IMG/VR virus record: IMGVR_UViG_2870282538_000006
Span: 29,068 to 93,067 of that record
Source: a virus
Taxonomy: Duplodnaviria > Caudoviricetes
Direction: 5' to 3' (one strand)
DNA length: 64,000 nt
Numbering within the stretch: position 1 is the stretch's first letter; each line of letters begins with the position of its first letter. The translations under genes and the position numbers were made by a program. The notes below the pieces were generated by a model. That model saw only the letters and a list, made by a program, of their open reading frames with translations, had not been told where the DNA came from and did no database searches. Below are positions 1 through 64,000 of the stretch, one piece after another.

Positions 1-710
1 TGACTCCCATCAGCACGTTGTTTATTGTATTCATCTGCTGCAATGTACTTAAACGTCCCGCTTTTAATTGATTCAGGTCCAAAAATCACTCTTTGATTTG
101 CTGAGCCAATGAACCATCCATCATGCATATATTGATCACTTGTAAGCCGTTTGTCTTGCTGATAATCTCCATCAACAATCATATCAATATGTTTCATGAG
201 TTCAGTAACCTCTTCGGGAGTTAGAAGTGTAAATATCACTTTTGAGGGATTATGATTCTCATCATATTCTAAAGTTAGTGAGTCACTAGCATAATCAATC
301 AAATGATGATACATGGCGTCTCCATGTTTTTTTCGAATCCAAGTAAAATAAAGACCGTATTTCATCAGAGTATCTAACTTATATGCTGTATACATTACAA
401 AATGAAAAGTGTGATCAATTTCTTTCAATTGCCTTGCCACTTGAGATAATGCTTTTGCTTGAAGTATCGGTTCACCTCCACAAAAAGTGACCTGTCGATT
501 CCAGGCATCCCTATCACATATTTCAATCACTTCTTCAATAGTTAGATTGCGAGACAAACCTTCAAACGTCCATGTAGACTCATTAAAACAACCAAAACAA
601 GGTGCAACTACTCCTCTAATGCAGCCTTTAGTAAAGAATTCTAGGCGTTTACCAGGACCAGCTGTAGTAGTATCTTTATTAACACCCATAAATCGAATTA
701 AATTGGTCAT
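1..710 (-). CDS. nrdG: NrdG-like radical SAM activase (anaerobic RNR activating family), 3' end outside window
   Basis: Missing from ORF track. Manual translation from ATG at 710: MTNLIRF...AGPGKR...GCIRGVVAPCFGCFNESTW...VTFCGGEP...IVDGDY...NQRVI; typical NrdG motifs. Confidence 0.8.
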   Translation of the reverse strand, partial: MTNLIRFMGVNKDTTTAGPGKRLEFFTKGCIRGVVAPCFGCFNESTWTFEGLSRNLTIEEVIEICDRDAWNRQVTFCGGEPILQAKALSQVARQLKEIDHTFHFVMYTAYKLDTLMKYGLYFTWIRKKHGDAMYHHLIDYASDSLTLEYDENHNPSKVIFTLLTPEEVTELMKHIDMIVDGDYQQDKRLTSDQYMHDGWFIGSANQRVIFGPESIKSGTFKYIAADEYNKQRADGS

Positions 711-856
711 GATACGAAAATTCCCCTTGATCGCAAGAGATACTGAATACCTTTTAATGCTTCATTAATGCACTCTTCATTAGGATTGTCGCTATGTAAG
801 TATTCATTCAATTTATTATAAACTTCTTGCAATTTTAAAATCTCTGTTCCTGTCAT
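707..856 (-). CDS. 49-aa hypothetical protein (MTGTEILKLQEV...)
   Basis: GAGGAG SD; ATGA overlap with the nrdG-like start. Confidence 0.6.
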   Translation of the reverse strand: MTGTEILKLQEVYNKLNEYLHSDNPNEECINEALKGIQYLLRSRGIFVS

Positions 857-1002
857 ATTAATCTCCTCTCAATGCATGTAATGCATTTCAATATGTTTAG
901 TATAAATGAAAACTTGGGGAAAAACAATAGAAAAACCACGAATAACATAGAAAAATGAAATTCGTGGCATTAAAACAAAGATAAAAAGAGGTATTTTAAA
1001 GA

Positions 1003-1203
1003 TTAATGCATTTCATGAAGACTCTTGTCTCTTGTTGTTTTTATTTCAATTTCATTGCTAATATCGAGAGAAAATTTTATTTGGCCGTACGCATATTGAA
1101 TTTTGTTACTTCTTAGACCGTATTCAGCACGAGATAAGCAATCTTCTAGCAACATCAAGAGCTGTTCTACTGGTAAAGCCTTTAAACTTTTGTCCATAAG
1201 CAC
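1003..1203 (-). CDS. hypothetical protein
   Basis: ORF in leftward operon. Confidence 0.6.
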   Translation of the reverse strand: MLMDKSLKALPVEQLLMLLEDCLSRAEYGLRSNKIQYAYGQIKFSLDISNEIEIKTTRDKSLHEMH

Positions 1204-1214
1204 CCCTGACTACT

Positions 1215-1892
1215 CTACTTCATTGTTATAGAAAGAGTTTTCTTTTCTGGCTTGTATTGCATAAAATCAGGCAGTTCGCTGAAGAATTTTTCAGCCCATT
1301 CAGTTTCAACTTCAAGTTCAATTTCTTTTTTTCGTTTTTTTGAAAGAGGACCTTTACTTTTCTCCTCAATGATGATCCGTCTTTCAGCTTCTTTAGCAAC
1401 AAGATTTTTAAAATCATTAGAATAAGCGTTTTGAAGTAACGTTGAATCAAGTGCAGGTTTTTTTAAATACTTTTCCAATTGATTGTGCTGCTTTAAGAAA
1501 TCACGAGCTTTCTCTTCATCGATCACCACTGCTTTGGGCCCGGTTCTTTTCAGTGAAACGGTAGCCACATCTAATGAAAGTTTTTTACCGTTGTTTGCAT
1601 CTTTAATATACTTTTCAATCAAGCCGTTAAGTCCGTCAATTTCTTCTTTTTTCTTTTGAATTTTTTGATCCCATTCGGCTTTAATCGCATCACGTAGCAT
1701 TGTCAGCCTATCGATTTCTCTTTCAATGTATTTTCTGGCTAACACCATTTTCCGAACTTTTAGTTCATCGGTTGGCGTTGGAATGTATCCTTTCTCCCGT
1801 GTAAAGCTCTCCAACATTTCATTCATTAAATCTTCTATATTGATATCTTTTGCCTCTTCTTCTAGAGCTTCATAAAGTTTAGGATTAGTCAC
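1215..1892 (-). CDS. Mu Gam-like host-nuclease inhibitor / coiled-coil DNA-end binding protein
   Basis: Coiled coil followed by KKLSLDVATVSLKR pattern typical of Gam/Siphovirus gp157-like proteins; AGGAGG SD. Confidence 0.6.
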   Translation of the reverse strand: MTNPKLYEALEEEAKDINIEDLMNEMLESFTREKGYIPTPTDELKVRKMVLARKYIEREIDRLTMLRDAIKAEWDQKIQKKKEEIDGLNGLIEKYIKDANNGKKLSLDVATVSLKRTGPKAVVIDEEKARDFLKQHNQLEKYLKKPALDSTLLQNAYSNDFKNLVAKEAERRIIIEEKSKGPLSKKRKKEIELEVETEWAEKFFSELPDFMQYKPEKKTLSITMK

Positions 1893-1939
1893 ATCAATTC
1901 CTCCTTAATCATTTAATCCCCCCGGAGGGGGTAGAATTA

Positions 1940-2338
1940 TTACCCTTTTTTTGCACCTGTAACTACTGGAATCACTTGCTTCTCTTTTTTATCTAAGAGC
2001 ATTTGAGTACGTTCCTTTGATAGCTCTGGAAAATCTGATTCTAGGAATGATCTTACTTGTTCTAAAGTCATATTGTCTTCCGGAACAGGATGTCTATGTC
2101 CTGCGTAATACACTACATATCCAGTACCTACTATGTCTTCAGGAGTTGCTTTCTGTCTTTTTGTTGCAGGCTTTTTAGTCGCTTTAGGCTTTTCTTGTTT
2201 AGGTGTATCAAATAATGCTAGCTGCACTTCTTCATGCGTATCTGGTTGTTTTGGTTCCTCTTGTTCCAATCGTGTGCCAAATTCCTGTTTTTGCTCTTGA
2301 GTCTGTTCATTGTCAAATTCTAATGCCATTATTAACAA
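1940..2338 (-). CDS. PRTRC protein C-like ubiquitin-like protein
   Basis: MTLEQVRSFLESDFPEL motif and C-terminal GAKKG; lies downstream of E2- and E1-like genes. Confidence 0.6.
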   Translation of the reverse strand: MLIMALEFDNEQTQEQKQEFGTRLEQEEPKQPDTHEEVQLALFDTPKQEKPKATKKPATKRQKATPEDIVGTGYVVYYAGHRHPVPEDNMTLEQVRSFLESDFPELSKERTQMLLDKKEKQVIPVVTGAKKG

Positions 2339-2343
2339 CTCCC

Positions 2344-3021
2344 TTAATTCAATATTTTATTTGTCCAGTCAGCAAAAGTCATGCCCATAGGTCGCAACAT
2401 ATCATAGTTAAACTTTTGCGACTGTGATTTTTCAAAAAGCTCTCTTAATGGTTGATTCAATAAGTTGTTTTCACCTTGTTTAAATAAGTGATCGTTGAAG
2501 GGTTGCTTAGCCCAGTTATAAGGAAAACTCTGTAGCTGCACAAGATCATGAATGACACTATTGTCGTGATAGCACATATTTCCCTCACTAAATACATTAG
2601 AAAAAGGGAATCTAAATAACTGGGTTTCTTCTCTTAAGAACCTGTCCTTATATGCCATTAGCATAGAAGCTGAAAGTCTATTATTCTTAACCTTAAAGCA
2701 GAATACCAAGTTAGGAAATGGAACATCCGTAAAAACCGTATTGTGATATGTAACATCATTTCTTGATTCAGGATAAATCATGAATAACAGATCCGTGTCA
2801 TCACTGAGTTTGGCGTATTTAACGGTATTTAGAGGTAAGCTTGGAGATGCAAGTATGACTTCAGGTTCTGGAGGTCTATCCTCAATATCCTCTACTTTTA
2901 CAGATGACACAATATGATTTACGAGATCTTGCATATTCAGATATATGGTTCTTCTTGCGCCAGCCTTTTCAATCTCTACCTTTGCAGGAAGAGTGTCTTC
3001 TAATGTTATTACTGCCTTCAT
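2344..3021 (-). CDS. prokaryotic E2 family D / PRTRC protein B-like
   Basis: VPFPNLVF...LFRFPFSNVFSEGNMC motif with candidate catalytic Cys. Confidence 0.7.
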   Translation of the reverse strand: MKAVITLEDTLPAKVEIEKAGARRTIYLNMQDLVNHIVSSVKVEDIEDRPPEPEVILASPSLPLNTVKYAKLSDDTDLLFMIYPESRNDVTYHNTVFTDVPFPNLVFCFKVKNNRLSASMLMAYKDRFLREETQLFRFPFSNVFSEGNMCYHDNSVIHDLVQLQSFPYNWAKQPFNDHLFKQGENNLLNQPLRELFEKSQSQKFNYDMLRPMGMTFADWTNKILN

Positions 3022-3476
3022 TTGATTGAGTTCACCTCGATTTTCCTCATTTCCTTAAAAATCGTTAAAATGTCTTCTAATAACACACTATATTTAACAT
3101 GATCATTACAAGAAAAGTGAAACTCATTACATCTCCAATCTGATTCCACTTCAACAACATATGAATCCATATAATCTAATGAATTATTAATTGTCTTCTT
3201 TATTGCTTTGTAATATTTCTTTAATGCCCTGGGTAAAGAAAGACTAAAAATAAACAGATAGTTATAATCTTTTGATTGACGAATTTTAAAATATGGATAT
3301 TTGCCTTGCAGCTTTGACATGCTTAATTTGAAACAACCGGAACTTGGAAGTTGGAAATAAGCTATGTCTTCTAAAGGCAATCCCTCATCAAACATAATTT
3401 TTGACATAGTGAAGCAATCCAAAGCCTCTAATAATTCAATTCGTTCATTTTCAGCCATAAGAGGTACCACACTCAA
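3018..3476 (-). CDS. hypothetical protein in PRTRC-like operon
   Basis: ORF overlapping the E2 start. Confidence 0.6.
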   Translation of the reverse strand: MSVVPLMAENERIELLEALDCFTMSKIMFDEGLPLEDIAYFQLPSSGCFKLSMSKLQGKYPYFKIRQSKDYNYLFIFSLSLPRALKKYYKAIKKTINNSLDYMDSYVVEVESDWRCNEFHFSCNDHVKYSVLLEDILTIFKEMRKIEVNSIK

Positions 3477-3532
3477 ATAAACAACTCCTTTCGCTTCTGA
3501 GACTTTAATTCACTAAAAGACTGCACCAAGTA

Positions 3533-3808
3533 TCATATTTGCTCTTGTTGAACTCCATAATGGTCCAAGTCTGCTGGATCAAATTCTGTCTCCACTGAAG
3601 GCCAATATAAGATCAAATCATTTACCCATTCTAACTCTTGCAATGTGAAAGATGACAAAACTTGAGGAGTTGCCTTCTCATTTTCAATAAATAGATTTAA
3701 CACTTCAAGAGTTCTCTCGTGTGAGTCAACAATATCATTTGATAGAGAATTAGCTTTTAACGCTCTATCAACAAAGACAGACAGATCAAATAAATCACTC
3801 ATATTCAA
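3533..3808 (-). CDS. hypothetical protein in PRTRC-like operon
   Basis: ORF overlapping the ThiF stop. Confidence 0.6.
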   Translation of the reverse strand: MNMSDLFDLSVFVDRALKANSLSNDIVDSHERTLEVLNLFIENEKATPQVLSSFTLQELEWVNDLILYWPSVETEFDPADLDHYGVQQEQI

Positions 3809-4622
3809 GCTGCTCCTTTGCTATATAAGTGGGTTTTATCAACATTGTCCTTGCATTAAAATTTGTGTAATGCGATACAATTTCTTTATCATGAAGCAGA
3901 GTATTTAGATACCCCATCATGACTAGAGCTGCTACTTCATTTGTTTGCATTCTTTGAGGAAAATAGACAACTTGTTCACCGCATGCTTGAGTAGGCAACC
4001 TGGTATCTTTATCTTTAAGAATGTTTGGATAAATTGATCCAACCGGCGATAAATACTCTTTCCCTTTTATTTTCACACCACATACCACTTGGCCAGAGTA
4101 TCCGCTCTCTTTACTCCCCTCTTCATCGACAGAATCAATTCCACTATCAATGTAGATGATGGTGGATGTGTTTTGAAATACTTCATGCATGATCTGACGA
4201 GTTGCATTATTATCAACACATCCTAAAAGAATAGGAATATTCCATCGCATATGGTGCCTATTGTTGCGCATAATCTTTTCAATATCTTCACTTGATTCTA
4301 TGTAATCGTCTTTATAGAGAATTGGGATTTCATATGCATTATCATATCTTTCAGCTAATATTTGTGACTTCGGTTGATTTAGATCTTGCTCGATAAAAGG
4401 CTGCCGAAATAGATTAGTTTTTTCAACTCGATCTCCATCAACAATTTGATAATTAAAATAAAATTTGTCATTTTGGCTAGACAAGCTATAAAGGAGCTTA
4501 GATAGCCTTTGAACTAAATATCCTCCATTTCCGCCGGCTCCAATTTGCACAATATTAAAAGAGAAATCGGGCACTATGCAATTATGCAAGGCATCCGACA
4601 ATTTAAATACAGGATGAAACAT
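3795..4622 (-). CDS. ThiF/E1-like adenylyltransferase (PRTRC type)
   Basis: IGAGGNGG, DGDRVEKTNLFRQ, GCVDNNATR motifs. Confidence 0.9.
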   Translation of the reverse strand: MFHPVFKLSDALHNCIVPDFSFNIVQIGAGGNGGYLVQRLSKLLYSLSSQNDKFYFNYQIVDGDRVEKTNLFRQPFIEQDLNQPKSQILAERYDNAYEIPILYKDDYIESSEDIEKIMRNNRHHMRWNIPILLGCVDNNATRQIMHEVFQNTSTIIYIDSGIDSVDEEGSKESGYSGQVVCGVKIKGKEYLSPVGSIYPNILKDKDTRLPTQACGEQVVYFPQRMQTNEVAALVMMGYLNTLLHDKEIVSHYTNFNARTMLIKPTYIAKEQLEYE

Positions 4623-4642
4623 CAGTTATCTCCTTCTCATGC

Positions 4643-5188
4643 TTATTTTTGAAAATCTTCAATTTGTTTAGCAAGCAAACGATTATGCTCAAGAAGTGCC
4701 TGGATCGTTTGCACATAAGAGAGCAATATCTCATAGTCAAGGGCAACATAGTCTTTGTCACTCCCCTTAAAGGTAAAGGGCAAAAAATAATAAGAACGTC
4801 TCATTTGTTTAGCTTCTTCTTCTAACTTATCAAGCCATTCTTTTTTAATTGTTATTTGCTTGTGCCCTTTCGCATCCTTACTACCACGTTCTTTGAATTC
4901 TGCAAGTGCAGCTGTCAGCTCTTCTTCAGTAATCATGTCGCCCAATGCGAAATGAAGAGCGCCTGACGCAACTTGACGGCGAGCTACATCCCTTGCTTTA
5001 TAAACATTTTGATTATAGCGGCGTGTACCTCGATTTTCGAAATCCATTCCTTCTTTTTTCTCTTTGCGAGTAGAGGATCTGGCATTAAGTCCTTTTTTCT
5101 CCTTAATCGGCTTATATAGATTATAATTAAAACATTTAAAGCATGATTTTTCGTGGTTTGAACATTCATCTTGATACGTACAATCCAT
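4643..5188 (-). CDS. PD-(D/E)XK nuclease, probable Holliday junction resolvase, with Cys-rich N-terminus
   Basis: FE...SGA...GD...EFK...ITIKKEWLDKL pattern. Confidence 0.65.
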   Translation of the reverse strand: MDCTYQDECSNHEKSCFKCFNYNLYKPIKEKKGLNARSSTRKEKKEGMDFENRGTRRYNQNVYKARDVARRQVASGALHFALGDMITEEELTAALAEFKERGSKDAKGHKQITIKKEWLDKLEEEAKQMRRSYYFLPFTFKGSDKDYVALDYEILLSYVQTIQALLEHNRLLAKQIEDFQK

Positions 5189-5233
5189 TTTATTTCATCC
5201 CTTTCACATAAAAAAGAGGGAGTATAATCTCCC

Positions 5234-5704
5234 TCAATTTGTCGTGATTGTGTTTTCGATCTTGAGCAAGGAGTTATTAGTAACTTTCGCATCAGCTTTT
5301 GCTTGTAGTGATTTCACCGTAGCTTCAAGCGAATAGTAATAACCAACAAAGAGATCTTCTAAATCAAACAAGTTGACAGTTTCTTCATGCCAAAATTCAG
5401 GGGCGGGGAATTCCCTTGCATATTGAATACCCCCTGCTTTTCTTGCCTGTTCATTTTTGCCTTCATACAGATCTTCTAATACACTTTTTAGAAGACGTTG
5501 AATTGCATCCTTATTCCGACGTGCACGACCAAAGTCATAAAGGGCTTTGGTGTATTCTTCTTCAACACGGACATTAAAAAAGTGGATGGCTGTTTCATTG
5601 ATCTCCGGCACTTTTAAAGATCGGTTTGTTCGTTCATATTCATCTATGAGATTATCCCACATTTTGAAATCCTCACTCAATAAGCGATCCAATACATTAT
5701 TCAT
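5234..5704 (-). CDS. hypothetical helical protein (possibly recombination mediator)
   Basis: ORF; context near resolvase and RecA. Confidence 0.55.
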   Translation of the reverse strand: MNNVLDRLLSEDFKMWDNLIDEYERTNRSLKVPEINETAIHFFNVRVEEEYTKALYDFGRARRNKDAIQRLLKSVLEDLYEGKNEQARKAGGIQYAREFPAPEFWHEETVNLFDLEDLFVGYYYSLEATVKSLQAKADAKVTNNSLLKIENTITTN

Positions 5705-5731
5705 TCACACTCTCTCCTCGCAAGTGTGGAA

Positions 5732-5971
5732 CTAACCTCGCTCATAACGATCACAAAGCCGATTAAGCCTAGCTGCATACAGATTCATTATTTCATGGGA
5801 AACTGATGAAGAGAGAGCAGGAGTTTTTTCTATCTCTTTGTATAACTCCTGTGTAATCTGATTACCTTCATCTTTTGTAGGACACTCTTCATTCTCCATA
5901 AAATCCATAAGTTTCTGAACAATGATATCTGTTTTTGTTACAACGCTTGCAGAAGACGACAATAATGACAA
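5732..5971 (-). CDS. hypothetical protein
   Basis: ORF with SD. Confidence 0.6.
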   Translation of the reverse strand: MSLLSSSASVVTKTDIIVQKLMDFMENEECPTKDEGNQITQELYKEIEKTPALSSSVSHEIMNLYAARLNRLCDRYERG

Positions 5972-5979
5972 CCCCTCTT

Positions 5980-6540
5980 TTATTTTTTCACAATATACAC
6001 GATTGTTCCATCCTTTAGGGGTTGAGTTTGAATTATTTTTGTTGTATCAATTCCAGCTTGTGCCGCGGGAGCTTTATTTAGTTCCGCTTGTAATTGGTTA
6101 ATACGCTCATTAAGTTCCTTGTTCTCGTTTTGAAGCCTTTTGTTTTCCTCGGTTAAATTTTGAAGAATAGCTTCAAAGCGCTTAACGCCTGAGCTTAATG
6201 AACCAACCATTTTGAAAATATCGCCTACCTGTTCTTCAGGTTCTGGAATGCCATAAAAAACAATTTCATTAGACTCTGTTTTTTCCCTTGAAGGAACAAT
6301 CTGAATAACTCCATTAGTACGAAGTTTTTGTACAGCACGGTGTACAGTTGCTTCACTAATGCCAAGCTGCCCAGAAATTTTTCTCATTGATTCTTTCAAC
6401 GTCTTGTTGGCATTACTTTCAGCCTTAGCCTTAATGTAGTCATAAACTTTCACTTCATTTTCACTCAATGAAGCAAGCACCTTTTCTTCAGTAAACATCA
6501 TCCTTGAAACATCTCCTTTTTTCAACCCATCGTAATGCAT
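5980..6540 (-). CDS. winged-HTH regulator with C-terminal coiled coil (true start probably MMFTEEK, ~6501)
   Basis: SMRKISGQLGISEATVHRAVQKL HTH; AAAGGAG SD precedes the internal Met; two operator palindromes upstream. Confidence 0.8.
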   Translation of the reverse strand: MHYDGLKKGDVSRMMFTEEKVLASLSENEVKVYDYIKAKAESNANKTLKESMRKISGQLGISEATVHRAVQKLRTNGVIQIVPSREKTESNEIVFYGIPEPEEQVGDIFKMVGSLSSGVKRFEAILQNLTEENKRLQNENKELNERINQLQAELNKAPAAQAGIDTTKIIQTQPLKDGTIVYIVKK

Positions 6541-6606
6541 TACAATTTATTACAATCTTTCTTTAGTATACATCTATCATAACTTATTTAAACATAATGC
6601 ATTACA
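6531..6606. promoter_or_regulatory. tandem 14-bp palindromic operators (consensus TGTAATGCATTACA)
   Basis: CGTAATGCATTACA 6531-6544 and CATAATGCATTACA 6593-6606; same motif recurs at about 11 sites, almost all intergenic. Confidence 0.8.
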
Positions 6607-6799
6607 AAATTTCAAGGATTATTGATGCGTTCGTCAAAAATAGTCAAAATTCTTCAAAATTCTTCACTTTTCATCAGATTTTGGTGCTTTATTTTATATA
6701 ATTGAGTATATAGTCTTAGTCCTTTGGTTGTCAATTGATTTATAGACTAAAACTTTAGACTTCTTTCGACTCAATTCGACATTCAAATGCATTTCATCA

Positions 6800-7072
6800 T
6801 CATGAAAATATCTCAAGTTTTCTCCTGCGTTCTCTTTCAAGTTGCTTTTTCTGTCTGTCTCTCTCCACAGCTTCTTCGTCTACTGCTCCTATGCCACGTA
6901 GTTCAGCAATTTTCATGATTTCGTCAATGTTGTATACACGATAATTGTTTTTTGGGTTTCTTCTTGCAGGTGGAATTAATCCATTTTCCTCCCAATACAT
7001 GATAGTATCCCGATGAACATCTAGCATAAGGGCAGCTTGATGCATAGTATAATCTTTTTTTCGTTCTGTCAT
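6800..7072 (-). CDS. MerR-family HTH DNA-binding protein
   Basis: YTMHQAALMLDVHRDTIMYWEENGLIPPARR..NNYRVY. Confidence 0.9.
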   Translation of the reverse strand: MTERKKDYTMHQAALMLDVHRDTIMYWEENGLIPPARRNPKNNYRVYNIDEIMKIAELRGIGAVDEEAVERDRQKKQLERERRRKLEIFS

Positions 7073-7075
7073 TAA

Positions 7076-7699
7076 TCATGGACTCCTTTGCAATTTGTTG
7101 TCCACCTTTTGCTTTGCAAGCATTATATGATTGCAATACTCTTCATACAAGTTCTTATCTGTCATGGCATAAATGGTCCGATACGTTGTAATCATTTCGA
7201 ACTTATCAAGAAGATTGGTTGTGTATCCGGCCATATTTATATTTGGATCAAAGAATTTACCTACGTCATAACCTAAAGAAATAATTACAGATGGCTTCAC
7301 ACATAAAATTTCTGATAACAAGTGTGTGTAACACATTTCAGGTGTACTTGTTGTTTCACACTTAGACAGCGAGGTGAAATAAATATCTTCAAGTGAATAA
7401 TTGGCCCAAGTTAATGTATTTACAAGAAGCTGACCTTCCTGAGTCTGAAAATCAACATCGCTTGGAGTTTCTCCAATTACCATAACGGGAGCATCAAAAT
7501 TGCCGAGTTCTAATGGCTTGATGAATTTCTTGTTATTACAAGCAAAGCAATTGTGGATGCTTGTTTTAATTTCAAAAGGCACTACTTGCTTTTCAAAAAG
7601 TTCCTGAGTCAAAATCTGATCATAGAAACCTGGTTCAAATTTATGTTTAGACTCTTCTTTAACTTCAAAAGGTAGGGTGTTATTTTCCGATATAGTCAA
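7076..7699 (-). CDS. uracil-DNA glycosylase family 4-like protein (degenerate)
   Basis: CxxC, GNFDAPVMVIGETP, IYFTSLSKC, IISLG motifs; motif B reads TYRT rather than TYHP. Confidence 0.75.
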   Translation of the reverse strand: MTISENNTLPFEVKEESKHKFEPGFYDQILTQELFEKQVVPFEIKTSIHNCFACNNKKFIKPLELGNFDAPVMVIGETPSDVDFQTQEGQLLVNTLTWANYSLEDIYFTSLSKCETTSTPEMCYTHLLSEILCVKPSVIISLGYDVGKFFDPNINMAGYTTNLLDKFEMITTYRTIYAMTDKNLYEEYCNHIMLAKQKVDNKLQRSP

Positions 7700-7732
7700 T
7701 TCCTTTTCTCCTCTCCTTCAAAAGAGAATAGA

Positions 7733-8908
7733 TTAATCTATAATCCCTTCGGACTCCATCAGCATGTCATCTTTTTCTTGCTCATCCTCTGAATTATCCT
7801 CTTGAATCATTTGAGCGTCTTTAGGTATACGGCCTTGAACAATGCTATTTGTATATTCAAATAAGGCGGGACTTTGTTTTAGAGCTGCTTCGACTGTTTC
7901 TTTCCCTCTCCATTTCAGTTCATTCCCAGCTCCATCCTTATAAGGCTCATCATGACTTTCACCATAATAGTAATAAGCTCCAGCACGCTTTATGATATCC
8001 ATATCCATAGCAACATTCATGATGTCTTTAATTACATCTACACCAGTATCCCAGTAGTAATCAAATTCTGTCTTAGTAAATGGTCGGGATACTTTATTTT
8101 TCTTTACAGTGACTTTCATTGTTTGACCAAGAAACACATCACCTTTTTTTATTTCACTACGACGCACATCCAGACGCACAGAGGAATAAAATTTTAATGC
8201 ACGGCCACCAGGAGTATGCTCAGGATTTCCGTACATTACTCCTACTTTTTCACGGAGCTGGTTAATCATAATGACCAAACAATTCATTTTTGATGCGTGT
8301 TTGGCAATTACAGGGAGCATTTGTGAGTTCAGCCTAGCTTGCAGGCCAACATGATTATCTTCAGCCGAGCCATCTATAATTTTTTTGGGAACAAATGATG
8401 GCAAAGAATCTCCAATAATTAATCCAACTTGCCCAGACAATATTAAAGTAGTCATCAGATCATATGCCTGTTCTCCACATTCAGGCTGTGAAATTAACAT
8501 ACCTGTTTCTTCACTAATGTCTACTCCTAGGCTTTGAGCATGAAATGGATCAAGAGCATTTTCAGCATCAATAAAGACAGCTTTTTTTCCATAGAAAACA
8601 TGAGACTTTAAACGTGCATGTTTTTGAAATTCGGCTACAACTTTAAGAGCAAGTGTTGTTTTACCAGATGATTCGGGTCCATAAATTTCCACCAACCTAT
8701 TATATGGCAGTCCGCCAATACCTAGAGCAAAGTCTAAGCTTGGAATACCTGTACTAACAGGTTGAATCTTTACTGTCTGCTCACCTTCAAAAGCATAGAT
8801 TGATCCTTCGCCCATTCGAGTATTAATCATTTTCATTATATCTTTATTAGACATTTGTTCTTTTGATATTTCAATATCATTATTTTTCTTAGTCTTTGTT
8901 TTTGCCAT
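7733..8908 (-). CDS. recA: RecA recombinase
   Basis: GPESSGKTT, INQLREKVGVMYGNPE, GGRALKFYSSVRLD. Confidence 0.97.
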   Translation of the reverse strand: MAKTKTKKNNDIEISKEQMSNKDIMKMINTRMGEGSIYAFEGEQTVKIQPVSTGIPSLDFALGIGGLPYNRLVEIYGPESSGKTTLALKVVAEFQKHARLKSHVFYGKKAVFIDAENALDPFHAQSLGVDISEETGMLISQPECGEQAYDLMTTLILSGQVGLIIGDSLPSFVPKKIIDGSAEDNHVGLQARLNSQMLPVIAKHASKMNCLVIMINQLREKVGVMYGNPEHTPGGRALKFYSSVRLDVRRSEIKKGDVFLGQTMKVTVKKNKVSRPFTKTEFDYYWDTGVDVIKDIMNVAMDMDIIKRAGAYYYYGESHDEPYKDGAGNELKWRGKETVEAALKQSPALFEYTNSIVQGRIPKDAQMIQEDNSEDEQEKDDMLMESEGIID

Positions 8909-9287
8909 TTATGTCACTCCACCCATTGTATGTCTCAATAAATGATTGCGATTCGTCCTGAAGTTGTTTTATTTGTCTCAAGACATTTAACTTATCATCA
9001 TTGATTTCATTTTCAGGAAGATCTTTAATCTCTTTTGTAATTTGTGCTCCACGATTATTTAAAGCTTTTGATAAGCATTGCGTAAAGACTATAAGCATTT
9101 GATCTGGAATTTCTTTTTCTGTTTTGAGTAGTTTTAAGCATTCTTCAAGAGTGTCTTTAAACATCTTAATTTTTGCTGTATTTTGAGGCATTCCTCGGTT
9201 TATGTAATAGTCATAAATACCAATCATAAACCTTGATAATGAATCAGCAGGGCTAGGTTTTCTTCGACTCATACAATATACCACCAT
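8889..9287 (-). CDS. hypothetical protein
   Basis: ORF between ssb and recA. Confidence 0.7.
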   Translation of the reverse strand: MVVYCMSRRKPSPADSLSRFMIGIYDYYINRGMPQNTAKIKMFKDTLEECLKLLKTEKEIPDQMLIVFTQCLSKALNNRGAQITKEIKDLPENEINDDKLNVLRQIKQLQDESQSFIETYNGWSDINGKNKD

Positions 9288-9329
9288 TCTGTATCCATAA
9301 AATCAGCAAAGGGGAAATCCCCCTTTGCC

Positions 9330-10037
9330 TTATTGTTGTGGAAAGTTTCCAGGAAAACCTCCATTTGGTGCTCCAACTCCCGCCGGCGCTCCAAATCCTC
9401 CTGGCGGGTTTGGTGGAAATCCGTTTTGTGGAGTTCCATTTTGTGGCGGAGCTGGTGTGAATCCTTGCGGCTGCCCCTGAGGTTGCCCTTGAGGCGGTTG
9501 TGGTGGGAAACCACCTTGCGGCTGTCCTTGAGGTGGTTGTTGATATCCACCATTATTAAACTGGCCAGTAGGCTGCTGATGCCCTCCGCCTTGGCTTTGT
9601 TGTTGATTAGATCCACCATCAAGACCCACTATCTTTGATACTTTGATCGTTGGGTAATAACTGTAGCTGCCATCCTTTTTTGTTTGCCGTAATTCGGGAA
9701 CACCTTCAATAAACACTTTACGACCTTTTCCGCAGTGGTTTACCAAATAGTTATGTTTACTGTCTTGTCCTTCATTTCCCCAAACTTCAATAAACCAAAA
9801 ATCAGTTTTATCGCTAGTGTGATTTACTGCAATTGAAGAAGAAGCAACTTTAGAATTGTTGATTACTTTTGACTCTGGATCTTTCGTAATACGTCCAATA
9901 AGCTGAATTTTCACGTGATTATCGTATCCTGAATTATTATAACCATTTTGATTGCCTTGGTTGTTATTTGGTTGAAATCCACCTTGAGGTTGTTGTTGAA
10001 ATCCACCTTGATTTGCGTATGGGTTATTCATAGCCAT
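9330..10037 (-). CDS. ssb: single-stranded DNA-binding protein with Q/P/G-rich tails
   Basis: LIGRITKDPE...SIAVN...TDFWFIEVWG...GKGRKVFIEG OB fold. Confidence 0.92.
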   Translation of the reverse strand: MAMNNPYANQGGFQQQPQGGFQPNNNQGNQNGYNNSGYDNHVKIQLIGRITKDPESKVINNSKVASSSIAVNHTSDKTDFWFIEVWGNEGQDSKHNYLVNHCGKGRKVFIEGVPELRQTKKDGSYSYYPTIKVSKIVGLDGGSNQQQSQGGGHQQPTGQFNNGGYQQPPQGQPQGGFPPQPPQGQPQGQPQGFTPAPPQNGTPQNGFPPNPPGGFGAPAGVGAPNGGFPGNFPQQ

Positions 10038-10100
10038 ATTTGTTTCCTCCTAGTTTTGTAAATGTGCTTTCTTTCAAAGTGCCCCGGATGGGGCGGGCCT

Positions 10101-10298
10101 TTAAGCATAATCTAACAGATAAAAAATAGCTTTTTCTGCTCTTTGAATCTCTTTCACTTTTAAAATATGAATATTTTCATTACCTGAAAGGTGAACTTGA
10201 AGGCACTCGCCTTCTTTTATTTCTCGATTGGTAGGATACAAAAAGTCATGCTCACTTCCGTCTGGGAAGACTAAAACATTTCTCATTGATCTCCACAC
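10101..10298 (-). CDS. hypothetical protein
   Basis: ORF. Confidence 0.6.
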   Translation of the reverse strand: MWRSMRNVLVFPDGSEHDFLYPTNREIKEGECLQVHLSGNENIHILKVKEIQRAEKAIFYLLDYA

Positions 10299-10642
10299 TC
10301 GTCATTTGGAATACATTTCAAAGAATATGCGAACACTGAAACATCTTTCTTTACTTCGCCTTTGATCGACCTTGAAACGATATTAACAAACCCTTCAAAA
10401 AACACATAATTGCCTTGTACAACAAGATCTTTGAACTCTGTCATAAAAGCTTCAGATACAAGAACATTCAGTGTTCCAATTGAATCATCTATCGTTACAA
10501 TATAAGTTGAATTCTCTTTATTGAATGGAGGTGTAATATTAATTATTTTCCCACCAACAGTGACATGCTCTTCATGAGCTGCATTTAACCGCACTTCTTC
10601 TGATAAGTGAGTAGTGTGTTTCTTGATGTCAGCCAGTTCCAT
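10283..10642 (-). CDS. stand-alone OB-fold resembling the C-terminal OB domain of DnaE
   Basis: VTVGGKI...VTIDDSIGTLNVLV...VFFEG. Confidence 0.65.
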   Translation of the reverse strand: MELADIKKHTTHLSEEVRLNAAHEEHVTVGGKIINITPPFNKENSTYIVTIDDSIGTLNVLVSEAFMTEFKDLVVQGNYVFFEGFVNIVSRSIKGEVKKDVSVFAYSLKCIPNDECGDQ

Positions 10643-10916
10643 TTCCTTTGCTTCCCTTCATCTTCAAATAATCATTATGCAGTTCTTTTACAAGATCGTT
10701 AACTTCACCAGAATGTATAATGCCTTTTGTGATTAATATTTTAAGCAAAGCATTGACCAGAAGATATGAAGTTTTGACTTCATTTTCGATACTTAAACTG
10801 ACGTTTGAAGTATCAGGTGGTGTTTGGCTGTTGGTATGAGGTTTCTCTCCCCCGACAATAAATTCTGAGAAATCAAAGCGATCGTCACTTCCTTCAGCAA
10901 TGGCCACTAGACTCAT
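10629..10916 (-). CDS. hypothetical protein
   Basis: ORF with SD. Confidence 0.6.
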   Translation of the reverse strand: MSLVAIAEGSDDRFDFSEFIVGGEKPHTNSQTPPDTSNVSLSIENEVKTSYLLVNALLKILITKGIIHSGEVNDLVKELHNDYLKMKGSKGNGTG

Positions 10917-10919
10917 CTC

Positions 10920-11213
10920 CTATTCGTTTAATATCTTGGCTTGTACAGTTTTAACTCCCATAGCAAGTGTCGCCTTTGGCACATAGTAATCAATATCATG
11001 CCCTTTAATAGCTGAGCCAGTATCATCAGCTCTTCGCTTTTCTGTGGAGCCGTCAGGCCACTTAATAAGCACCCACGTACCTAATGGAATCACATTGGGA
11101 TCAACAGCAATTGTGACGCCGGCTTGGGTAGGTCTTCCACTTGCTGTAATACCATACCCAGGATCTCCAGGATTCTTGCCAGTAGATTGCTCGTTATTAT
11201 CATAATAAGTCAA
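10920..11213 (-). CDS. 3D-domain (MltA-like) peptidoglycan hydrolase domain; probably reached by -1 frameshift from upstream ORF
   Basis: GITASG...TIAVDPNVIPLGT...ADDTGSAIKGHDIDYY; no SD before the TTG; frame open back to 11279. Confidence 0.88.
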   Translation of the reverse strand: MTYYDNNEQSTGKNPGDPGYGITASGRPTQAGVTIAVDPNVIPLGTWVLIKWPDGSTEKRRADDTGSAIKGHDIDYYVPKATLAMGVKTVQAKILNE

Positions 11214-11254
11214 TCTAAATTCTGACCAACCCGAGTTTGTTCCCTTACTTTTGG

Positions 11255-11647
11255 TTACGGGGTGCTTTTTTGCTTTTTTTCAAGATCTTTAACCTTTTCT
11301 TTCTGATGATCGACTTGCTTACGGAGTTTAGTAGTCTCCTCATTCAGTTTCTCGATTTCCATTTTAGATTGCTCTAATAGTCCTGATGACTTCTTCGCTT
11401 CATCTTTCAAGACAGTATTCTTGTCTCTTAATTTGATGATAGTGCCACGAAGTTCTCCATTTTCTACAAGCACGTCTTTGTACTTTGCGTTCAACTTAAT
11501 GTGAGACTCTTTATAGTCCTCTGAAAGTGAATTAAAATGAAGAGCTAGAGCAATGGAAGAAACAGTTGCAATACCTAGCCCAATGCTAGTAATCTTTCTG
11601 GTTTTCTTCTTCATGCTTTTACTCCTTTGTAGTATCCCCTGTATCAC
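11255..11647 (-). CDS. membrane-anchored coiled-coil protein (N-terminal part of frameshifted 3D protein; start probably MKKKTRK)
   Basis: Signal/TM segment then heptads; ends with GAA AAA AAG slippery site. Confidence 0.8.
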   Translation of the reverse strand: MIQGILQRSKSMKKKTRKITSIGLGIATVSSIALALHFNSLSEDYKESHIKLNAKYKDVLVENGELRGTIIKLRDKNTVLKDEAKKSSGLLEQSKMEIEKLNEETTKLRKQVDHQKEKVKDLEKKQKSTP

Positions 11648-11722
11648 TTTCTCCCCAAGTTTATCATGAATCTAAGTGACTTTGCAATGCATTACATTTA
11701 ATAATGTCCTTTTCTTATTTTC

Positions 11723-12913
11723 TTAGATGACAAGAATGAGCCTCTCACTTGATCTAGTAATAGCTGTATATAGCCATCTATGATGCATTTCAGGGTCTAA
11801 AACTTCACTAATGACCACAACCTTTTCCCACTGTGATCCTTGTGATTTGTGGCAAGTAATTGCATATCCAAAGTCAAATTGACTATAAATATTGTACTCG
11901 TGAGGAAGCAAATTATATTTTTTGCCCTCAAAATGGTCATTAACTAAGAACAACTTATCAAAAGTCTCTTCTGTGAAGTCCGGCTGAAAATCAATTGACA
12001 TTGCACTACGTTTGATTTCTTCATCATTAGGGATATCATATGAAATACATTTCACATAACCTGTCATTCCATTGACCAAATTAATATCTCTAATATTCTT
12101 GCTCCAGTTATTTCTCGTACAAATAAGCTTATCTCCCACTTGGGGGAGCTTATTTGTATGGCCAATATATTTGCGAATGTCTTTATTCAGAGATGTTCTG
12201 GTTTTATTATATCCACATATAATTTGATCAGCAGAAGTATAGCAGTTTTGTTTAATTGTCTCCCATTGGGTTCGACTAATAACTAGAGCTTCTTTATTTT
12301 CGCCATACCATCCATATGAAATTGGCTTTTTCGTTCTAGCCAACATTGAAAGATGAATAATTGGATTCCCTTCTGCCTGTCTATGGATCTCGGTTAAAAC
12401 AAAGTCTGGGTTATTGAACATCTCAAGAAATTCTTCATTTCCATTATTAGATACCGGCGGCAGCTGTCCTTGATCCCCGATAAAAAGAATCTTTTTATCA
12501 AAAGACTTTAGGTCCCGCATGATATTTCCATCAACCATTGAAGCTTCATCAACCACAATTAATTTGATATCTTTTAACTCATCTGGATCTTTTAGAACAA
12601 ACTGCATTTTTCCTTTTGAATCAAAGTCTAACTTGTAAATTAACCTGTGAAGCGTTACAGCTTTATACTTCCCTTTTGCTTTCTGAGTCAAAACAAGCGC
12701 TGCTTTCCCTGTGTAGCATGCAAATGCAACACTAGATTTCTTTATTCCCAATGTATTGATTACATAGTCAACTAAGGTTGACTTACCTGTACCGGCATAC
12801 CCAGCCAAAAAATAAGTCTGTTTCTTTCCTGACTTGTACCAGTCTTGAATAGACTTAACCGCGTCCATTTGCACCGGTGTTAAGTCTATTCTTTTTGCAG
12901 CAATAGTCGCCAT
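11723..12913 (-). CDS. SF1B RecD2/Dda-like DNA helicase
   Basis: GYAGTGKS, VDEASM, GDQGQLPPV, YAITCHKSQGS, LYTAITR. Confidence 0.93.
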   Translation of the reverse strand: MATIAAKRIDLTPVQMDAVKSIQDWYKSGKKQTYFLAGYAGTGKSTLVDYVINTLGIKKSSVAFACYTGKAALVLTQKAKGKYKAVTLHRLIYKLDFDSKGKMQFVLKDPDELKDIKLIVVDEASMVDGNIMRDLKSFDKKILFIGDQGQLPPVSNNGNEEFLEMFNNPDFVLTEIHRQAEGNPIIHLSMLARTKKPISYGWYGENKEALVISRTQWETIKQNCYTSADQIICGYNKTRTSLNKDIRKYIGHTNKLPQVGDKLICTRNNWSKNIRDINLVNGMTGYVKCISYDIPNDEEIKRSAMSIDFQPDFTEETFDKLFLVNDHFEGKKYNLLPHEYNIYSQFDFGYAITCHKSQGSQWEKVVVISEVLDPEMHHRWLYTAITRSSERLILVI

Positions 12914-12950
12914 TTTATCCTCCTATCAACAATCTGATCCCTTGCTTGTT

Positions 12951-13367
12951 TTATTCAATAATATAAAAGTCTCCATAGAGCAACTCATCCATAGTGATAG
13001 CTTCAATAAGGCCAATAGATGATAAGAGATTGGGTAAAAAGGCTTCACTCTTTTCAAATTGATTTGTATTGAATGGATGTTCTGATCCTTGATAAACCAC
13101 TTTTACCTTTTTCCCTGCCTTGTATGCCTCTAAAAAATCATTGAGAGATACTTTCTTCTGTGTTTCTTGAAGTTTAACTCTAGTCTTGAATAGTAGGTCA
13201 TGTGATACTGATAATGGCTCCCCACTACGTTTATTAATAAGATGTCCATCTTTGACTTTTAAAGTCATTCCATAATAATTATTGTCAGTTACTACGTTAA
13301 ATTCTTTCCCCTCATAGTCTTTTTCGAATAGATTGATTACTGGAATAAGTTCTTTATTGTTAGTCAT
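12951..13367 (-). CDS. hypothetical phage protein
   Basis: ORF with GGGAG SD. Confidence 0.65.
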   Translation of the reverse strand: MTNNKELIPVINLFEKDYEGKEFNVVTDNNYYGMTLKVKDGHLINKRSGEPLSVSHDLLFKTRVKLQETQKKVSLNDFLEAYKAGKKVKVVYQGSEHPFNTNQFEKSEAFLPNLLSSIGLIEAITMDELLYGDFYIIE

Positions 13368-13437
13368 TTTATTTATGTCTCCCTTATTAATAAATTGAAA
13401 TCACTATAACGCCCCGGATGGGGCTTACATGTAAAAG

Positions 13438-15140
13438 TTAATCGTATTGACGAACACGTTTCATAAGCTCTAGCTCAGAGTAATATTTACCTTGCTGAAA
13501 ATAAAGTTCTTTCAATTCCTTCTGAGCAACAGCTGCATTATCTTCTTTACTTTTAATTTTATTGCTGACTTCTTCAAGCTTTCTTTCTAGCCACTCAATC
13601 TGGCTAAGAGCTGCCTTTTCTTTCTTATTCTTTTTCACTTGGTTCATTCTGAAAAGATCCCCTCAAGCTTTGCGTTCTATGTTTTTATGACAAGAAAGTT
13701 GTTGGTCTTCTATTATTCCTCCTCCAATGCTTTCCTTGCTGTTTGCCCCTCGTCAAATTCAATAGGAGAAACTTTCTCATCTTTGAACTCCGGGTAATAG
13801 TTTGATTTATCCGCATAAAACTCAAGCGCATTTTTGTACTGTTCATCCTTTTTTCTTAACTGCCTGTTTTCTTGTTTCAATCGTTGGACCTCATCGAATA
13901 GACCACGATTGATTTCCTCTTGTGTCATTTTTCCCATTATTCCACTCCCTCCTTGTAATCATCATGGGTAGGCAAAAACAGTTTGATTTCAAAAATAGCC
14001 GGTTCTGATGGTTTATACGATTTTCGTTCTTCCATCAATTGCTTTAGTTCGAAAACAAATCCCAATGACCTTGCTTCCTCTATTTTTCTCATAGCATCAT
14101 CAAAATAATGCGTGAATACTGTTTTCACAAATCGTTTTTTCATTTCGCTGCCTCCACTTCGCATTTGGCACCTTTGAAAACAGGTTCGTAATGTTCGTTT
14201 GTATAATGTCCTCTCAATTCCCGGCCGACTTCAAGTTTGACCTTGCCGACATTATCAAACTTCTTTTCTAAATGGTTTTTGACTATTTGTTTCACCTCTT
14301 CAGGTGATAAAATCACTTGCATTTTCATTGATCTGTCGCCTCCTTATTGATCCGATTACTCCTTCTATCCGCAAACATCATTACTTGATATTCCCGCAAC
14401 TGCTTTTCAACAGTTTCCACAGGAACTAAAGGAAAAGCAGTCTTTTCCCACAAAATAAAGTCGCACTGCTTATCATTTGCATCAGGAAAATACTTTCTCA
14501 CTAAGTCAATCCACGTCATTCCGCCGCCTCCAATGATCAGGATTTCATTTTGTCTTTATCCCATAAACGTATACACATACCACACTAAATTTTAATGACC
14601 TTTTCTCCTTATCTCTCTCGCTGTTTTGGCAAGGCTACATTACTTGTATTCAAAAATAAATCCCTCTTCTTCTTTTGGAATTTGTGAGCATTCGTTTGTT
14701 TTCGGTTTAGAATTGACATATATGAACTCTTTATCCTCGCTTAAGATTTCATATTCCTTACCCTTTTTAAAAATGGGGTTACTATGTTCATTCTCAAAGA
14801 AAACATCTCTTTTAAAGACAACTAAATCCATTCTTTTCACCCTTTCATTTTCGCTTTATTATTTAACAGCTAACAGCGCCATCACTTTCCGATTTACGTC
14901 AGCTTTTTTATTCATTATCCCGCCGCTCCCTTATGCGTATCCTTTTGTATGTCTGTGCTTTTTCCATTCACCTTCAGGCCCGACATATCGGTAAATATAA
15001 CCGTTTAAAGCGAGTTCAATCCATACATCAATGATAATTGTTTTACCGTAAATTTTGGTTATCTGCTCTGCAATATCTCCCAAGGTCAGAAACGGCATTC
15101 CCTCATGATATTTAACCTCTAAATTATCTGGAGGATCCAT
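13438..15140 (-). CDS. run of small hypothetical phage ORFs (13438-13647, 13713-13937, 13937-14164, 14140-14328, 14325-14519, 14640-14840, 14931-15140)
   Basis: Co-oriented, partly overlapping 62-75 aa ORFs, several with SDs, typical of phage early regions. Confidence 0.6.
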
Positions 15141-15149
15141 TTTGTTTGC

Positions 15150-15620
15150 TCATTCCCCCACCTTTAATAGTTCAGGATTTCGGTATACGTCGCCGATGAC
15201 TTCCATCGAATAAAATTCATTGCTTTTGTATAATTCTTGAAGAGTTCCTTTGTGATCGGTTTGTATGCCGCGTTTGATACGAAGAACTCCATTATTTTTT
15301 TCAAGCCAGTAGTTGCGATAGATCTCTTTCATTTTAAAACCACTACCTTCAAAAACAATATGCATGAATCGTATATTTTCCCCCTCATCATAAAAGGAAA
15401 ACTTAGCAACATCCCTCTCATAAATCTCCCAGCCATCTTTGTCTTTTTCTCCGGCTCCCCACATGAGTGCAGCGTCTTTGTCATCGTTTGATACAACACA
15501 CCCGCCGCCAAATTCGTGCCATAAAAACCAACTTCCATCGTTTTTGATGGTTAGACTTATACCTTCATCATGCCAATAGTGCATCTGCTCTCCGTCCCAT
15601 ACTCTGTATGCTGTGTTCAT
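15150..15620 (-). CDS. yopX: YopX-family protein (start MNTAYRVWD)
   Basis: YRVWD...LMWG..KDKDG.EIYERD...EVIGDVYRNPELL. Confidence 0.88.
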   Translation of the reverse strand: MNTAYRVWDGEQMHYWHDEGISLTIKNDGSWFLWHEFGGGCVVSNDDKDAALMWGAGEKDKDGWEIYERDVAKFSFYDEGENIRFMHIVFEGSGFKMKEIYRNYWLEKNNGVLRIKRGIQTDHKGTLQELYKSNEFYSMEVIGDVYRNPELLKVGE

Positions 15621-15835
15621 TCCTGCACCTCTACATATAAAGCGACGTTTTGGTATTTCTCTTCGTGGATTACCCAATGACACACGTCGATAACTTTACA
15701 AATTGTTCGATCTCTATTGCCGCCGTCAATCCATAGCGTCTCACCGATTCGCGGAATTTTTTTTGTTAAAATTCCAGTTGTGAATGTTTCCTCATCCTTT
15801 GTCATGACCGAACAATATATAAAATCTGTGTTCAT
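15617..15835 (-). CDS. hypothetical protein (start MNTDF)
   Basis: ATGA overlaps at both ends. Confidence 0.6.
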   Translation of the reverse strand: MNTDFIYCSVMTKDEETFTTGILTKKIPRIGETLWIDGGNRDRTICKVIDVCHWVIHEEKYQNVALYVEVQE

Positions 15836-16097
15836 TTGTTCTCTTCCTCCCATCTGTCGATATAAGCGAATCCATCATGCGTTAACACACATCCGAAATA
15901 CGGAAGCCTTTCCTCTCCTGTCAGCTCTCTAACCATCGGATCGTATTTTCCCATATCGTCCAAATCCCAAATGAAATGTAAGAAGAAAGATCGAAATTCA
16001 ATATTTTCCCCGCAATTTTCGCATCTTCATAACTCCAAACCGTAGTTCCACCCGAACAGTCGTTCATAAAGTCAATATGTTTTTGCTCTAATCTCAT
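15832..16097 (-). pseudogene. frameshifted ~88-codon gene (MRLEQKHIDF...AYIDRWEEENK)
   Basis: Start and stop both overlap neighbours by ATGA; 266 nt, i.e. one base short of an intact frame; shift near 15985. Confidence 0.55.
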
Positions 16098-17012
16098 TTT
16101 TGAACATCCCTTTTTAACTCTGTAATCGTTTTGCTTGATTGAACGATTGATTCTTCACCATATTCAACTGTATTTAGATGAATTTTCGTTTTATCATAAT
16201 CTCCCTCATAAAGATGACCGATGAAAGCACAATTATCTACGCCTCTTCTAACCAACTCTTCTGCAATAACATCAAAAGCTTCTTGCAATGTGATTTCTTG
16301 TTTGAACCCTTTTTTCTTTTTGATCCTTACTGTTTTTGGTTTTCTCACTTCAGGTCCTCCAATAGCTCGGGATTTCGATAAATGTCTCCGTTTTTTGTAT
16401 GTAAAACTTCTTCACTCCAGATTAATCGCTAAAGTTCTCCACCCATATCGTGTACATACCAATATAAAAAGGCTTTTGCAGTCTCACCGTATTTAGCCCC
16501 TGTGTTTAAGTATGTAACCATATAAGATGTTATCTCTTCTATTTTATCTTCTGGTAAACCACTCTCTTGTACAGCTTGCTTAATTGCTTCAGTTATAAAT
16601 CCAGATTCCTGTTCCTTCACAGGATATCGCCTCCTAAACCTCTTATTTTCATCTCGTAACGCATAATCATGTAGACCCTTGCTGTTTCCCATAATGTCCG
16701 GTATTGTCGAAGTCGAAGTGATAGACTCTCTTCCTTTTTATTTTGCTTTATTGGTTTAATGCCCTTTAAAATTAGCTGATCAGCATTACATTTATCATAA
16801 ATAGAACTTAGAAATGGACTATTACGATGCAGCATCGCCACAGTATTTAGAAGATGTCTATCGTCCATATTTTTAGGGTAAATAAGCTCCCCTTCTTGTG
16901 TAATCCAGAAATCATTTTTACGACGGTTTCTGGGGTTTAAATATTCAGGAAAGGGTAAAGGTTCAGAAACCCCAATAGTGCTCCGATATAAATATTCCCC
17001 AACTAATTCCAT
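16094..17012 (-). CDS. three hypothetical phage ORFs (16094-16348, 16429-16692, 16617-17012)
   Basis: Co-oriented ORFs downstream of the operator pair at 17045/17084. Confidence 0.55.
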
Positions 17013-17173
17013 TGCGAACCTCCTATATAGTGTTCAACTCAAAATGTAATGCATTTCGTAACATCTGATCATTTATAAGAATACGTAATGCATTACAATA
17101 AATCAAGAGAAAAATAAAAAAAGCTTCTAGTTCCTCAAAAATCCTTGAGATTTTAACTAAAAGCTTTTAATGA

Positions 17174-17929
17174 TTAAATTTCTTTTATGTCAATAATGTC
17201 CTCAGGAAAAGCAATAACTTCTTGCTCCTTATTATTGATGAATGCTTTTATTTTATCTTTGTGTATCCTTCCTTGATATACGATACCATTTGAACTGAAG
17301 CGGCCGGCAAAAAAATCTGCTATATCTTTAGATAGAGTCCAAGAAAAAGCTTCGTTAACAGGAGTTGACTCAGGTGTTGCCCCTCTGTAGATAACATAGT
17401 AGCCATCTTTAGGCTTCTGTGGTGCGTTAGAAATGTCATAAGATTCATCTTTGGAACCATCGATAACCTCTCTAACTAGAGCAGCGTCATAACCGCTCTC
17501 GCTTTTCACATAGATCTCCAAAAAAGTGTTAGCTCTTTCTTCCTCTGGAATCATTGAACTTATCTTTTTATAAACATGGAAGAGAACCTTTTTATCTGTG
17601 TACCTTAAGACATCCTCCCACTTTTCAGATTCGTAAGCAGCTTGTACGAATGACAGCCGTACCTTAAAGCGATCCGCCTCAGAAAAGTCTCCCAATTTAG
17701 TTTCTAGAAAGGTTGTATCCAAGCTCATAAAAGGTTGATAGAACAAACCATCCCAATAGCAATAGCGATTAATAAGCCCTTCAGGATCATAAAATAAATG
17801 TTTTGGGCTTATTTCTAGAATCTCACAGATTGATACATACTTCGATTCCGTCTCTGCCTCCTCAATAGGGATTAATTTATTCTCATCAAGAGCAAAGTGT
17901 TCACCTTTAAAAATCTCAGAAATGTTCAT
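17174..17929 (-). CDS. ADP-ribosyltransferase-like protein (R-S-E type C-terminal domain)
   Basis: IYRG, FSWTL, EQEV motifs. Confidence 0.6.
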   Translation of the reverse strand: MNISEIFKGEHFALDENKLIPIEEAETESKYVSICEILEISPKHLFYDPEGLINRYCYWDGLFYQPFMSLDTTFLETKLGDFSEADRFKVRLSFVQAAYESEKWEDVLRYTDKKVLFHVYKKISSMIPEEERANTFLEIYVKSESGYDAALVREVIDGSKDESYDISNAPQKPKDGYYVIYRGATPESTPVNEAFSWTLSKDIADFFAGRFSSNGIVYQGRIHKDKIKAFINNKEQEVIAFPEDIIDIKEI

Positions 17930-18180
17930 TACACCCTTCCTTTCTGGATAAAGCTCCTTATATATAAATACTCTCCTGGTATTCGATTTATTAAAACTTA
18001 ATGGTCAATTGATCGTCAAAATATCCGTGTCCGTTGTTCCCCTTCTTTACCGATACTTCTTGAATCAGTATGAATATTATAAACTAATCCAGGTGTAGTA
18101 CGGGCTATATTGTTATTCATAATCGGAATAATGTTTCTACCTCTCATAGACAATCGTCTCCTATATAATGCGTTAGAGTT

Positions 18181-18696
18181 TTACCATTCCAATGCCTTAA
18201 GTTGTTTAAAAGATAAAGATAAAATATGGCCAGTTCGTTCATTCCTTATAACATAGGATTCTTCTGCTGATTCAATGAGTCTATCTTGGCCAATATTGTT
18301 TGGTGACTTCTTGATTTTTAACACTATTATCTTATCTCCTTGTCTAATCGCTCCTTTTGTGTGCATGTCTGCAACAGGATTTTTAGCTATAAAACAATAA
18401 CCTTGTTTCATGTATTACCCTCCAAATTTTATAGTCAACAAGTCATTGAGTTGATCTCTCGTTTTCCTAAAAAGTTTAATTTCCTCTCCTGTAGCTTCAC
18501 GTTGAATTGAATCTGCGACCCAATCGGTCAAATACAGTTCTTGTACTTCCTCATTGTTGATCCGTAGTGTTTGTGTTCTAACTATTGAATCGGTCATATA
18601 TGGGCTATTTGGTATCACCTTAATAATGTGCTTTTCTATGCCTCTATCTTTATTGGTGTATTCATGTGCATAATATTGTCCTACTTCGATTCTCAT
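18181..18696 (-). CDS. two hypothetical proteins (18181-18411, 18415-18696)
   Basis: ORFs with SDs directly downstream of the pistol ribozyme. Confidence 0.6.
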
Positions 18697-18740
18697 TGTT
18701 TATCATCTCCTTTCTCACTCTCTCCATTCTTTTATGTTAT

Positions 18741-18805
18741 TGCAACCTCCCCTAGAAGGGAAACGCTCTGGGCTTAATGCCTGTTTATAGTCGCCCAGAC
18801 GACTA
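18741..18805 (-). ncRNA. pistol self-cleaving ribozyme
   Basis: UAGUCG-UCUGGG-CGACUA-UAAACAG-GCA-UUAAG-CCCAGA-GCGU-UUCCC-UUCUA-GGGGA-G-GU-UGCA: P1, pseudoknot, AAA linker, GCGU, P3, GU cleavage site and P2 all present. Confidence 0.92.
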
Positions 18806-18862
18806 ATGAAACATCAAAAAGGAGTATCAAGTCCTTTAATACTCCTTTCGTATAGAGAGTGT

Positions 18863-19402
18863 TTATAGAGTGTTCCAGTTAAATTTCTTCAAGACATCCT
18901 TAATCGGAAATTCCTTTTTCTTGTTTCCGGTTCGTATAATCTCAATTGAATGATTCCTGATATGAAAATCTCCCTTATATGTAAAAGAAGTTGATGGCAA
19001 TTTCATGTAACGTTTAACATCCACACCTAATTGTAAGTCTCTATTAATAGAGGCACTATGAAACAAATCAAAAGACTCTTGTACGGTTAGATTTTCATAA
19101 GACCTACTGGTGTCTAGTTGCAGATTGATGTTGGGATTGGTTTCGTCCCAATCAGGATGCAGCTCACTTTCACTAATATCTATTTCGAAAACATAATAAT
19201 ATGGGGATTCTTTATCTTCCACGATAGTTGTGAGGTTGCCAAAATAAGCAGCAACTGAAAACATATTTGATACATATGTATAACCATCTGTCGTTTTCAT
19301 TTCCTCTATCAGATGATGAACTCTGTCAATTTCGTGCTTAATCGTTTTGTCTTCAAGTATTTTTTTGGCCCTGTGTTCTGATGTTCCATGATAGACTATC
19401 AT
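18863..19402 (-). CDS. ADP-ribosyltransferase-fold protein (H-type)
   Basis: N-terminal VYHGTS, GYTYVS, AAYFG, VFEID. Confidence 0.55.
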   Translation of the reverse strand: MIVYHGTSEHRAKKILEDKTIKHEIDRVHHLIEEMKTTDGYTYVSNMFSVAAYFGNLTTIVEDKESPYYYVFEIDISESELHPDWDETNPNINLQLDTSRSYENLTVQESFDLFHSASINRDLQLGVDVKRYMKLPSTSFTYKGDFHIRNHSIEIIRTGNKKKEFPIKDVLKKFNWNTL

Positions 19403-19415
19403 TGTTCGTCTCCTT

Positions 19416-19937
19416 TTACTCGCTTGGTACTTCCTGAAGATCTTTTTTTAATTCAATGGCTGATGAATTAAGAGATTGCAAAGATGATGTTATATCGTCC
19501 CGAGCGCTTGATTTTGATTTATCAAATGCCTCTGGTAACTTATCATATATGTTTTGAAAGTCAGAAACCATCGAATCATAATCATTACAAACTTCCGTAA
19601 ATCGATCAGAAGGACACGTCAAAGTTTCACTTGTTTTAATAATAGCGAAAATTGTAATAACAGTATCCTGCTTTGTTTTTTCGATCTCTTCACTACTACC
19701 TTTGGGATCATCTAAAATAACTAAGCCATCCAGGGCAGTTCCCATACTTTCAGTTAGTTGTTTGATACTTTCTCTGTAAACCTTTTCTTCTTTGTTTAAA
19801 GCCTGTTGTGTGTTTTCTTCTGTGCTTTCAATTTCTTGATCATCTGACGATTGACTGTCTTTACTTGTTTGGCTACATGCTGCTAAAGTGAGTAGACATG
19901 TTAATAGAATAAGGCAACTAAAGTGATGTCTTTTCAA
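19416..19937 (-). CDS. lipoprotein
   Basis: Basic N-terminus, hydrophobic core, LAAC lipobox. Confidence 0.85.
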   Translation of the reverse strand: MKRHHFSCLILLTCLLTLAACSQTSKDSQSSDDQEIESTEENTQQALNKEEKVYRESIKQLTESMGTALDGLVILDDPKGSSEEIEKTKQDTVITIFAIIKTSETLTCPSDRFTEVCNDYDSMVSDFQNIYDKLPEAFDKSKSSARDDITSSLQSLNSSAIELKKDLQEVPSE

Positions 19938-19960
19938 GTTTGTTCTCCTCTTCCAGTTTG

Positions 19961-29390: not shown

Positions 29391-30101
29391 ATGCCGGAAG
29401 AAAAATTTTGGAAGATAACAGATTTCGCCCAGAAAATATCTAAAGACATGCAGCTTAAGCTGAATGATTCCAAAGGAGTTCATTACAACACGGTTGATAA
29501 ATGGTTTAAAAAACTCGAAAGTTCAGGAATTCACTATGTGAATAGAGTTGCCGGAGAAAAAGTATATGATGAGCTAGACTTGAAAATAGGGCACATCATA
29601 TTTGAAAGACGACGTGCTAATTGGAGTTTAGATGCTATATTTGAAGCTCTTCCTCAAGTTGTTGAATTACGTCCAATGAATCACGAGGAGACAAGTGATT
29701 CATCACAAGTGATGGATGAGACACAAATGATGGAGAAATTCAGAAGAGAATTCGGAGCTGAATTTATTAAGCTGAGAGAAAACATTCTGGAAGAGGCGAG
29801 AACATTTATTGAAAATGAAACCCAAAAAATTAAAAATCAATTGCCACCTCCAGAAAACAAAGAAGAGAAGAAAAGGGCAAAGAGAGATGATTTTGTCACT
29901 AATATGAGGCTGAGTATGCAACTTGATAAAGAAGCTGCTGAGGCTTGGAGTAAGCAGCCAGAATCAGTCAGAATGAAAAAAGTAGGCTGGTTCAGAAAAG
30001 AAGAAGATTTAGTTGCCAGAGAACAGTTTATTCGTGACTACAAAATATCTAATATGTCTCGTATTGCAAAAGAGGCTTACGAAGACGACAACAACTCGTG
30101 A
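29391..30101 (+). CDS. RacA/pSK1 Par-like HTH + coiled-coil protein (DUF3967-like)
   Basis: MerR-like HTH (TVDKWFKKLE..G...YDELDL), central coiled coil, C-terminal KKVGWF. Confidence 0.7.
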   Translation: MPEEKFWKITDFAQKISKDMQLKLNDSKGVHYNTVDKWFKKLESSGIHYVNRVAGEKVYDELDLKIGHIIFERRRANWSLDAIFEALPQVVELRPMNHEETSDSSQVMDETQMMEKFRREFGAEFIKLRENILEEARTFIENETQKIKNQLPPPENKEEKKRAKRDDFVTNMRLSMQLDKEAAEAWSKQPESVRMKKVGWFRKEEDLVAREQFIRDYKISNMSRIAKEAYEDDNNS

Positions 30102-30405
30102 TTCGTACATAAGTCAAAAAAGCTCGCAGAAATGTGGGCTTTTTTGATGCTTAAAAACAGGTCTATTTAAAACCCCCGGATGGGGGTTCATTAACGAGCA
30201 ATTTTGTGTTTCAAATTAATGCTTCGAAAATCAGCACATTTTGTGCGTCAAAATTGGCCATTTTTATTGACCTAGGAGAGAAAGTTTTTTATGATTGATC
30301 TAACAACATGTATACGGAACAGAGGAAATGCCATATGCTATACCATCTAAGTGTTTTTAAGGTGGTGATAGCATCATGTCTGAAAGGGAAAAGGGGAATG
30401 AGAAC

Positions 30406-30552
30406 ATGAATGCTCCAGTTCTTGAATCATCCAAAGAACGAATTCAACGTCTACTTGCCACAGGAGCTGTTCGGGGATTTAGAAGTGATGATGACGGCAA
30501 AATTTTAATTAATCCTAACGATCCAAAAGAAAAAGAATGGATGGAAGATTAA
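30406..30552 (+). CDS. small putative antitoxin (48 aa; alternative start 30376)
   Basis: MNAPVLESSKERIQ...NPNDPKEKEWMED ends 1 nt before the toxin start. Confidence 0.6.
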   Translation: MNAPVLESSKERIQRLLATGAVRGFRSDDDGKILINPNDPKEKEWMED

Positions 30553-30553
30553 T

Positions 30554-30898
30554 TTGCCGCCAAAACCAGGAGAAATCTACGAAGCGTTTTTTCAATATGA
30601 TGACGGGACCGGTGGAAAATACCGGCCCGTTCTTGTTGTGGAAACAGATAGCGGACTTTTTGTTGCCGTCGCTATAAAAGTCACTACATCTGAACCAAAA
30701 AAAGGTTATACACATCACATACATACAAGCAGAATTGAGATAAAAGATTGGAAAGCAGCAGGCTTAAGAGATCCATCTTGGGCTCAATGCAGTACATTCG
30801 AAGTATTCAAATTCGTGCAATTGAAAAAATACATAGGCAGACTTACTTCTGATGATTTTCAAAACATATATGAAGAATATCTGAAGTATACTTCTTAA
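30554..30898 (+). CDS. PemK/MazF-family toxin
   Basis: KPGEIY...GKYRPVLVV...KVTTS...GL..PS. Confidence 0.85.
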   Translation: MPPKPGEIYEAFFQYDDGTGGKYRPVLVVETDSGLFVAVAIKVTTSEPKKGYTHHIHTSRIEIKDWKAAGLRDPSWAQCSTFEVFKFVQLKKYIGRLTSDDFQNIYEEYLKYTS

Positions 30899-31272
30899 AG
30901 AGTAGCCGAAGGCTGCTTTTAATTTTGCTTAGACAATAACATAACAACAAGGTGAGTAATTGGTTTTCTGGCAATGTTCATAAGCTTCCAGTTTAGTATA
31001 TTCATTATGATGTTAAAGAACTTATTTACTTGGATATTCGTTGGACTGATTATTTGGAATAAGAAGATATTCATGGTATCTAGGATTAAAAGAGGCTACA
31101 AGCCTCTTTTTTTGCGAAAAAATGACATTTATGTTGAATGATGTATTTTTATGTGTTAATTTGAATAAGAAAGGAGGGTTGGAAGATAAATACTTTTGAT
31201 TCTATCTAAAATTCGGATCATTTGCATCAAGACAAGTCACCCAGTTTAAAACAAACTTGAAAGGGTGTAAAT

Positions 31273-32007
31273 ATGAAAAAAATAGTTTTGTCATTGATCG
31301 CATCTGGTTTTTTGGTGTCTGGAATTCTTCCTTCGAGCTTAGAGAGCGCTAGAGCGGAGTCAAAGATTGATCAGCAAAATGTCGACTCTGATATCAAAGA
31401 CGTTGTCTTTATTGAACAAAGCGATGGAAAGCTTGAATACACATACACCAAAGGGAATGAGAAATTTAAGAATGTTGAATACTTCAACGAGGACCAGACT
31501 GGTTTGAGAAGTCACATCTATAAGTTAGATAAGAATACTGGCGAATATCAAAAAATTGATGAGCTGGTAAGTCAGTTGTCTTTTGATAAAAAAGAAGTCT
31601 CTATTGAGTCGCTAGTGACGAAGGAGAAAGATGTAATGGTAATACAATCAAACCAGAACACTGCGTCACTCGACGAGCTTGAGTTTTCAATTCAAGCAAA
31701 GGATAAATGGACATACCACGGAACTGTTTACGGAGACAATAAGCCTAAAAAGTGGACCATCGGCGTTATCGGAATTTCAGTTGCAGGGATTACAAAATTG
31801 CCCGCAGTAGCAAAGATTGTTATCAATATAGCAAACATGACTTATCAATTGGCAACCGACGTATTTTATTATAAACAGGTGTTGTATAAAAAAGGGCCAA
31901 AATTAAGACCTTCATTTAAATATGTGACGACATTCTATTCTGATAAGGCAAGAAAGAAAGTCATCAAAAAGAACGTTGTCAGCTACGCCAACTCAGGCTA
32001 TCGTTAA
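31273..32007 (+). CDS. secreted protein with basic, partly hydrophobic C-terminus (bacteriocin-like)
   Basis: Sec signal ending ARA; C-terminal Lys-rich region with hydrophobic hairpin. Confidence 0.7.
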   Translation: MKKIVLSLIASGFLVSGILPSSLESARAESKIDQQNVDSDIKDVVFIEQSDGKLEYTYTKGNEKFKNVEYFNEDQTGLRSHIYKLDKNTGEYQKIDELVSQLSFDKKEVSIESLVTKEKDVMVIQSNQNTASLDELEFSIQAKDKWTYHGTVYGDNKPKKWTIGVIGISVAGITKLPAVAKIVINIANMTYQLATDVFYYKQVLYKKGPKLRPSFKYVTTFYSDKARKKVIKKNVVSYANSGYR

Positions 32008-32038
32008 GAAAAAAGGGAACAGTGAGAGCTGTTCCCTT

Positions 32039-32263
32039 TTAGTATTTCTGGACAAGAATGTACAGAGAGTATAGGACTGCAAGGAGAAGAATTATCCAAA
32101 GGTACATGATACGTGAATGTCTGTTTTTGAAAATAAAATAGCATACGGTCAAAAACAAAAGGAGTATCCATGCGAGGTAAGGGAAAAATGTGCCCTGAAA
32201 GACGATAGCAATGACTCCAACAATTGACAGCAAAGCGAACAGGATATTCTCAAAAAGTTTCAA
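32039..32263 (-). CDS. small 3-TM membrane protein (possible immunity)
   Basis: Hydrophobic; convergent with the secreted protein; GGAGG SD. Confidence 0.7.
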   Translation of the reverse strand: MKLFENILFALLSIVGVIAIVFQGTFFPYLAWILLLFLTVCYFIFKNRHSRIMYLWIILLLAVLYSLYILVQKY

Positions 32264-32513
32264 ACAGCACCCTCCAACTTTGTTAATGTTTATTCGTATA
32301 CTATATCATGATTTTCTGCATTGATGAATAAGATTAGGGTTTTCTTATTCATGTTTCGTATATCGCTCACTGTCCAATCTTATCAGCACCATTAGCTTCA
32401 TCAGAGAAATAATGACCACTTGTGATGCATCATAATTTTGTAACATGTGATCACACTATTGGCAAAGTAGATCGAGTCGCTTTTAACCCATATAAATGAT
32501 CCTTTCAAAATGA

Positions 32514-32840
32514 TTAATCATGTGGGTCAAAAAAATATTGAACTTCCTTCATAACATCCTTGTAAAATTGCTCACGAGTTTTGTCAGCAACCTCAAGTGA
32601 ATTGGTAATTAGTCTTTGAGCTCCAGATGGCAAGTAAGAAGTTTCAGGTCTTAGATCTTCAACAGTATCAACTAATGATGCGAAATATGAGATCAACAAC
32701 CAATATGGCTCTCTAATTCCAAAGCATTCATGGCAGTAGGGGAGTGACACAGAAGTAATAGGAGAAATGAATATGCCTGCCATTACTTTTTTTCTGCATA
32801 CACTACATAAAATGTCTACTTTCTCTATATGAGCTGTCAT
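32514..32840 (-). CDS. hypothetical protein with two CxxC motifs
   Basis: CSVC...CHEC. Confidence 0.6.
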   Translation of the reverse strand: MTAHIEKVDILCSVCRKKVMAGIFISPITSVSLPYCHECFGIREPYWLLISYFASLVDTVEDLRPETSYLPSGAQRLITNSLEVADKTREQFYKDVMKEVQYFFDPHD

Positions 32841-33068
32841 ACATTACACATCCTTTTTTATGCTGAGTCTTAAAGTGAAAATATTCATCCAAATGTGATT
32901 GATCCTAGCAGTCATCAACAATGAGATAGATCCTCCTAATATTAAGAAATAAATAATGTAACGCCATTCATTACATATCCTATCGTCAATGGTTGATCTT
33001 TTTTTTAATAAAAAAACCCCAGCTGGGGCTGTGAACTGACCCGTTAAAATGAGACTTAGAAAAAACAC

Positions 33069-33929
33069 CTATGCTGCCTGTCCCCTGTATTCCAGTGGGG
33101 ACAGGTAGTTTAATTTTGCCTGAATTCGTACATGATTATATCGATACATGTATTGATTTACAATTTGTACTACTTTAGAATTGGATATAGATGCTCTACT
33201 TTGAGCGTTAAATCCTTCCGACTTTAGCGAGGAGTGAAAGGATTCAATGACGGCATTATCATGGCAGTTTCCTTTTCGAGACATGCTTGTGGTAATGCCT
33301 TTTTCTTTGGCCAAATTCTGATATGCATGTGAAGTATAGACAGATCCCTGGTCGCTATGAAGAAGTAACCCTACTGGTTTACGTAATTCTACAGCTTCCC
33401 TCAATGTGTCTAATACTAGGTTAATATCTTGGCTCGTACCTATTTTGTAAGCCACTATTTCGTTGTTATATAAGTCCATAATCGTTGATAAATATAACAT
33501 AGTCGAGCCATAAGGTAAGTAGGTAATGTCGGTTACCCATTTTTCATTTAATCGGCTTGCTTTAAAATTACGATTGAGAGTGTTCGGCACAATAATATTA
33601 CTCTCACCACAAATGTACTTTTGTCGCTTCTTCTTAACTTGACACTGAATCTCAAACTTTTGCATAATTTTTTGTACAGTTTTGCGGTTTACATTTATCC
33701 CATACTTTCTGTTTAAGATGGATTTAATTTTACGATGACCATAGTGATAGAAGTTTTTCTTACACAGCTTGATTACTAGCTCTTCTAATGAAGTTAGCTC
33801 AACTTTTTTATACTTCTTTTTCCAACGGTAATATGTTGACTTAGGTATGCCTAATACTCCAAGAATATCAATTATTTTAAAAGTGGCTGAGAGTTCTTCT
33901 ACAACTTGGACAATGACTCGTGGCTCCAA
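33069..33929 (-). CDS. IS3 OrfB DDE transposase
   Basis: WVTDITY, HSDQGS, SRKGNCHDNAVIESF. Confidence 0.95.
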   Translation of the reverse strand: MEPRVIVQVVEELSATFKIIDILGVLGIPKSTYYRWKKKYKKVELTSLEELVIKLCKKNFYHYGHRKIKSILNRKYGINVNRKTVQKIMQKFEIQCQVKKKRQKYICGESNIIVPNTLNRNFKASRLNEKWVTDITYLPYGSTMLYLSTIMDLYNNEIVAYKIGTSQDINLVLDTLREAVELRKPVGLLLHSDQGSVYTSHAYQNLAKEKGITTSMSRKGNCHDNAVIESFHSSLKSEGFNAQSRASISNSKVVQIVNQYMYRYNHVRIQAKLNYLSPLEYRGQAA

Positions 33930-34231
33930 CTCCTTTCGATCTCCTGGTACTTTTTTATAATTGCCAATTGAGCCTCTAGCTGTTTATTCTTTAGTTTTAA
34001 TTCTTCTAGCTCACTCATTTCCTCCGATTCTTTACCGTAGGAATATTGTTTTCCAACTTGTTGCGAAAATCGATAGGTTTGGCCTGTTTTGTACCATCGC
34101 ATCCATGTTTTAATTTGAGTCTTATTTTTTATCCCCAGTTGTTCCATTATTTCTTTGTTTGTCATTCCAGCTTGTTTCATTTTAATTACTTCCCATTTTA
34201 CTTCTTCTGCGTAATGTACTCTTGTGCCCAT
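33899..34231 (-). CDS. IS3 OrfA (HTH); fused to OrfB by -1 frameshift at A AAA AAG (33950-33956)
   Basis: HTH plus leucine zipper; -1 frame joins OrfB. Confidence 0.93.
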   Translation of the reverse strand: MGTRVHYAEEVKWEVIKMKQAGMTNKEIMEQLGIKNKTQIKTWMRWYKTGQTYRFSQQVGKQYSYGKESEEMSELEELKLKNKQLEAQLAIIKKYQEIERSWSHESLSKL

Positions 34232-34320
34232 AGAAAAACACCCTCCTAAGAATCATATTGTATTAATACGATTCAGGGGGTGTTTTTTCCTTGTCTCATT
34301 TATTTGGGTCTCTCCAGCTG

Positions 34321-34761
34321 TTATTTCTGCGCTTTTAAGTTTGAGATAAGATCACCGAAATATTCAGGAAGGTTAATTCCATTGATAGCTGGATTAGGAA
34401 CTTTCTCAAACCCATTCTTAATAGCAAAAGAATAAGCTTCTTCAGTCTGAACGCTCTCAATCATAATGGCTTCATAGCCATTCTTTTCAGCATAATCCTT
34501 CAAGTAGGAGAGAAGCTTAGTACCGTAGCCTTTTCTTTTGTTTTTAAATTCAATCCTGGCAATCACTAATTTCTTCTCAAAAGTATTGAGTCTCAACATC
34601 AACTCATTGTGGGCTCCTTCAATAAAAAGCCTATTCATACTTATGTATGATGAAACTTCTTCACCGGAATCCTCTTTAAATAGATCGATGATCTCTTTGA
34701 ACTCCTCTATATCCACTTTTGTACTAGTCATGATATGTCCTCCAATCATAAATTGACTCAC
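34321..34761 (-). CDS. GNAT acetyltransferase (start probably 34731)
   Basis: KRKGYGTKLL..., A..F..KNGF. Confidence 0.82.
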   Translation of the reverse strand: MSQFMIGGHIMTSTKVDIEEFKEIIDLFKEDSGEEVSSYISMNRLFIEGAHNELMLRLNTFEKKLVIARIEFKNKRKGYGTKLLSYLKDYAEKNGYEAIMIESVQTEEAYSFAIKNGFEKVPNPAINGINLPEYFGDLISNLKAQK

Positions 34762-34929
34762 GAAAACGCCCCGGATGGGGCTACACTACTATGTAGTGTA
34801 ATAATATCATATACAGTCAACATTGTTCTGGTCTGAATAAAATAAATACGAACAAAATATGTCTAATTTGTGACACTTTTGTCCGAAGGTAGAAATTCCC
34901 CAGGTTTTGGCGGTATATAAAGATAGTGA

Positions 34930-35430
34930 ACTATTTACGTGAACGATGTGAAAGAAAACTCTTATTGTCAGACTACGTTCACAATATTGGAATTATTAGT
35001 TAGTGAAAAGAAAAGGATGATCAAATAGGAAGTCTACCTTGAACAAGAAAGAATTCACATCTTGAAGGCTCCGCAGTGAAACCTTCAATGAAAACAATCT
35101 GCTAACAAGATAGACACACCAATTGATATCACAAGGGGGTACAACGGCGGGCACGTATGTCCATTTTTATGGACCGCACACGCTAAGTCATAACCTTTTA
35201 CAAAAAGGAAAGATCAAAACCTCTATACATTTGGGAATGCGGTTGGTCATGTATAGAAAACTTTCTTATTCCGCCGGCGAAACCACCCGGAGGGGGGGGC
35301 GCAGCAATCTTGCTGAGCAGAACACGACTAACCGCGGCCGAGAGAAGTAAGACAACCTCATTAGAAAAGGAATCCTCGACAGAAACGACACCCACGGAAG
35401 CCGGAGGCTTAGTACGCATTCTAAGTCAAA
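34930..35430 (+). ncRNA. candidate large pseudoknotted non-coding element downstream of RNAP
   Basis: Multiple 6-10 bp complementary pairs, no credible ORF (see findings). Confidence 0.5.
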
Positions 35431-35527
35431 CTGAATCCTATCTCTTAATAAACTCTTCACGTTCATATCCATTCTCCTTTTAATTAGATTTATATCAAGA
35501 AGAAGAGGGGATAAACCCCTCAATGGA

Positions 35528-38500
35528 TTAGAATCGTTCAACGTTATTAAGAATTGCAGAAGCAGACTTTCCAGTAGAAGATAACTCAAAGTTTTCAAAT
35601 TGGTACGCAAACTTCTCAGATCCAGTAAAGTAATACGCAGATTCTTCAACCAGGATGCCAATACGTTCTTTGCCTACATAAACAAACGGCAGGTAGTTTC
35701 CTGTCATTTCATCAACGTGATACCAAACAGCAGCTTGAGTTGCAGACTTGAACTTTAATGCAACTTTCTCAGCTGACATTTCGAAACTGCGGAAACGAAT
35801 TTTAACTGGTGCTGGCTCAACTTTCTCTAAACGAACATGTTGAGTTGATTTACCAGATACTCGTGCAACAAGTTCAAGCATACCATCACGACATACAATC
35901 CAAGGGAATGATAAGCCAGAAGCTGGTGATGCAGCTTTCTCTGGACGATAGTCACGATACTTCTTAGCATACGCAATGTAAGCAATAGAAGCTTCATCAA
36001 ACGGCAATGCTTTAACTTTTGCCTGTGCAGTTCTAACTGCCTTATCCATTAGACGATTGATTTCATGCTTCATACGACGATTATAAACTTCCGCTTCATG
36101 TTTACCTGTAAAGTTCATTAGCTCACGTTGCTCTTCAAAACGAGAACGAACATTCATAATTTCAACTTGCGCTTGTCCATACTCCTTAAAGATCGGAGTA
36201 ATCATTTTAAGAACAGCTTCAACCATTCCATGATCATTCACGTTCGCAACAGGAGCAAAGCGATAAATCAAGTTGTTAGAATCAGAAGAAGGATTCAACT
36301 GATTAAAACGTGCCTTCACTTTCGCAGTAAACATAAACAACACATGAGAACGCAATTGCTGCATAAGAGAAGGGAACACAAGACCATCTTTAAGTTCAAG
36401 TGAATTAGCTGATCTTGCAGACTTATGCCACTCTAATGGAGCATAACGAGTAATCTCTTGTCCTTTTGGACTAACATATGTGTAAGTCGCAAAAGTCGGG
36501 AAGTAATCAACATCTTCAACAAATTTAAGATTGAAATACTGCCAGAAAGCACCACCATGTTTAGGGCGATCGATCTCCCATCCTTGAGCAAGACGAAGCT
36601 TATCAACCATCACGTCCATCATTGCAATTTCATCTTCATAAAGCTTTCTCATTTGATCAGTTAAAGGTTTAGAATCCACATCTACACCATTAACAAGAGA
36701 CCATTGAAGACGAGATATTGCAGACAGAATCTGAGTAGCATAGTTAGTCAACTGTCCAATTTGGTTTGGTTCAAGAGAACGCAAGACAAACACTTTAGAG
36801 AGTTCATGCATTTTACGAGCGAAATCAAGATTATAGTCTTCATCTGTGAACATAACTTTAAACTCATCGTTGTAAGGCATTCCATTGACAATTACATCTG
36901 AACGATACTTGCTTCCAAAGAAATCAAACTCTGCTTTAGTTTTAGGCTGCCAAGGACATCCTTCAACAAACTCGCCATCAATATAAGTTAGATCGAGTAA
37001 AGCAGGGAGATCTTTGTACGCAGCTACTACAACAGGATCAGTTGTCGCATGACATTTGTCTCCGTCAAAGTCAGCTCCACCTTGTTTCACAACATTAAAG
37101 TCATGGCAAGAGAAGAAGACAAGATTGTTGAACGCAAAAGAATACTTCTTACGAGCTTCAACATACTCTTTTGTAACTGTTCCTCTTGCTTTTGCAGTTT
37201 CTTTTGTGCTAATCTTAGGATTGCGATTAAAGATGATATCTTGTTCAGTCACAAAATGTTTATCTTGATCGTCAACCATCACCACATGTTCGGCCGCCAA
37301 ACCCACATGTGGTGGTACAATTACATCTCCGTTATCATCAATAAATTTAGAGTCATATCCATATTTCTTCGCATATGAACCCATACGATACGCTTCCATT
37401 ACAGCATATACATCTGTAACCATGAATCTGTAATGCCCCTCAATTGGAAGAGAACCACGAGTCCATGCTTTAATCATATTCTCAATAATATCTAACAATC
37501 TTTTCTTGAAATACGGATCTTCCATAATGAGTTCTCCAGTGTAGAAGAAGTTCGTAAACAGGCTTACTAACGTGTTATCAATCTGTTCACGTTGTTCATC
37601 AGATAATTCATCTTCAGATACACCTTCATACAATTCGATTGTCTTTGTTCCAAGGTACTCAGACAATTTCTCTGGAGAATCATACACTCTAAAAGCTTCC
37701 TCAATTTCAACATCTAACTTTGCTTTAAGTGCATCCACATGAGACTGATCAAACATCGTTTGAATCATTTGATATGGAATGTTCACTTTCTTCTTGTCAT
37801 CTTTAGCATTCTTACCAAAGATCGCAATACGGAATTCAATATTAAAGTCAGGGTTGGTTCTTAATAAAGTCTTATAATTACCTTTGGTAGCTGATTCGAA
37901 AGCAAGTAAGTCATGGCCAACCATGTCTTTCAAAGCAGGGACAAATACAACCAGACCTTTAGTTGCCGGTGTAATACGCACTTGTTCCGCAGAAATCAAC
38001 TTTCCGAATTCAGCATTCAAAGCAAATTGAACAGAAGCATCTGCAAAGATTAAGCCATCTGTTACATTGCGTTTGAAAGGCACTTCACTCGCATCTAATA
38101 CAATGAACTTATCTTGTGCAGCATCAAATGCCATGTACTTACCAGTACGAACATAAGAATAAACGTCATCAACAATCTTCATAGTGTGTGTTCCACCGAC
38201 AATAACATATTCACCATTCTCATACTCTTCAATTTGATTGCCAATCTTAATAAGAGAAGAGGGGACACTGCTAGTTGATGCCAAACCAAAACGAGTTGGT
38301 GCTTTAATCATATCAAGTGTATACTTCACGCCGTCATACTTTGCGAACTGACGGAAGTCCATTCCAAGTGTGTGTAATGCTTCGACAGCATCTAGTCCAA
38401 CAATATGAGTACCCATTACAGTACGTCTTTCAGAAGCAGATGCCATAAAGTATTCAGCATTCAACATAACACCATTGAACTCAAAGAACACACCATTAAT

Positions 38501-39307
38501 AATGGCACGAGTTTGTAAGAACTTCTGTTCACGTGTTAATTGATTCTCACCTTGAAGAATAGGGAGATTATAATCCATAGACACGATGTAACGCATATCT
38601 CTAACACGATCAACTTTAACACCTTGTTCTGAAAGATCTTTTGCTTTATGTTTATCAAGAACCTCAATTTCACCAGTCACTTCATTGCGTGTAATGAATA
38701 CATATCTTTTGCAAAGCGCATCAATTAGATGATTCTGTGCCCGCAACTCTAAACGTGGTTTAATGACAACTTCTTTATTACCATTGATATCTTCCATAGC
38801 AGCTGAAACCAGGTCAGACACCCATACTAATGCCATTTCTCTTGTAGGGACTGTTACATAGTATGGATTGTACTCAGAAGCAAACTTCTTCATTACAGAA
38901 ACATGAGACAGTTCAAGATATTTCTCAGGCGTTTTGCAAATATCAATTAATTTTACACCTTTGGCCATCACTTTAGATACATCTGCAACTACAGTGTCAG
39001 ACTTAGCTGCAAGTACAGCAAAAGCTTCTTTAGTAGTCTTCACTTTCTTACCTTCTCTATTAACCTCTACTTGTTTGAATACTGGTTGATATGACATAAT
39101 TTCCACTCCTTTATCGTTTTCACTCTTAATAATCTCAACAGCCTCAACACCTAATTCTTTTGCAATATCAACTAGTTCTTGTTTTCTTAACTGTGAAACA
39201 CCAGAAACCTTAAGTTGATTAGTGATCATACGTTGAAGCGGTTTACGGTTTACTTCCTCGATAGAGATTGTTTTAACGATTGATTGAGCAGTTTGATTTT
39301 TAGACAT
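35528..39307 (-). CDS. YonO-like single-subunit two-barrel RNA polymerase (RdRP-like fold), ~1259 aa
   Basis: QVRITPATKG, RNPKIS, QGGADFDGD catalytic loop, IG...N, EIDRPKHG; AAAGGAGG SD before MSKNQ at 39307. Confidence 0.88.
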   Translation of the reverse strand: MSKNQTAQSIVKTISIEEVNRKPLQRMITNQLKVSGVSQLRKQELVDIAKELGVEAVEIIKSENDKGVEIMSYQPVFKQVEVNREGKKVKTTKEAFAVLAAKSDTVVADVSKVMAKGVKLIDICKTPEKYLELSHVSVMKKFASEYNPYYVTVPTREMALVWVSDLVSAAMEDINGNKEVVIKPRLELRAQNHLIDALCKRYVFITRNEVTGEIEVLDKHKAKDLSEQGVKVDRVRDMRYIVSMDYNLPILQGENQLTREQKFLQTRAIINGVFFEFNGVMLNAEYFMASASERRTVMGTHIVGLDAVEALHTLGMDFRQFAKYDGVKYTLDMIKAPTRFGLASTSSVPSSLIKIGNQIEEYENGEYVIVGGTHTMKIVDDVYSYVRTGKYMAFDAAQDKFIVLDASEVPFKRNVTDGLIFADASVQFALNAEFGKLISAEQVRITPATKGLVVFVPALKDMVGHDLLAFESATKGNYKTLLRTNPDFNIEFRIAIFGKNAKDDKKKVNIPYQMIQTMFDQSHVDALKAKLDVEIEEAFRVYDSPEKLSEYLGTKTIELYEGVSEDELSDEQREQIDNTLVSLFTNFFYTGELIMEDPYFKKRLLDIIENMIKAWTRGSLPIEGHYRFMVTDVYAVMEAYRMGSYAKKYGYDSKFIDDNGDVIVPPHVGLAAEHVVMVDDQDKHFVTEQDIIFNRNPKISTKETAKARGTVTKEYVEARKKYSFAFNNLVFFSCHDFNVVKQGGADFDGDKCHATTDPVVVAAYKDLPALLDLTYIDGEFVEGCPWQPKTKAEFDFFGSKYRSDVIVNGMPYNDEFKVMFTDEDYNLDFARKMHELSKVFVLRSLEPNQIGQLTNYATQILSAISRLQWSLVNGVDVDSKPLTDQMRKLYEDEIAMMDVMVDKLRLAQGWEIDRPKHGGAFWQYFNLKFVEDVDYFPTFATYTYVSPKGQEITRYAPLEWHKSARSANSLELKDGLVFPSLMQQLRSHVLFMFTAKVKARFNQLNPSSDSNNLIYRFAPVANVNDHGMVEAVLKMITPIFKEYGQAQVEIMNVRSRFEEQRELMNFTGKHEAEVYNRRMKHEINRLMDKAVRTAQAKVKALPFDEASIAYIAYAKKYRDYRPEKAASPASGLSFPWIVCRDGMLELVARVSGKSTQHVRLEKVEPAPVKIRFRSFEMSAEKVALKFKSATQAAVWYHVDEMTGNYLPFVYVGKERIGILVEESAYYFTGSEKFAYQFENFELSSTGKSASAILNNVERF

Positions 39308-39453
39308 TTGAATGTCCTCCTTTGATTTTGGGTATTTGATTTGGGTCTGGTAGTTTAACGACATTCCGGTCAAACATTACACAAACAGCAAAAAAGGCAC
39401 GTTCATAAGAGAACCTGCCGAAACGGAAACCATATAAATGTATAGAAAAAAAC

Positions 39454-39759
39454 TTACTTGTTATTACATATATACATAAGACAATAGTTAATCACTTGTA
39501 CTACCGTATAGAAGAAGGAGTCATATAAATCATCTTCAGAGAGTAGCAGTTCGTACTTCTCTATCACCCATGCAAACTGTTCCTTTACATGGTCATCACA
39601 TAATACATATGCCATCTTCATAATAGAGAAAGCTTCATCCAAGTGAAACGAATCTTTATTACTCTCAAAGTATGCACCTATGTGATAAACTGCTTTCTCT
39701 AATTCACTTACTATATCAACTCTCTTTACCTTACGTGTAAATAACATCATCAAGCACAA
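39454..39759 (-). CDS. hypothetical protein
   Basis: ORF with GAGG SD. Confidence 0.6.
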   Translation of the reverse strand: MCLMMLFTRKVKRVDIVSELEKAVYHIGAYFESNKDSFHLDEAFSIMKMAYVLCDDHVKEQFAWVIEKYELLLSEDDLYDSFFYTVVQVINYCLMYICNNK

Positions 39760-39899
39760 CTACCTCTCTCATCAGATATCATATTAAACTTATCTTACTG
39801 GTAATAGTAAAAAAGCACTACGACTTTTTATCGACAAATTTCATTCCTTATTAAAGAAATAACCTTAAATATAACCAAATTATAAGGGATTAACCAACA

Positions 39900-40312
39900 A
39901 ATTGCTGATACTGGAACTCTGCACGAAACCTTGGGAAAACGGTCATTCATTACACTCTTTCATGTCCAGGTGGGTGTGCTCCTCTATCCACTGGAGGTCA
40001 TATAAGGCAGTCCAGCAACTGAGCAGAGTTACCCAAGGGTTTTATCACCTGGGAGAGAGAACACCTGTTAGAAGGATCAAGAGTGCCCTTCTCGTAGAAG
40101 GTATCTCCCATACAAGGTAACCAAGAGAGCTACCCTCTAGAAAGAAGGGCACTATAGAGTGGACTCTCATACAGTGCCTGTATAGGATATTAGAGTAATA
40201 GGGGTTTTCCCTATAAGGTAAACGATTTGATATTCTTTATAACCTTTGCTGTTAACGCCGAGGCATACACTGTATAGGTTTGATTTCTTTATAGGACAGT
40301 ATCCTAGCAATT
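39900..40312. ncRNA. candidate large multi-pseudoknot non-coding element
   Basis: Closing helix 39900-13/40297-312 and many internal helices. Confidence 0.55.
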
Positions 40313-40346
40313 CACCTTTACTGATAACTTCTTGGTATGTCATGTA

Positions 40347-40556
40347 TTACACTTCCTTTCTGAATGTGATAACTGTGTAGCCTTCATGGTCGATATCAAA
40401 GAAAGCGTGACAATCTTTCACTAGGAAGTCGATGTGATGTGGTTGATATCCCATGCGAAGAAGATCTCCGTATTTCACAGACTTTCCTGTTTTGTGGATA
40501 TAAGCGAATAGGTTGTTAAGTTTAATTAGTTTGTTTGCCATTTTAAATTCCTCCAA
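40347..40556 (-). CDS. hypothetical protein (start probably MANKLIK)
   Basis: GGAGG SD. Confidence 0.65.
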   Translation of the reverse strand: MEEFKMANKLIKLNNLFAYIHKTGKSVKYGDLLRMGYQPHHIDFLVKDCHAFFDIDHEGYTVITFRKEV

Positions 40557-40690
40557 TGTTCGGTTTTATTTTATTTGTATGCTAATTACCCCCTAGTGGG
40601 AGTATCATGGTATTCTTCATAAGTCGTATGATATTCAAGTTAAAGATAAATAATGTTCGGTTATTGATATATCACCTCCAAGAAGCGGGA

Positions 40691-41038
40691 ATCCCTATAG
40701 AGGGGTGCACCTTGTAGGCTACCGCCTATGGCACTGCTGCTTACCTAACAGCCTACTGATACGTGGGTTCTCCACTAACCACATCCATGGCAATATCAGC
40801 ACATAGTATGTTCCTCTGTTTAAGCACTCACTCTGTGCTAGGGTGTACTACATCACCACTAAGAGGTGGGCTTTGGATACAACCCGCTCGTGCCACGCCC
40901 ACTCGCTGGCCCTTTCGGGTGGAAGTTGCCTTGTCACCCCGTTCACACATCTTCCTGCTGTATGAAGGGGCTATAGGCAAGTGCCTGAATACCTGTCTTC
41001 ATCACAGGAAAGCTATTCAGACCCTTGCCTATAGGGAT
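40691..41038 (+). ncRNA. candidate large structured non-coding element
   Basis: Closing helix ATCCCTATAG/CTATAGGGAT; G-U pairs favour + strand. Confidence 0.5.
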
Positions 41039-41052
41039 CTATCCAAGCCATA

Positions 41053-41691
41053 TTAGGCCAGAATCAGATATTGAATATTAAGAAAGCCATATGCTAATGC
41101 TGCGTACACATAAGAAGCGGCCACAGCAGAGAAATAAAACAATAAATAAATAGACATAGCACCTACAGTGGTGTATGCCATAGATTGAAACATAAGAGTA
41201 TTCAGCAACTGAATATGATCTATATGTGCCTTCTCACGTTTAGTTTTAATCAATTGGTGCAGATACATGATTGAGGTGTATATACTGCCGCTTCCTAAGA
41301 TGGCCATACCTAATCCACTAGTAAATGAACCTGCTAATGTGAGTGATATGAATCCTACACATGACTTAAACGCATGCTTCTTCATGAAGGTGTACACTTT
41401 GCGAGCTGGTTTCTTTAACTTGTTAAGTGTATTACTTGCTTGTGTCATGATAGATCGATACATGGAAGCTATCTTATGACCCTTATCAGGGTCTTTTGTG
41501 TATGCTTCCTCTTCAGTCGTGGATGTATGATGGCTACCGCCATCCCTTAGACTATTGAAAATCGATTCCACGTCATCAGTGTTTCTTACATAATCCATTG
41601 TTCTCTGTTGAAAGTGTTCAGAGCAGTAAGTCATTCCACCTCCAACAGATACATTGCATCCTTCTTCTTTACATTGAATGAATTCTTTCAT
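41053..41691 (-). CDS. membrane protein with N-terminal Cys/His (Zn-finger-like) motif
   Basis: CxxxxC...YCSEH; C-terminal TM helices; AGGAGG SD. Confidence 0.75.
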   Translation of the reverse strand: MKEFIQCKEEGCNVSVGGGMTYCSEHFQQRTMDYVRNTDDVESIFNSLRDGGSHHTSTTEEEAYTKDPDKGHKIASMYRSIMTQASNTLNKLKKPARKVYTFMKKHAFKSCVGFISLTLAGSFTSGLGMAILGSGSIYTSIMYLHQLIKTKREKAHIDHIQLLNTLMFQSMAYTTVGAMSIYLLFYFSAVAASYVYAALAYGFLNIQYLILA

Positions 41692-42059
41692 CTTGATTCC
41701 TCCTAATCGTGGTATGGTTTGTTTTAGTTGTCACCTGACGAGGCCAAGCCCTCTCGTGCAGGGGGGGGTGGGCTCCAAACGCCACTAGGGGACAACATAA
41801 AACAACCACATACCCCTCGAAAATTTTTTATAAAAAAATCGCCTATATAGGAGTTTCCCTATGTTATACTTGATTTATTATGAAATGCATTACATTTAAG
41901 AAAGAGGGGGATGAGGAGTATCAGAGTCAGGAAAAGAAATTACTAAGTCAGTGAAAGCCAACTTCACCATGGATCAAATTAAAGAATTTAAAAATGAATT
42001 AGTACGGATAATCGATCGAATGGAAAAGAAGTTTTAATTTAAGAAGGAGGCATTTACAA

Positions 42060-42236
42060 ATGGATAATTTTCAGAAGGATTTGTTGAAAGTTATTGATGA
42101 AAAATTAGCCGATTTGTACTTCGAGATGAGAGAGCTTGATCGGAAGTATATTGAGAAGCAGAAAGAAGTTCGCCTTCTTAAAAAAAGGAAAGAAGAATAT
42201 AACAGACTTAAAGAACAATCTTCATCTAAGAAATAA
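42060..42236 (+). CDS. 58-aa coiled-coil protein (MDNFQKDLL...)
   Basis: AAGGAGG SD; below ORF-track cutoff. Confidence 0.65.
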   Translation: MDNFQKDLLKVIDEKLADLYFEMRELDRKYIEKQKEVRLLKKRKEEYNRLKEQSSSKK

Positions 42237-42283
42237 AGATGGTGTCATACTTATCGTTATGTTGTTGAAATAATTAAAAGAAA

Positions 42284-43092
42284 TTGAGGTATAAAAAAAT
42301 GAAAAAGAAAAGTGTATTGAAGAGAAAAATTCGCATTAAAGAAAAGAATGCTCCGAGAGTAAAAGACTTTGATCCATGTGTTATGCATACTGATAAAAAT
42401 AATATTGATGAAAGCAACACATTGTCAGACAGTCATGAAACCATTAAAAAATTAATGGAATTATTCCAATCAACAGGCTATCCGTTAAGTTCTGATATCG
42501 AACCTTATCAAGTTCCTATTATTTCACTTATCAAGTTGTATGAGCAAAAAATCCAAGAAAAAGAAAGCCTTGTTGAAATTTTGGATCAGCTTGTTAAAGA
42601 TCTAGAAGGACATCAAAGAGATCTAAGAAGATTAGAGAAAGAGCAGCAATCGTATCATAGTATGATCCAAACACTACTCGATGACAATACAGCACAAAAC
42701 CTGATTAAAATGGCTGAAAGAAAAATCAAAAAAGAAAAAGATAAGTCTGAAATACCAACTGAATAAAGATATAAAGGGATGAAACGATGAACCTGGTTGA
42801 AGAGTATATGCGGCGGCAAGGGACATGGGAAGGCGATTATATATTAGAGCGTACACCCCCAGATTTAGCAGGCATTGCATTTGGTCATTTAGATGCAGAG
42901 CCAGCATACTATTGGGATAAGAAGGATCGCATTCACAGTGCAATAGAACATTGGAAAGCAACAGGGGATCTTAAGTTATATCAATTTGATTTTAAAACAA
43001 TGAGAGAAGAGGAAATAATTGAAAAGCCCTCAGTTGTTAGACTGTTGACTTTCGAAAAGGAATATCTGAATAGAAGAATGTCCTGCTTATAA
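42284..43092 (+). CDS. two hypothetical proteins (42284-42766, 42787-43092)
   Basis: Co-oriented ORFs. Confidence 0.65.
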
Positions 43093-43123
43093 AGCAGGGC
43101 TTTTCTGATGAGAGGGATACATC

Positions 43124-43510
43124 ATGGAATTAATTGAAGAGTATTTGACGCAAGTCCAAAAAATAGGTGGCATATATGTGTTGCAAGTGAATGATTATGT
43201 GCCATTAGATCAAAGACAGCAGCTTATTGATAAATGGCATGATATATATGGAGAAGAATTAGTAATTATTCCACAGGACTTTAAAATTCATTATCGTAAT
43301 AGGTATAGCTTTTATATTGCGATGATTCTTGTTAAAATGGGGTATAAGGTTACTAGACAGAAATGGGTAAAGAATGAAAAAACAGACAGCGAATTCACTC
43401 ACATTGAAATGGTGGATGATATTGTTCAGATCAAGAGAAATGGTGAGCTACAGACGTATGTTATAAGTGATGACGACATGGAAGCAGAAGATTTCACTAT
43501 AATGATTTAG
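43124..43510 (+). CDS. protein with C-terminal DUF2829/Tad2-like domain
   Basis: FYIAM..VKMGYKVTRQKW...ISDDDMEAEDF resembles the F..A....G.KV.R..W...D..AEDW pattern. Confidence 0.55.
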   Translation: MELIEEYLTQVQKIGGIYVLQVNDYVPLDQRQQLIDKWHDIYGEELVIIPQDFKIHYRNRYSFYIAMILVKMGYKVTRQKWVKNEKTDSEFTHIEMVDDIVQIKRNGELQTYVISDDDMEAEDFTIMI

Positions 43511-43522
43511 GGGGAATAAAAA

Positions 43523-44185
43523 TTGGAATTAATCACCTTGTATAATGAAACATTAGAAAAACAAAAGAATCTTAGAATAATTAACAAAAGAAAAAAAGTA
43601 TTATCACAAGTAAGAGAAGAGTGGCTGCCTTTCTTGGAATCTGAATCTCACACCGTATCTGTTTATGCTGGCCGTGGAATGGGAAAGACTCATAACACTG
43701 TATCGAGAGTTTTGCTATCTGAACATGATTGTATTGTTTATTGCAATTCTGAATCTGAAAGGAGAATGCTTTGCAGAGATATCGATGTACGATGGGAAAA
43801 TGAATGTCTGTATAAGAATAGACATATTAAAGTTCTAAATATCAATAGTGAGCTTAGTGAACACTTGCTGTACCAACTTGAGGGTAAAGAAGTCATTTTT
43901 CATGAGTTTGACTCTTATGAATTTTGTAGATATGTTGAGCTTTATCGTAATCTGTTAAGTAGGGCAGAACATATAGTATGTGTAGGAACCCTTATTGATC
44001 TCGATAAAAAGTTATCAGCAAAATTGTGGTTTAGGGATTCTGATGTGAAGTATTTTATTGACGGTTATATATATAGATCGGGTTTATCTGGTCCGCAAGC
44101 ATATCCTTCTCATTATAAGGGGTTTATTGATCGATTACCTCCAAGCAGTTATTCATTTGAATTAAATAATTTTCTTGATTCTTAA
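43523..44185 (+). CDS. degenerate terminase-ATPase-like P-loop protein
   Basis: AGRGMGKT Walker A; VIFHEFD at Walker B; VGT. Confidence 0.5.
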   Translation: MELITLYNETLEKQKNLRIINKRKKVLSQVREEWLPFLESESHTVSVYAGRGMGKTHNTVSRVLLSEHDCIVYCNSESERRMLCRDIDVRWENECLYKNRHIKVLNINSELSEHLLYQLEGKEVIFHEFDSYEFCRYVELYRNLLSRAEHIVCVGTLIDLDKKLSAKLWFRDSDVKYFIDGYIYRSGLSGPQAYPSHYKGFIDRLPPSSYSFELNNFLDS

Positions 44186-44309
44186 ATTAAGTATTGTAAT
44201 GCATTACATTTTATATTATATTATAGACATGGGTGATTTATTTTCCGATTTGTTTTTCTCCGGTAGCACACAATGTCACACTTGAGTGCATGTTATATGC
44301 ACTCACCAT

Positions 44310-44373
44310 ATAGGCTTGAAGGTACACAGCAGTTATAACTGTTGGTTGGGTTCAATTCCCACAGCCTATTCCA
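44310..44373 (+). ncRNA. tRNA-like element lacking a D-arm
   Basis: Acceptor ATAGGCT/AGCCTAT-T-CCA, canonical TTCAATT T-loop, 7-bp stem with TATA loop. Confidence 0.6.
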
Positions 44374-44456
44374 TGGGGTACAGCCTACCACCTATATATC
44401 TATTTATTCAGATGCGGTTTTTGTGACTGGGTTTCCGTACAAAAAACTCTTGTGAT

Positions 44457-44531
44457 TGACTCGTAGCTCAATGGTGGAGCTCCCGGCTGTTAACCGGGTG
44501 GTTGCAGGTTCGAGTCCTGCCGGGTCAGCCA
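44457..44531 (+). tRNA. tRNA-Asn(GTT)
   Basis: Full cloverleaf, CCCGG-CTGTTAA-CCGGG, encoded CCA. Confidence 0.96.
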
Positions 44532-44532
44532 A

Positions 44533-44608
44533 GGGTCCTTAGTTCAGTTGGTAGAACGCCCTGCTCATAACGGGGTAGTCGAAGGTTCAAGTCCTTCAGG
44601 ACCCACCA
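44533..44608 (+). tRNA. tRNA with CAT anticodon (Ile2-like acceptor; elongator Met not excluded)
   Basis: GGGTCCT/AGGACCC-A-CCA, CTCATAA loop. Confidence 0.93.
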
Positions 44609-44763
44609 TATCATCCTTTCTGCTATTTTGGTTCGGACGAGGAGATCTTTTTATCTCCATATCCATAAAGATATAAAAAAGGGTTTTTCGACATCTCCTC
44701 CCTTCTTATATCTTTATGGGTGCGGGGAATGCACTCATTTCTCTAAATCGCTTCCGTTCATGG

Positions 44764-44800
44764 AAAAGCACCTAAGCCTAGCACCGCTTAGGTGCTTTTT
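44764..44800 (+). terminator. intrinsic terminator of tRNA/sRNA transcript
   Basis: AAAAGCACCTAAGC/GCTTAGGTGCTTTT plus U-run. Confidence 0.85.
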
Positions 44801-44846
44801 ATTTTGCTTGATAATAGGACAGGTACTATGGTAAGATTATCCGTAG

Positions 44847-44880
44847 GTTGACAAAATGAACAATGTTGACAAAATGAACA
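44847..44880 (+). repeat. tandem 16-bp direct repeat (parC-like/operator)
   Basis: GTTGACAAAATGAACA at 44847 and 44865, between TTGATA-18-TAAGAT promoter and SD. Confidence 0.8.
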
Positions 44881-44901
44881 TTGTGATCAGGAGGATAATA
44901 G

Positions 44902-46065
44902 ATGACGACAAAAACAAGTAAGAAAGAAAAAGTGTCTATGCCTTATTTAGTTGCAGTAGATATTGGCTTTGGTGAATTGAAAAGAATTTCAAGTGAGTTC
45001 CCAGAAGCTGTCGCAATTCCTAGTGCAATTGTGCCAGGAGCAAAACCGACTGGAAATAAGTTAATAGATCACGAGACAATCAAAGATGAATCGCTGATCG
45101 TTACAACAAGTGAAGGAACCTTCTTTGTCGGTGAGCATGCAATGAAGATCCCTACTAGTGTAAGCAAGCGAACTCAAATCAGAGATCGTGCAAATGATCC
45201 AATGAGCCGTGTTTTATTCCAAACAGGTATTGCATTAGGTGTGCCTCATGAGAGCGGAGAATATGATGTGGCTGTTGTGACAGGCTTGCCAAATGAGGAC
45301 TTTGATTTAACAGTCAAAGAGAAGTTGGAAGAATTCTTAAATAATTCGTTTGAAGTTGAGTTCCATTTAAGTGCTAATCATTCAATTAAAAAGAAAATTA
45401 ACATCACAAGTGTAGACATAATTAGACAGCCGGAAGGTTCAGTTACATATAATCAGTTTGAATTCGATCCTGAACAATTCCTTGTTCCAAGTGATGACGC
45501 TAAAACTATTGTTGGTATCATCGACTTTGGCCATTTCACAACAGACTTTGCTTTATTCCAAGATGGAGTCATTATTGAGGATGCAACGACTAATGGCTCA
45601 ACAATTGGAGTAACTGATGTTTATAATAAACTAAAGCATAAACTAAGAATTAAATTTGATGAGATGGGATACGAATTCAGAGCGAGTGACAGTGATTTAG
45701 ATAAAGCAATCCGTAGTAGTAAGGTTTACTATATGGGAGAAGAACACGATGTCAAGGAAGAGGTAGAAGCAAGTGCAAAAGAAGTAGCTGCCACTATTGC
45801 TAAAGCTGTTCTTGATGCTTGGGGCAACGAAACAAACCGTTTGGAATTAATCATTATTTCTGGAGGAGGTTCGCACGTATTCTCTAAATATATTGAAGCT
45901 GAATTTGAGGCTAGAAATAAACAAGGATTCCAAGTTTTAGATGCACCTCAATTTTCAAATGTGTTAGGTTTCTATATGTATGGTTGCATTTCTCTATCTG
46001 ATACTTTCGCTGAAGACAAAGTTTATACTGAATATGTAAACACAGTTTTCGGGGGAGAGGCTTAA
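44902..46065 (+). CDS. parM: ParM/StbA-family actin-like ATPase
   Basis: VDIGFGELK, VTGLP, QPEG, IDFGHFTTD, SGGGS, NVLGF. Confidence 0.92.
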   Translation: MTTKTSKKEKVSMPYLVAVDIGFGELKRISSEFPEAVAIPSAIVPGAKPTGNKLIDHETIKDESLIVTTSEGTFFVGEHAMKIPTSVSKRTQIRDRANDPMSRVLFQTGIALGVPHESGEYDVAVVTGLPNEDFDLTVKEKLEEFLNNSFEVEFHLSANHSIKKKINITSVDIIRQPEGSVTYNQFEFDPEQFLVPSDDAKTIVGIIDFGHFTTDFALFQDGVIIEDATTNGSTIGVTDVYNKLKHKLRIKFDEMGYEFRASDSDLDKAIRSSKVYYMGEEHDVKEEVEASAKEVAATIAKAVLDAWGNETNRLELIIISGGGSHVFSKYIEAEFEARNKQGFQVLDAPQFSNVLGFYMYGCISLSDTFAEDKVYTEYVNTVFGGEA

Positions 46066-46253
46066 TGGCCAAAGATAGGTTATATGCACGGATTAGAAAA
46101 GGGGATGACCTCCTCAGAGATCACTTTTCTAAGATAAAAGAAAGCGACCATTCATATGAAGTTCGCCGGTTACTGGAGAAAGCAATAAAAATTGAAAGAA
46201 AACAAAAGGAAATGATTGAGGACGAAGAAATTCACGTAAAGCATGACTCTTAA
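46065..46253 (+). CDS. small ribbon-helix-helix-like adaptor (ParR-like)
   Basis: RLYARIRK...SYEVRRLLEKAI; coupled to parM; terminator follows. Confidence 0.7.
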   Translation: MAKDRLYARIRKGDDLLRDHFSKIKESDHSYEVRRLLEKAIKIERKQKEMIEDEEIHVKHDS

Positions 46254-46410
46254 ATGAGTCGTGCTTTTTTTTATGCCATCTGAGTGAATTATAGAAAATT
46301 AGAGCTTCAAGGTAAAATGATATTAGGAGATACCGCACCACCTCATCTAAGACCGTTGGCACAGGGAGGATTGAGTTGGGTATCTTTTTTTATTTAAAGG
46401 AGGGAAAAGC

Positions 46411-47163
46411 ATGGGGAAAACGGGACCAAAAACAGAAGCAGGATTGCAAGCTGTTTCTGAAAGTGCCAAAAGTCTTGATCACTCATCATGGACAGAGAAT
46501 CCTGCTGCGGTCCAAGCAATCGAGATTGCTAAGAGATTAAGGCAAACAAAACATGGGATGTATGCATCCGTTCCGATTATTTGTAAGGCAGAATCCTGTC
46601 CGTACGCAGAATCATGTGAGTTGCAACAGATGGGTCTTGCACCATACGGCGAAAAGTGTCCAATGGAAATTGCAGCTATAGAAGATCTCTTCAGACGGTA
46701 CTGTAGTGATATGAACATTAACCCTGAAGATCCATCACAGCAGGTTGATGCCATAATGGTCAAAGAAGTTGTTGATTTGGATATCTCTATGCTTCGTTGT
46801 GATAAAAAGATGGCTATTAGTGCAGACTTCATTATTGATCAAGTAGTATCTGTAACTGAAGATGGAGATCCGATTTCTAGGCAAGAGCTGCATCCTTTAA
46901 CAGAATATAAGGAGAAACTGCGTACACAGAAATATAAAACGCTAAACCTCTTAAACTCTACTCGCAAGGATAAAGAAGGATCGGTTCTCAATATTAATAC
47001 AGATCCATCTGAACGTGCAGCTGAAATGATGCAGATCATTGAAAGCACAAAAGCTCATGATGAAGAAGAGAAAAAGGCAAGGGATGCATATTTCAAAAAG
47101 ATAGGGAAGTTGGATCAACCAATTATTGAAGTAGACCCTATTGAAGAAGATACGGAGGAATAA
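46411..47163 (+). CDS. probable terminase small subunit
   Basis: TGPKTEAG and KHGMY motifs; first gene of late operon. Confidence 0.6.
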   Translation: MGKTGPKTEAGLQAVSESAKSLDHSSWTENPAAVQAIEIAKRLRQTKHGMYASVPIICKAESCPYAESCELQQMGLAPYGEKCPMEIAAIEDLFRRYCSDMNINPEDPSQQVDAIMVKEVVDLDISMLRCDKKMAISADFIIDQVVSVTEDGDPISRQELHPLTEYKEKLRTQKYKTLNLLNSTRKDKEGSVLNINTDPSERAAEMMQIIESTKAHDEEEKKARDAYFKKIGKLDQPIIEVDPIEEDTEE

Positions 47164-47168
47164 CGAAA

Positions 47169-48087
47169 ATGAATTTAAAAAAATTTTTAGTTCCTCCTGC
47201 AATGAGAGTAGGACATGAATACACTCGGACAAATCCTATTAAAAATGCAAAAGAAATAGGCAAGGGCGCTGTTGGATTTATGAAGAAGAATTACAACTTA
47301 AAAGAGCCAATCTTCATGAAAGATCCACAGGGACGTAATATGAACAATCTATGGACTGGTTATGGCTATGGGGGGAAAGGGAGAGCATTGGCAACTGCTA
47401 GCTTAATTGGTGGTGGCACAATCATTGCTTCCAATCCTAAAGCATACCAGAATTTCGTAAATGGAGATTTCGTTGAGGAACAGAGTGAAGCTCTCGATGT
47501 TGAGTCATTACCGTCTACACGTTCAGATGGATTGGGATATCAAGCACAAGTGGGCAATAATTCGGATCTTTCTGCATCCGGAGATTTAGTCTTTGCCATG
47601 CACAAGACAAGGCATACAGGTCAGTTTTAAAGGAGGATAATAAATGGGTGCAATACCACGACCACCGATAAATGCAAAAGGGAGCATAAATAAACTAAAA
47701 CGTTTAGGGAAGGCTGGCACTCTTGGAGGAGTCGCTAATGTTGCGTTTGTTGGGATTGATTCAGGAATGCGAATGCAAGAAGGTGAATCAGCCCCAGTAG
47801 CAGTTGGTAAGTCGTTATTGACCAATGCAGCCTTTTCTCTTATTCCAGGCGGGATATACGGTGCACTTGCTATTGGTGCTGCAACCGCAGTTCCTGAAGT
47901 CATGAATCAATTAGATGAGGCTGCTTCGAATTTAAATGCAAAAAAACAGCAATTCGGAGGTAATTTTCAAGAAACAGAATCTCAATTGACTATGATGCAG
48001 CAAGGTATCACTAGAATGCAAAATGCTAGAATGCAGGTAACTAGGCAGATGGCCAACCATGCAAGAGGAGCTCAAAAAGTTTACTGA
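47169..48087 (+). CDS. two Gly/Ala-rich hypothetical virion proteins (47169-47630, 47644-48087)
   Basis: Hydrophobic Gly-rich segments; late operon. Confidence 0.7.
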
Positions 48088-48103
48088 AGTGAGGTGAATA
48101 ACA

Positions 48104-49984
48104 TTGGCTGGAACAGTAAGCAATGAGCCTTATCAAAGAGTTTCCTCAGAGAACGGGGCATACGAAGGTGCATTGATTGGAACTGCCATTGGAGCAGGAG
48201 GAGCCGGAGCAGGGGTTTTTGGGGCTCGAATGCACTATAAAGGGATTGATAAGAGAGCCGAAAGACATTTAAAGGCTATTGAATCCAGAGAACCAGTTAT
48301 TCAGAGGAAAATAAATAAAGTAAATGCACAAGCAGAAAATCCAAGAATGTCATTCATGCAAAAAGCAAAAAGCACGATCGCAGATGCAGGTATTAATCAG
48401 ATCAATAATTTAAGGAATGCTCAATTAAATGGGTTAAATGCTAAGAATGAGCAAATGAGAAATGTTGTGGACTCTATGCATGGGGCGAACCCAGCCGCTG
48501 CAAAAGAGGCGGACATATCAAGGCGAAGTCATTATGCTCAATCATATGCAGAAATTAATAGCCACTATGATAACGTGATTCAGGGAAGTAATTTTTCTAA
48601 GCTGAAGAAACAAGTTGAAGAATCGCTAGAGAATAAGCGAGCACGTTTAGAAAAGAATCGAGATGTTAAAGTAAACAAACTCAACAAAGAGTTGGGCCAT
48701 TTATCCGCAGGCCGACAGAAGTGGGGAGAAGATGGTGTTAAATTGATGAAACAAAAACACCCTTACACTCATGTGAAAGGTATCGGCAGAAGTGCAGCTG
48801 TTATTGGAGCTGGAGCATTAATAGGCGGCGGAGCAGGCATGATACTTGGAGGATTAACAGACGAGGTGAATAAACATGTTGAACAGTAATCAACCATATA
48901 GACGAGTTGATGATGGTATGGGATCAGGTATGGTTTCTGGAGCTGTAGTTGGCGGCGCTGCGTCAGCAGGATTTATTTATGGCGGCAATGCAGCAGGACA
49001 AAAATTGCAGCAGGCTAACTCTTCTTTAACAGGAAGAATGATTGACCGAGCTCCTAGTCAAGAGGCGGCAGATAGATTAACTGCACAAGGCTTAAAAAGA
49101 GAACGTTTCATTCAAAAAGGTATGGATTATTCTACTAAAGCAAGAGGGTTATCTAACATGAAGAAAGCTGGTATTGTTGCCGGTGGTTCTATTTTGGCTT
49201 CTCTTATTGGTGGAGCTATTGATAAATCGAATGATCAAAGAAGATAAAGGAGGAGTAAGATATGGCGCTGGATAGTAATCGACCATTAACTTCTGTCCAC
49301 AATGATCAAAATGGAATATGGGAAGGAGCCGGCTGGGGGCTGGGGGCTGGAGCAGTTGCAACGGGAATGATGTATGGTGCATCAGTTCATGGAACAAAGC
49401 ATCTTCAGAATTTAAACATGTCACTGCTAGGTAAAAGACAAGGCCGCTTATATGAAATGAATGAGCGTAACGCAGCTTTAGGCAGAAAAGCATATTCAGA
49501 AGAAGCACTTCAAAGTAAAGCCCTTCAAATGGAAGCGAGAGCTGGTCGAAATGCAAAAATGTTAAGCACTATGCAGGCCGGTGGTAAATTTGCTTTCGGG
49601 TCCGGCAAAAGAGCAATGATAGCAGGTGCAGCAGGTTTATTAGGAGGAGCACTTATTGGAGGAATTTCAGATTCTTTAAAATAGAGGTGGAGGAGTATGT
49701 TGCAATCAAATCTCCCGCTTAGTAGAGTTTCAGAACCATCATTGTTTGATGAAATGGCAAGTGGCGCTATAACGGGTGCAATGGCAACAGGTGTTATGCA
49801 AGCAGGTTTTTATGGGATGTCAAAAGTAAAATCAGATAAACCCATATTGAGAAGTATGCAGAGGTATTCTAAGGAAGCATACGCACACGGATATGGAAAC
49901 TTAAAGCGTACTGCAATCACATATGGAATTGGAGCTATTGCAGATGGTTTACTGCATGGAGCTATGTATAAGAGCGGTATGTGA
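48104..49984 (+). CDS. four tandem paralogous glycine-zipper proteins (48104-48889, 48876-49247, 49262-49684, 49697-49984)
   Basis: Shared N-terminal SNxP[YL]x[RS]V motif; GxxxG helices at both ends. Confidence 0.75.
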
Positions 49985-50002
49985 GAGAAGGGTGATCTCA
50001 CT

Positions 50003-51790
50003 TTGAGTGTCAATATAGATAATTTTAGTAATGAGGAATTGGATCAAATAGAATTAGAGATTCGATCTGATCCTGTGAAATGGGCCTACTGGAAACTTAA
50101 AGATCCCAAAGGTAGGCCATGGAAAGCAAGATGGTATCAAAAAGAAATGATACATGGGATTTTATATGGGGATGAAGAAAGCGGCCCACATCGAAGAATT
50201 GCTGCTCGCATGGGCCGACGTGTTGGAAAAACAGAAACCATGGTTGTTTTTTGTTTATGGTATGCATTTCATCATAAAAATAGTCGTCTTTTAATAACGA
50301 CACCTTATGAGCACCAGGTTCGTTTAATCTTTATGCGTCTCAATGAATTGATTGATGATTGCCCAGAATTAGCTTACTCTATTAAATCAAGAACGAAAAA
50401 CCCGTTCATTACTCAATTTAATAATGGCTCTTCTATAATGGGTTTTACAGTTGGGGCCACTTCCGGTAATGCCGGTGCGTCTGTTCGTGGACAACGTGCC
50501 GATTGGATCTTTATGGACGAAATTGATTATATGAATCGTGATGGTATTGATGCTGTAACAGCAATTGCAATGGAAGATCCACGTAGGATTGGCATATGGT
50601 GTTCTTCTACTCCTACAGGTAAGCGTGACTATTTCTATGAAATTTGCACGAACCCTGACACTGGATATAAAGCCTATCATTTCCCTTCAAGTGTTAACCC
50701 TGACTTTGATGAAAAAATGGAAGGCGAACTCCGTGCAACAATGACTAAGCAAGGCTATATTCATGAAGTTGAAGCAGACTTTGGAGAAGAGACTGTCGGA
50801 GTTTTTAGTAAATCAGCGGTAGAGCGAGCAAAATCGCAATACATGTATAGTTACCGGGAGCTAAATGCCTGGGAGCATGAACAGTTTAAGAAACAGGGTT
50901 ATAGCGTAGATGACATAGTATATTTTACAGGTTATACTAAGCATAATATGCCGCCGGCTGCAACAAGGATTGTAGGCGTGGACTGGGATAAATATGGAGA
51001 GTCTACTCAGATAGTTGTCACTGAATTTGATGAAATGCTCAAAAAATTTCGGGTTGCAATGCGTTACGAAATAGCAAGAGGAGACTTCACATATGATAAT
51101 GCAGTTAACAAGCTGATTGAAATAAATGAAGTTTGGAATCCTAAGTTCTTTTATATAGATGCCGGACATGGTGAATATCAAATCGAAATGCTTCGAAAAC
51201 ATGGATTATTAGATCCTTCAAGTGAAATGCATAAGAAAGTGAAGAGAGTTCATTTCAAGCAAAATATAGAGATTAGAGATCCAGTTACCCGTGAAATTGA
51301 TAAAAAAGACGCAAAGAACTTTATGATAAACCAAACTTCGATATTGTTGGAACGTGATCAAATCGTTGTATCACCTTTTGATGATATGATTTGGAAGCAA
51401 ATGATGGATTACCAGGTGGTCCGTATATCCGCTACTGGGAAGCCTCAATATACGTCTGAGAATGAACATGCTCTAGATTCATTTATGCTAACCATTATGG
51501 GATTCACTTTAGAGTTCCCTAATATCACAAAGATTCTTGAAGAAATAAGAGTCGGACGTAAAGTAAAAATGTCAAAAAACAATAATCAAGAAACACTTCA
51601 AGAAAAAATGTTCGGTGGCTATAGAGACGTATACCAAAGTGGCAAAAACAAAAGAGAGATTGAAGAAAAAGATAACCCAAACTGGAACCTTAATAAAGTG
51701 ACACTTGGTTACTCTAAAAGAAAGAGTTCGTCCAGCCTTTGGGGACGTGGAAGTTCTAGAAAAATGGGGACAAGCCGTTCTAGATTCTAA
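50003..51790 (+). CDS. terL: terminase large subunit
   Basis: GRRVGKT, WIFMDE, SSTP, GVDW, EHALDS. Confidence 0.93.
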   Translation: MSVNIDNFSNEELDQIELEIRSDPVKWAYWKLKDPKGRPWKARWYQKEMIHGILYGDEESGPHRRIAARMGRRVGKTETMVVFCLWYAFHHKNSRLLITTPYEHQVRLIFMRLNELIDDCPELAYSIKSRTKNPFITQFNNGSSIMGFTVGATSGNAGASVRGQRADWIFMDEIDYMNRDGIDAVTAIAMEDPRRIGIWCSSTPTGKRDYFYEICTNPDTGYKAYHFPSSVNPDFDEKMEGELRATMTKQGYIHEVEADFGEETVGVFSKSAVERAKSQYMYSYRELNAWEHEQFKKQGYSVDDIVYFTGYTKHNMPPAATRIVGVDWDKYGESTQIVVTEFDEMLKKFRVAMRYEIARGDFTYDNAVNKLIEINEVWNPKFFYIDAGHGEYQIEMLRKHGLLDPSSEMHKKVKRVHFKQNIEIRDPVTREIDKKDAKNFMINQTSILLERDQIVVSPFDDMIWKQMMDYQVVRISATGKPQYTSENEHALDSFMLTIMGFTLEFPNITKILEEIRVGRKVKMSKNNNQETLQEKMFGGYRDVYQSGKNKREIEEKDNPNWNLNKVTLGYSKRKSSSSLWGRGSSRKMGTSRSRF

Positions 51791-51962
51791 TAGTTTGGAG
51801 TGCCTGATATAATGCGTTGTCCCTTGCTCTTTGACGAAAGTGTAAGGTGGAAGGCAAAAAAAATTTATTCCCTGTATCCTTTTTCTTTGGCTTGGCTAAT
51901 CTTTCATCTCTTTCAAAGGGGTAGCTTCGGCTGCTCCTTTACATATTTATGGGGGTGTTTTT

Positions 51963-53243
51963 ATGTCAAATGAGGAGTTTGATAAGGTATATGGAAGTAA
52001 AGGGATCGATACTTTATATGAACGGGAAGCTATTACATATCGACCAGTTATCAAATATAAAAAGGACCAGCTAGCTGCCCTAATCCGAGAAGAGATTCAA
52101 CAGTCGATTGAACGATCACGTACATTCATGATCTCAAATAATTTATCAGACTATGACGAGCTAATTGCAGAAGTTGATCAAATGCTAAAAGATATTGAAG
52201 AACGGAATCCAAAAGATTTAATATCCTCTTTGAAATCTCTTCTCCAAGACAAAAAAGTAAACGAGGTTATTGCATTTGAAAGAGAGCATTGTGGATATAG
52301 GCAAACAGGGGATTTTGAATTATATACGCTTCTGTATAACATGAAGAAATCAATGCAAACTCGAAGAGACTTCTTAGACGAACGGTTTAGAACTCAAATT
52401 ACTGATGAGACTGAATTAACTGAAATAGAAAATGCTGAGTCTAGTTCTATCGATGAATGGGAGCAATTAGAGGCTCAAGTTAATCAAGCCTATCAAGAGT
52501 TAGCAGAACATGGAGAGGATGATGATCATTATCATCCTCTAGATGATGACTCTTTAAGTTTTAATATTGAGCACTTAAATTATGACGAACTACAAACTCT
52601 TGAAGACAAAAAGAGAAGTAAAGAAATTTTTCATACTTCTATGGCAGATACATCTTATATTCACAGAAATCGATATTTCATGTTCCTCGAAGTTATCGAA
52701 AAATCAAAAACAATTGTTTATGATGCAAACACTCTCATTGATCATAACTTGAAAGATTTCATCTTAAGTTTGAGTGAATTAGGAAATTTATCAGCTGCTA
52801 AAGCGCATCTTATTCTACAGTTTAAATCAATTAAAGAGAAACATGAGGCGCTAAAGGGACGAATGATGACAATAGATGATGAGAAAGAAAGCTTTGCATC
52901 AGAAAAACAATACATGTATCAACAGTTAGAAACTAAAACAATAGAACCTTTGAAAAGTTGGTTGTATTCACAGGAAGAAGATATAAGTGGGGCTTTAGAT
53001 ATTTTCTCTGGATACATGGTTAATTCAATGCAGAGCAGCCGATCTACGTATGAGTCATCTATTGCTGATATGTTGAATTTTTATCAATCTGAGGCGAGTT
53101 TTTACGATGAACAGATTTCTTATATGAAAAATAAAGAGGAAATCCGCAAATTTTATAGGATTCTTGAGGATTTAGGAGATGTAACAAATATCACTAGTGA
53201 TTGGGTTGAGGAGTACCTTAAGCTTAATGGATATAGTGTGTAG
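51963..53243 (+). CDS. hypothetical acidic helical protein
   Basis: Long ORF between terL and portal. Confidence 0.8.
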   Translation: MSNEEFDKVYGSKGIDTLYEREAITYRPVIKYKKDQLAALIREEIQQSIERSRTFMISNNLSDYDELIAEVDQMLKDIEERNPKDLISSLKSLLQDKKVNEVIAFEREHCGYRQTGDFELYTLLYNMKKSMQTRRDFLDERFRTQITDETELTEIENAESSSIDEWEQLEAQVNQAYQELAEHGEDDDHYHPLDDDSLSFNIEHLNYDELQTLEDKKRSKEIFHTSMADTSYIHRNRYFMFLEVIEKSKTIVYDANTLIDHNLKDFILSLSELGNLSAAKAHLILQFKSIKEKHEALKGRMMTIDDEKESFASEKQYMYQQLETKTIEPLKSWLYSQEEDISGALDIFSGYMVNSMQSSRSTYESSIADMLNFYQSEASFYDEQISYMKNKEEIRKFYRILEDLGDVTNITSDWVEEYLKLNGYSV

Positions 53244-53306
53244 TCGTATGTGTAATGCATTACATTAATAATGTATAATAATTGTGAATTACTTTATTGA
53301 ATTTAT

Positions 53307-55448
53307 TTGAGCTTATATAAAAAGGAGGTCACATTCTTGGCAAAACTGTGGAATCAATTTCTTCAGAACATAAAGTTCAAGAATGCATCTTCTGGCGCTA
53401 CATCTGGTGGCAGTTCAAGCTCAATTAATCGTGATCCTAAAGCAATACAAGTGGGTCGAGTAGGTTATCAATATGATGGCGGCGGATCGGACGATTTTGC
53501 AGAACCACGTGCCGATTTTGAGTTGATTGATAAGGCCATTCTCAAAGATTCATATATTCAACAGGCAATGTTGAAATATAGTGAACTCATCTTTAAAAGT
53601 GGATGGCTTTTAAAGGGGAAAAATGAGCAGGCGTTAGAATATCTCAAAAGTCGGCTGGAGATGATGGCAGTTGCAACTGGAATACCGACAGAGCAGTTGT
53701 TTCAAGGAATTGCAGATGATATTGTCCGTTACAGCAACTGCTTTATAGTTAAAGCTGCTGCTAAAAATGGAGTTGGCTTGCCACCGGGATTATCAGCAGT
53801 GCCTATTCCTCCAAGAAAAGATCCAATAGGCGGTTATTTTCGGTTACCACCGCAGTCAATTACAATCTCACGGGATATAAATGGCACTGTATTAAAGTAC
53901 AAGCAAGAGATCGAAGGCGCTGACGATCCTCTGGAATTTAATCCAGAAGATATTATCCATATTACAGTTAACAAACCTGTAGGGAGACCGTTTGGTGACC
54001 CGTGGATTGCACCAGTGTTAGAAGATGTCCGACTTCTTAGAAAAGTAGAAGAAAATGCTGCGTTATTGTTATACCGACATCTCTTTCCTTTATTGACTTA
54101 TACGGTGGGCCTTGATAAACCAGGATTTGAAGCTTCCGATGAAGAGATTGAAGAGCTTCAAAACGTAATTGAGAATATGCCGACTGATGGAACAATTATA
54201 CTTCCTGAGCGTCATAAACTTAATGCCGTTAATATCCAAACGATCGACGGTAAGCCTTATCTAGACTACTTTGAGCAACGTGTTTTTACAGGGCTTGGAA
54301 TGAGTACAGTAGATATGGGCCGAGGTGATACTGCAAACAGAAATACAGCAGACGCAATGAGTGGTATCAAAGCTGATCGTGTTAAGGGCTGGCAAAAACA
54401 GCTGCAAGTTCAGATTGATAAATATATCATTGATGAACTTCTTGTTGAGGGTGGCTTTGATCCTCTAGCTAATCCTGAGTATGATGTTGACTTCATCTTT
54501 GAAGAGATTGAGCAAGAGAAGAAAATTGCAAAAGAGAATCATGCCATTATGAAGTTTAATTCTAATTTGCAAACATTTGAAGAAACACGCCATGAAATTG
54601 GATTAGAACCAAATGCCGATGAGTCACGATTAATGTATCAAATGATTGGTACTGAAACGTCAAAAACAAATGACGAAGTAAGCAACAAGAATGCACCTGA
54701 AAATCAACATGGCAAGCAGACGGCACCTAAAAATGCAGAGTCTGTCCAGGAATCAGTATTTAATTATATTCCTGCCGAAAGATACAACAAGTTGCATGAC
54801 ATGCTTATGAGTTCATACCAGGCACTCGAACACGACACAATGGATGTAATAGAGTCTTATGTTGAGAAAAGAACATTTCCAATTGCACAGCCAAAATCAT
54901 GGATGTCTTCACTTCATTTTAGTAAAGACAGAATGCTTCGGCACATAAAGGAAAGCACTCAGCAGTCTTTGTCAGAAGGCGTATTAAAAGCAAAAAAAGA
55001 TGTAGGTCGAAACTCTTTTCCAGAGGTAGATTCAAGAAGAGCCGCCCGTATTATCCAGACATATGCATTAGAGTCTCTTGAGAATCTCGAAGAACTTTTA
55101 AAAACCACCTTGTCTCAAAAGCTAAAAAAGAGCAAAAACAAAGAAGAAGCAATCTTATCAGTGAAAGGTGTTTTTAAGGCAGCCAATCACCGTCTTTCAT
55201 TTATGTCTAAGACGTTGCTGGCAAAATCGTTTAATTTTGGTTATTCATTATCTTTAATGAAATATGGTGAAGAGCATGTTCAAACAGTTTATGAAGGCTC
55301 TTGCTTTACGTGCCAAGAAAAGGCCCTAAAAAAGATTTCACTTCAGCAATTTTCATCACTTAATGAAATAGCGATATTTTATCGTATTCCGCCATGGCAT
55401 CCAAATTGCGATTGTGAATTAGAGTACGTTAAGGGAGGTGAAAAATGA
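53307..55448 (+). CDS. portal protein with C-terminal MuF-like domain
   Basis: FNPEDIIHI...PFGDPWI portal pattern; C-terminal CFTC...PPWHPNCDC. Confidence 0.85.
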   Translation: MSLYKKEVTFLAKLWNQFLQNIKFKNASSGATSGGSSSSINRDPKAIQVGRVGYQYDGGGSDDFAEPRADFELIDKAILKDSYIQQAMLKYSELIFKSGWLLKGKNEQALEYLKSRLEMMAVATGIPTEQLFQGIADDIVRYSNCFIVKAAAKNGVGLPPGLSAVPIPPRKDPIGGYFRLPPQSITISRDINGTVLKYKQEIEGADDPLEFNPEDIIHITVNKPVGRPFGDPWIAPVLEDVRLLRKVEENAALLLYRHLFPLLTYTVGLDKPGFEASDEEIEELQNVIENMPTDGTIILPERHKLNAVNIQTIDGKPYLDYFEQRVFTGLGMSTVDMGRGDTANRNTADAMSGIKADRVKGWQKQLQVQIDKYIIDELLVEGGFDPLANPEYDVDFIFEEIEQEKKIAKENHAIMKFNSNLQTFEETRHEIGLEPNADESRLMYQMIGTETSKTNDEVSNKNAPENQHGKQTAPKNAESVQESVFNYIPAERYNKLHDMLMSSYQALEHDTMDVIESYVEKRTFPIAQPKSWMSSLHFSKDRMLRHIKESTQQSLSEGVLKAKKDVGRNSFPEVDSRRAARIIQTYALESLENLEELLKTTLSQKLKKSKNKEEAILSVKGVFKAANHRLSFMSKTLLAKSFNFGYSLSLMKYGEEHVQTVYEGSCFTCQEKALKKISLQQFSSLNEIAIFYRIPPWHPNCDCELEYVKGGEK

Positions 55449-56784
55449 TATGAATTACACTTTAGAAGAACATAAAAATAAGCAGCTTATTAAAAACAGT
55501 GACTTAACAGAAAGTGTTGGTATTATAGGGAAAATTAAGCCTGAGACAGTTGAAAAGTTAACTGAAGCTGCAAAGGGTAAAAATAAGCGCAAACTTGTTG
55601 TTCAAATGGAGGCTATCCATGTTGGTAGAACAGCAAATTACACGTTTTACACTGAAGAGGGTTTAAAAAATGGACTTGAATCCTGGACTCACCCTTATAA
55701 CAAGCCTGTATTAACTCATCATGATTCACATAGTGGTGAGCCTATCGGCCGAATTCTTAGAGCCGAATTTGCAGAATCAACGATGTCTGGCAGAAAAGGT
55801 TTGATTTTCACGTGTGAAATCACCGACCCAGAAGCCATTGAAAAGGTATTGGATGGTAGATATCAGACAGTATCAATAGGGGCTACAACAGATAGAGTTA
55901 CATGCAATATTTGCGGTACAGATCGGACTAAAGAATGGTGCGAGCACTGGCGAGGCGAAGAGTATGAAGGGCAAACATGTCATTTTGTTATAGGCACTAC
56001 ATTTGGAAATGAAGTGTCTTATGTTAATGTACCTGCCGATGAGAACGCTGGGAACTTTTCAGTTTCTGTTGAGGACTCAGATGATTCATCTACAGAAGAA
56101 AGTGCCACTCTTCAAATCTTTCAAATTGCAGAAGGACTTATGCAAGACATTTCAATGCCACATGTAAATTTATATGAAAGTGTCAGCGAAGACTTGAAGC
56201 AGTTAATTGATGGGTTATTAGAACAAAATGAAGGAGGGACTCAGGATATGACAAAAACAAAACAACAAGAAAACGTATCAGTTGAGGAATTGCAAAACAA
56301 GCTGGATCTGTCAGAACAAAAAGTCAAAAGTCTAGAGGCAAAGCTTACAGCAACTCAAGAAACATTGTCCAACTTGGTTATTGAAAAATCTAAAGTTGAC
56401 AGTTTGCTTTCTGACTCCCAGGCCGAAGTTACTCGTCTAACATCTGAAAATGCTAATTTGATTGAGAAAAATCATAAGTCTTTGGCGGAAAAAGTCGTAG
56501 ATATGAAGCTTGCTTTGCGCAAATCAGATGTGGTGGGAATGAAACGTGAAGAGGCGGTTGCTGAACATATAAAAAGAACAGAAGAGTCTTTAAACGATGC
56601 TGTAAAGGATCTGCAAATTGAAATGAAAGACTCTTCAGCTTCAAAGGGATCTGTTACTAATCCTGGATATTCAGGAGAAGATAATAACCCAAATAAGAAG
56701 AACGAAGAAAATGATAAAGAAGGCAAAAGCATAGAAGAAGCAGCAAGCATATTTTCGTCTATGTTTGGCCGCAAAAAAAGATAG
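55438..56784 (+). CDS. prohead protease fused to coiled-coil scaffold
   Basis: PVLTHHD..PIGRI...VSIG...EVSYVNVPAD; C-terminal coiled coil. Confidence 0.85.
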   Translation: MKNDMNYTLEEHKNKQLIKNSDLTESVGIIGKIKPETVEKLTEAAKGKNKRKLVVQMEAIHVGRTANYTFYTEEGLKNGLESWTHPYNKPVLTHHDSHSGEPIGRILRAEFAESTMSGRKGLIFTCEITDPEAIEKVLDGRYQTVSIGATTDRVTCNICGTDRTKEWCEHWRGEEYEGQTCHFVIGTTFGNEVSYVNVPADENAGNFSVSVEDSDDSSTEESATLQIFQIAEGLMQDISMPHVNLYESVSEDLKQLIDGLLEQNEGGTQDMTKTKQQENVSVEELQNKLDLSEQKVKSLEAKLTATQETLSNLVIEKSKVDSLLSDSQAEVTRLTSENANLIEKNHKSLAEKVVDMKLALRKSDVVGMKREEAVAEHIKRTEESLNDAVKDLQIEMKDSSASKGSVTNPGYSGEDNNPNKKNEENDKEGKSIEEAASIFSSMFGRKKR

Positions 56785-56790
56785 GAGTGA

Positions 56791-58020
56791 ATGAACGTGG
56801 CACTATTTAAAGGAATCGATGGTCCATTAAAGGATACACCAGATCAGAAGTTTCGCACTAATACAAAACTGCAAGCGGGCACTCATGATTCACCAGGTGA
56901 AAAGTATTTAGTTGATCCACGCTTACCTAGGCTATTCCGCTACCACTTTGGTGGAGATGGATGGGTCGTTATCCCAAAAGGTCGAATTGTTGCTCCAGCT
57001 ACTAACGGAGGAAAAGATGATGATGGCCGATTTGATGATTTTGACTCTGATGTTCCTTACAATGCTTTAACTCTTGCTAATGGTGGCGTTGATGTAAAAG
57101 AAGTTGGACGAGATGGGGAAGAGTATACTCGTACTGCAAACATTCCAATTGGCGTTGCCTATGCAAACCTCTATGAAGAGTATATTGATGGCTTTAATGG
57201 AATGCAGCCAACTGTTGAAAACGAAATTTATATTGAATTGCCTTACATTAATAATAAAGATGACGCTTATGAAATTAATTGGGGAGCTTATTATGACACT
57301 GATATTACTAATCCTGTCAAAGCGGGTGACTATGTAATGTCAGATGAAAATGGCTACTTTATTAAAGCAGACTTCTCTAAAATTCGAAAAGACATTGAAA
57401 AAGCTGAAAACTTAGAAGATCTAAAAAAAGCTCTTAAAGAAGAATCTCGTATGCGTGAGCAGGTTCTTGGACAAGTCTGGGCCGTTGAAACAAATCTACC
57501 GCCGCAAGGATGGTTGAAGTGGGTCGGATGGTCAAAAGAAGACTCGGCTTCTGACGAGTGGAGAACTCAATCTGGAGCAACTCATGCAGACATCGGTGCT
57601 CAGGATGGATTCCCAGGCTATCCGTATGAGAGAAGTTATCGAAATGTCGATAAGCGTGATGGGAAATATTATCCTCAAGGTATCCCAGGTCTTACAGATG
57701 GTGCAAATATTGAAGTTCCGTTTGAGGACGAAGTTATTGGACAAGTTCAGCCAGGACAAAATGGACGCCATGACTTTTATTTGAATCATACGCCAGCAGT
57801 TGAAGGTTCTTTGACTTTGAAAGTCGGCGATGAAGTCGTTAAGCCAAGTCATTTTGATCCAGTGTCCGGACGTGTTGTATTTAGCTTTGACAATTCAAAA
57901 GGGACAGCACCATTAGCTGTTACAGCTACCTATAAAGCAGTGGGACAAATTCCAGGTGTGCCGACTGGTTGGGATTTCAAAGGATCAATCGGTGCAGTGC
58001 GAATCCTACTACAGAAGTAA
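56791..58020 (+). CDS. head structural/decoration protein
   Basis: Position between protease and capsid; VIPKGRIV pattern. Confidence 0.6.
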   Translation: MNVALFKGIDGPLKDTPDQKFRTNTKLQAGTHDSPGEKYLVDPRLPRLFRYHFGGDGWVVIPKGRIVAPATNGGKDDDGRFDDFDSDVPYNALTLANGGVDVKEVGRDGEEYTRTANIPIGVAYANLYEEYIDGFNGMQPTVENEIYIELPYINNKDDAYEINWGAYYDTDITNPVKAGDYVMSDENGYFIKADFSKIRKDIEKAENLEDLKKALKEESRMREQVLGQVWAVETNLPPQGWLKWVGWSKEDSASDEWRTQSGATHADIGAQDGFPGYPYERSYRNVDKRDGKYYPQGIPGLTDGANIEVPFEDEVIGQVQPGQNGRHDFYLNHTPAVEGSLTLKVGDEVVKPSHFDPVSGRVVFSFDNSKGTAPLAVTATYKAVGQIPGVPTGWDFKGSIGAVRILLQK

Positions 58021-58038
58021 GAAGGGAGAAACAACAAG

Positions 58039-59121
58039 ATGAATATTAATGAACATAAGCTAAGTAAAGAATCATTAGAAGTTTTAGAGCGAATGAAACG
58101 CCAATTGGATCTATCGGAAGATTGGAATAACATCCCGAAAAAAGATTTAGTCTCTGTTACAGAGGCTTTATCGACTCAGGATGCTAGTATATTAATCCCT
58201 CGTGTTGTAACAGGAATGATGCGAGAAGCAGCAGAACCATATTACATCGGTTCTGATCTATTGCAAAAGGTGCGCCTTACTGAAGGCCGGTCAATTGAAT
58301 TCCCATCTATTGGTGCAATGAGAGCCCATGATATCGGGGAGTCTCAATCTTACCTCGAAGAAACTGTTGACTTCCAACTTCACAGAACACAAGAAGTGAA
58401 GGTCGGTAAGTCCGGTATGATTGTACGAGTAACTGATGAGATGATTAATGATTCTCAGTGGGATGTTATTGGTATCTTGGTCCGAAAAGCTGGAGAAGCT
58501 ATGGCACGACTGAAAGAAGAAAAGATTTTCAAACAATTTTCTAAGCATGGGCACATTGTTTTTGACAACGATATTCGTGCGAAATATCCTGAAGCCGGTA
58601 CGAGTGGTATGGATATTGAAGGAAACAACAATAACACCATGTCAACAGAAGACATGATTGACTTATTCCTTGCTGTTATGAGTAATGGATATAATCCTAC
58701 CGATGTATTGATGCATCCATTAACGTGGTCAGTATTCTTTAAAAACGACATTATGCAATCACTGACACATGCAGCACTTGGTGGATCTCAGATCACGAAC
58801 TTACAAATTAGTCCTGATCAAGTGCAAGGAAGAATTCCGTTTGCAATTAATATTAACTTTACACCGTTTGCACCATTTAATTTTGAAACTAAGAAGTTTG
58901 ATATGTATGTTGTTGATCGTCAAAACGTTGGAATCCTTCTAGAGAAAGATCCTTTGACTACAGAACAATTTGATGATCCAATGCGTGATATTCAATCTAT
59001 CAAAATCAAAGAACGTTACGGTATTGGAGTTCTTAACGAAGGAAGAGCTGTAGCAACGGCTAGAAACCTGGCATTTGAGAAATCTTATCCAGCTCCAGAA
59101 CGTATTAAAATTGTAAACTAA
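58039..59121 (+). CDS. major capsid protein (HK97 fold)
   Basis: LIPRV, KSG...VTDEMINDSQWD, MHP, KERYGIG; followed by terminator. Confidence 0.9.
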   Translation: MNINEHKLSKESLEVLERMKRQLDLSEDWNNIPKKDLVSVTEALSTQDASILIPRVVTGMMREAAEPYYIGSDLLQKVRLTEGRSIEFPSIGAMRAHDIGESQSYLEETVDFQLHRTQEVKVGKSGMIVRVTDEMINDSQWDVIGILVRKAGEAMARLKEEKIFKQFSKHGHIVFDNDIRAKYPEAGTSGMDIEGNNNNTMSTEDMIDLFLAVMSNGYNPTDVLMHPLTWSVFFKNDIMQSLTHAALGGSQITNLQISPDQVQGRIPFAININFTPFAPFNFETKKFDMYVVDRQNVGILLEKDPLTTEQFDDPMRDIQSIKIKERYGIGVLNEGRAVATARNLAFEKSYPAPERIKIVN

Positions 59122-59138
59122 TAGGATAGTCTAACGCT

Positions 59139-59178
59139 AAAAGCGGGGGAATGAATTTTCGTTCGCCCGCTTTTTTTT
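59139..59178 (+). terminator. intrinsic terminator after capsid gene
   Basis: AAAAGCGGG...CCCGCTTTTTTTT. Confidence 0.8.
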
Positions 59179-59197
59179 ATAAAGGGAGGAACTTTAA

Positions 59198-59764
59198 ATG
59201 AAAAAGCTAAAGCTAGGGTTGGCAGCTAATAAAACAAGCTATTTTGATCCACTAACAAACACATATATCACATTAGAAAAGCCAGTTGTAGATGTTCATT
59301 ATGAGAATTATAAAGTATTAAAGAATATTACGCATGCTATTTTATCCTCTGTCCCTGCTCTTGTTCTATATGAAGGAAAACTACCAGAAGAAGCAATTAA
59401 GGAATGGGAAGAGAGATACATGAAGCCATTCAGAACAGATATGTCAAAACTTCGAAGAGCATTAACTGGAGATATGGTTCCACCAGCTGTTAGAGCAAAT
59501 CGGGCTTTTGATCGAGCAGATCGGATCAAAGACGAATCAATTGATTTCCCAGAAGCACCAACTGAAGAACCGGTAAATCAAGAACCTGTCACAGAAGAAC
59601 CTGTAACTCCAGAACCCGAAGAGGGAAATGATACTGTGGTTCAACAATCCATTGAACCAGAAGATAATGAAGAAATAGAATTATTCCCGGAAGAAGAAGC
59701 GGAAGAGGAAAAGCCAAAAACAAAAACGAAAAAAGGCACTAAAAGCAAGAAGTCTGAGAAATAA
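59198..59764 (+). CDS. hypothetical late protein with acidic Pro-rich repeats and basic tail
   Basis: TEEP/NQEP repeats. Confidence 0.75.
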   Translation: MKKLKLGLAANKTSYFDPLTNTYITLEKPVVDVHYENYKVLKNITHAILSSVPALVLYEGKLPEEAIKEWEERYMKPFRTDMSKLRRALTGDMVPPAVRANRAFDRADRIKDESIDFPEAPTEEPVNQEPVTEEPVTPEPEEGNDTVVQQSIEPEDNEEIELFPEEEAEEEKPKTKTKKGTKSKKSEK

Positions 59765-59782
59765 CTAGGAGGGCTAGAGTCT

Positions 59783-61879
59783 ATGTTAGAATCTCTGTTC
59801 TCAAAACAGATAAAGCAGCCCTTTCTAAAAGAGATTCCTGCTTTGGAATCTCTATTTTCTCATCAAGTTTCTCAGCAGTATGTTTTAAACGAGGGATTCC
59901 CTCTTTATAAAAAAGTTTTAGACGAGAGAATCTTTCGCCATATAACTTTTCTTGAAGATAATCCAAATCTGAAAGTAAGATTAAAAACTGTTGATCACAA
60001 TGGAAGAAGTCCAAGTGAGACATCAATTATCACCCAAAAAAGCATGAGCATTAAAATTGGACAGTTAGATACAGAGCTGTTTCGTATTAAGACGGTATTA
60101 TCTGAGGAGGATCATGGTGTAACAGATTCATATTGGGTTTCCGAGAGACAGATATCTCCTAGTCCCGCTACTTCATTCAACCAATATCGTTTAAGAGGAG
60201 TATCCAAAGAAGGGCTTAAGAGTGATTGGGTCTATTCCAATATTAAAGATGATAACAATGATGCCATAATCTACAACATGCTATATGATGTCTTAGACAT
60301 AATGCTAAACACGTATGATGACCAAATGGATCTATTGCTGGATCATATGATATCAGATACTTTCTTAGAATTAATGAAAGAAATGAATCCAAACTTGTTT
60401 AAAAATATTGATCCCAATGAGCGGCAACAACTAAGTATGGATGAAATACTTGTTGCATTTTCAGATGTATTGAAAACCGATACGGACGAAAAAATATTAT
60501 CACACCTTGGTGAAAAATTTCTTTTGTTAGGGACATTCTTGAAAAAAGAATTTAAAGAAAAAATCTTATCATCATCTGAAGAGTTTGCAGAACTTTATAG
60601 AGTGTATAAAGCAGTTGACCAGTACCAAGAAAGAAACACGGATTTTCTAGCGTTATTGGTGGAGATATTTTTAGAGGATCGTTATGAACAGCTTGAACAG
60701 AATATCAATGTCGAAGCATTATTGCATAATGATGAAGAAATGGGCGTTTTTCTAAAGGGAAGTTTTGATTTTGATATCAAGAGTGAACTAATAGCAGCTG
60801 CATGTAATGCATCACTTGATGATCATTTTGTTTCAGGTATAAATGATGCTGTAGAATTATTATCAGAACCTCTATTCTACGAGCAATTAGTGTATGGAAA
60901 AGATGAGGAAGTAGTGAAGTTCATAAGGATGGCAATGAAAGATCTTTATGCTCCTATGCTGGCGGTAGAACATCAAATTGTTACTCTGGAATCCGAACTC
61001 TACGATCATCATAGACAAGAAAAAAATGATTATGCAGCAGGGTATAATTTGACCGATGATGACGGATATGAAATACGAAATATGATTTTTTTCGATTTTG
61101 TTGAAGCATTAATTAAAGGAGATCTAGAAATCGAAAATGATTTCCATTTGATGTTTATAGACTCTATTATTCATCGAAAAAGTGATATTAGAAAATCGAT
61201 TATTTTGGATTATGGTTTTGAAGAATTAATGAAGGTATTTTTTAATATCGGCGAAACGTTTCGTCAATCATATTCACTCCTATTAAACAAGACAAATGAG
61301 AAACTGGCCGTTAATACAATTGAGGAAAGTAAGCTGATCCAGAAAAACAAAGGAAAAACGTTCAATGAGTCATATACCTCTGTGTTGAATGAAATGCATG
61401 ACATCTTGTCGGTAATCATTTCAGATAACATCCAAGAAAAGAAGGATATTCATATTTTTGATGAAATCACAGAACAATATGTAGTATTCAAAAAAGTAAT
61501 TAGTGATCTTATTGGTGTCAGTATTAAAGACCATCTTAATACTTCTGAATTGAAAAGTTACTTTGATTTAATCCAAGGGAAAAACCTTCAATTTAAAGAT
61601 TTAGTGAATAAAGATAATATAACTCAAGAAAAGGTGATTAAAGAAACTGTTTCATTGAGGCAAGAAGAACTTTACTATAACCTTTTTAAACATTATTTAA
61701 GAAATCCAAATAAATTCCCTATTTTAGACAAAAGATTCATTCAACTCTCTCATGAATTGAAAGATTATTTATTGGGGGATTGGAATGACGAAGTGCAGTA
61801 TGCTCTCGGGGATATGGATAATGGATGGACATTAGGGATATTTAAACTTGGTGTTAATACACTTAAGGGAGAGGCGTGA
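59783..61879 (+). CDS. hypothetical late/structural protein
   Basis: 698-aa ORF ending in LGxFxLG motif seen in tail-associated proteins. Confidence 0.7.
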   Translation: MLESLFSKQIKQPFLKEIPALESLFSHQVSQQYVLNEGFPLYKKVLDERIFRHITFLEDNPNLKVRLKTVDHNGRSPSETSIITQKSMSIKIGQLDTELFRIKTVLSEEDHGVTDSYWVSERQISPSPATSFNQYRLRGVSKEGLKSDWVYSNIKDDNNDAIIYNMLYDVLDIMLNTYDDQMDLLLDHMISDTFLELMKEMNPNLFKNIDPNERQQLSMDEILVAFSDVLKTDTDEKILSHLGEKFLLLGTFLKKEFKEKILSSSEEFAELYRVYKAVDQYQERNTDFLALLVEIFLEDRYEQLEQNINVEALLHNDEEMGVFLKGSFDFDIKSELIAAACNASLDDHFVSGINDAVELLSEPLFYEQLVYGKDEEVVKFIRMAMKDLYAPMLAVEHQIVTLESELYDHHRQEKNDYAAGYNLTDDDGYEIRNMIFFDFVEALIKGDLEIENDFHLMFIDSIIHRKSDIRKSIILDYGFEELMKVFFNIGETFRQSYSLLLNKTNEKLAVNTIEESKLIQKNKGKTFNESYTSVLNEMHDILSVIISDNIQEKKDIHIFDEITEQYVVFKKVISDLIGVSIKDHLNTSELKSYFDLIQGKNLQFKDLVNKDNITQEKVIKETVSLRQEELYYNLFKHYLRNPNKFPILDKRFIQLSHELKDYLLGDWNDEVQYALGDMDNGWTLGIFKLGVNTLKGEA

Positions 61880-61885
61880 AATAGT

Positions 61886-64000
61886 ATGAATAAAAATTTA
61901 ATACAAAAAATGTTGGACTTACTTCCGGAAGGAAGGAAAAAAGAAAGATTAATATCCAAATATAAGAGGGTTTTAGAAAGCAAAAATGGGGGTGAAAGTG
62001 GTTTGCAAGATTCTTTTGAATTAGAGCCAAAAGGCCACATAAAAGTCGAAGAAATTGATTCCTCTGGAAAAGTCTTAGGAGTCCTGGCTGATAAGTCAAA
62101 TTTGGTTGTAAATGGGGCAGAAGAGATTTTGTTGCGTTCATTCTCAGGGGACCCTAACCGTATTCTTTTTAAAAACCGCCTCCCAAAACAGGATGAAACT
62201 GAAATCTTCTTCATAGAAGAGGGGAAACTCTCTGGTGAAAATTTATTTGATGGGGATCAACTTTTGCACTCTCCAAACGTTTTATGGTCGGCCGTAGATG
62301 ATTCAAAATTTGATGTTGGATACGGGTATTTCCCAATAACAGTTTATATTAAAGAGGAAACATCTACTGAGTATGGGAAAAAAGCTTTTAGAATTTACAA
62401 AGACGCTGTTCCTGGTTCAGTTCCATTAAGTGCAGAAATTTATTCTACGTATACAAATATGTTCATTGGCATTGGAGAAGGAAAGCATTACAAATTGAAT
62501 ATGAATGATCCACGATTGATATTTTCTGAAGGATTTTCACCTAGTGAAGATGTTGCACAAACAAGTGTAGAAAAGCATGAAGTCAAATATATCGGGAAAA
62601 TAAGTCGTTTTGCGTTAGATTATGAAGTTACTAATAAAGGGGCAAAGATCGAGATTTATGTTAATGGTTCTCTAAGGGATACTGTTGATTCGTTAGATGA
62701 AAGTCTGTCTAATCCAATTACGAAATCAATAGAGTATGATGGGTTCGATAGTACGGTCGAAACAGAAATTAAAATTGTTCATGCTGGTGCAAATAGTGAT
62801 ATTGAAAATCCAGAAATGACGTTGAAAGCCTTATATGTAGATGAACTTACAAAGGATATGAATGGCCTTATTAAAGAATTCAAAAACTTCGAGAGCGAGT
62901 TCTTAACGCCGGCAGTTTACAATACAACACCTATGGGTCCATACACAATTCAGTTGCCGAACTTTCCTGTAAAAAAAGGCAGTGTTGAAATTAAATACAA
63001 TGAGCTAATTTTTACTGAAGTTGATTCTCCTGATAAGCTCACGGATAATACATTTTACCTCGATGACCTTCACGGAGTAATTGAATTCAATCGTGCATTA
63101 GCAGGTGTTAATATCACATACTCCATTACAGGTGAAATTTATGACACTGAGCTTCCAGATACAATGACTGCTACCAATGTTAGTTATGTGACAGCTTCAG
63201 ATTTAAAACAGAGTGAAACGCCTGTTGGAGTAGTTAATGGATTAAACAAAACGTTTACCCTAACTAAGAAAAACATCAAGAAGGATACAGTAATTATTAA
63301 GAAATCTGGGATAGACCTAGATGAATCAGACATTTCACAAATTGATTATTCTACAGGTGAAGTTGTTCTTGAAGTAGCACCAAACAGTGGGGAAACAATC
63401 ACAGCTGAGTATGTTTATGTGCATGAAGAGACAACTACAATTGATGCCAATAAATACACAACCCCATACGAGATCAAAGAAGGCACATTACGATTATTTG
63501 ACCAAAATGGGGAAGAACTTCAAAGGGCAGAAAATAAGCAAGACTTTGGTGATGGCAAATATATGCTTGTTGAAGGCAATAAAAGAGCAGTTCTGATTTC
63601 TTTGAAAAATAAAGAAAGCGAATCAATCACTAGAATTGAAGCCATTTATAAATCAGATGAGAAACCTGGGGTGCCAACTAACTATTCTCGGGCAGTAATT
63701 GAAAAGCCTAAGACTGTCAATGAGTATCCTTGGTTTGAATTAGATAAAGGGGCAGTTCGCTTTGTTGCTGAGTTTCCAGAACTCAAGCCTTCTCATAATG
63801 TAACTATTCGTGAAATGGGATTATTCGATGGCCCACGTATGGATGATAAGATAGCTGGATTTAATAACTATCCTGTTAAAGCATTTTCTCTAGTGCGTGT
63901 TGGTGAGACACGAAAAGATGTTAACACAGGCATTCGGATTACATGGACTATAACTTTATTAAATGAAGAAGGAAAGCCATTTCAAGGTGGAAATAACTAA
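61886..64000 (+). CDS. virion structural protein: collar/fibre-like domain interrupted by beta-sandwich inserts
   Basis: GHIKV...NLVVNG at N-terminus and VRFVAEF...IREMGLF...ITWTI at C-terminus; GVVNGLNKTFTL repeat type. Confidence 0.65.
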   Translation: MNKNLIQKMLDLLPEGRKKERLISKYKRVLESKNGGESGLQDSFELEPKGHIKVEEIDSSGKVLGVLADKSNLVVNGAEEILLRSFSGDPNRILFKNRLPKQDETEIFFIEEGKLSGENLFDGDQLLHSPNVLWSAVDDSKFDVGYGYFPITVYIKEETSTEYGKKAFRIYKDAVPGSVPLSAEIYSTYTNMFIGIGEGKHYKLNMNDPRLIFSEGFSPSEDVAQTSVEKHEVKYIGKISRFALDYEVTNKGAKIEIYVNGSLRDTVDSLDESLSNPITKSIEYDGFDSTVETEIKIVHAGANSDIENPEMTLKALYVDELTKDMNGLIKEFKNFESEFLTPAVYNTTPMGPYTIQLPNFPVKKGSVEIKYNELIFTEVDSPDKLTDNTFYLDDLHGVIEFNRALAGVNITYSITGEIYDTELPDTMTATNVSYVTASDLKQSETPVGVVNGLNKTFTLTKKNIKKDTVIIKKSGIDLDESDISQIDYSTGEVVLEVAPNSGETITAEYVYVHEETTTIDANKYTTPYEIKEGTLRLFDQNGEELQRAENKQDFGDGKYMLVEGNKRAVLISLKNKESESITRIEAIYKSDEKPGVPTNYSRAVIEKPKTVNEYPWFELDKGAVRFVAEFPELKPSHNVTIREMGLFDGPRMDDKIAGFNNYPVKAFSLVRVGETRKDVNTGIRITWTITLLNEEGKPFQGGNN

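Follow-up and report, generated by a model that had tools for sequence, protein, structure and literature searches.

Strand-polarised GGA-loop hairpins in a Bacillus licheniformis phage-plasmid as candidate promoters for its own QDE-1/YonO-class RNA polymerase

Phage RNA polymerases and their promoters

The virion RNA polymerase of phage N4 binds GCGGAGC and requires a loop with a 5' G, a 3' A and a C:G closing pair (PMC13037366, PMC4496689). Its early promoters P1-P3 are short G+C-rich inverted repeats with a 3-nt loop, which reads GGA on the template strand, and a template-strand A run between stem and start acts as a ruler (PMC4496689, PMC13037366). Among the two-barrel phage polymerases, YonO of SPbeta transcribes the late operon, starting at one site upstream of yonK, and the sequence of PyonO was explicitly left undefined (Forrest et al. 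2017, PMC5467207). The gp96 and gp64 polymerases of Thermus phage P23-45 likewise have promoter motifs of their own, mapped by ONT-cappable-seq and ChIP-seq; these are linear and rich in either AT or GC, and the word 'hairpin' occurs 0 times in the searched text of PMC10770324. Hardies et al. (2007, PMC2147016) put forward 14 phage-specific 21-bp promoter candidates in the B. thuringiensis phage 0305phi8-36, on which its RdRP-like gp99 would act.

The window analysed here, a stretch of 64,000 nucleotides, belongs to a circular B. licheniformis phage-plasmid of 212 kb, whose leftward arm opens with a polymerase gene.

35528..39373, minus strand: gene for a QDE-1/YonO-class two-barrel RNA polymerase, ORF of 1281 aa from TTG (start in the plasmid record, 39307)

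The product matches Pfam RdRP PF05183 with 24.5 and 25.9 bits (cut-off 23.8 bits), residues D768/D770/D772 are invariant, and the best 19 fold matches of the predicted model are all QDE-1/RDR2. Like YonO it is a single-chain two-barrel phage enzyme, but the 839 aa of YonO are barely alignable with its 1281 aa, and tblastn gave no match. With 0305phi8-36 the replicon shares a PF05183 polymerase, the siting of its motifs in short gaps without coding sequence before middle-type genes and the lack of a sigma factor. N4 differs in that its enzyme is T7-like, while the phage-plasmid enzyme has the QDE-1 fold and RNA_pol (PF00940) found no match in the replicons, the control being silent as well. Moreover, the three N4 promoters sit together at one end of the genome and serve an enzyme injected with the virion, whereas the phage-plasmid carries 7 hairpins, some with a fourth loop base, spread over 52 kb in front of replication-type genes; the likeness in sequence to N4 includes the template-strand A run.

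A one-stranded hairpin family in the leftward arm

The best explanation, to which we give about even chances, is that the polymerase of the phage-plasmid uses six window elements (seven in the whole replicon) as its promoters. An earlier note had listed eight hairpins as candidate hairpin promoters. All eight sequences were found where it had placed them, but only those at 1919, 10081, 13411, 27506, 30171 and 34768 form a family, with a common layout in the leftward sense of hairpin, conserved tail RTTTARRTGA and ribosome site.

1909..1931, minus strand: Element 1, CCCCC-GGA-GGGGG (1919-1931, read on the plus strand) with a 10-nt tail on its left
10071..10094, minus strand: Element 2, GCCCC-GGAT-GGGGC (10081-10094) with tail ACTTTGAAAG in leftward sense
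13401..13424, minus strand: Element 3, GCCCC-GGAT-GGGGC (13411-13424) with tail GTTATAGTGA
27496..27519, minus strand: Element 4, GCCCC-GGAT-GGGGC (27506-27519) with tail ATTTAGATGA
27639..27662, minus strand: canonical intrinsic terminator, 10-bp stem and T run, closing the unit upstream of Element 4
30161..30188, minus strand: Element 5, AACCCCC-GGAT-GGGGGTT (30171-30188) with tail TTAAATAGAC
34758..34781, minus strand: Element 6, GCCCC-GGAT-GGGGC (34768-34781) with tail GTTTTCGTGA
35286..35296, no strand assigned: CCC-GGA-GGG, tail absent, one mismatch in the extended stem, in a non-coding stretch after the polymerase gene
35398..35410, no strand assigned: AAGCC-GGA-GGCTT, tail absent, in the same structured non-coding stretch
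9330..10037, minus strand: SSB gene behind Element 2 (Pfam SSB 4.9e-09; phrog_44 3.7e-14)
34321..34731, minus strand: GNAT-like gene behind Element 6, borderline Pfam match, GNAT in the plasmid record annotation

The sequence GCCCCGGATGGGGC occurs four times in the window, each time on the plus strand, and CCCCGGA(N0-1)GGGG six times, 6/6 on that strand; neither occurred in 100 shuffles. In the complete replicon the strand-bias scan gave seven forward and no reverse copies, the seventh, outside the window, reading AAAGCCCC-CUCC-GGGGCUUU. Every copy lies downstream of the polymerase gene. The rightward arm in the window holds none, as the earlier note had observed, nor does the rest of the ~117-kb late arm. 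Forward to reverse counts were 7:0 in the replicons W01 and W02 and 0:6 in W03, where the polymerase gene is inverted and hairpin polarity likewise.

Five copies lie, as claimed before, shortly ahead of a start codon, with 26-49 nt to the next start and 7-353 nt to the previous stop; the narrow start spacing and wide stop spacing show that the element belongs to the downstream gene. Element 1 lies 26 nt ahead of the start at 1892 and 8 nt past the stop of ORF 1940-2338, Element 2 lies 43 nt ahead of the SSB start at 10037 and 6 nt past the stop of ORF 10101-10298, and from Element 3 it is 43 nt to the start at 13367. Element 4 stands 49 nt ahead of the ATG at 27456 and ~120 nt downstream of the strong leftward terminator; with the upstream unit ended there, transcription of the gene at 27456 calls for a new start signal between the two. 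Element 6, the first copy after the polymerase gene, is 36 nt ahead of the GNAT-like start at 34731. Of the earlier gene labels SSB stands, GNAT is borderline (Acetyltransf_1, 21.0 bits; cut-off 20.7 bits) and 'gam-like' found no support. In the B. paralicheniformis ortholog of Element 3 the stem is broken by G.G.

The proposal of hairpin promoters is favoured by one-strand polarity, position ahead of genes, recurrence with co-varying stems beside polymerase relatives, the failure to find a sigma factor or a T7-like polymerase in these replicons and a GGA loop closed by C:G on the template strand, identical to that of N4; it loses the two listed hairpins outside the family. Sigma-70-like sites were not enriched (61 versus 69.4 expected; 52 versus 71.7 expected). 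Such a promoter would have two parts. In the first, a 5-8 bp G+C-rich inverted repeat, the template (plus) strand would fold into a mini-hairpin whose G..A loop (GGA or GGAT/GGAG) is closed by C:G, and it would be recognised as this DNA hairpin rather than as duplex. The second, the T-rich tail, has an unchanging RTGA ~8-11 nt beyond the stem and probably contains the point where transcription would begin; leaders of ~15-40 nt would follow. Host polymerase would make the phage enzyme first, the phage enzyme would then turn on the middle units (SSB, primase and others), and late genes would use another signal.

Some observations speak against the promoter reading. By hhalign the enzyme bears only a distant resemblance to YonO (probability 5.6%), which, as the sole tested member of its class, reads late genes in SPbeta, where the scans showed no such motif. 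RNA runs containing this DNA consist of low-depth contigs that are uninformative as to transcript starts. Element 5 is followed by no leftward gene and has a two-way terminator ~25 nt further left; if a promoter, it would yield a short RNA only. Element 6 has a conserved TGnTAT(T/G)AT, resembling an extended -10 box, ahead of it, so that this hairpin may simply belong to a host-enzyme transcript. Generic DNA folding energies of the hairpins, at -5.5 to -7.8 kcal/mol (z -1.0 to -2.5), do not stand out, and the polymerase-bearing relatives G001 and G002 showed no hairpin family by the criteria used in the 77-80 kb scanned of each.

Comparable hairpins beside related polymerases

The hairpin-plus-tail design was found in five other lineages with a QDE-1/YonO-class polymerase. 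Their tips are lineage-specific, and every family keeps to a tail of its own, with a ribosome site after it. Covariation of stems, claimed before for the window, is weak there (GCCCC four times, CCCCC, AACCCCC) but real among the relatives. In a census that counted hairpins regardless of motif, TCC loops accounted for 11 of 49 G+C-rich hairpins in the B. thuringiensis plasmid W04, on stems including GCGAC, CCGAC, TCCAC, TCCCC, GCCCC and CTCCC; the census gave 8 of 47 in G003 (12 when 4-bp stems are admitted), a TGTC loop four times in G004, a TAAC loop three times in G005/W05 and a TCGC loop in 17 of 123 hairpins of 0305phi8-36. The stems of the relatives are tied to the loop on a single strand only: core sites with all four next pairs Watson-Crick were 11/57 in sense versus 1/30 in antisense for W04, 8/33 versus 0/26 for G003 and 20/122 versus 0/67 for 0305phi8-36.

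Across lineages, the template-strand sequences of the tips are GGA, GGAT/GGAG, GACA, GTTA and GCGA. GNA, GABA and GTTA loops closed by C:G form stable DNA mini-hairpins (PMC13037366, PMC4496689), and by comparison most of the tips would be loops of this kind; the GCGA loop of 0305phi8-36, with its T:A closing pair, is outside the stable loops named in those sources. Since all relatives were found via the polymerase, co-occurrence of hairpin and enzyme is confounded by common descent.

Scanning the 0305phi8-36 genome gave ~18 sense-only hairpins NNN-CGT-TCGC-ACG-NNN followed by TGTTTTGTA, which, we infer, are very probably the published 21-bp candidates. The searched text of PMC2147016 mentions no hairpin for these motifs and uses the word once, for terminators. 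They differ from the window family in loop (TCGC versus ATCC/TCC), closing pair (T:A versus C:G) and tail. In SPbeta the census returned no enriched loop family, CCCGGA(N)GGG is absent from the 50-100 kb part, and a hairpin in the yonN-yonK gap differs in both loop and tail from one relative to another.

Competing readings of the element

The most serious alternative, which we regard as possible but clearly less probable, is an RNA-level leader element, in which the hairpin (GCCCC-AUCC-GGGGC) and tail act on leftward mRNA made by host polymerase. It could be an antitermination reloading site, with the hairpin and a boxA-like tail for NusB-S10 and perhaps a phage protein on the loop, or a processing or stability determinant that protects the 5' end of the message. 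The sense-only orientation, the leader position at 26-49 nt from the start and the -10-like box ahead of Element 6 fit this reading, as does a Pistol ribozyme in the same arm, which means that RNA processing does occur there. B. subtilis rrn leaders open with a small hairpin and, immediately after it, a U-rich tail of the ...UUUGAAA type, the boxA-like AUGAUCUUUGAAA, which binds NusB (PMC13753749), and AUGUUUUUGAA from W04 tails and ACUUUGAAAG from the tail of the window copy at 10081 resemble it; that signal, however, works as RNA on host polymerase, with no fixed loop reported in PMC13753749. Tail-to-boxA scores are ~1 sd above background in W04, G003 and G005 but at background in the window's own lineage (W01 mean 5.0 versus 5.1, W02 4.9 versus 5.1), and tails change with the phage lineage while every host is Bacillus-like, contrary to expectation for a NusB site of the host. 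Conservation is highest in the loop, whose G..A rule applies to the opposite, template strand; two bona fide members have a sense-strand A.C mismatch (a G.T pair on the template strand), while internal sense-strand G.U occurs in none. The late arm, long and most in need of processivity, has no copies, and some hairpins abut stop codons at 0-2 nt, so that terminating ribosomes would melt them.

It is improbable that the element is read as duplex, without extrusion, be it by host polymerase redirected by a phage factor or by a dimeric regulator on the inverted repeat. Inverted repeats ahead of genes would suit such a site, Hardies et al. (2007) left open that host polymerase might be the enzyme guided to the 21-bp motifs (PMC2147016), and the P23-45 enzymes use plain motifs (PMC10770324). 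Yet stems vary freely with pairing preserved and are extended by A:T pairs, the change from a 3-nt to a 4-nt loop within one replicon displaces the half-sites, and the fixed loop is asymmetric and strand-specific. Sigma70_r2 had no match in 5/5 replicons (control positive in 10/14 genomes).

We think it very unlikely that the hairpins are weak intrinsic terminators or attenuators of the preceding gene: four window copies (5/7 in the replicon) do lie 6-14 nt past a stop codon, and in the out-of-window copy and Element 5 A/T pairs lengthen the stem and a short U run is present, but the lack of a U-tract, noted earlier, holds for 5/6 window copies, which fail the T-run rule, and not for 34768, which passes the terminator-like rule, while fixed positions other than U occur in the tail, the loop is conserved as terminators do not require, spacing follows the next gene and canonical terminators lie just upstream (window 27662-27639; W04 109707). 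Just as little probability falls to a DNA-level signal apart from transcription, such as single-strand priming hairpins polarised with replication; priming sites of the G4 type and ssiA contain comparable mini-hairpins (PMC13037366), polarity is strict and the replicon's DnaG-like primase is encoded directly behind one copy, but the copies are restricted to one gene arm and in all lineages keep a narrow distance to ribosome site and start codon, for which a priming signal gives no reason.

Both hairpins rejected as family members are located past the polymerase gene, in a non-coding stretch with structure. The one at 35398 is probably, judging from sequence comparison, an RNA helix of a non-coding element, since its B. 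halotolerans ortholog preserves the stem by a sense-strand G.U.

A repeated hairpin with a conserved tail

The repeated hairpin elements of the leftward arm are best read as promoters, a reading that rests wholly on sequence patterns and that we hold with evenly balanced confidence. The 93,067-bp virus record, of which the window is the right two thirds, is collinear with positions 119,383–212,449 of the circular Bacillus licheniformis plasmid NZ_CP035189.1 (W01; 212,467 bp), with no indel at any of the four points tested. Although classed as a provirus, the record thus belongs to this plasmid. Since W01 carries capsid, terminase and baseplate genes together with a ParM/Alp7A-like gene, it is a phage-plasmid. 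Its genes lie in two arms, a rightward one of ∼117 kb with the virion genes and a leftward one of ∼90 kb with helicase, SSB, primase and many small genes. Near-identical or related replicons are found in B. licheniformis, B. paralicheniformis (W03) and B. halotolerans (W02, polymerase 94.7% identical to that of the window), more distant ones in B. thuringiensis (W04, 34%), in Paenibacillus (W05, 30%) and among IMG/VR contigs of ∼200 kb. Homologs with 55–69% identity also exist; the metagenome scan for relatives returned only matches of ≤30% identity over long stretches. The head of the late arm holds tRNA-Asn and tRNA-Met (44457–44608, +) and the ParM/Alp7A-like actin gene (44902–46065, +; ALP_N 5.7e-25). 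Outside the window, at 13.7–66 kb of W01, there is a run of giant virion-arm ORFs of 1980–2403 aa, one of which contains a weak, sub-threshold RNase H/PolB-exonuclease-like stretch.

The window has six copies of the motif CCCCGGA(N0-1)GGGG (1919, 10081, 13411, 27506, 30171 and 34768), always on the + strand, and 100 shuffles gave none. The GGA/GGAT/GGAG class is conspicuous in a 29-row listing of perfect G+C-rich hairpins from the 93-kb record, which contains one more copy outside the window, AAAGCCCC-GGAG-GGGGCTTT. Read in the leftward (mRNA) sense, the G:C pair closing GCCCC/GGGGC is followed by the tail RTTTARRTGA, whose TGA lies 8–11 nt beyond the stem; in W02 hairpin and tail are retained and the flanks have diverged. 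All eight hairpins listed in the earlier note are present in the sequence, but only these six form the family. The hairpins at 35286 and 35398 were rejected as members; both lack the RTTTARRTGA tail and lie in a structured non-coding stretch after the polymerase gene, and in W02 the stem orthologous to 35398 is maintained by a sense-strand G.U.

Counted forward and reverse in complete replicons, the copies number 7:0 in W01, 7:0 in W02 and 0:6 in W03, whose polymerase gene is on the opposite strand, and in all three replicons every copy lies at most 52 kb downstream of the polymerase gene. The scan bears out the strand bias first noted and the remark that no such hairpin was noticed in the rightward late arm, none being found in the late arms of W01, W02 and W03. 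The comparison with relatives greatly strengthens the hairpin observation as a sequence pattern. The exact 14-mer searched across viral contigs gave at least 118 single matches in unrelated contigs, apparently the chance level for a 14-mer in so much DNA, and two copies at only one locus; this search does not bear on co-occurrence with the polymerase. A natural stem-breaking variant exists in W03 (NZ_AP025341.1), where the ortholog of 13411, GCCGC-ATCC-GGGGC, has a G.G in its stem but an intact tail and gene.

By its placement, the element belongs with the downstream gene, because it keeps a narrow spacing to the next start codon (26, 43, 43, 49 and 36 nt in those five window copies that precede a gene, in agreement with the ∼25–50 nt first noted for five hairpins), its distance to the preceding stop varies from 7 to 353 nt, terminators stand upstream of it, and a terminator-like rule (G+C-rich hairpin, then 5 T in 8) is passed by only one of the six window copies. 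A strong canonical terminator lies at 27662–27639, ∼120 nt upstream of copy 27506, and in W04 canonical terminators stand just upstream of two elements. The family as a whole does not resemble intrinsic terminators, and the proposed lack of a U-tract agrees with the five copies that fail the rule but not with the one that passes. The genes after the elements encode SSB, a DnaG-like primase (behind the copy outside the window), a protein with a borderline GNAT match and products of unknown function; among the labels first proposed, SSB is supported, GNAT stays borderline and "gam-like" found no support.

Copy 30171 lies between rightward genes, with a two-way terminator ∼25 nt to its left. Beside this orphan element, a small ORF and a PemK/MazF-family toxin gene (30376–30898, +; annotation of the plasmid record) lie in a rightward island within the leftward arm. 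The element at 34768 is abutted by a perfect 8-bp palindrome (TACACTAC-ATA-GTAGTGTA, 34782–34800), and further upstream (∼34803–34815) stands an extended -10-like TGnTAT(T/G)AT. W02 and W03 conserve palindrome and box alike, with the palindrome loop changed to TAT, and the pair looks like a host-type promoter with operator. Hairpin 34768 lies behind them, and the host enzyme probably transcribes it as well. An IS3-family insertion sequence (33032–34316) lies just downstream of the GNAT-like gene. The RNA evidence came from four (X1, X2, X11 and X17) of 24 listed runs, as Logan contigs of depth ∼2–6 over this stretch that carry no start, end or strand information. Their one clear result is on the IS: since one RNA-library contig joins 33027 to 34317 with the IS absent, an IS-free form exists.

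The polymerase and the hairpins of its relatives

The gene ahead of the elements is:

35528–39373, leftward: ORF of a predicted QDE-1/YonO-class polymerase, 1281 aa, first gene of the leftward arm

The Pfam family RdRP (PF05183) matches this ORF at 24.5 and 25.9 bits, a narrow margin over the cut-off of 23.8 bits. The metal-binding loop DxDGD is present as GGADFDGDK, with D768, D770 and D772 invariant in 10 of 10 aligned relatives. A model of residues 251–1281 of moderate confidence (pLDDT 63.9, pTM 0.57) retrieved exclusively QDE-1 or RDR2 in a fold search (19 of 19 PDB matches at E≤0.001; probability 1.00, TM 0.28–0.43), and a sequence profile search of PDB gave no match. On the PF05183 match, the invariant DFDGD loop and the QDE-1/RDR2 fold matches, the product is assigned to the two-barrel polymerases of the QDE-1/YonO class, with DNA-dependent RNA synthesis as its predicted activity. 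Its resemblance to SPbeta YonO itself appears remote: hhalign returned a probability of 5.6%, with DFDGD aligned to DNDGD, a profile search of SPbeta found nothing, and the phage collection yielded no tblastn match.

For genomes related through the polymerase, a loop census of perfect G+C-rich hairpins was made blind to motif, after every replicon had been set to the orientation in which its polymerase gene runs forward. W04 has a TCC loop in 11 of 49 hairpins, on stems that include GCGAC, CCGAC, TCCAC, TCCCC, GCCCC, CTCCC and ATCACCC, and a tail N-TGT-N3-4-TGAA. The same loop is found in 8 of the 47 hairpins of G003 (215,870 bp), or in 12 with 4-bp stems allowed, on stems TCGCC, CCGCC, GCCCC, GTCCC and AACCC and with the tail RTTTGGTGAAAA. 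CC-TGTC-GG occurs in four copies in G004, and G005 and W05 have a TAAC loop (three copies) with the tail GGGGGCTTTTTGAA. For phage 0305phi8-36 the census gave a TCGC loop in 17 of 123 hairpins; with 4-bp stems there are 22 sense rows vs 2 antisense rows, the former including two in the terminal repeat and about three without tail, and the outer stems co-vary next to a tail TGTTTTGTA. No enriched loop appeared among 29 hairpins of SPbeta, no repeated loop family by the criteria used in the 80 and 77 kb examined of G001 and G002, and nothing clear in 78 metagenome loci of ∼20 kb each from relatives at most 30% identical, because AT-rich hairpins appear there at chance level.

In a count independent of pairing, sites with closing pair and loop were scored for four further flanking Watson–Crick pairs. 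Such paired sites made up 11/57 in sense vs 1/30 in antisense orientation in W04, 8/33 vs 0/26 in G003 and 20/122 vs 0/67 in 0305phi8-36. Wherever a lineage has copies, all stand downstream of the polymerase gene, share its direction and precede a ribosome site by 20–50 nt. In 0305phi8-36 (NC_009760) one element also stands just upstream of the polymerase ORF and another directly after it (∼211.8 kb and 208.0 kb), and this polymerase may feed back on its own gene.

Two candidates from SPbeta, where the known YonO start corresponds to B. subtilis 168 position 2225998, were set aside. The hairpin TGGAGA-TTCC-TCTCCA with GTGTGAA (record 60549–60564) was rejected as support; its stem is kept in Goe11 and SPbetaL1 with loop and tail changed, phi3T has a sense G.U, and we read it as part of a conserved non-coding RNA there. 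The 1.7-kb yonN–yonK gap is conserved and structured among SPbeta-like phages and contains a DUF3800-VIII RNA (47.5 bits; SPBc2 record 59409–59474, −). SPBRE, a repeated 15-bp sequence that MrpR binds at promoters of SPbeta (PMC10516654), was dropped as the identity of the repeated element, being described as a duplex operator and not as a hairpin with co-varying stems.

Candidate enzyme and known promoter systems

Since no sigma factor and no T7-like polymerase was matched, the QDE-1-class enzyme is, as judged from family searches, the only recognisable transcription protein encoded by these replicons. Sigma70_r2 had no match in W01, W02, W04, G003 and G004 (control matched in 10 of 14 genomes), nor did the T7-like RNA_pol PF00940 in the same five, a weak result as its control was silent. 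The four large virion-arm proteins tested gave no match to a polymerase family, and sigma-70-like sites in window 1–40,000 are at or below shuffle expectation. The polymerase gene lies directly upstream of the first element, an arrangement known from T7-like layouts. That the QDE-1-class enzyme reads the elements we infer from these findings, which fall short of proof.

The element, known here from sequence alone, would work like an N4 promoter without being a member of the N4 system, because the replicons yielded no PF00940 match and the virion-arm ORFs tested no polymerase family; in contrast to N4, no T7-like (right-hand) virion RNA polymerase is found here. For 0305phi8-36, 14 phage-specific 21-bp promoter candidates were described and proposed as middle promoters read by the RdRP-like gp99 in a phage lacking sigma factors (Hardies, Thomas and Serwer 2007, PMC2147016); the searched text of that paper has no mention of a hairpin for them. 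The window shares with this system a repeated motif of ∼21 bp in short non-coding gaps, co-oriented with the genes, together with an RdRP-like polymerase and no sigma factor. However, the motif is not the same, as loop, closing pair and tail all differ. By its sequence features the window element thus shares kind and design with the 0305phi8-36 set and differs from it in loop and tail.

For the single-chain two-barrel YonO/QDE-1-type phage polymerases, the 2017 characterisation of YonO did not define a promoter (Forrest et al. 2017, PMC5467207), and our literature searches found no later paper that does. The locus and its relatives offer a concrete candidate signal that is short and varies naturally in stem, loop and tail. 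If the promoter reading is true, template-strand structure-specific promoter recognition would have evolved twice, in unrelated polymerase folds, and a compact orthogonal polymerase–promoter pair for Bacillus would be at hand.

Template-strand hairpin or leader signal

The template-strand loops across lineages are GGA, GGAT/GGAG, GACA, GTTA and GCGA. All start with G and have A in the third or last position, and four of the five are closed by C:G. N4-type hairpins are inverted repeats of 5–7 bp with a 3-nt loop 5'G..A3' and a closing C:G; correspondingly, the + strand of the window presents c-GGA-g or c-GGAT-g, with a fourth loop base in five of six copies. Promoters of the N4 type also start transcription at a set distance past the hairpin, which is extruded under supercoiling and stabilised by SSB. 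According to the parts seen of PMC13037366, DNA hairpins are exceptionally stable when C:G closes a GNA triloop or a GABA or GTTA tetraloop, and N4 mini-vRNAP binds a GCGGAGC mini-hairpin. The stability assumed for such loops in the earlier note is supported in the case of GNA, but d(cGNABg) is not among the GNA, GBAA, GABA, GTTA and GAAB loops covered there. In N4, the closing G:C pair and the 5'G and 3'A of the loop are needed for extrusion, positions -11, -10, -8 and +1C are recognised, and four template As serve as a ruler (PMC4496689, in part). A short A run next to the stem on the template strand of most window copies, as noticed before, is a further likeness to N4.

Mispairs allow the two strands to be compared. 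G003 GCCCC-TCC-GGGAC and G005 CCGAC-TAAC-GCCGG are undoubted members with full tails and ribosome sites, each with one A.C on the sense strand, where the template strand has a G.T pair; an internal sense G.U was found in no family member. This comparison favours a template-strand hairpin, with tiny numbers (two members). The generic DNA folding result speaks neither for nor against, and to our knowledge generic DNA folding parameters include no mini-hairpin bonus.

The main rival, which we consider unlikely, takes the elements as an RNA-level leader signal such as a hairpin plus boxA. B. subtilis rrn leaders open with a small hairpin and have immediately after it a boxA-like AUGAUCUUUGAAA that binds NusB (PMC13753749, 2026, in part), a sequence which the W04 tail AUGUUUUUGAA and copy 10081 ACUUUGAAAG resemble; in the boxA consensus comparison copy 10081 contains CUUUGAAA. 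When the tails were scored against the last ten letters of the boxA-like sequence, those of W04, G003 and G005 came out about one standard deviation above leader background, whereas the window-lineage tails were at background (5.0 vs 5.1 and 4.9 vs 5.1). A host NusB site also agrees poorly with lineage-specific tails, a fixed loop, the sense-strand A.C cases and a late arm without copies, although these points may leave room for other RNA-level roles. Were the rival true, a phage-borne multi-copy leader signal would be of interest as well.

Returning to the promoter reading, we propose, more tentatively and at somewhat less than even confidence, that QDE-1/YonO-class polymerases converged on the N4 solution. 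Extruded template-strand DNA mini-hairpins would be read by these two-barrel phage polymerases independently of N4, the loop code (GGA/GGAT, GACA, GTTA, GCGA) would have diverged in step with the lineages of the enzyme, and the window six would be functional middle promoters of such a polymerase.

The leftward arm also contains structured RNAs of known families. A full-length Pistol self-cleaving ribozyme lies in an intergenic region at 18741–18804 (−; 75.4 bits vs a gathering score of 34.5) and probably cuts the polycistronic RNA of this arm. A skipping-rope RNA (25759–25843, +; 67.4 bits) has the orientation opposite to that of the arm; an RNA of this family is also annotated in the SPbeta-like phage vB_BsuS-Goe14 beside the hup/yonN gene, within the gap where the YonO start region lies.
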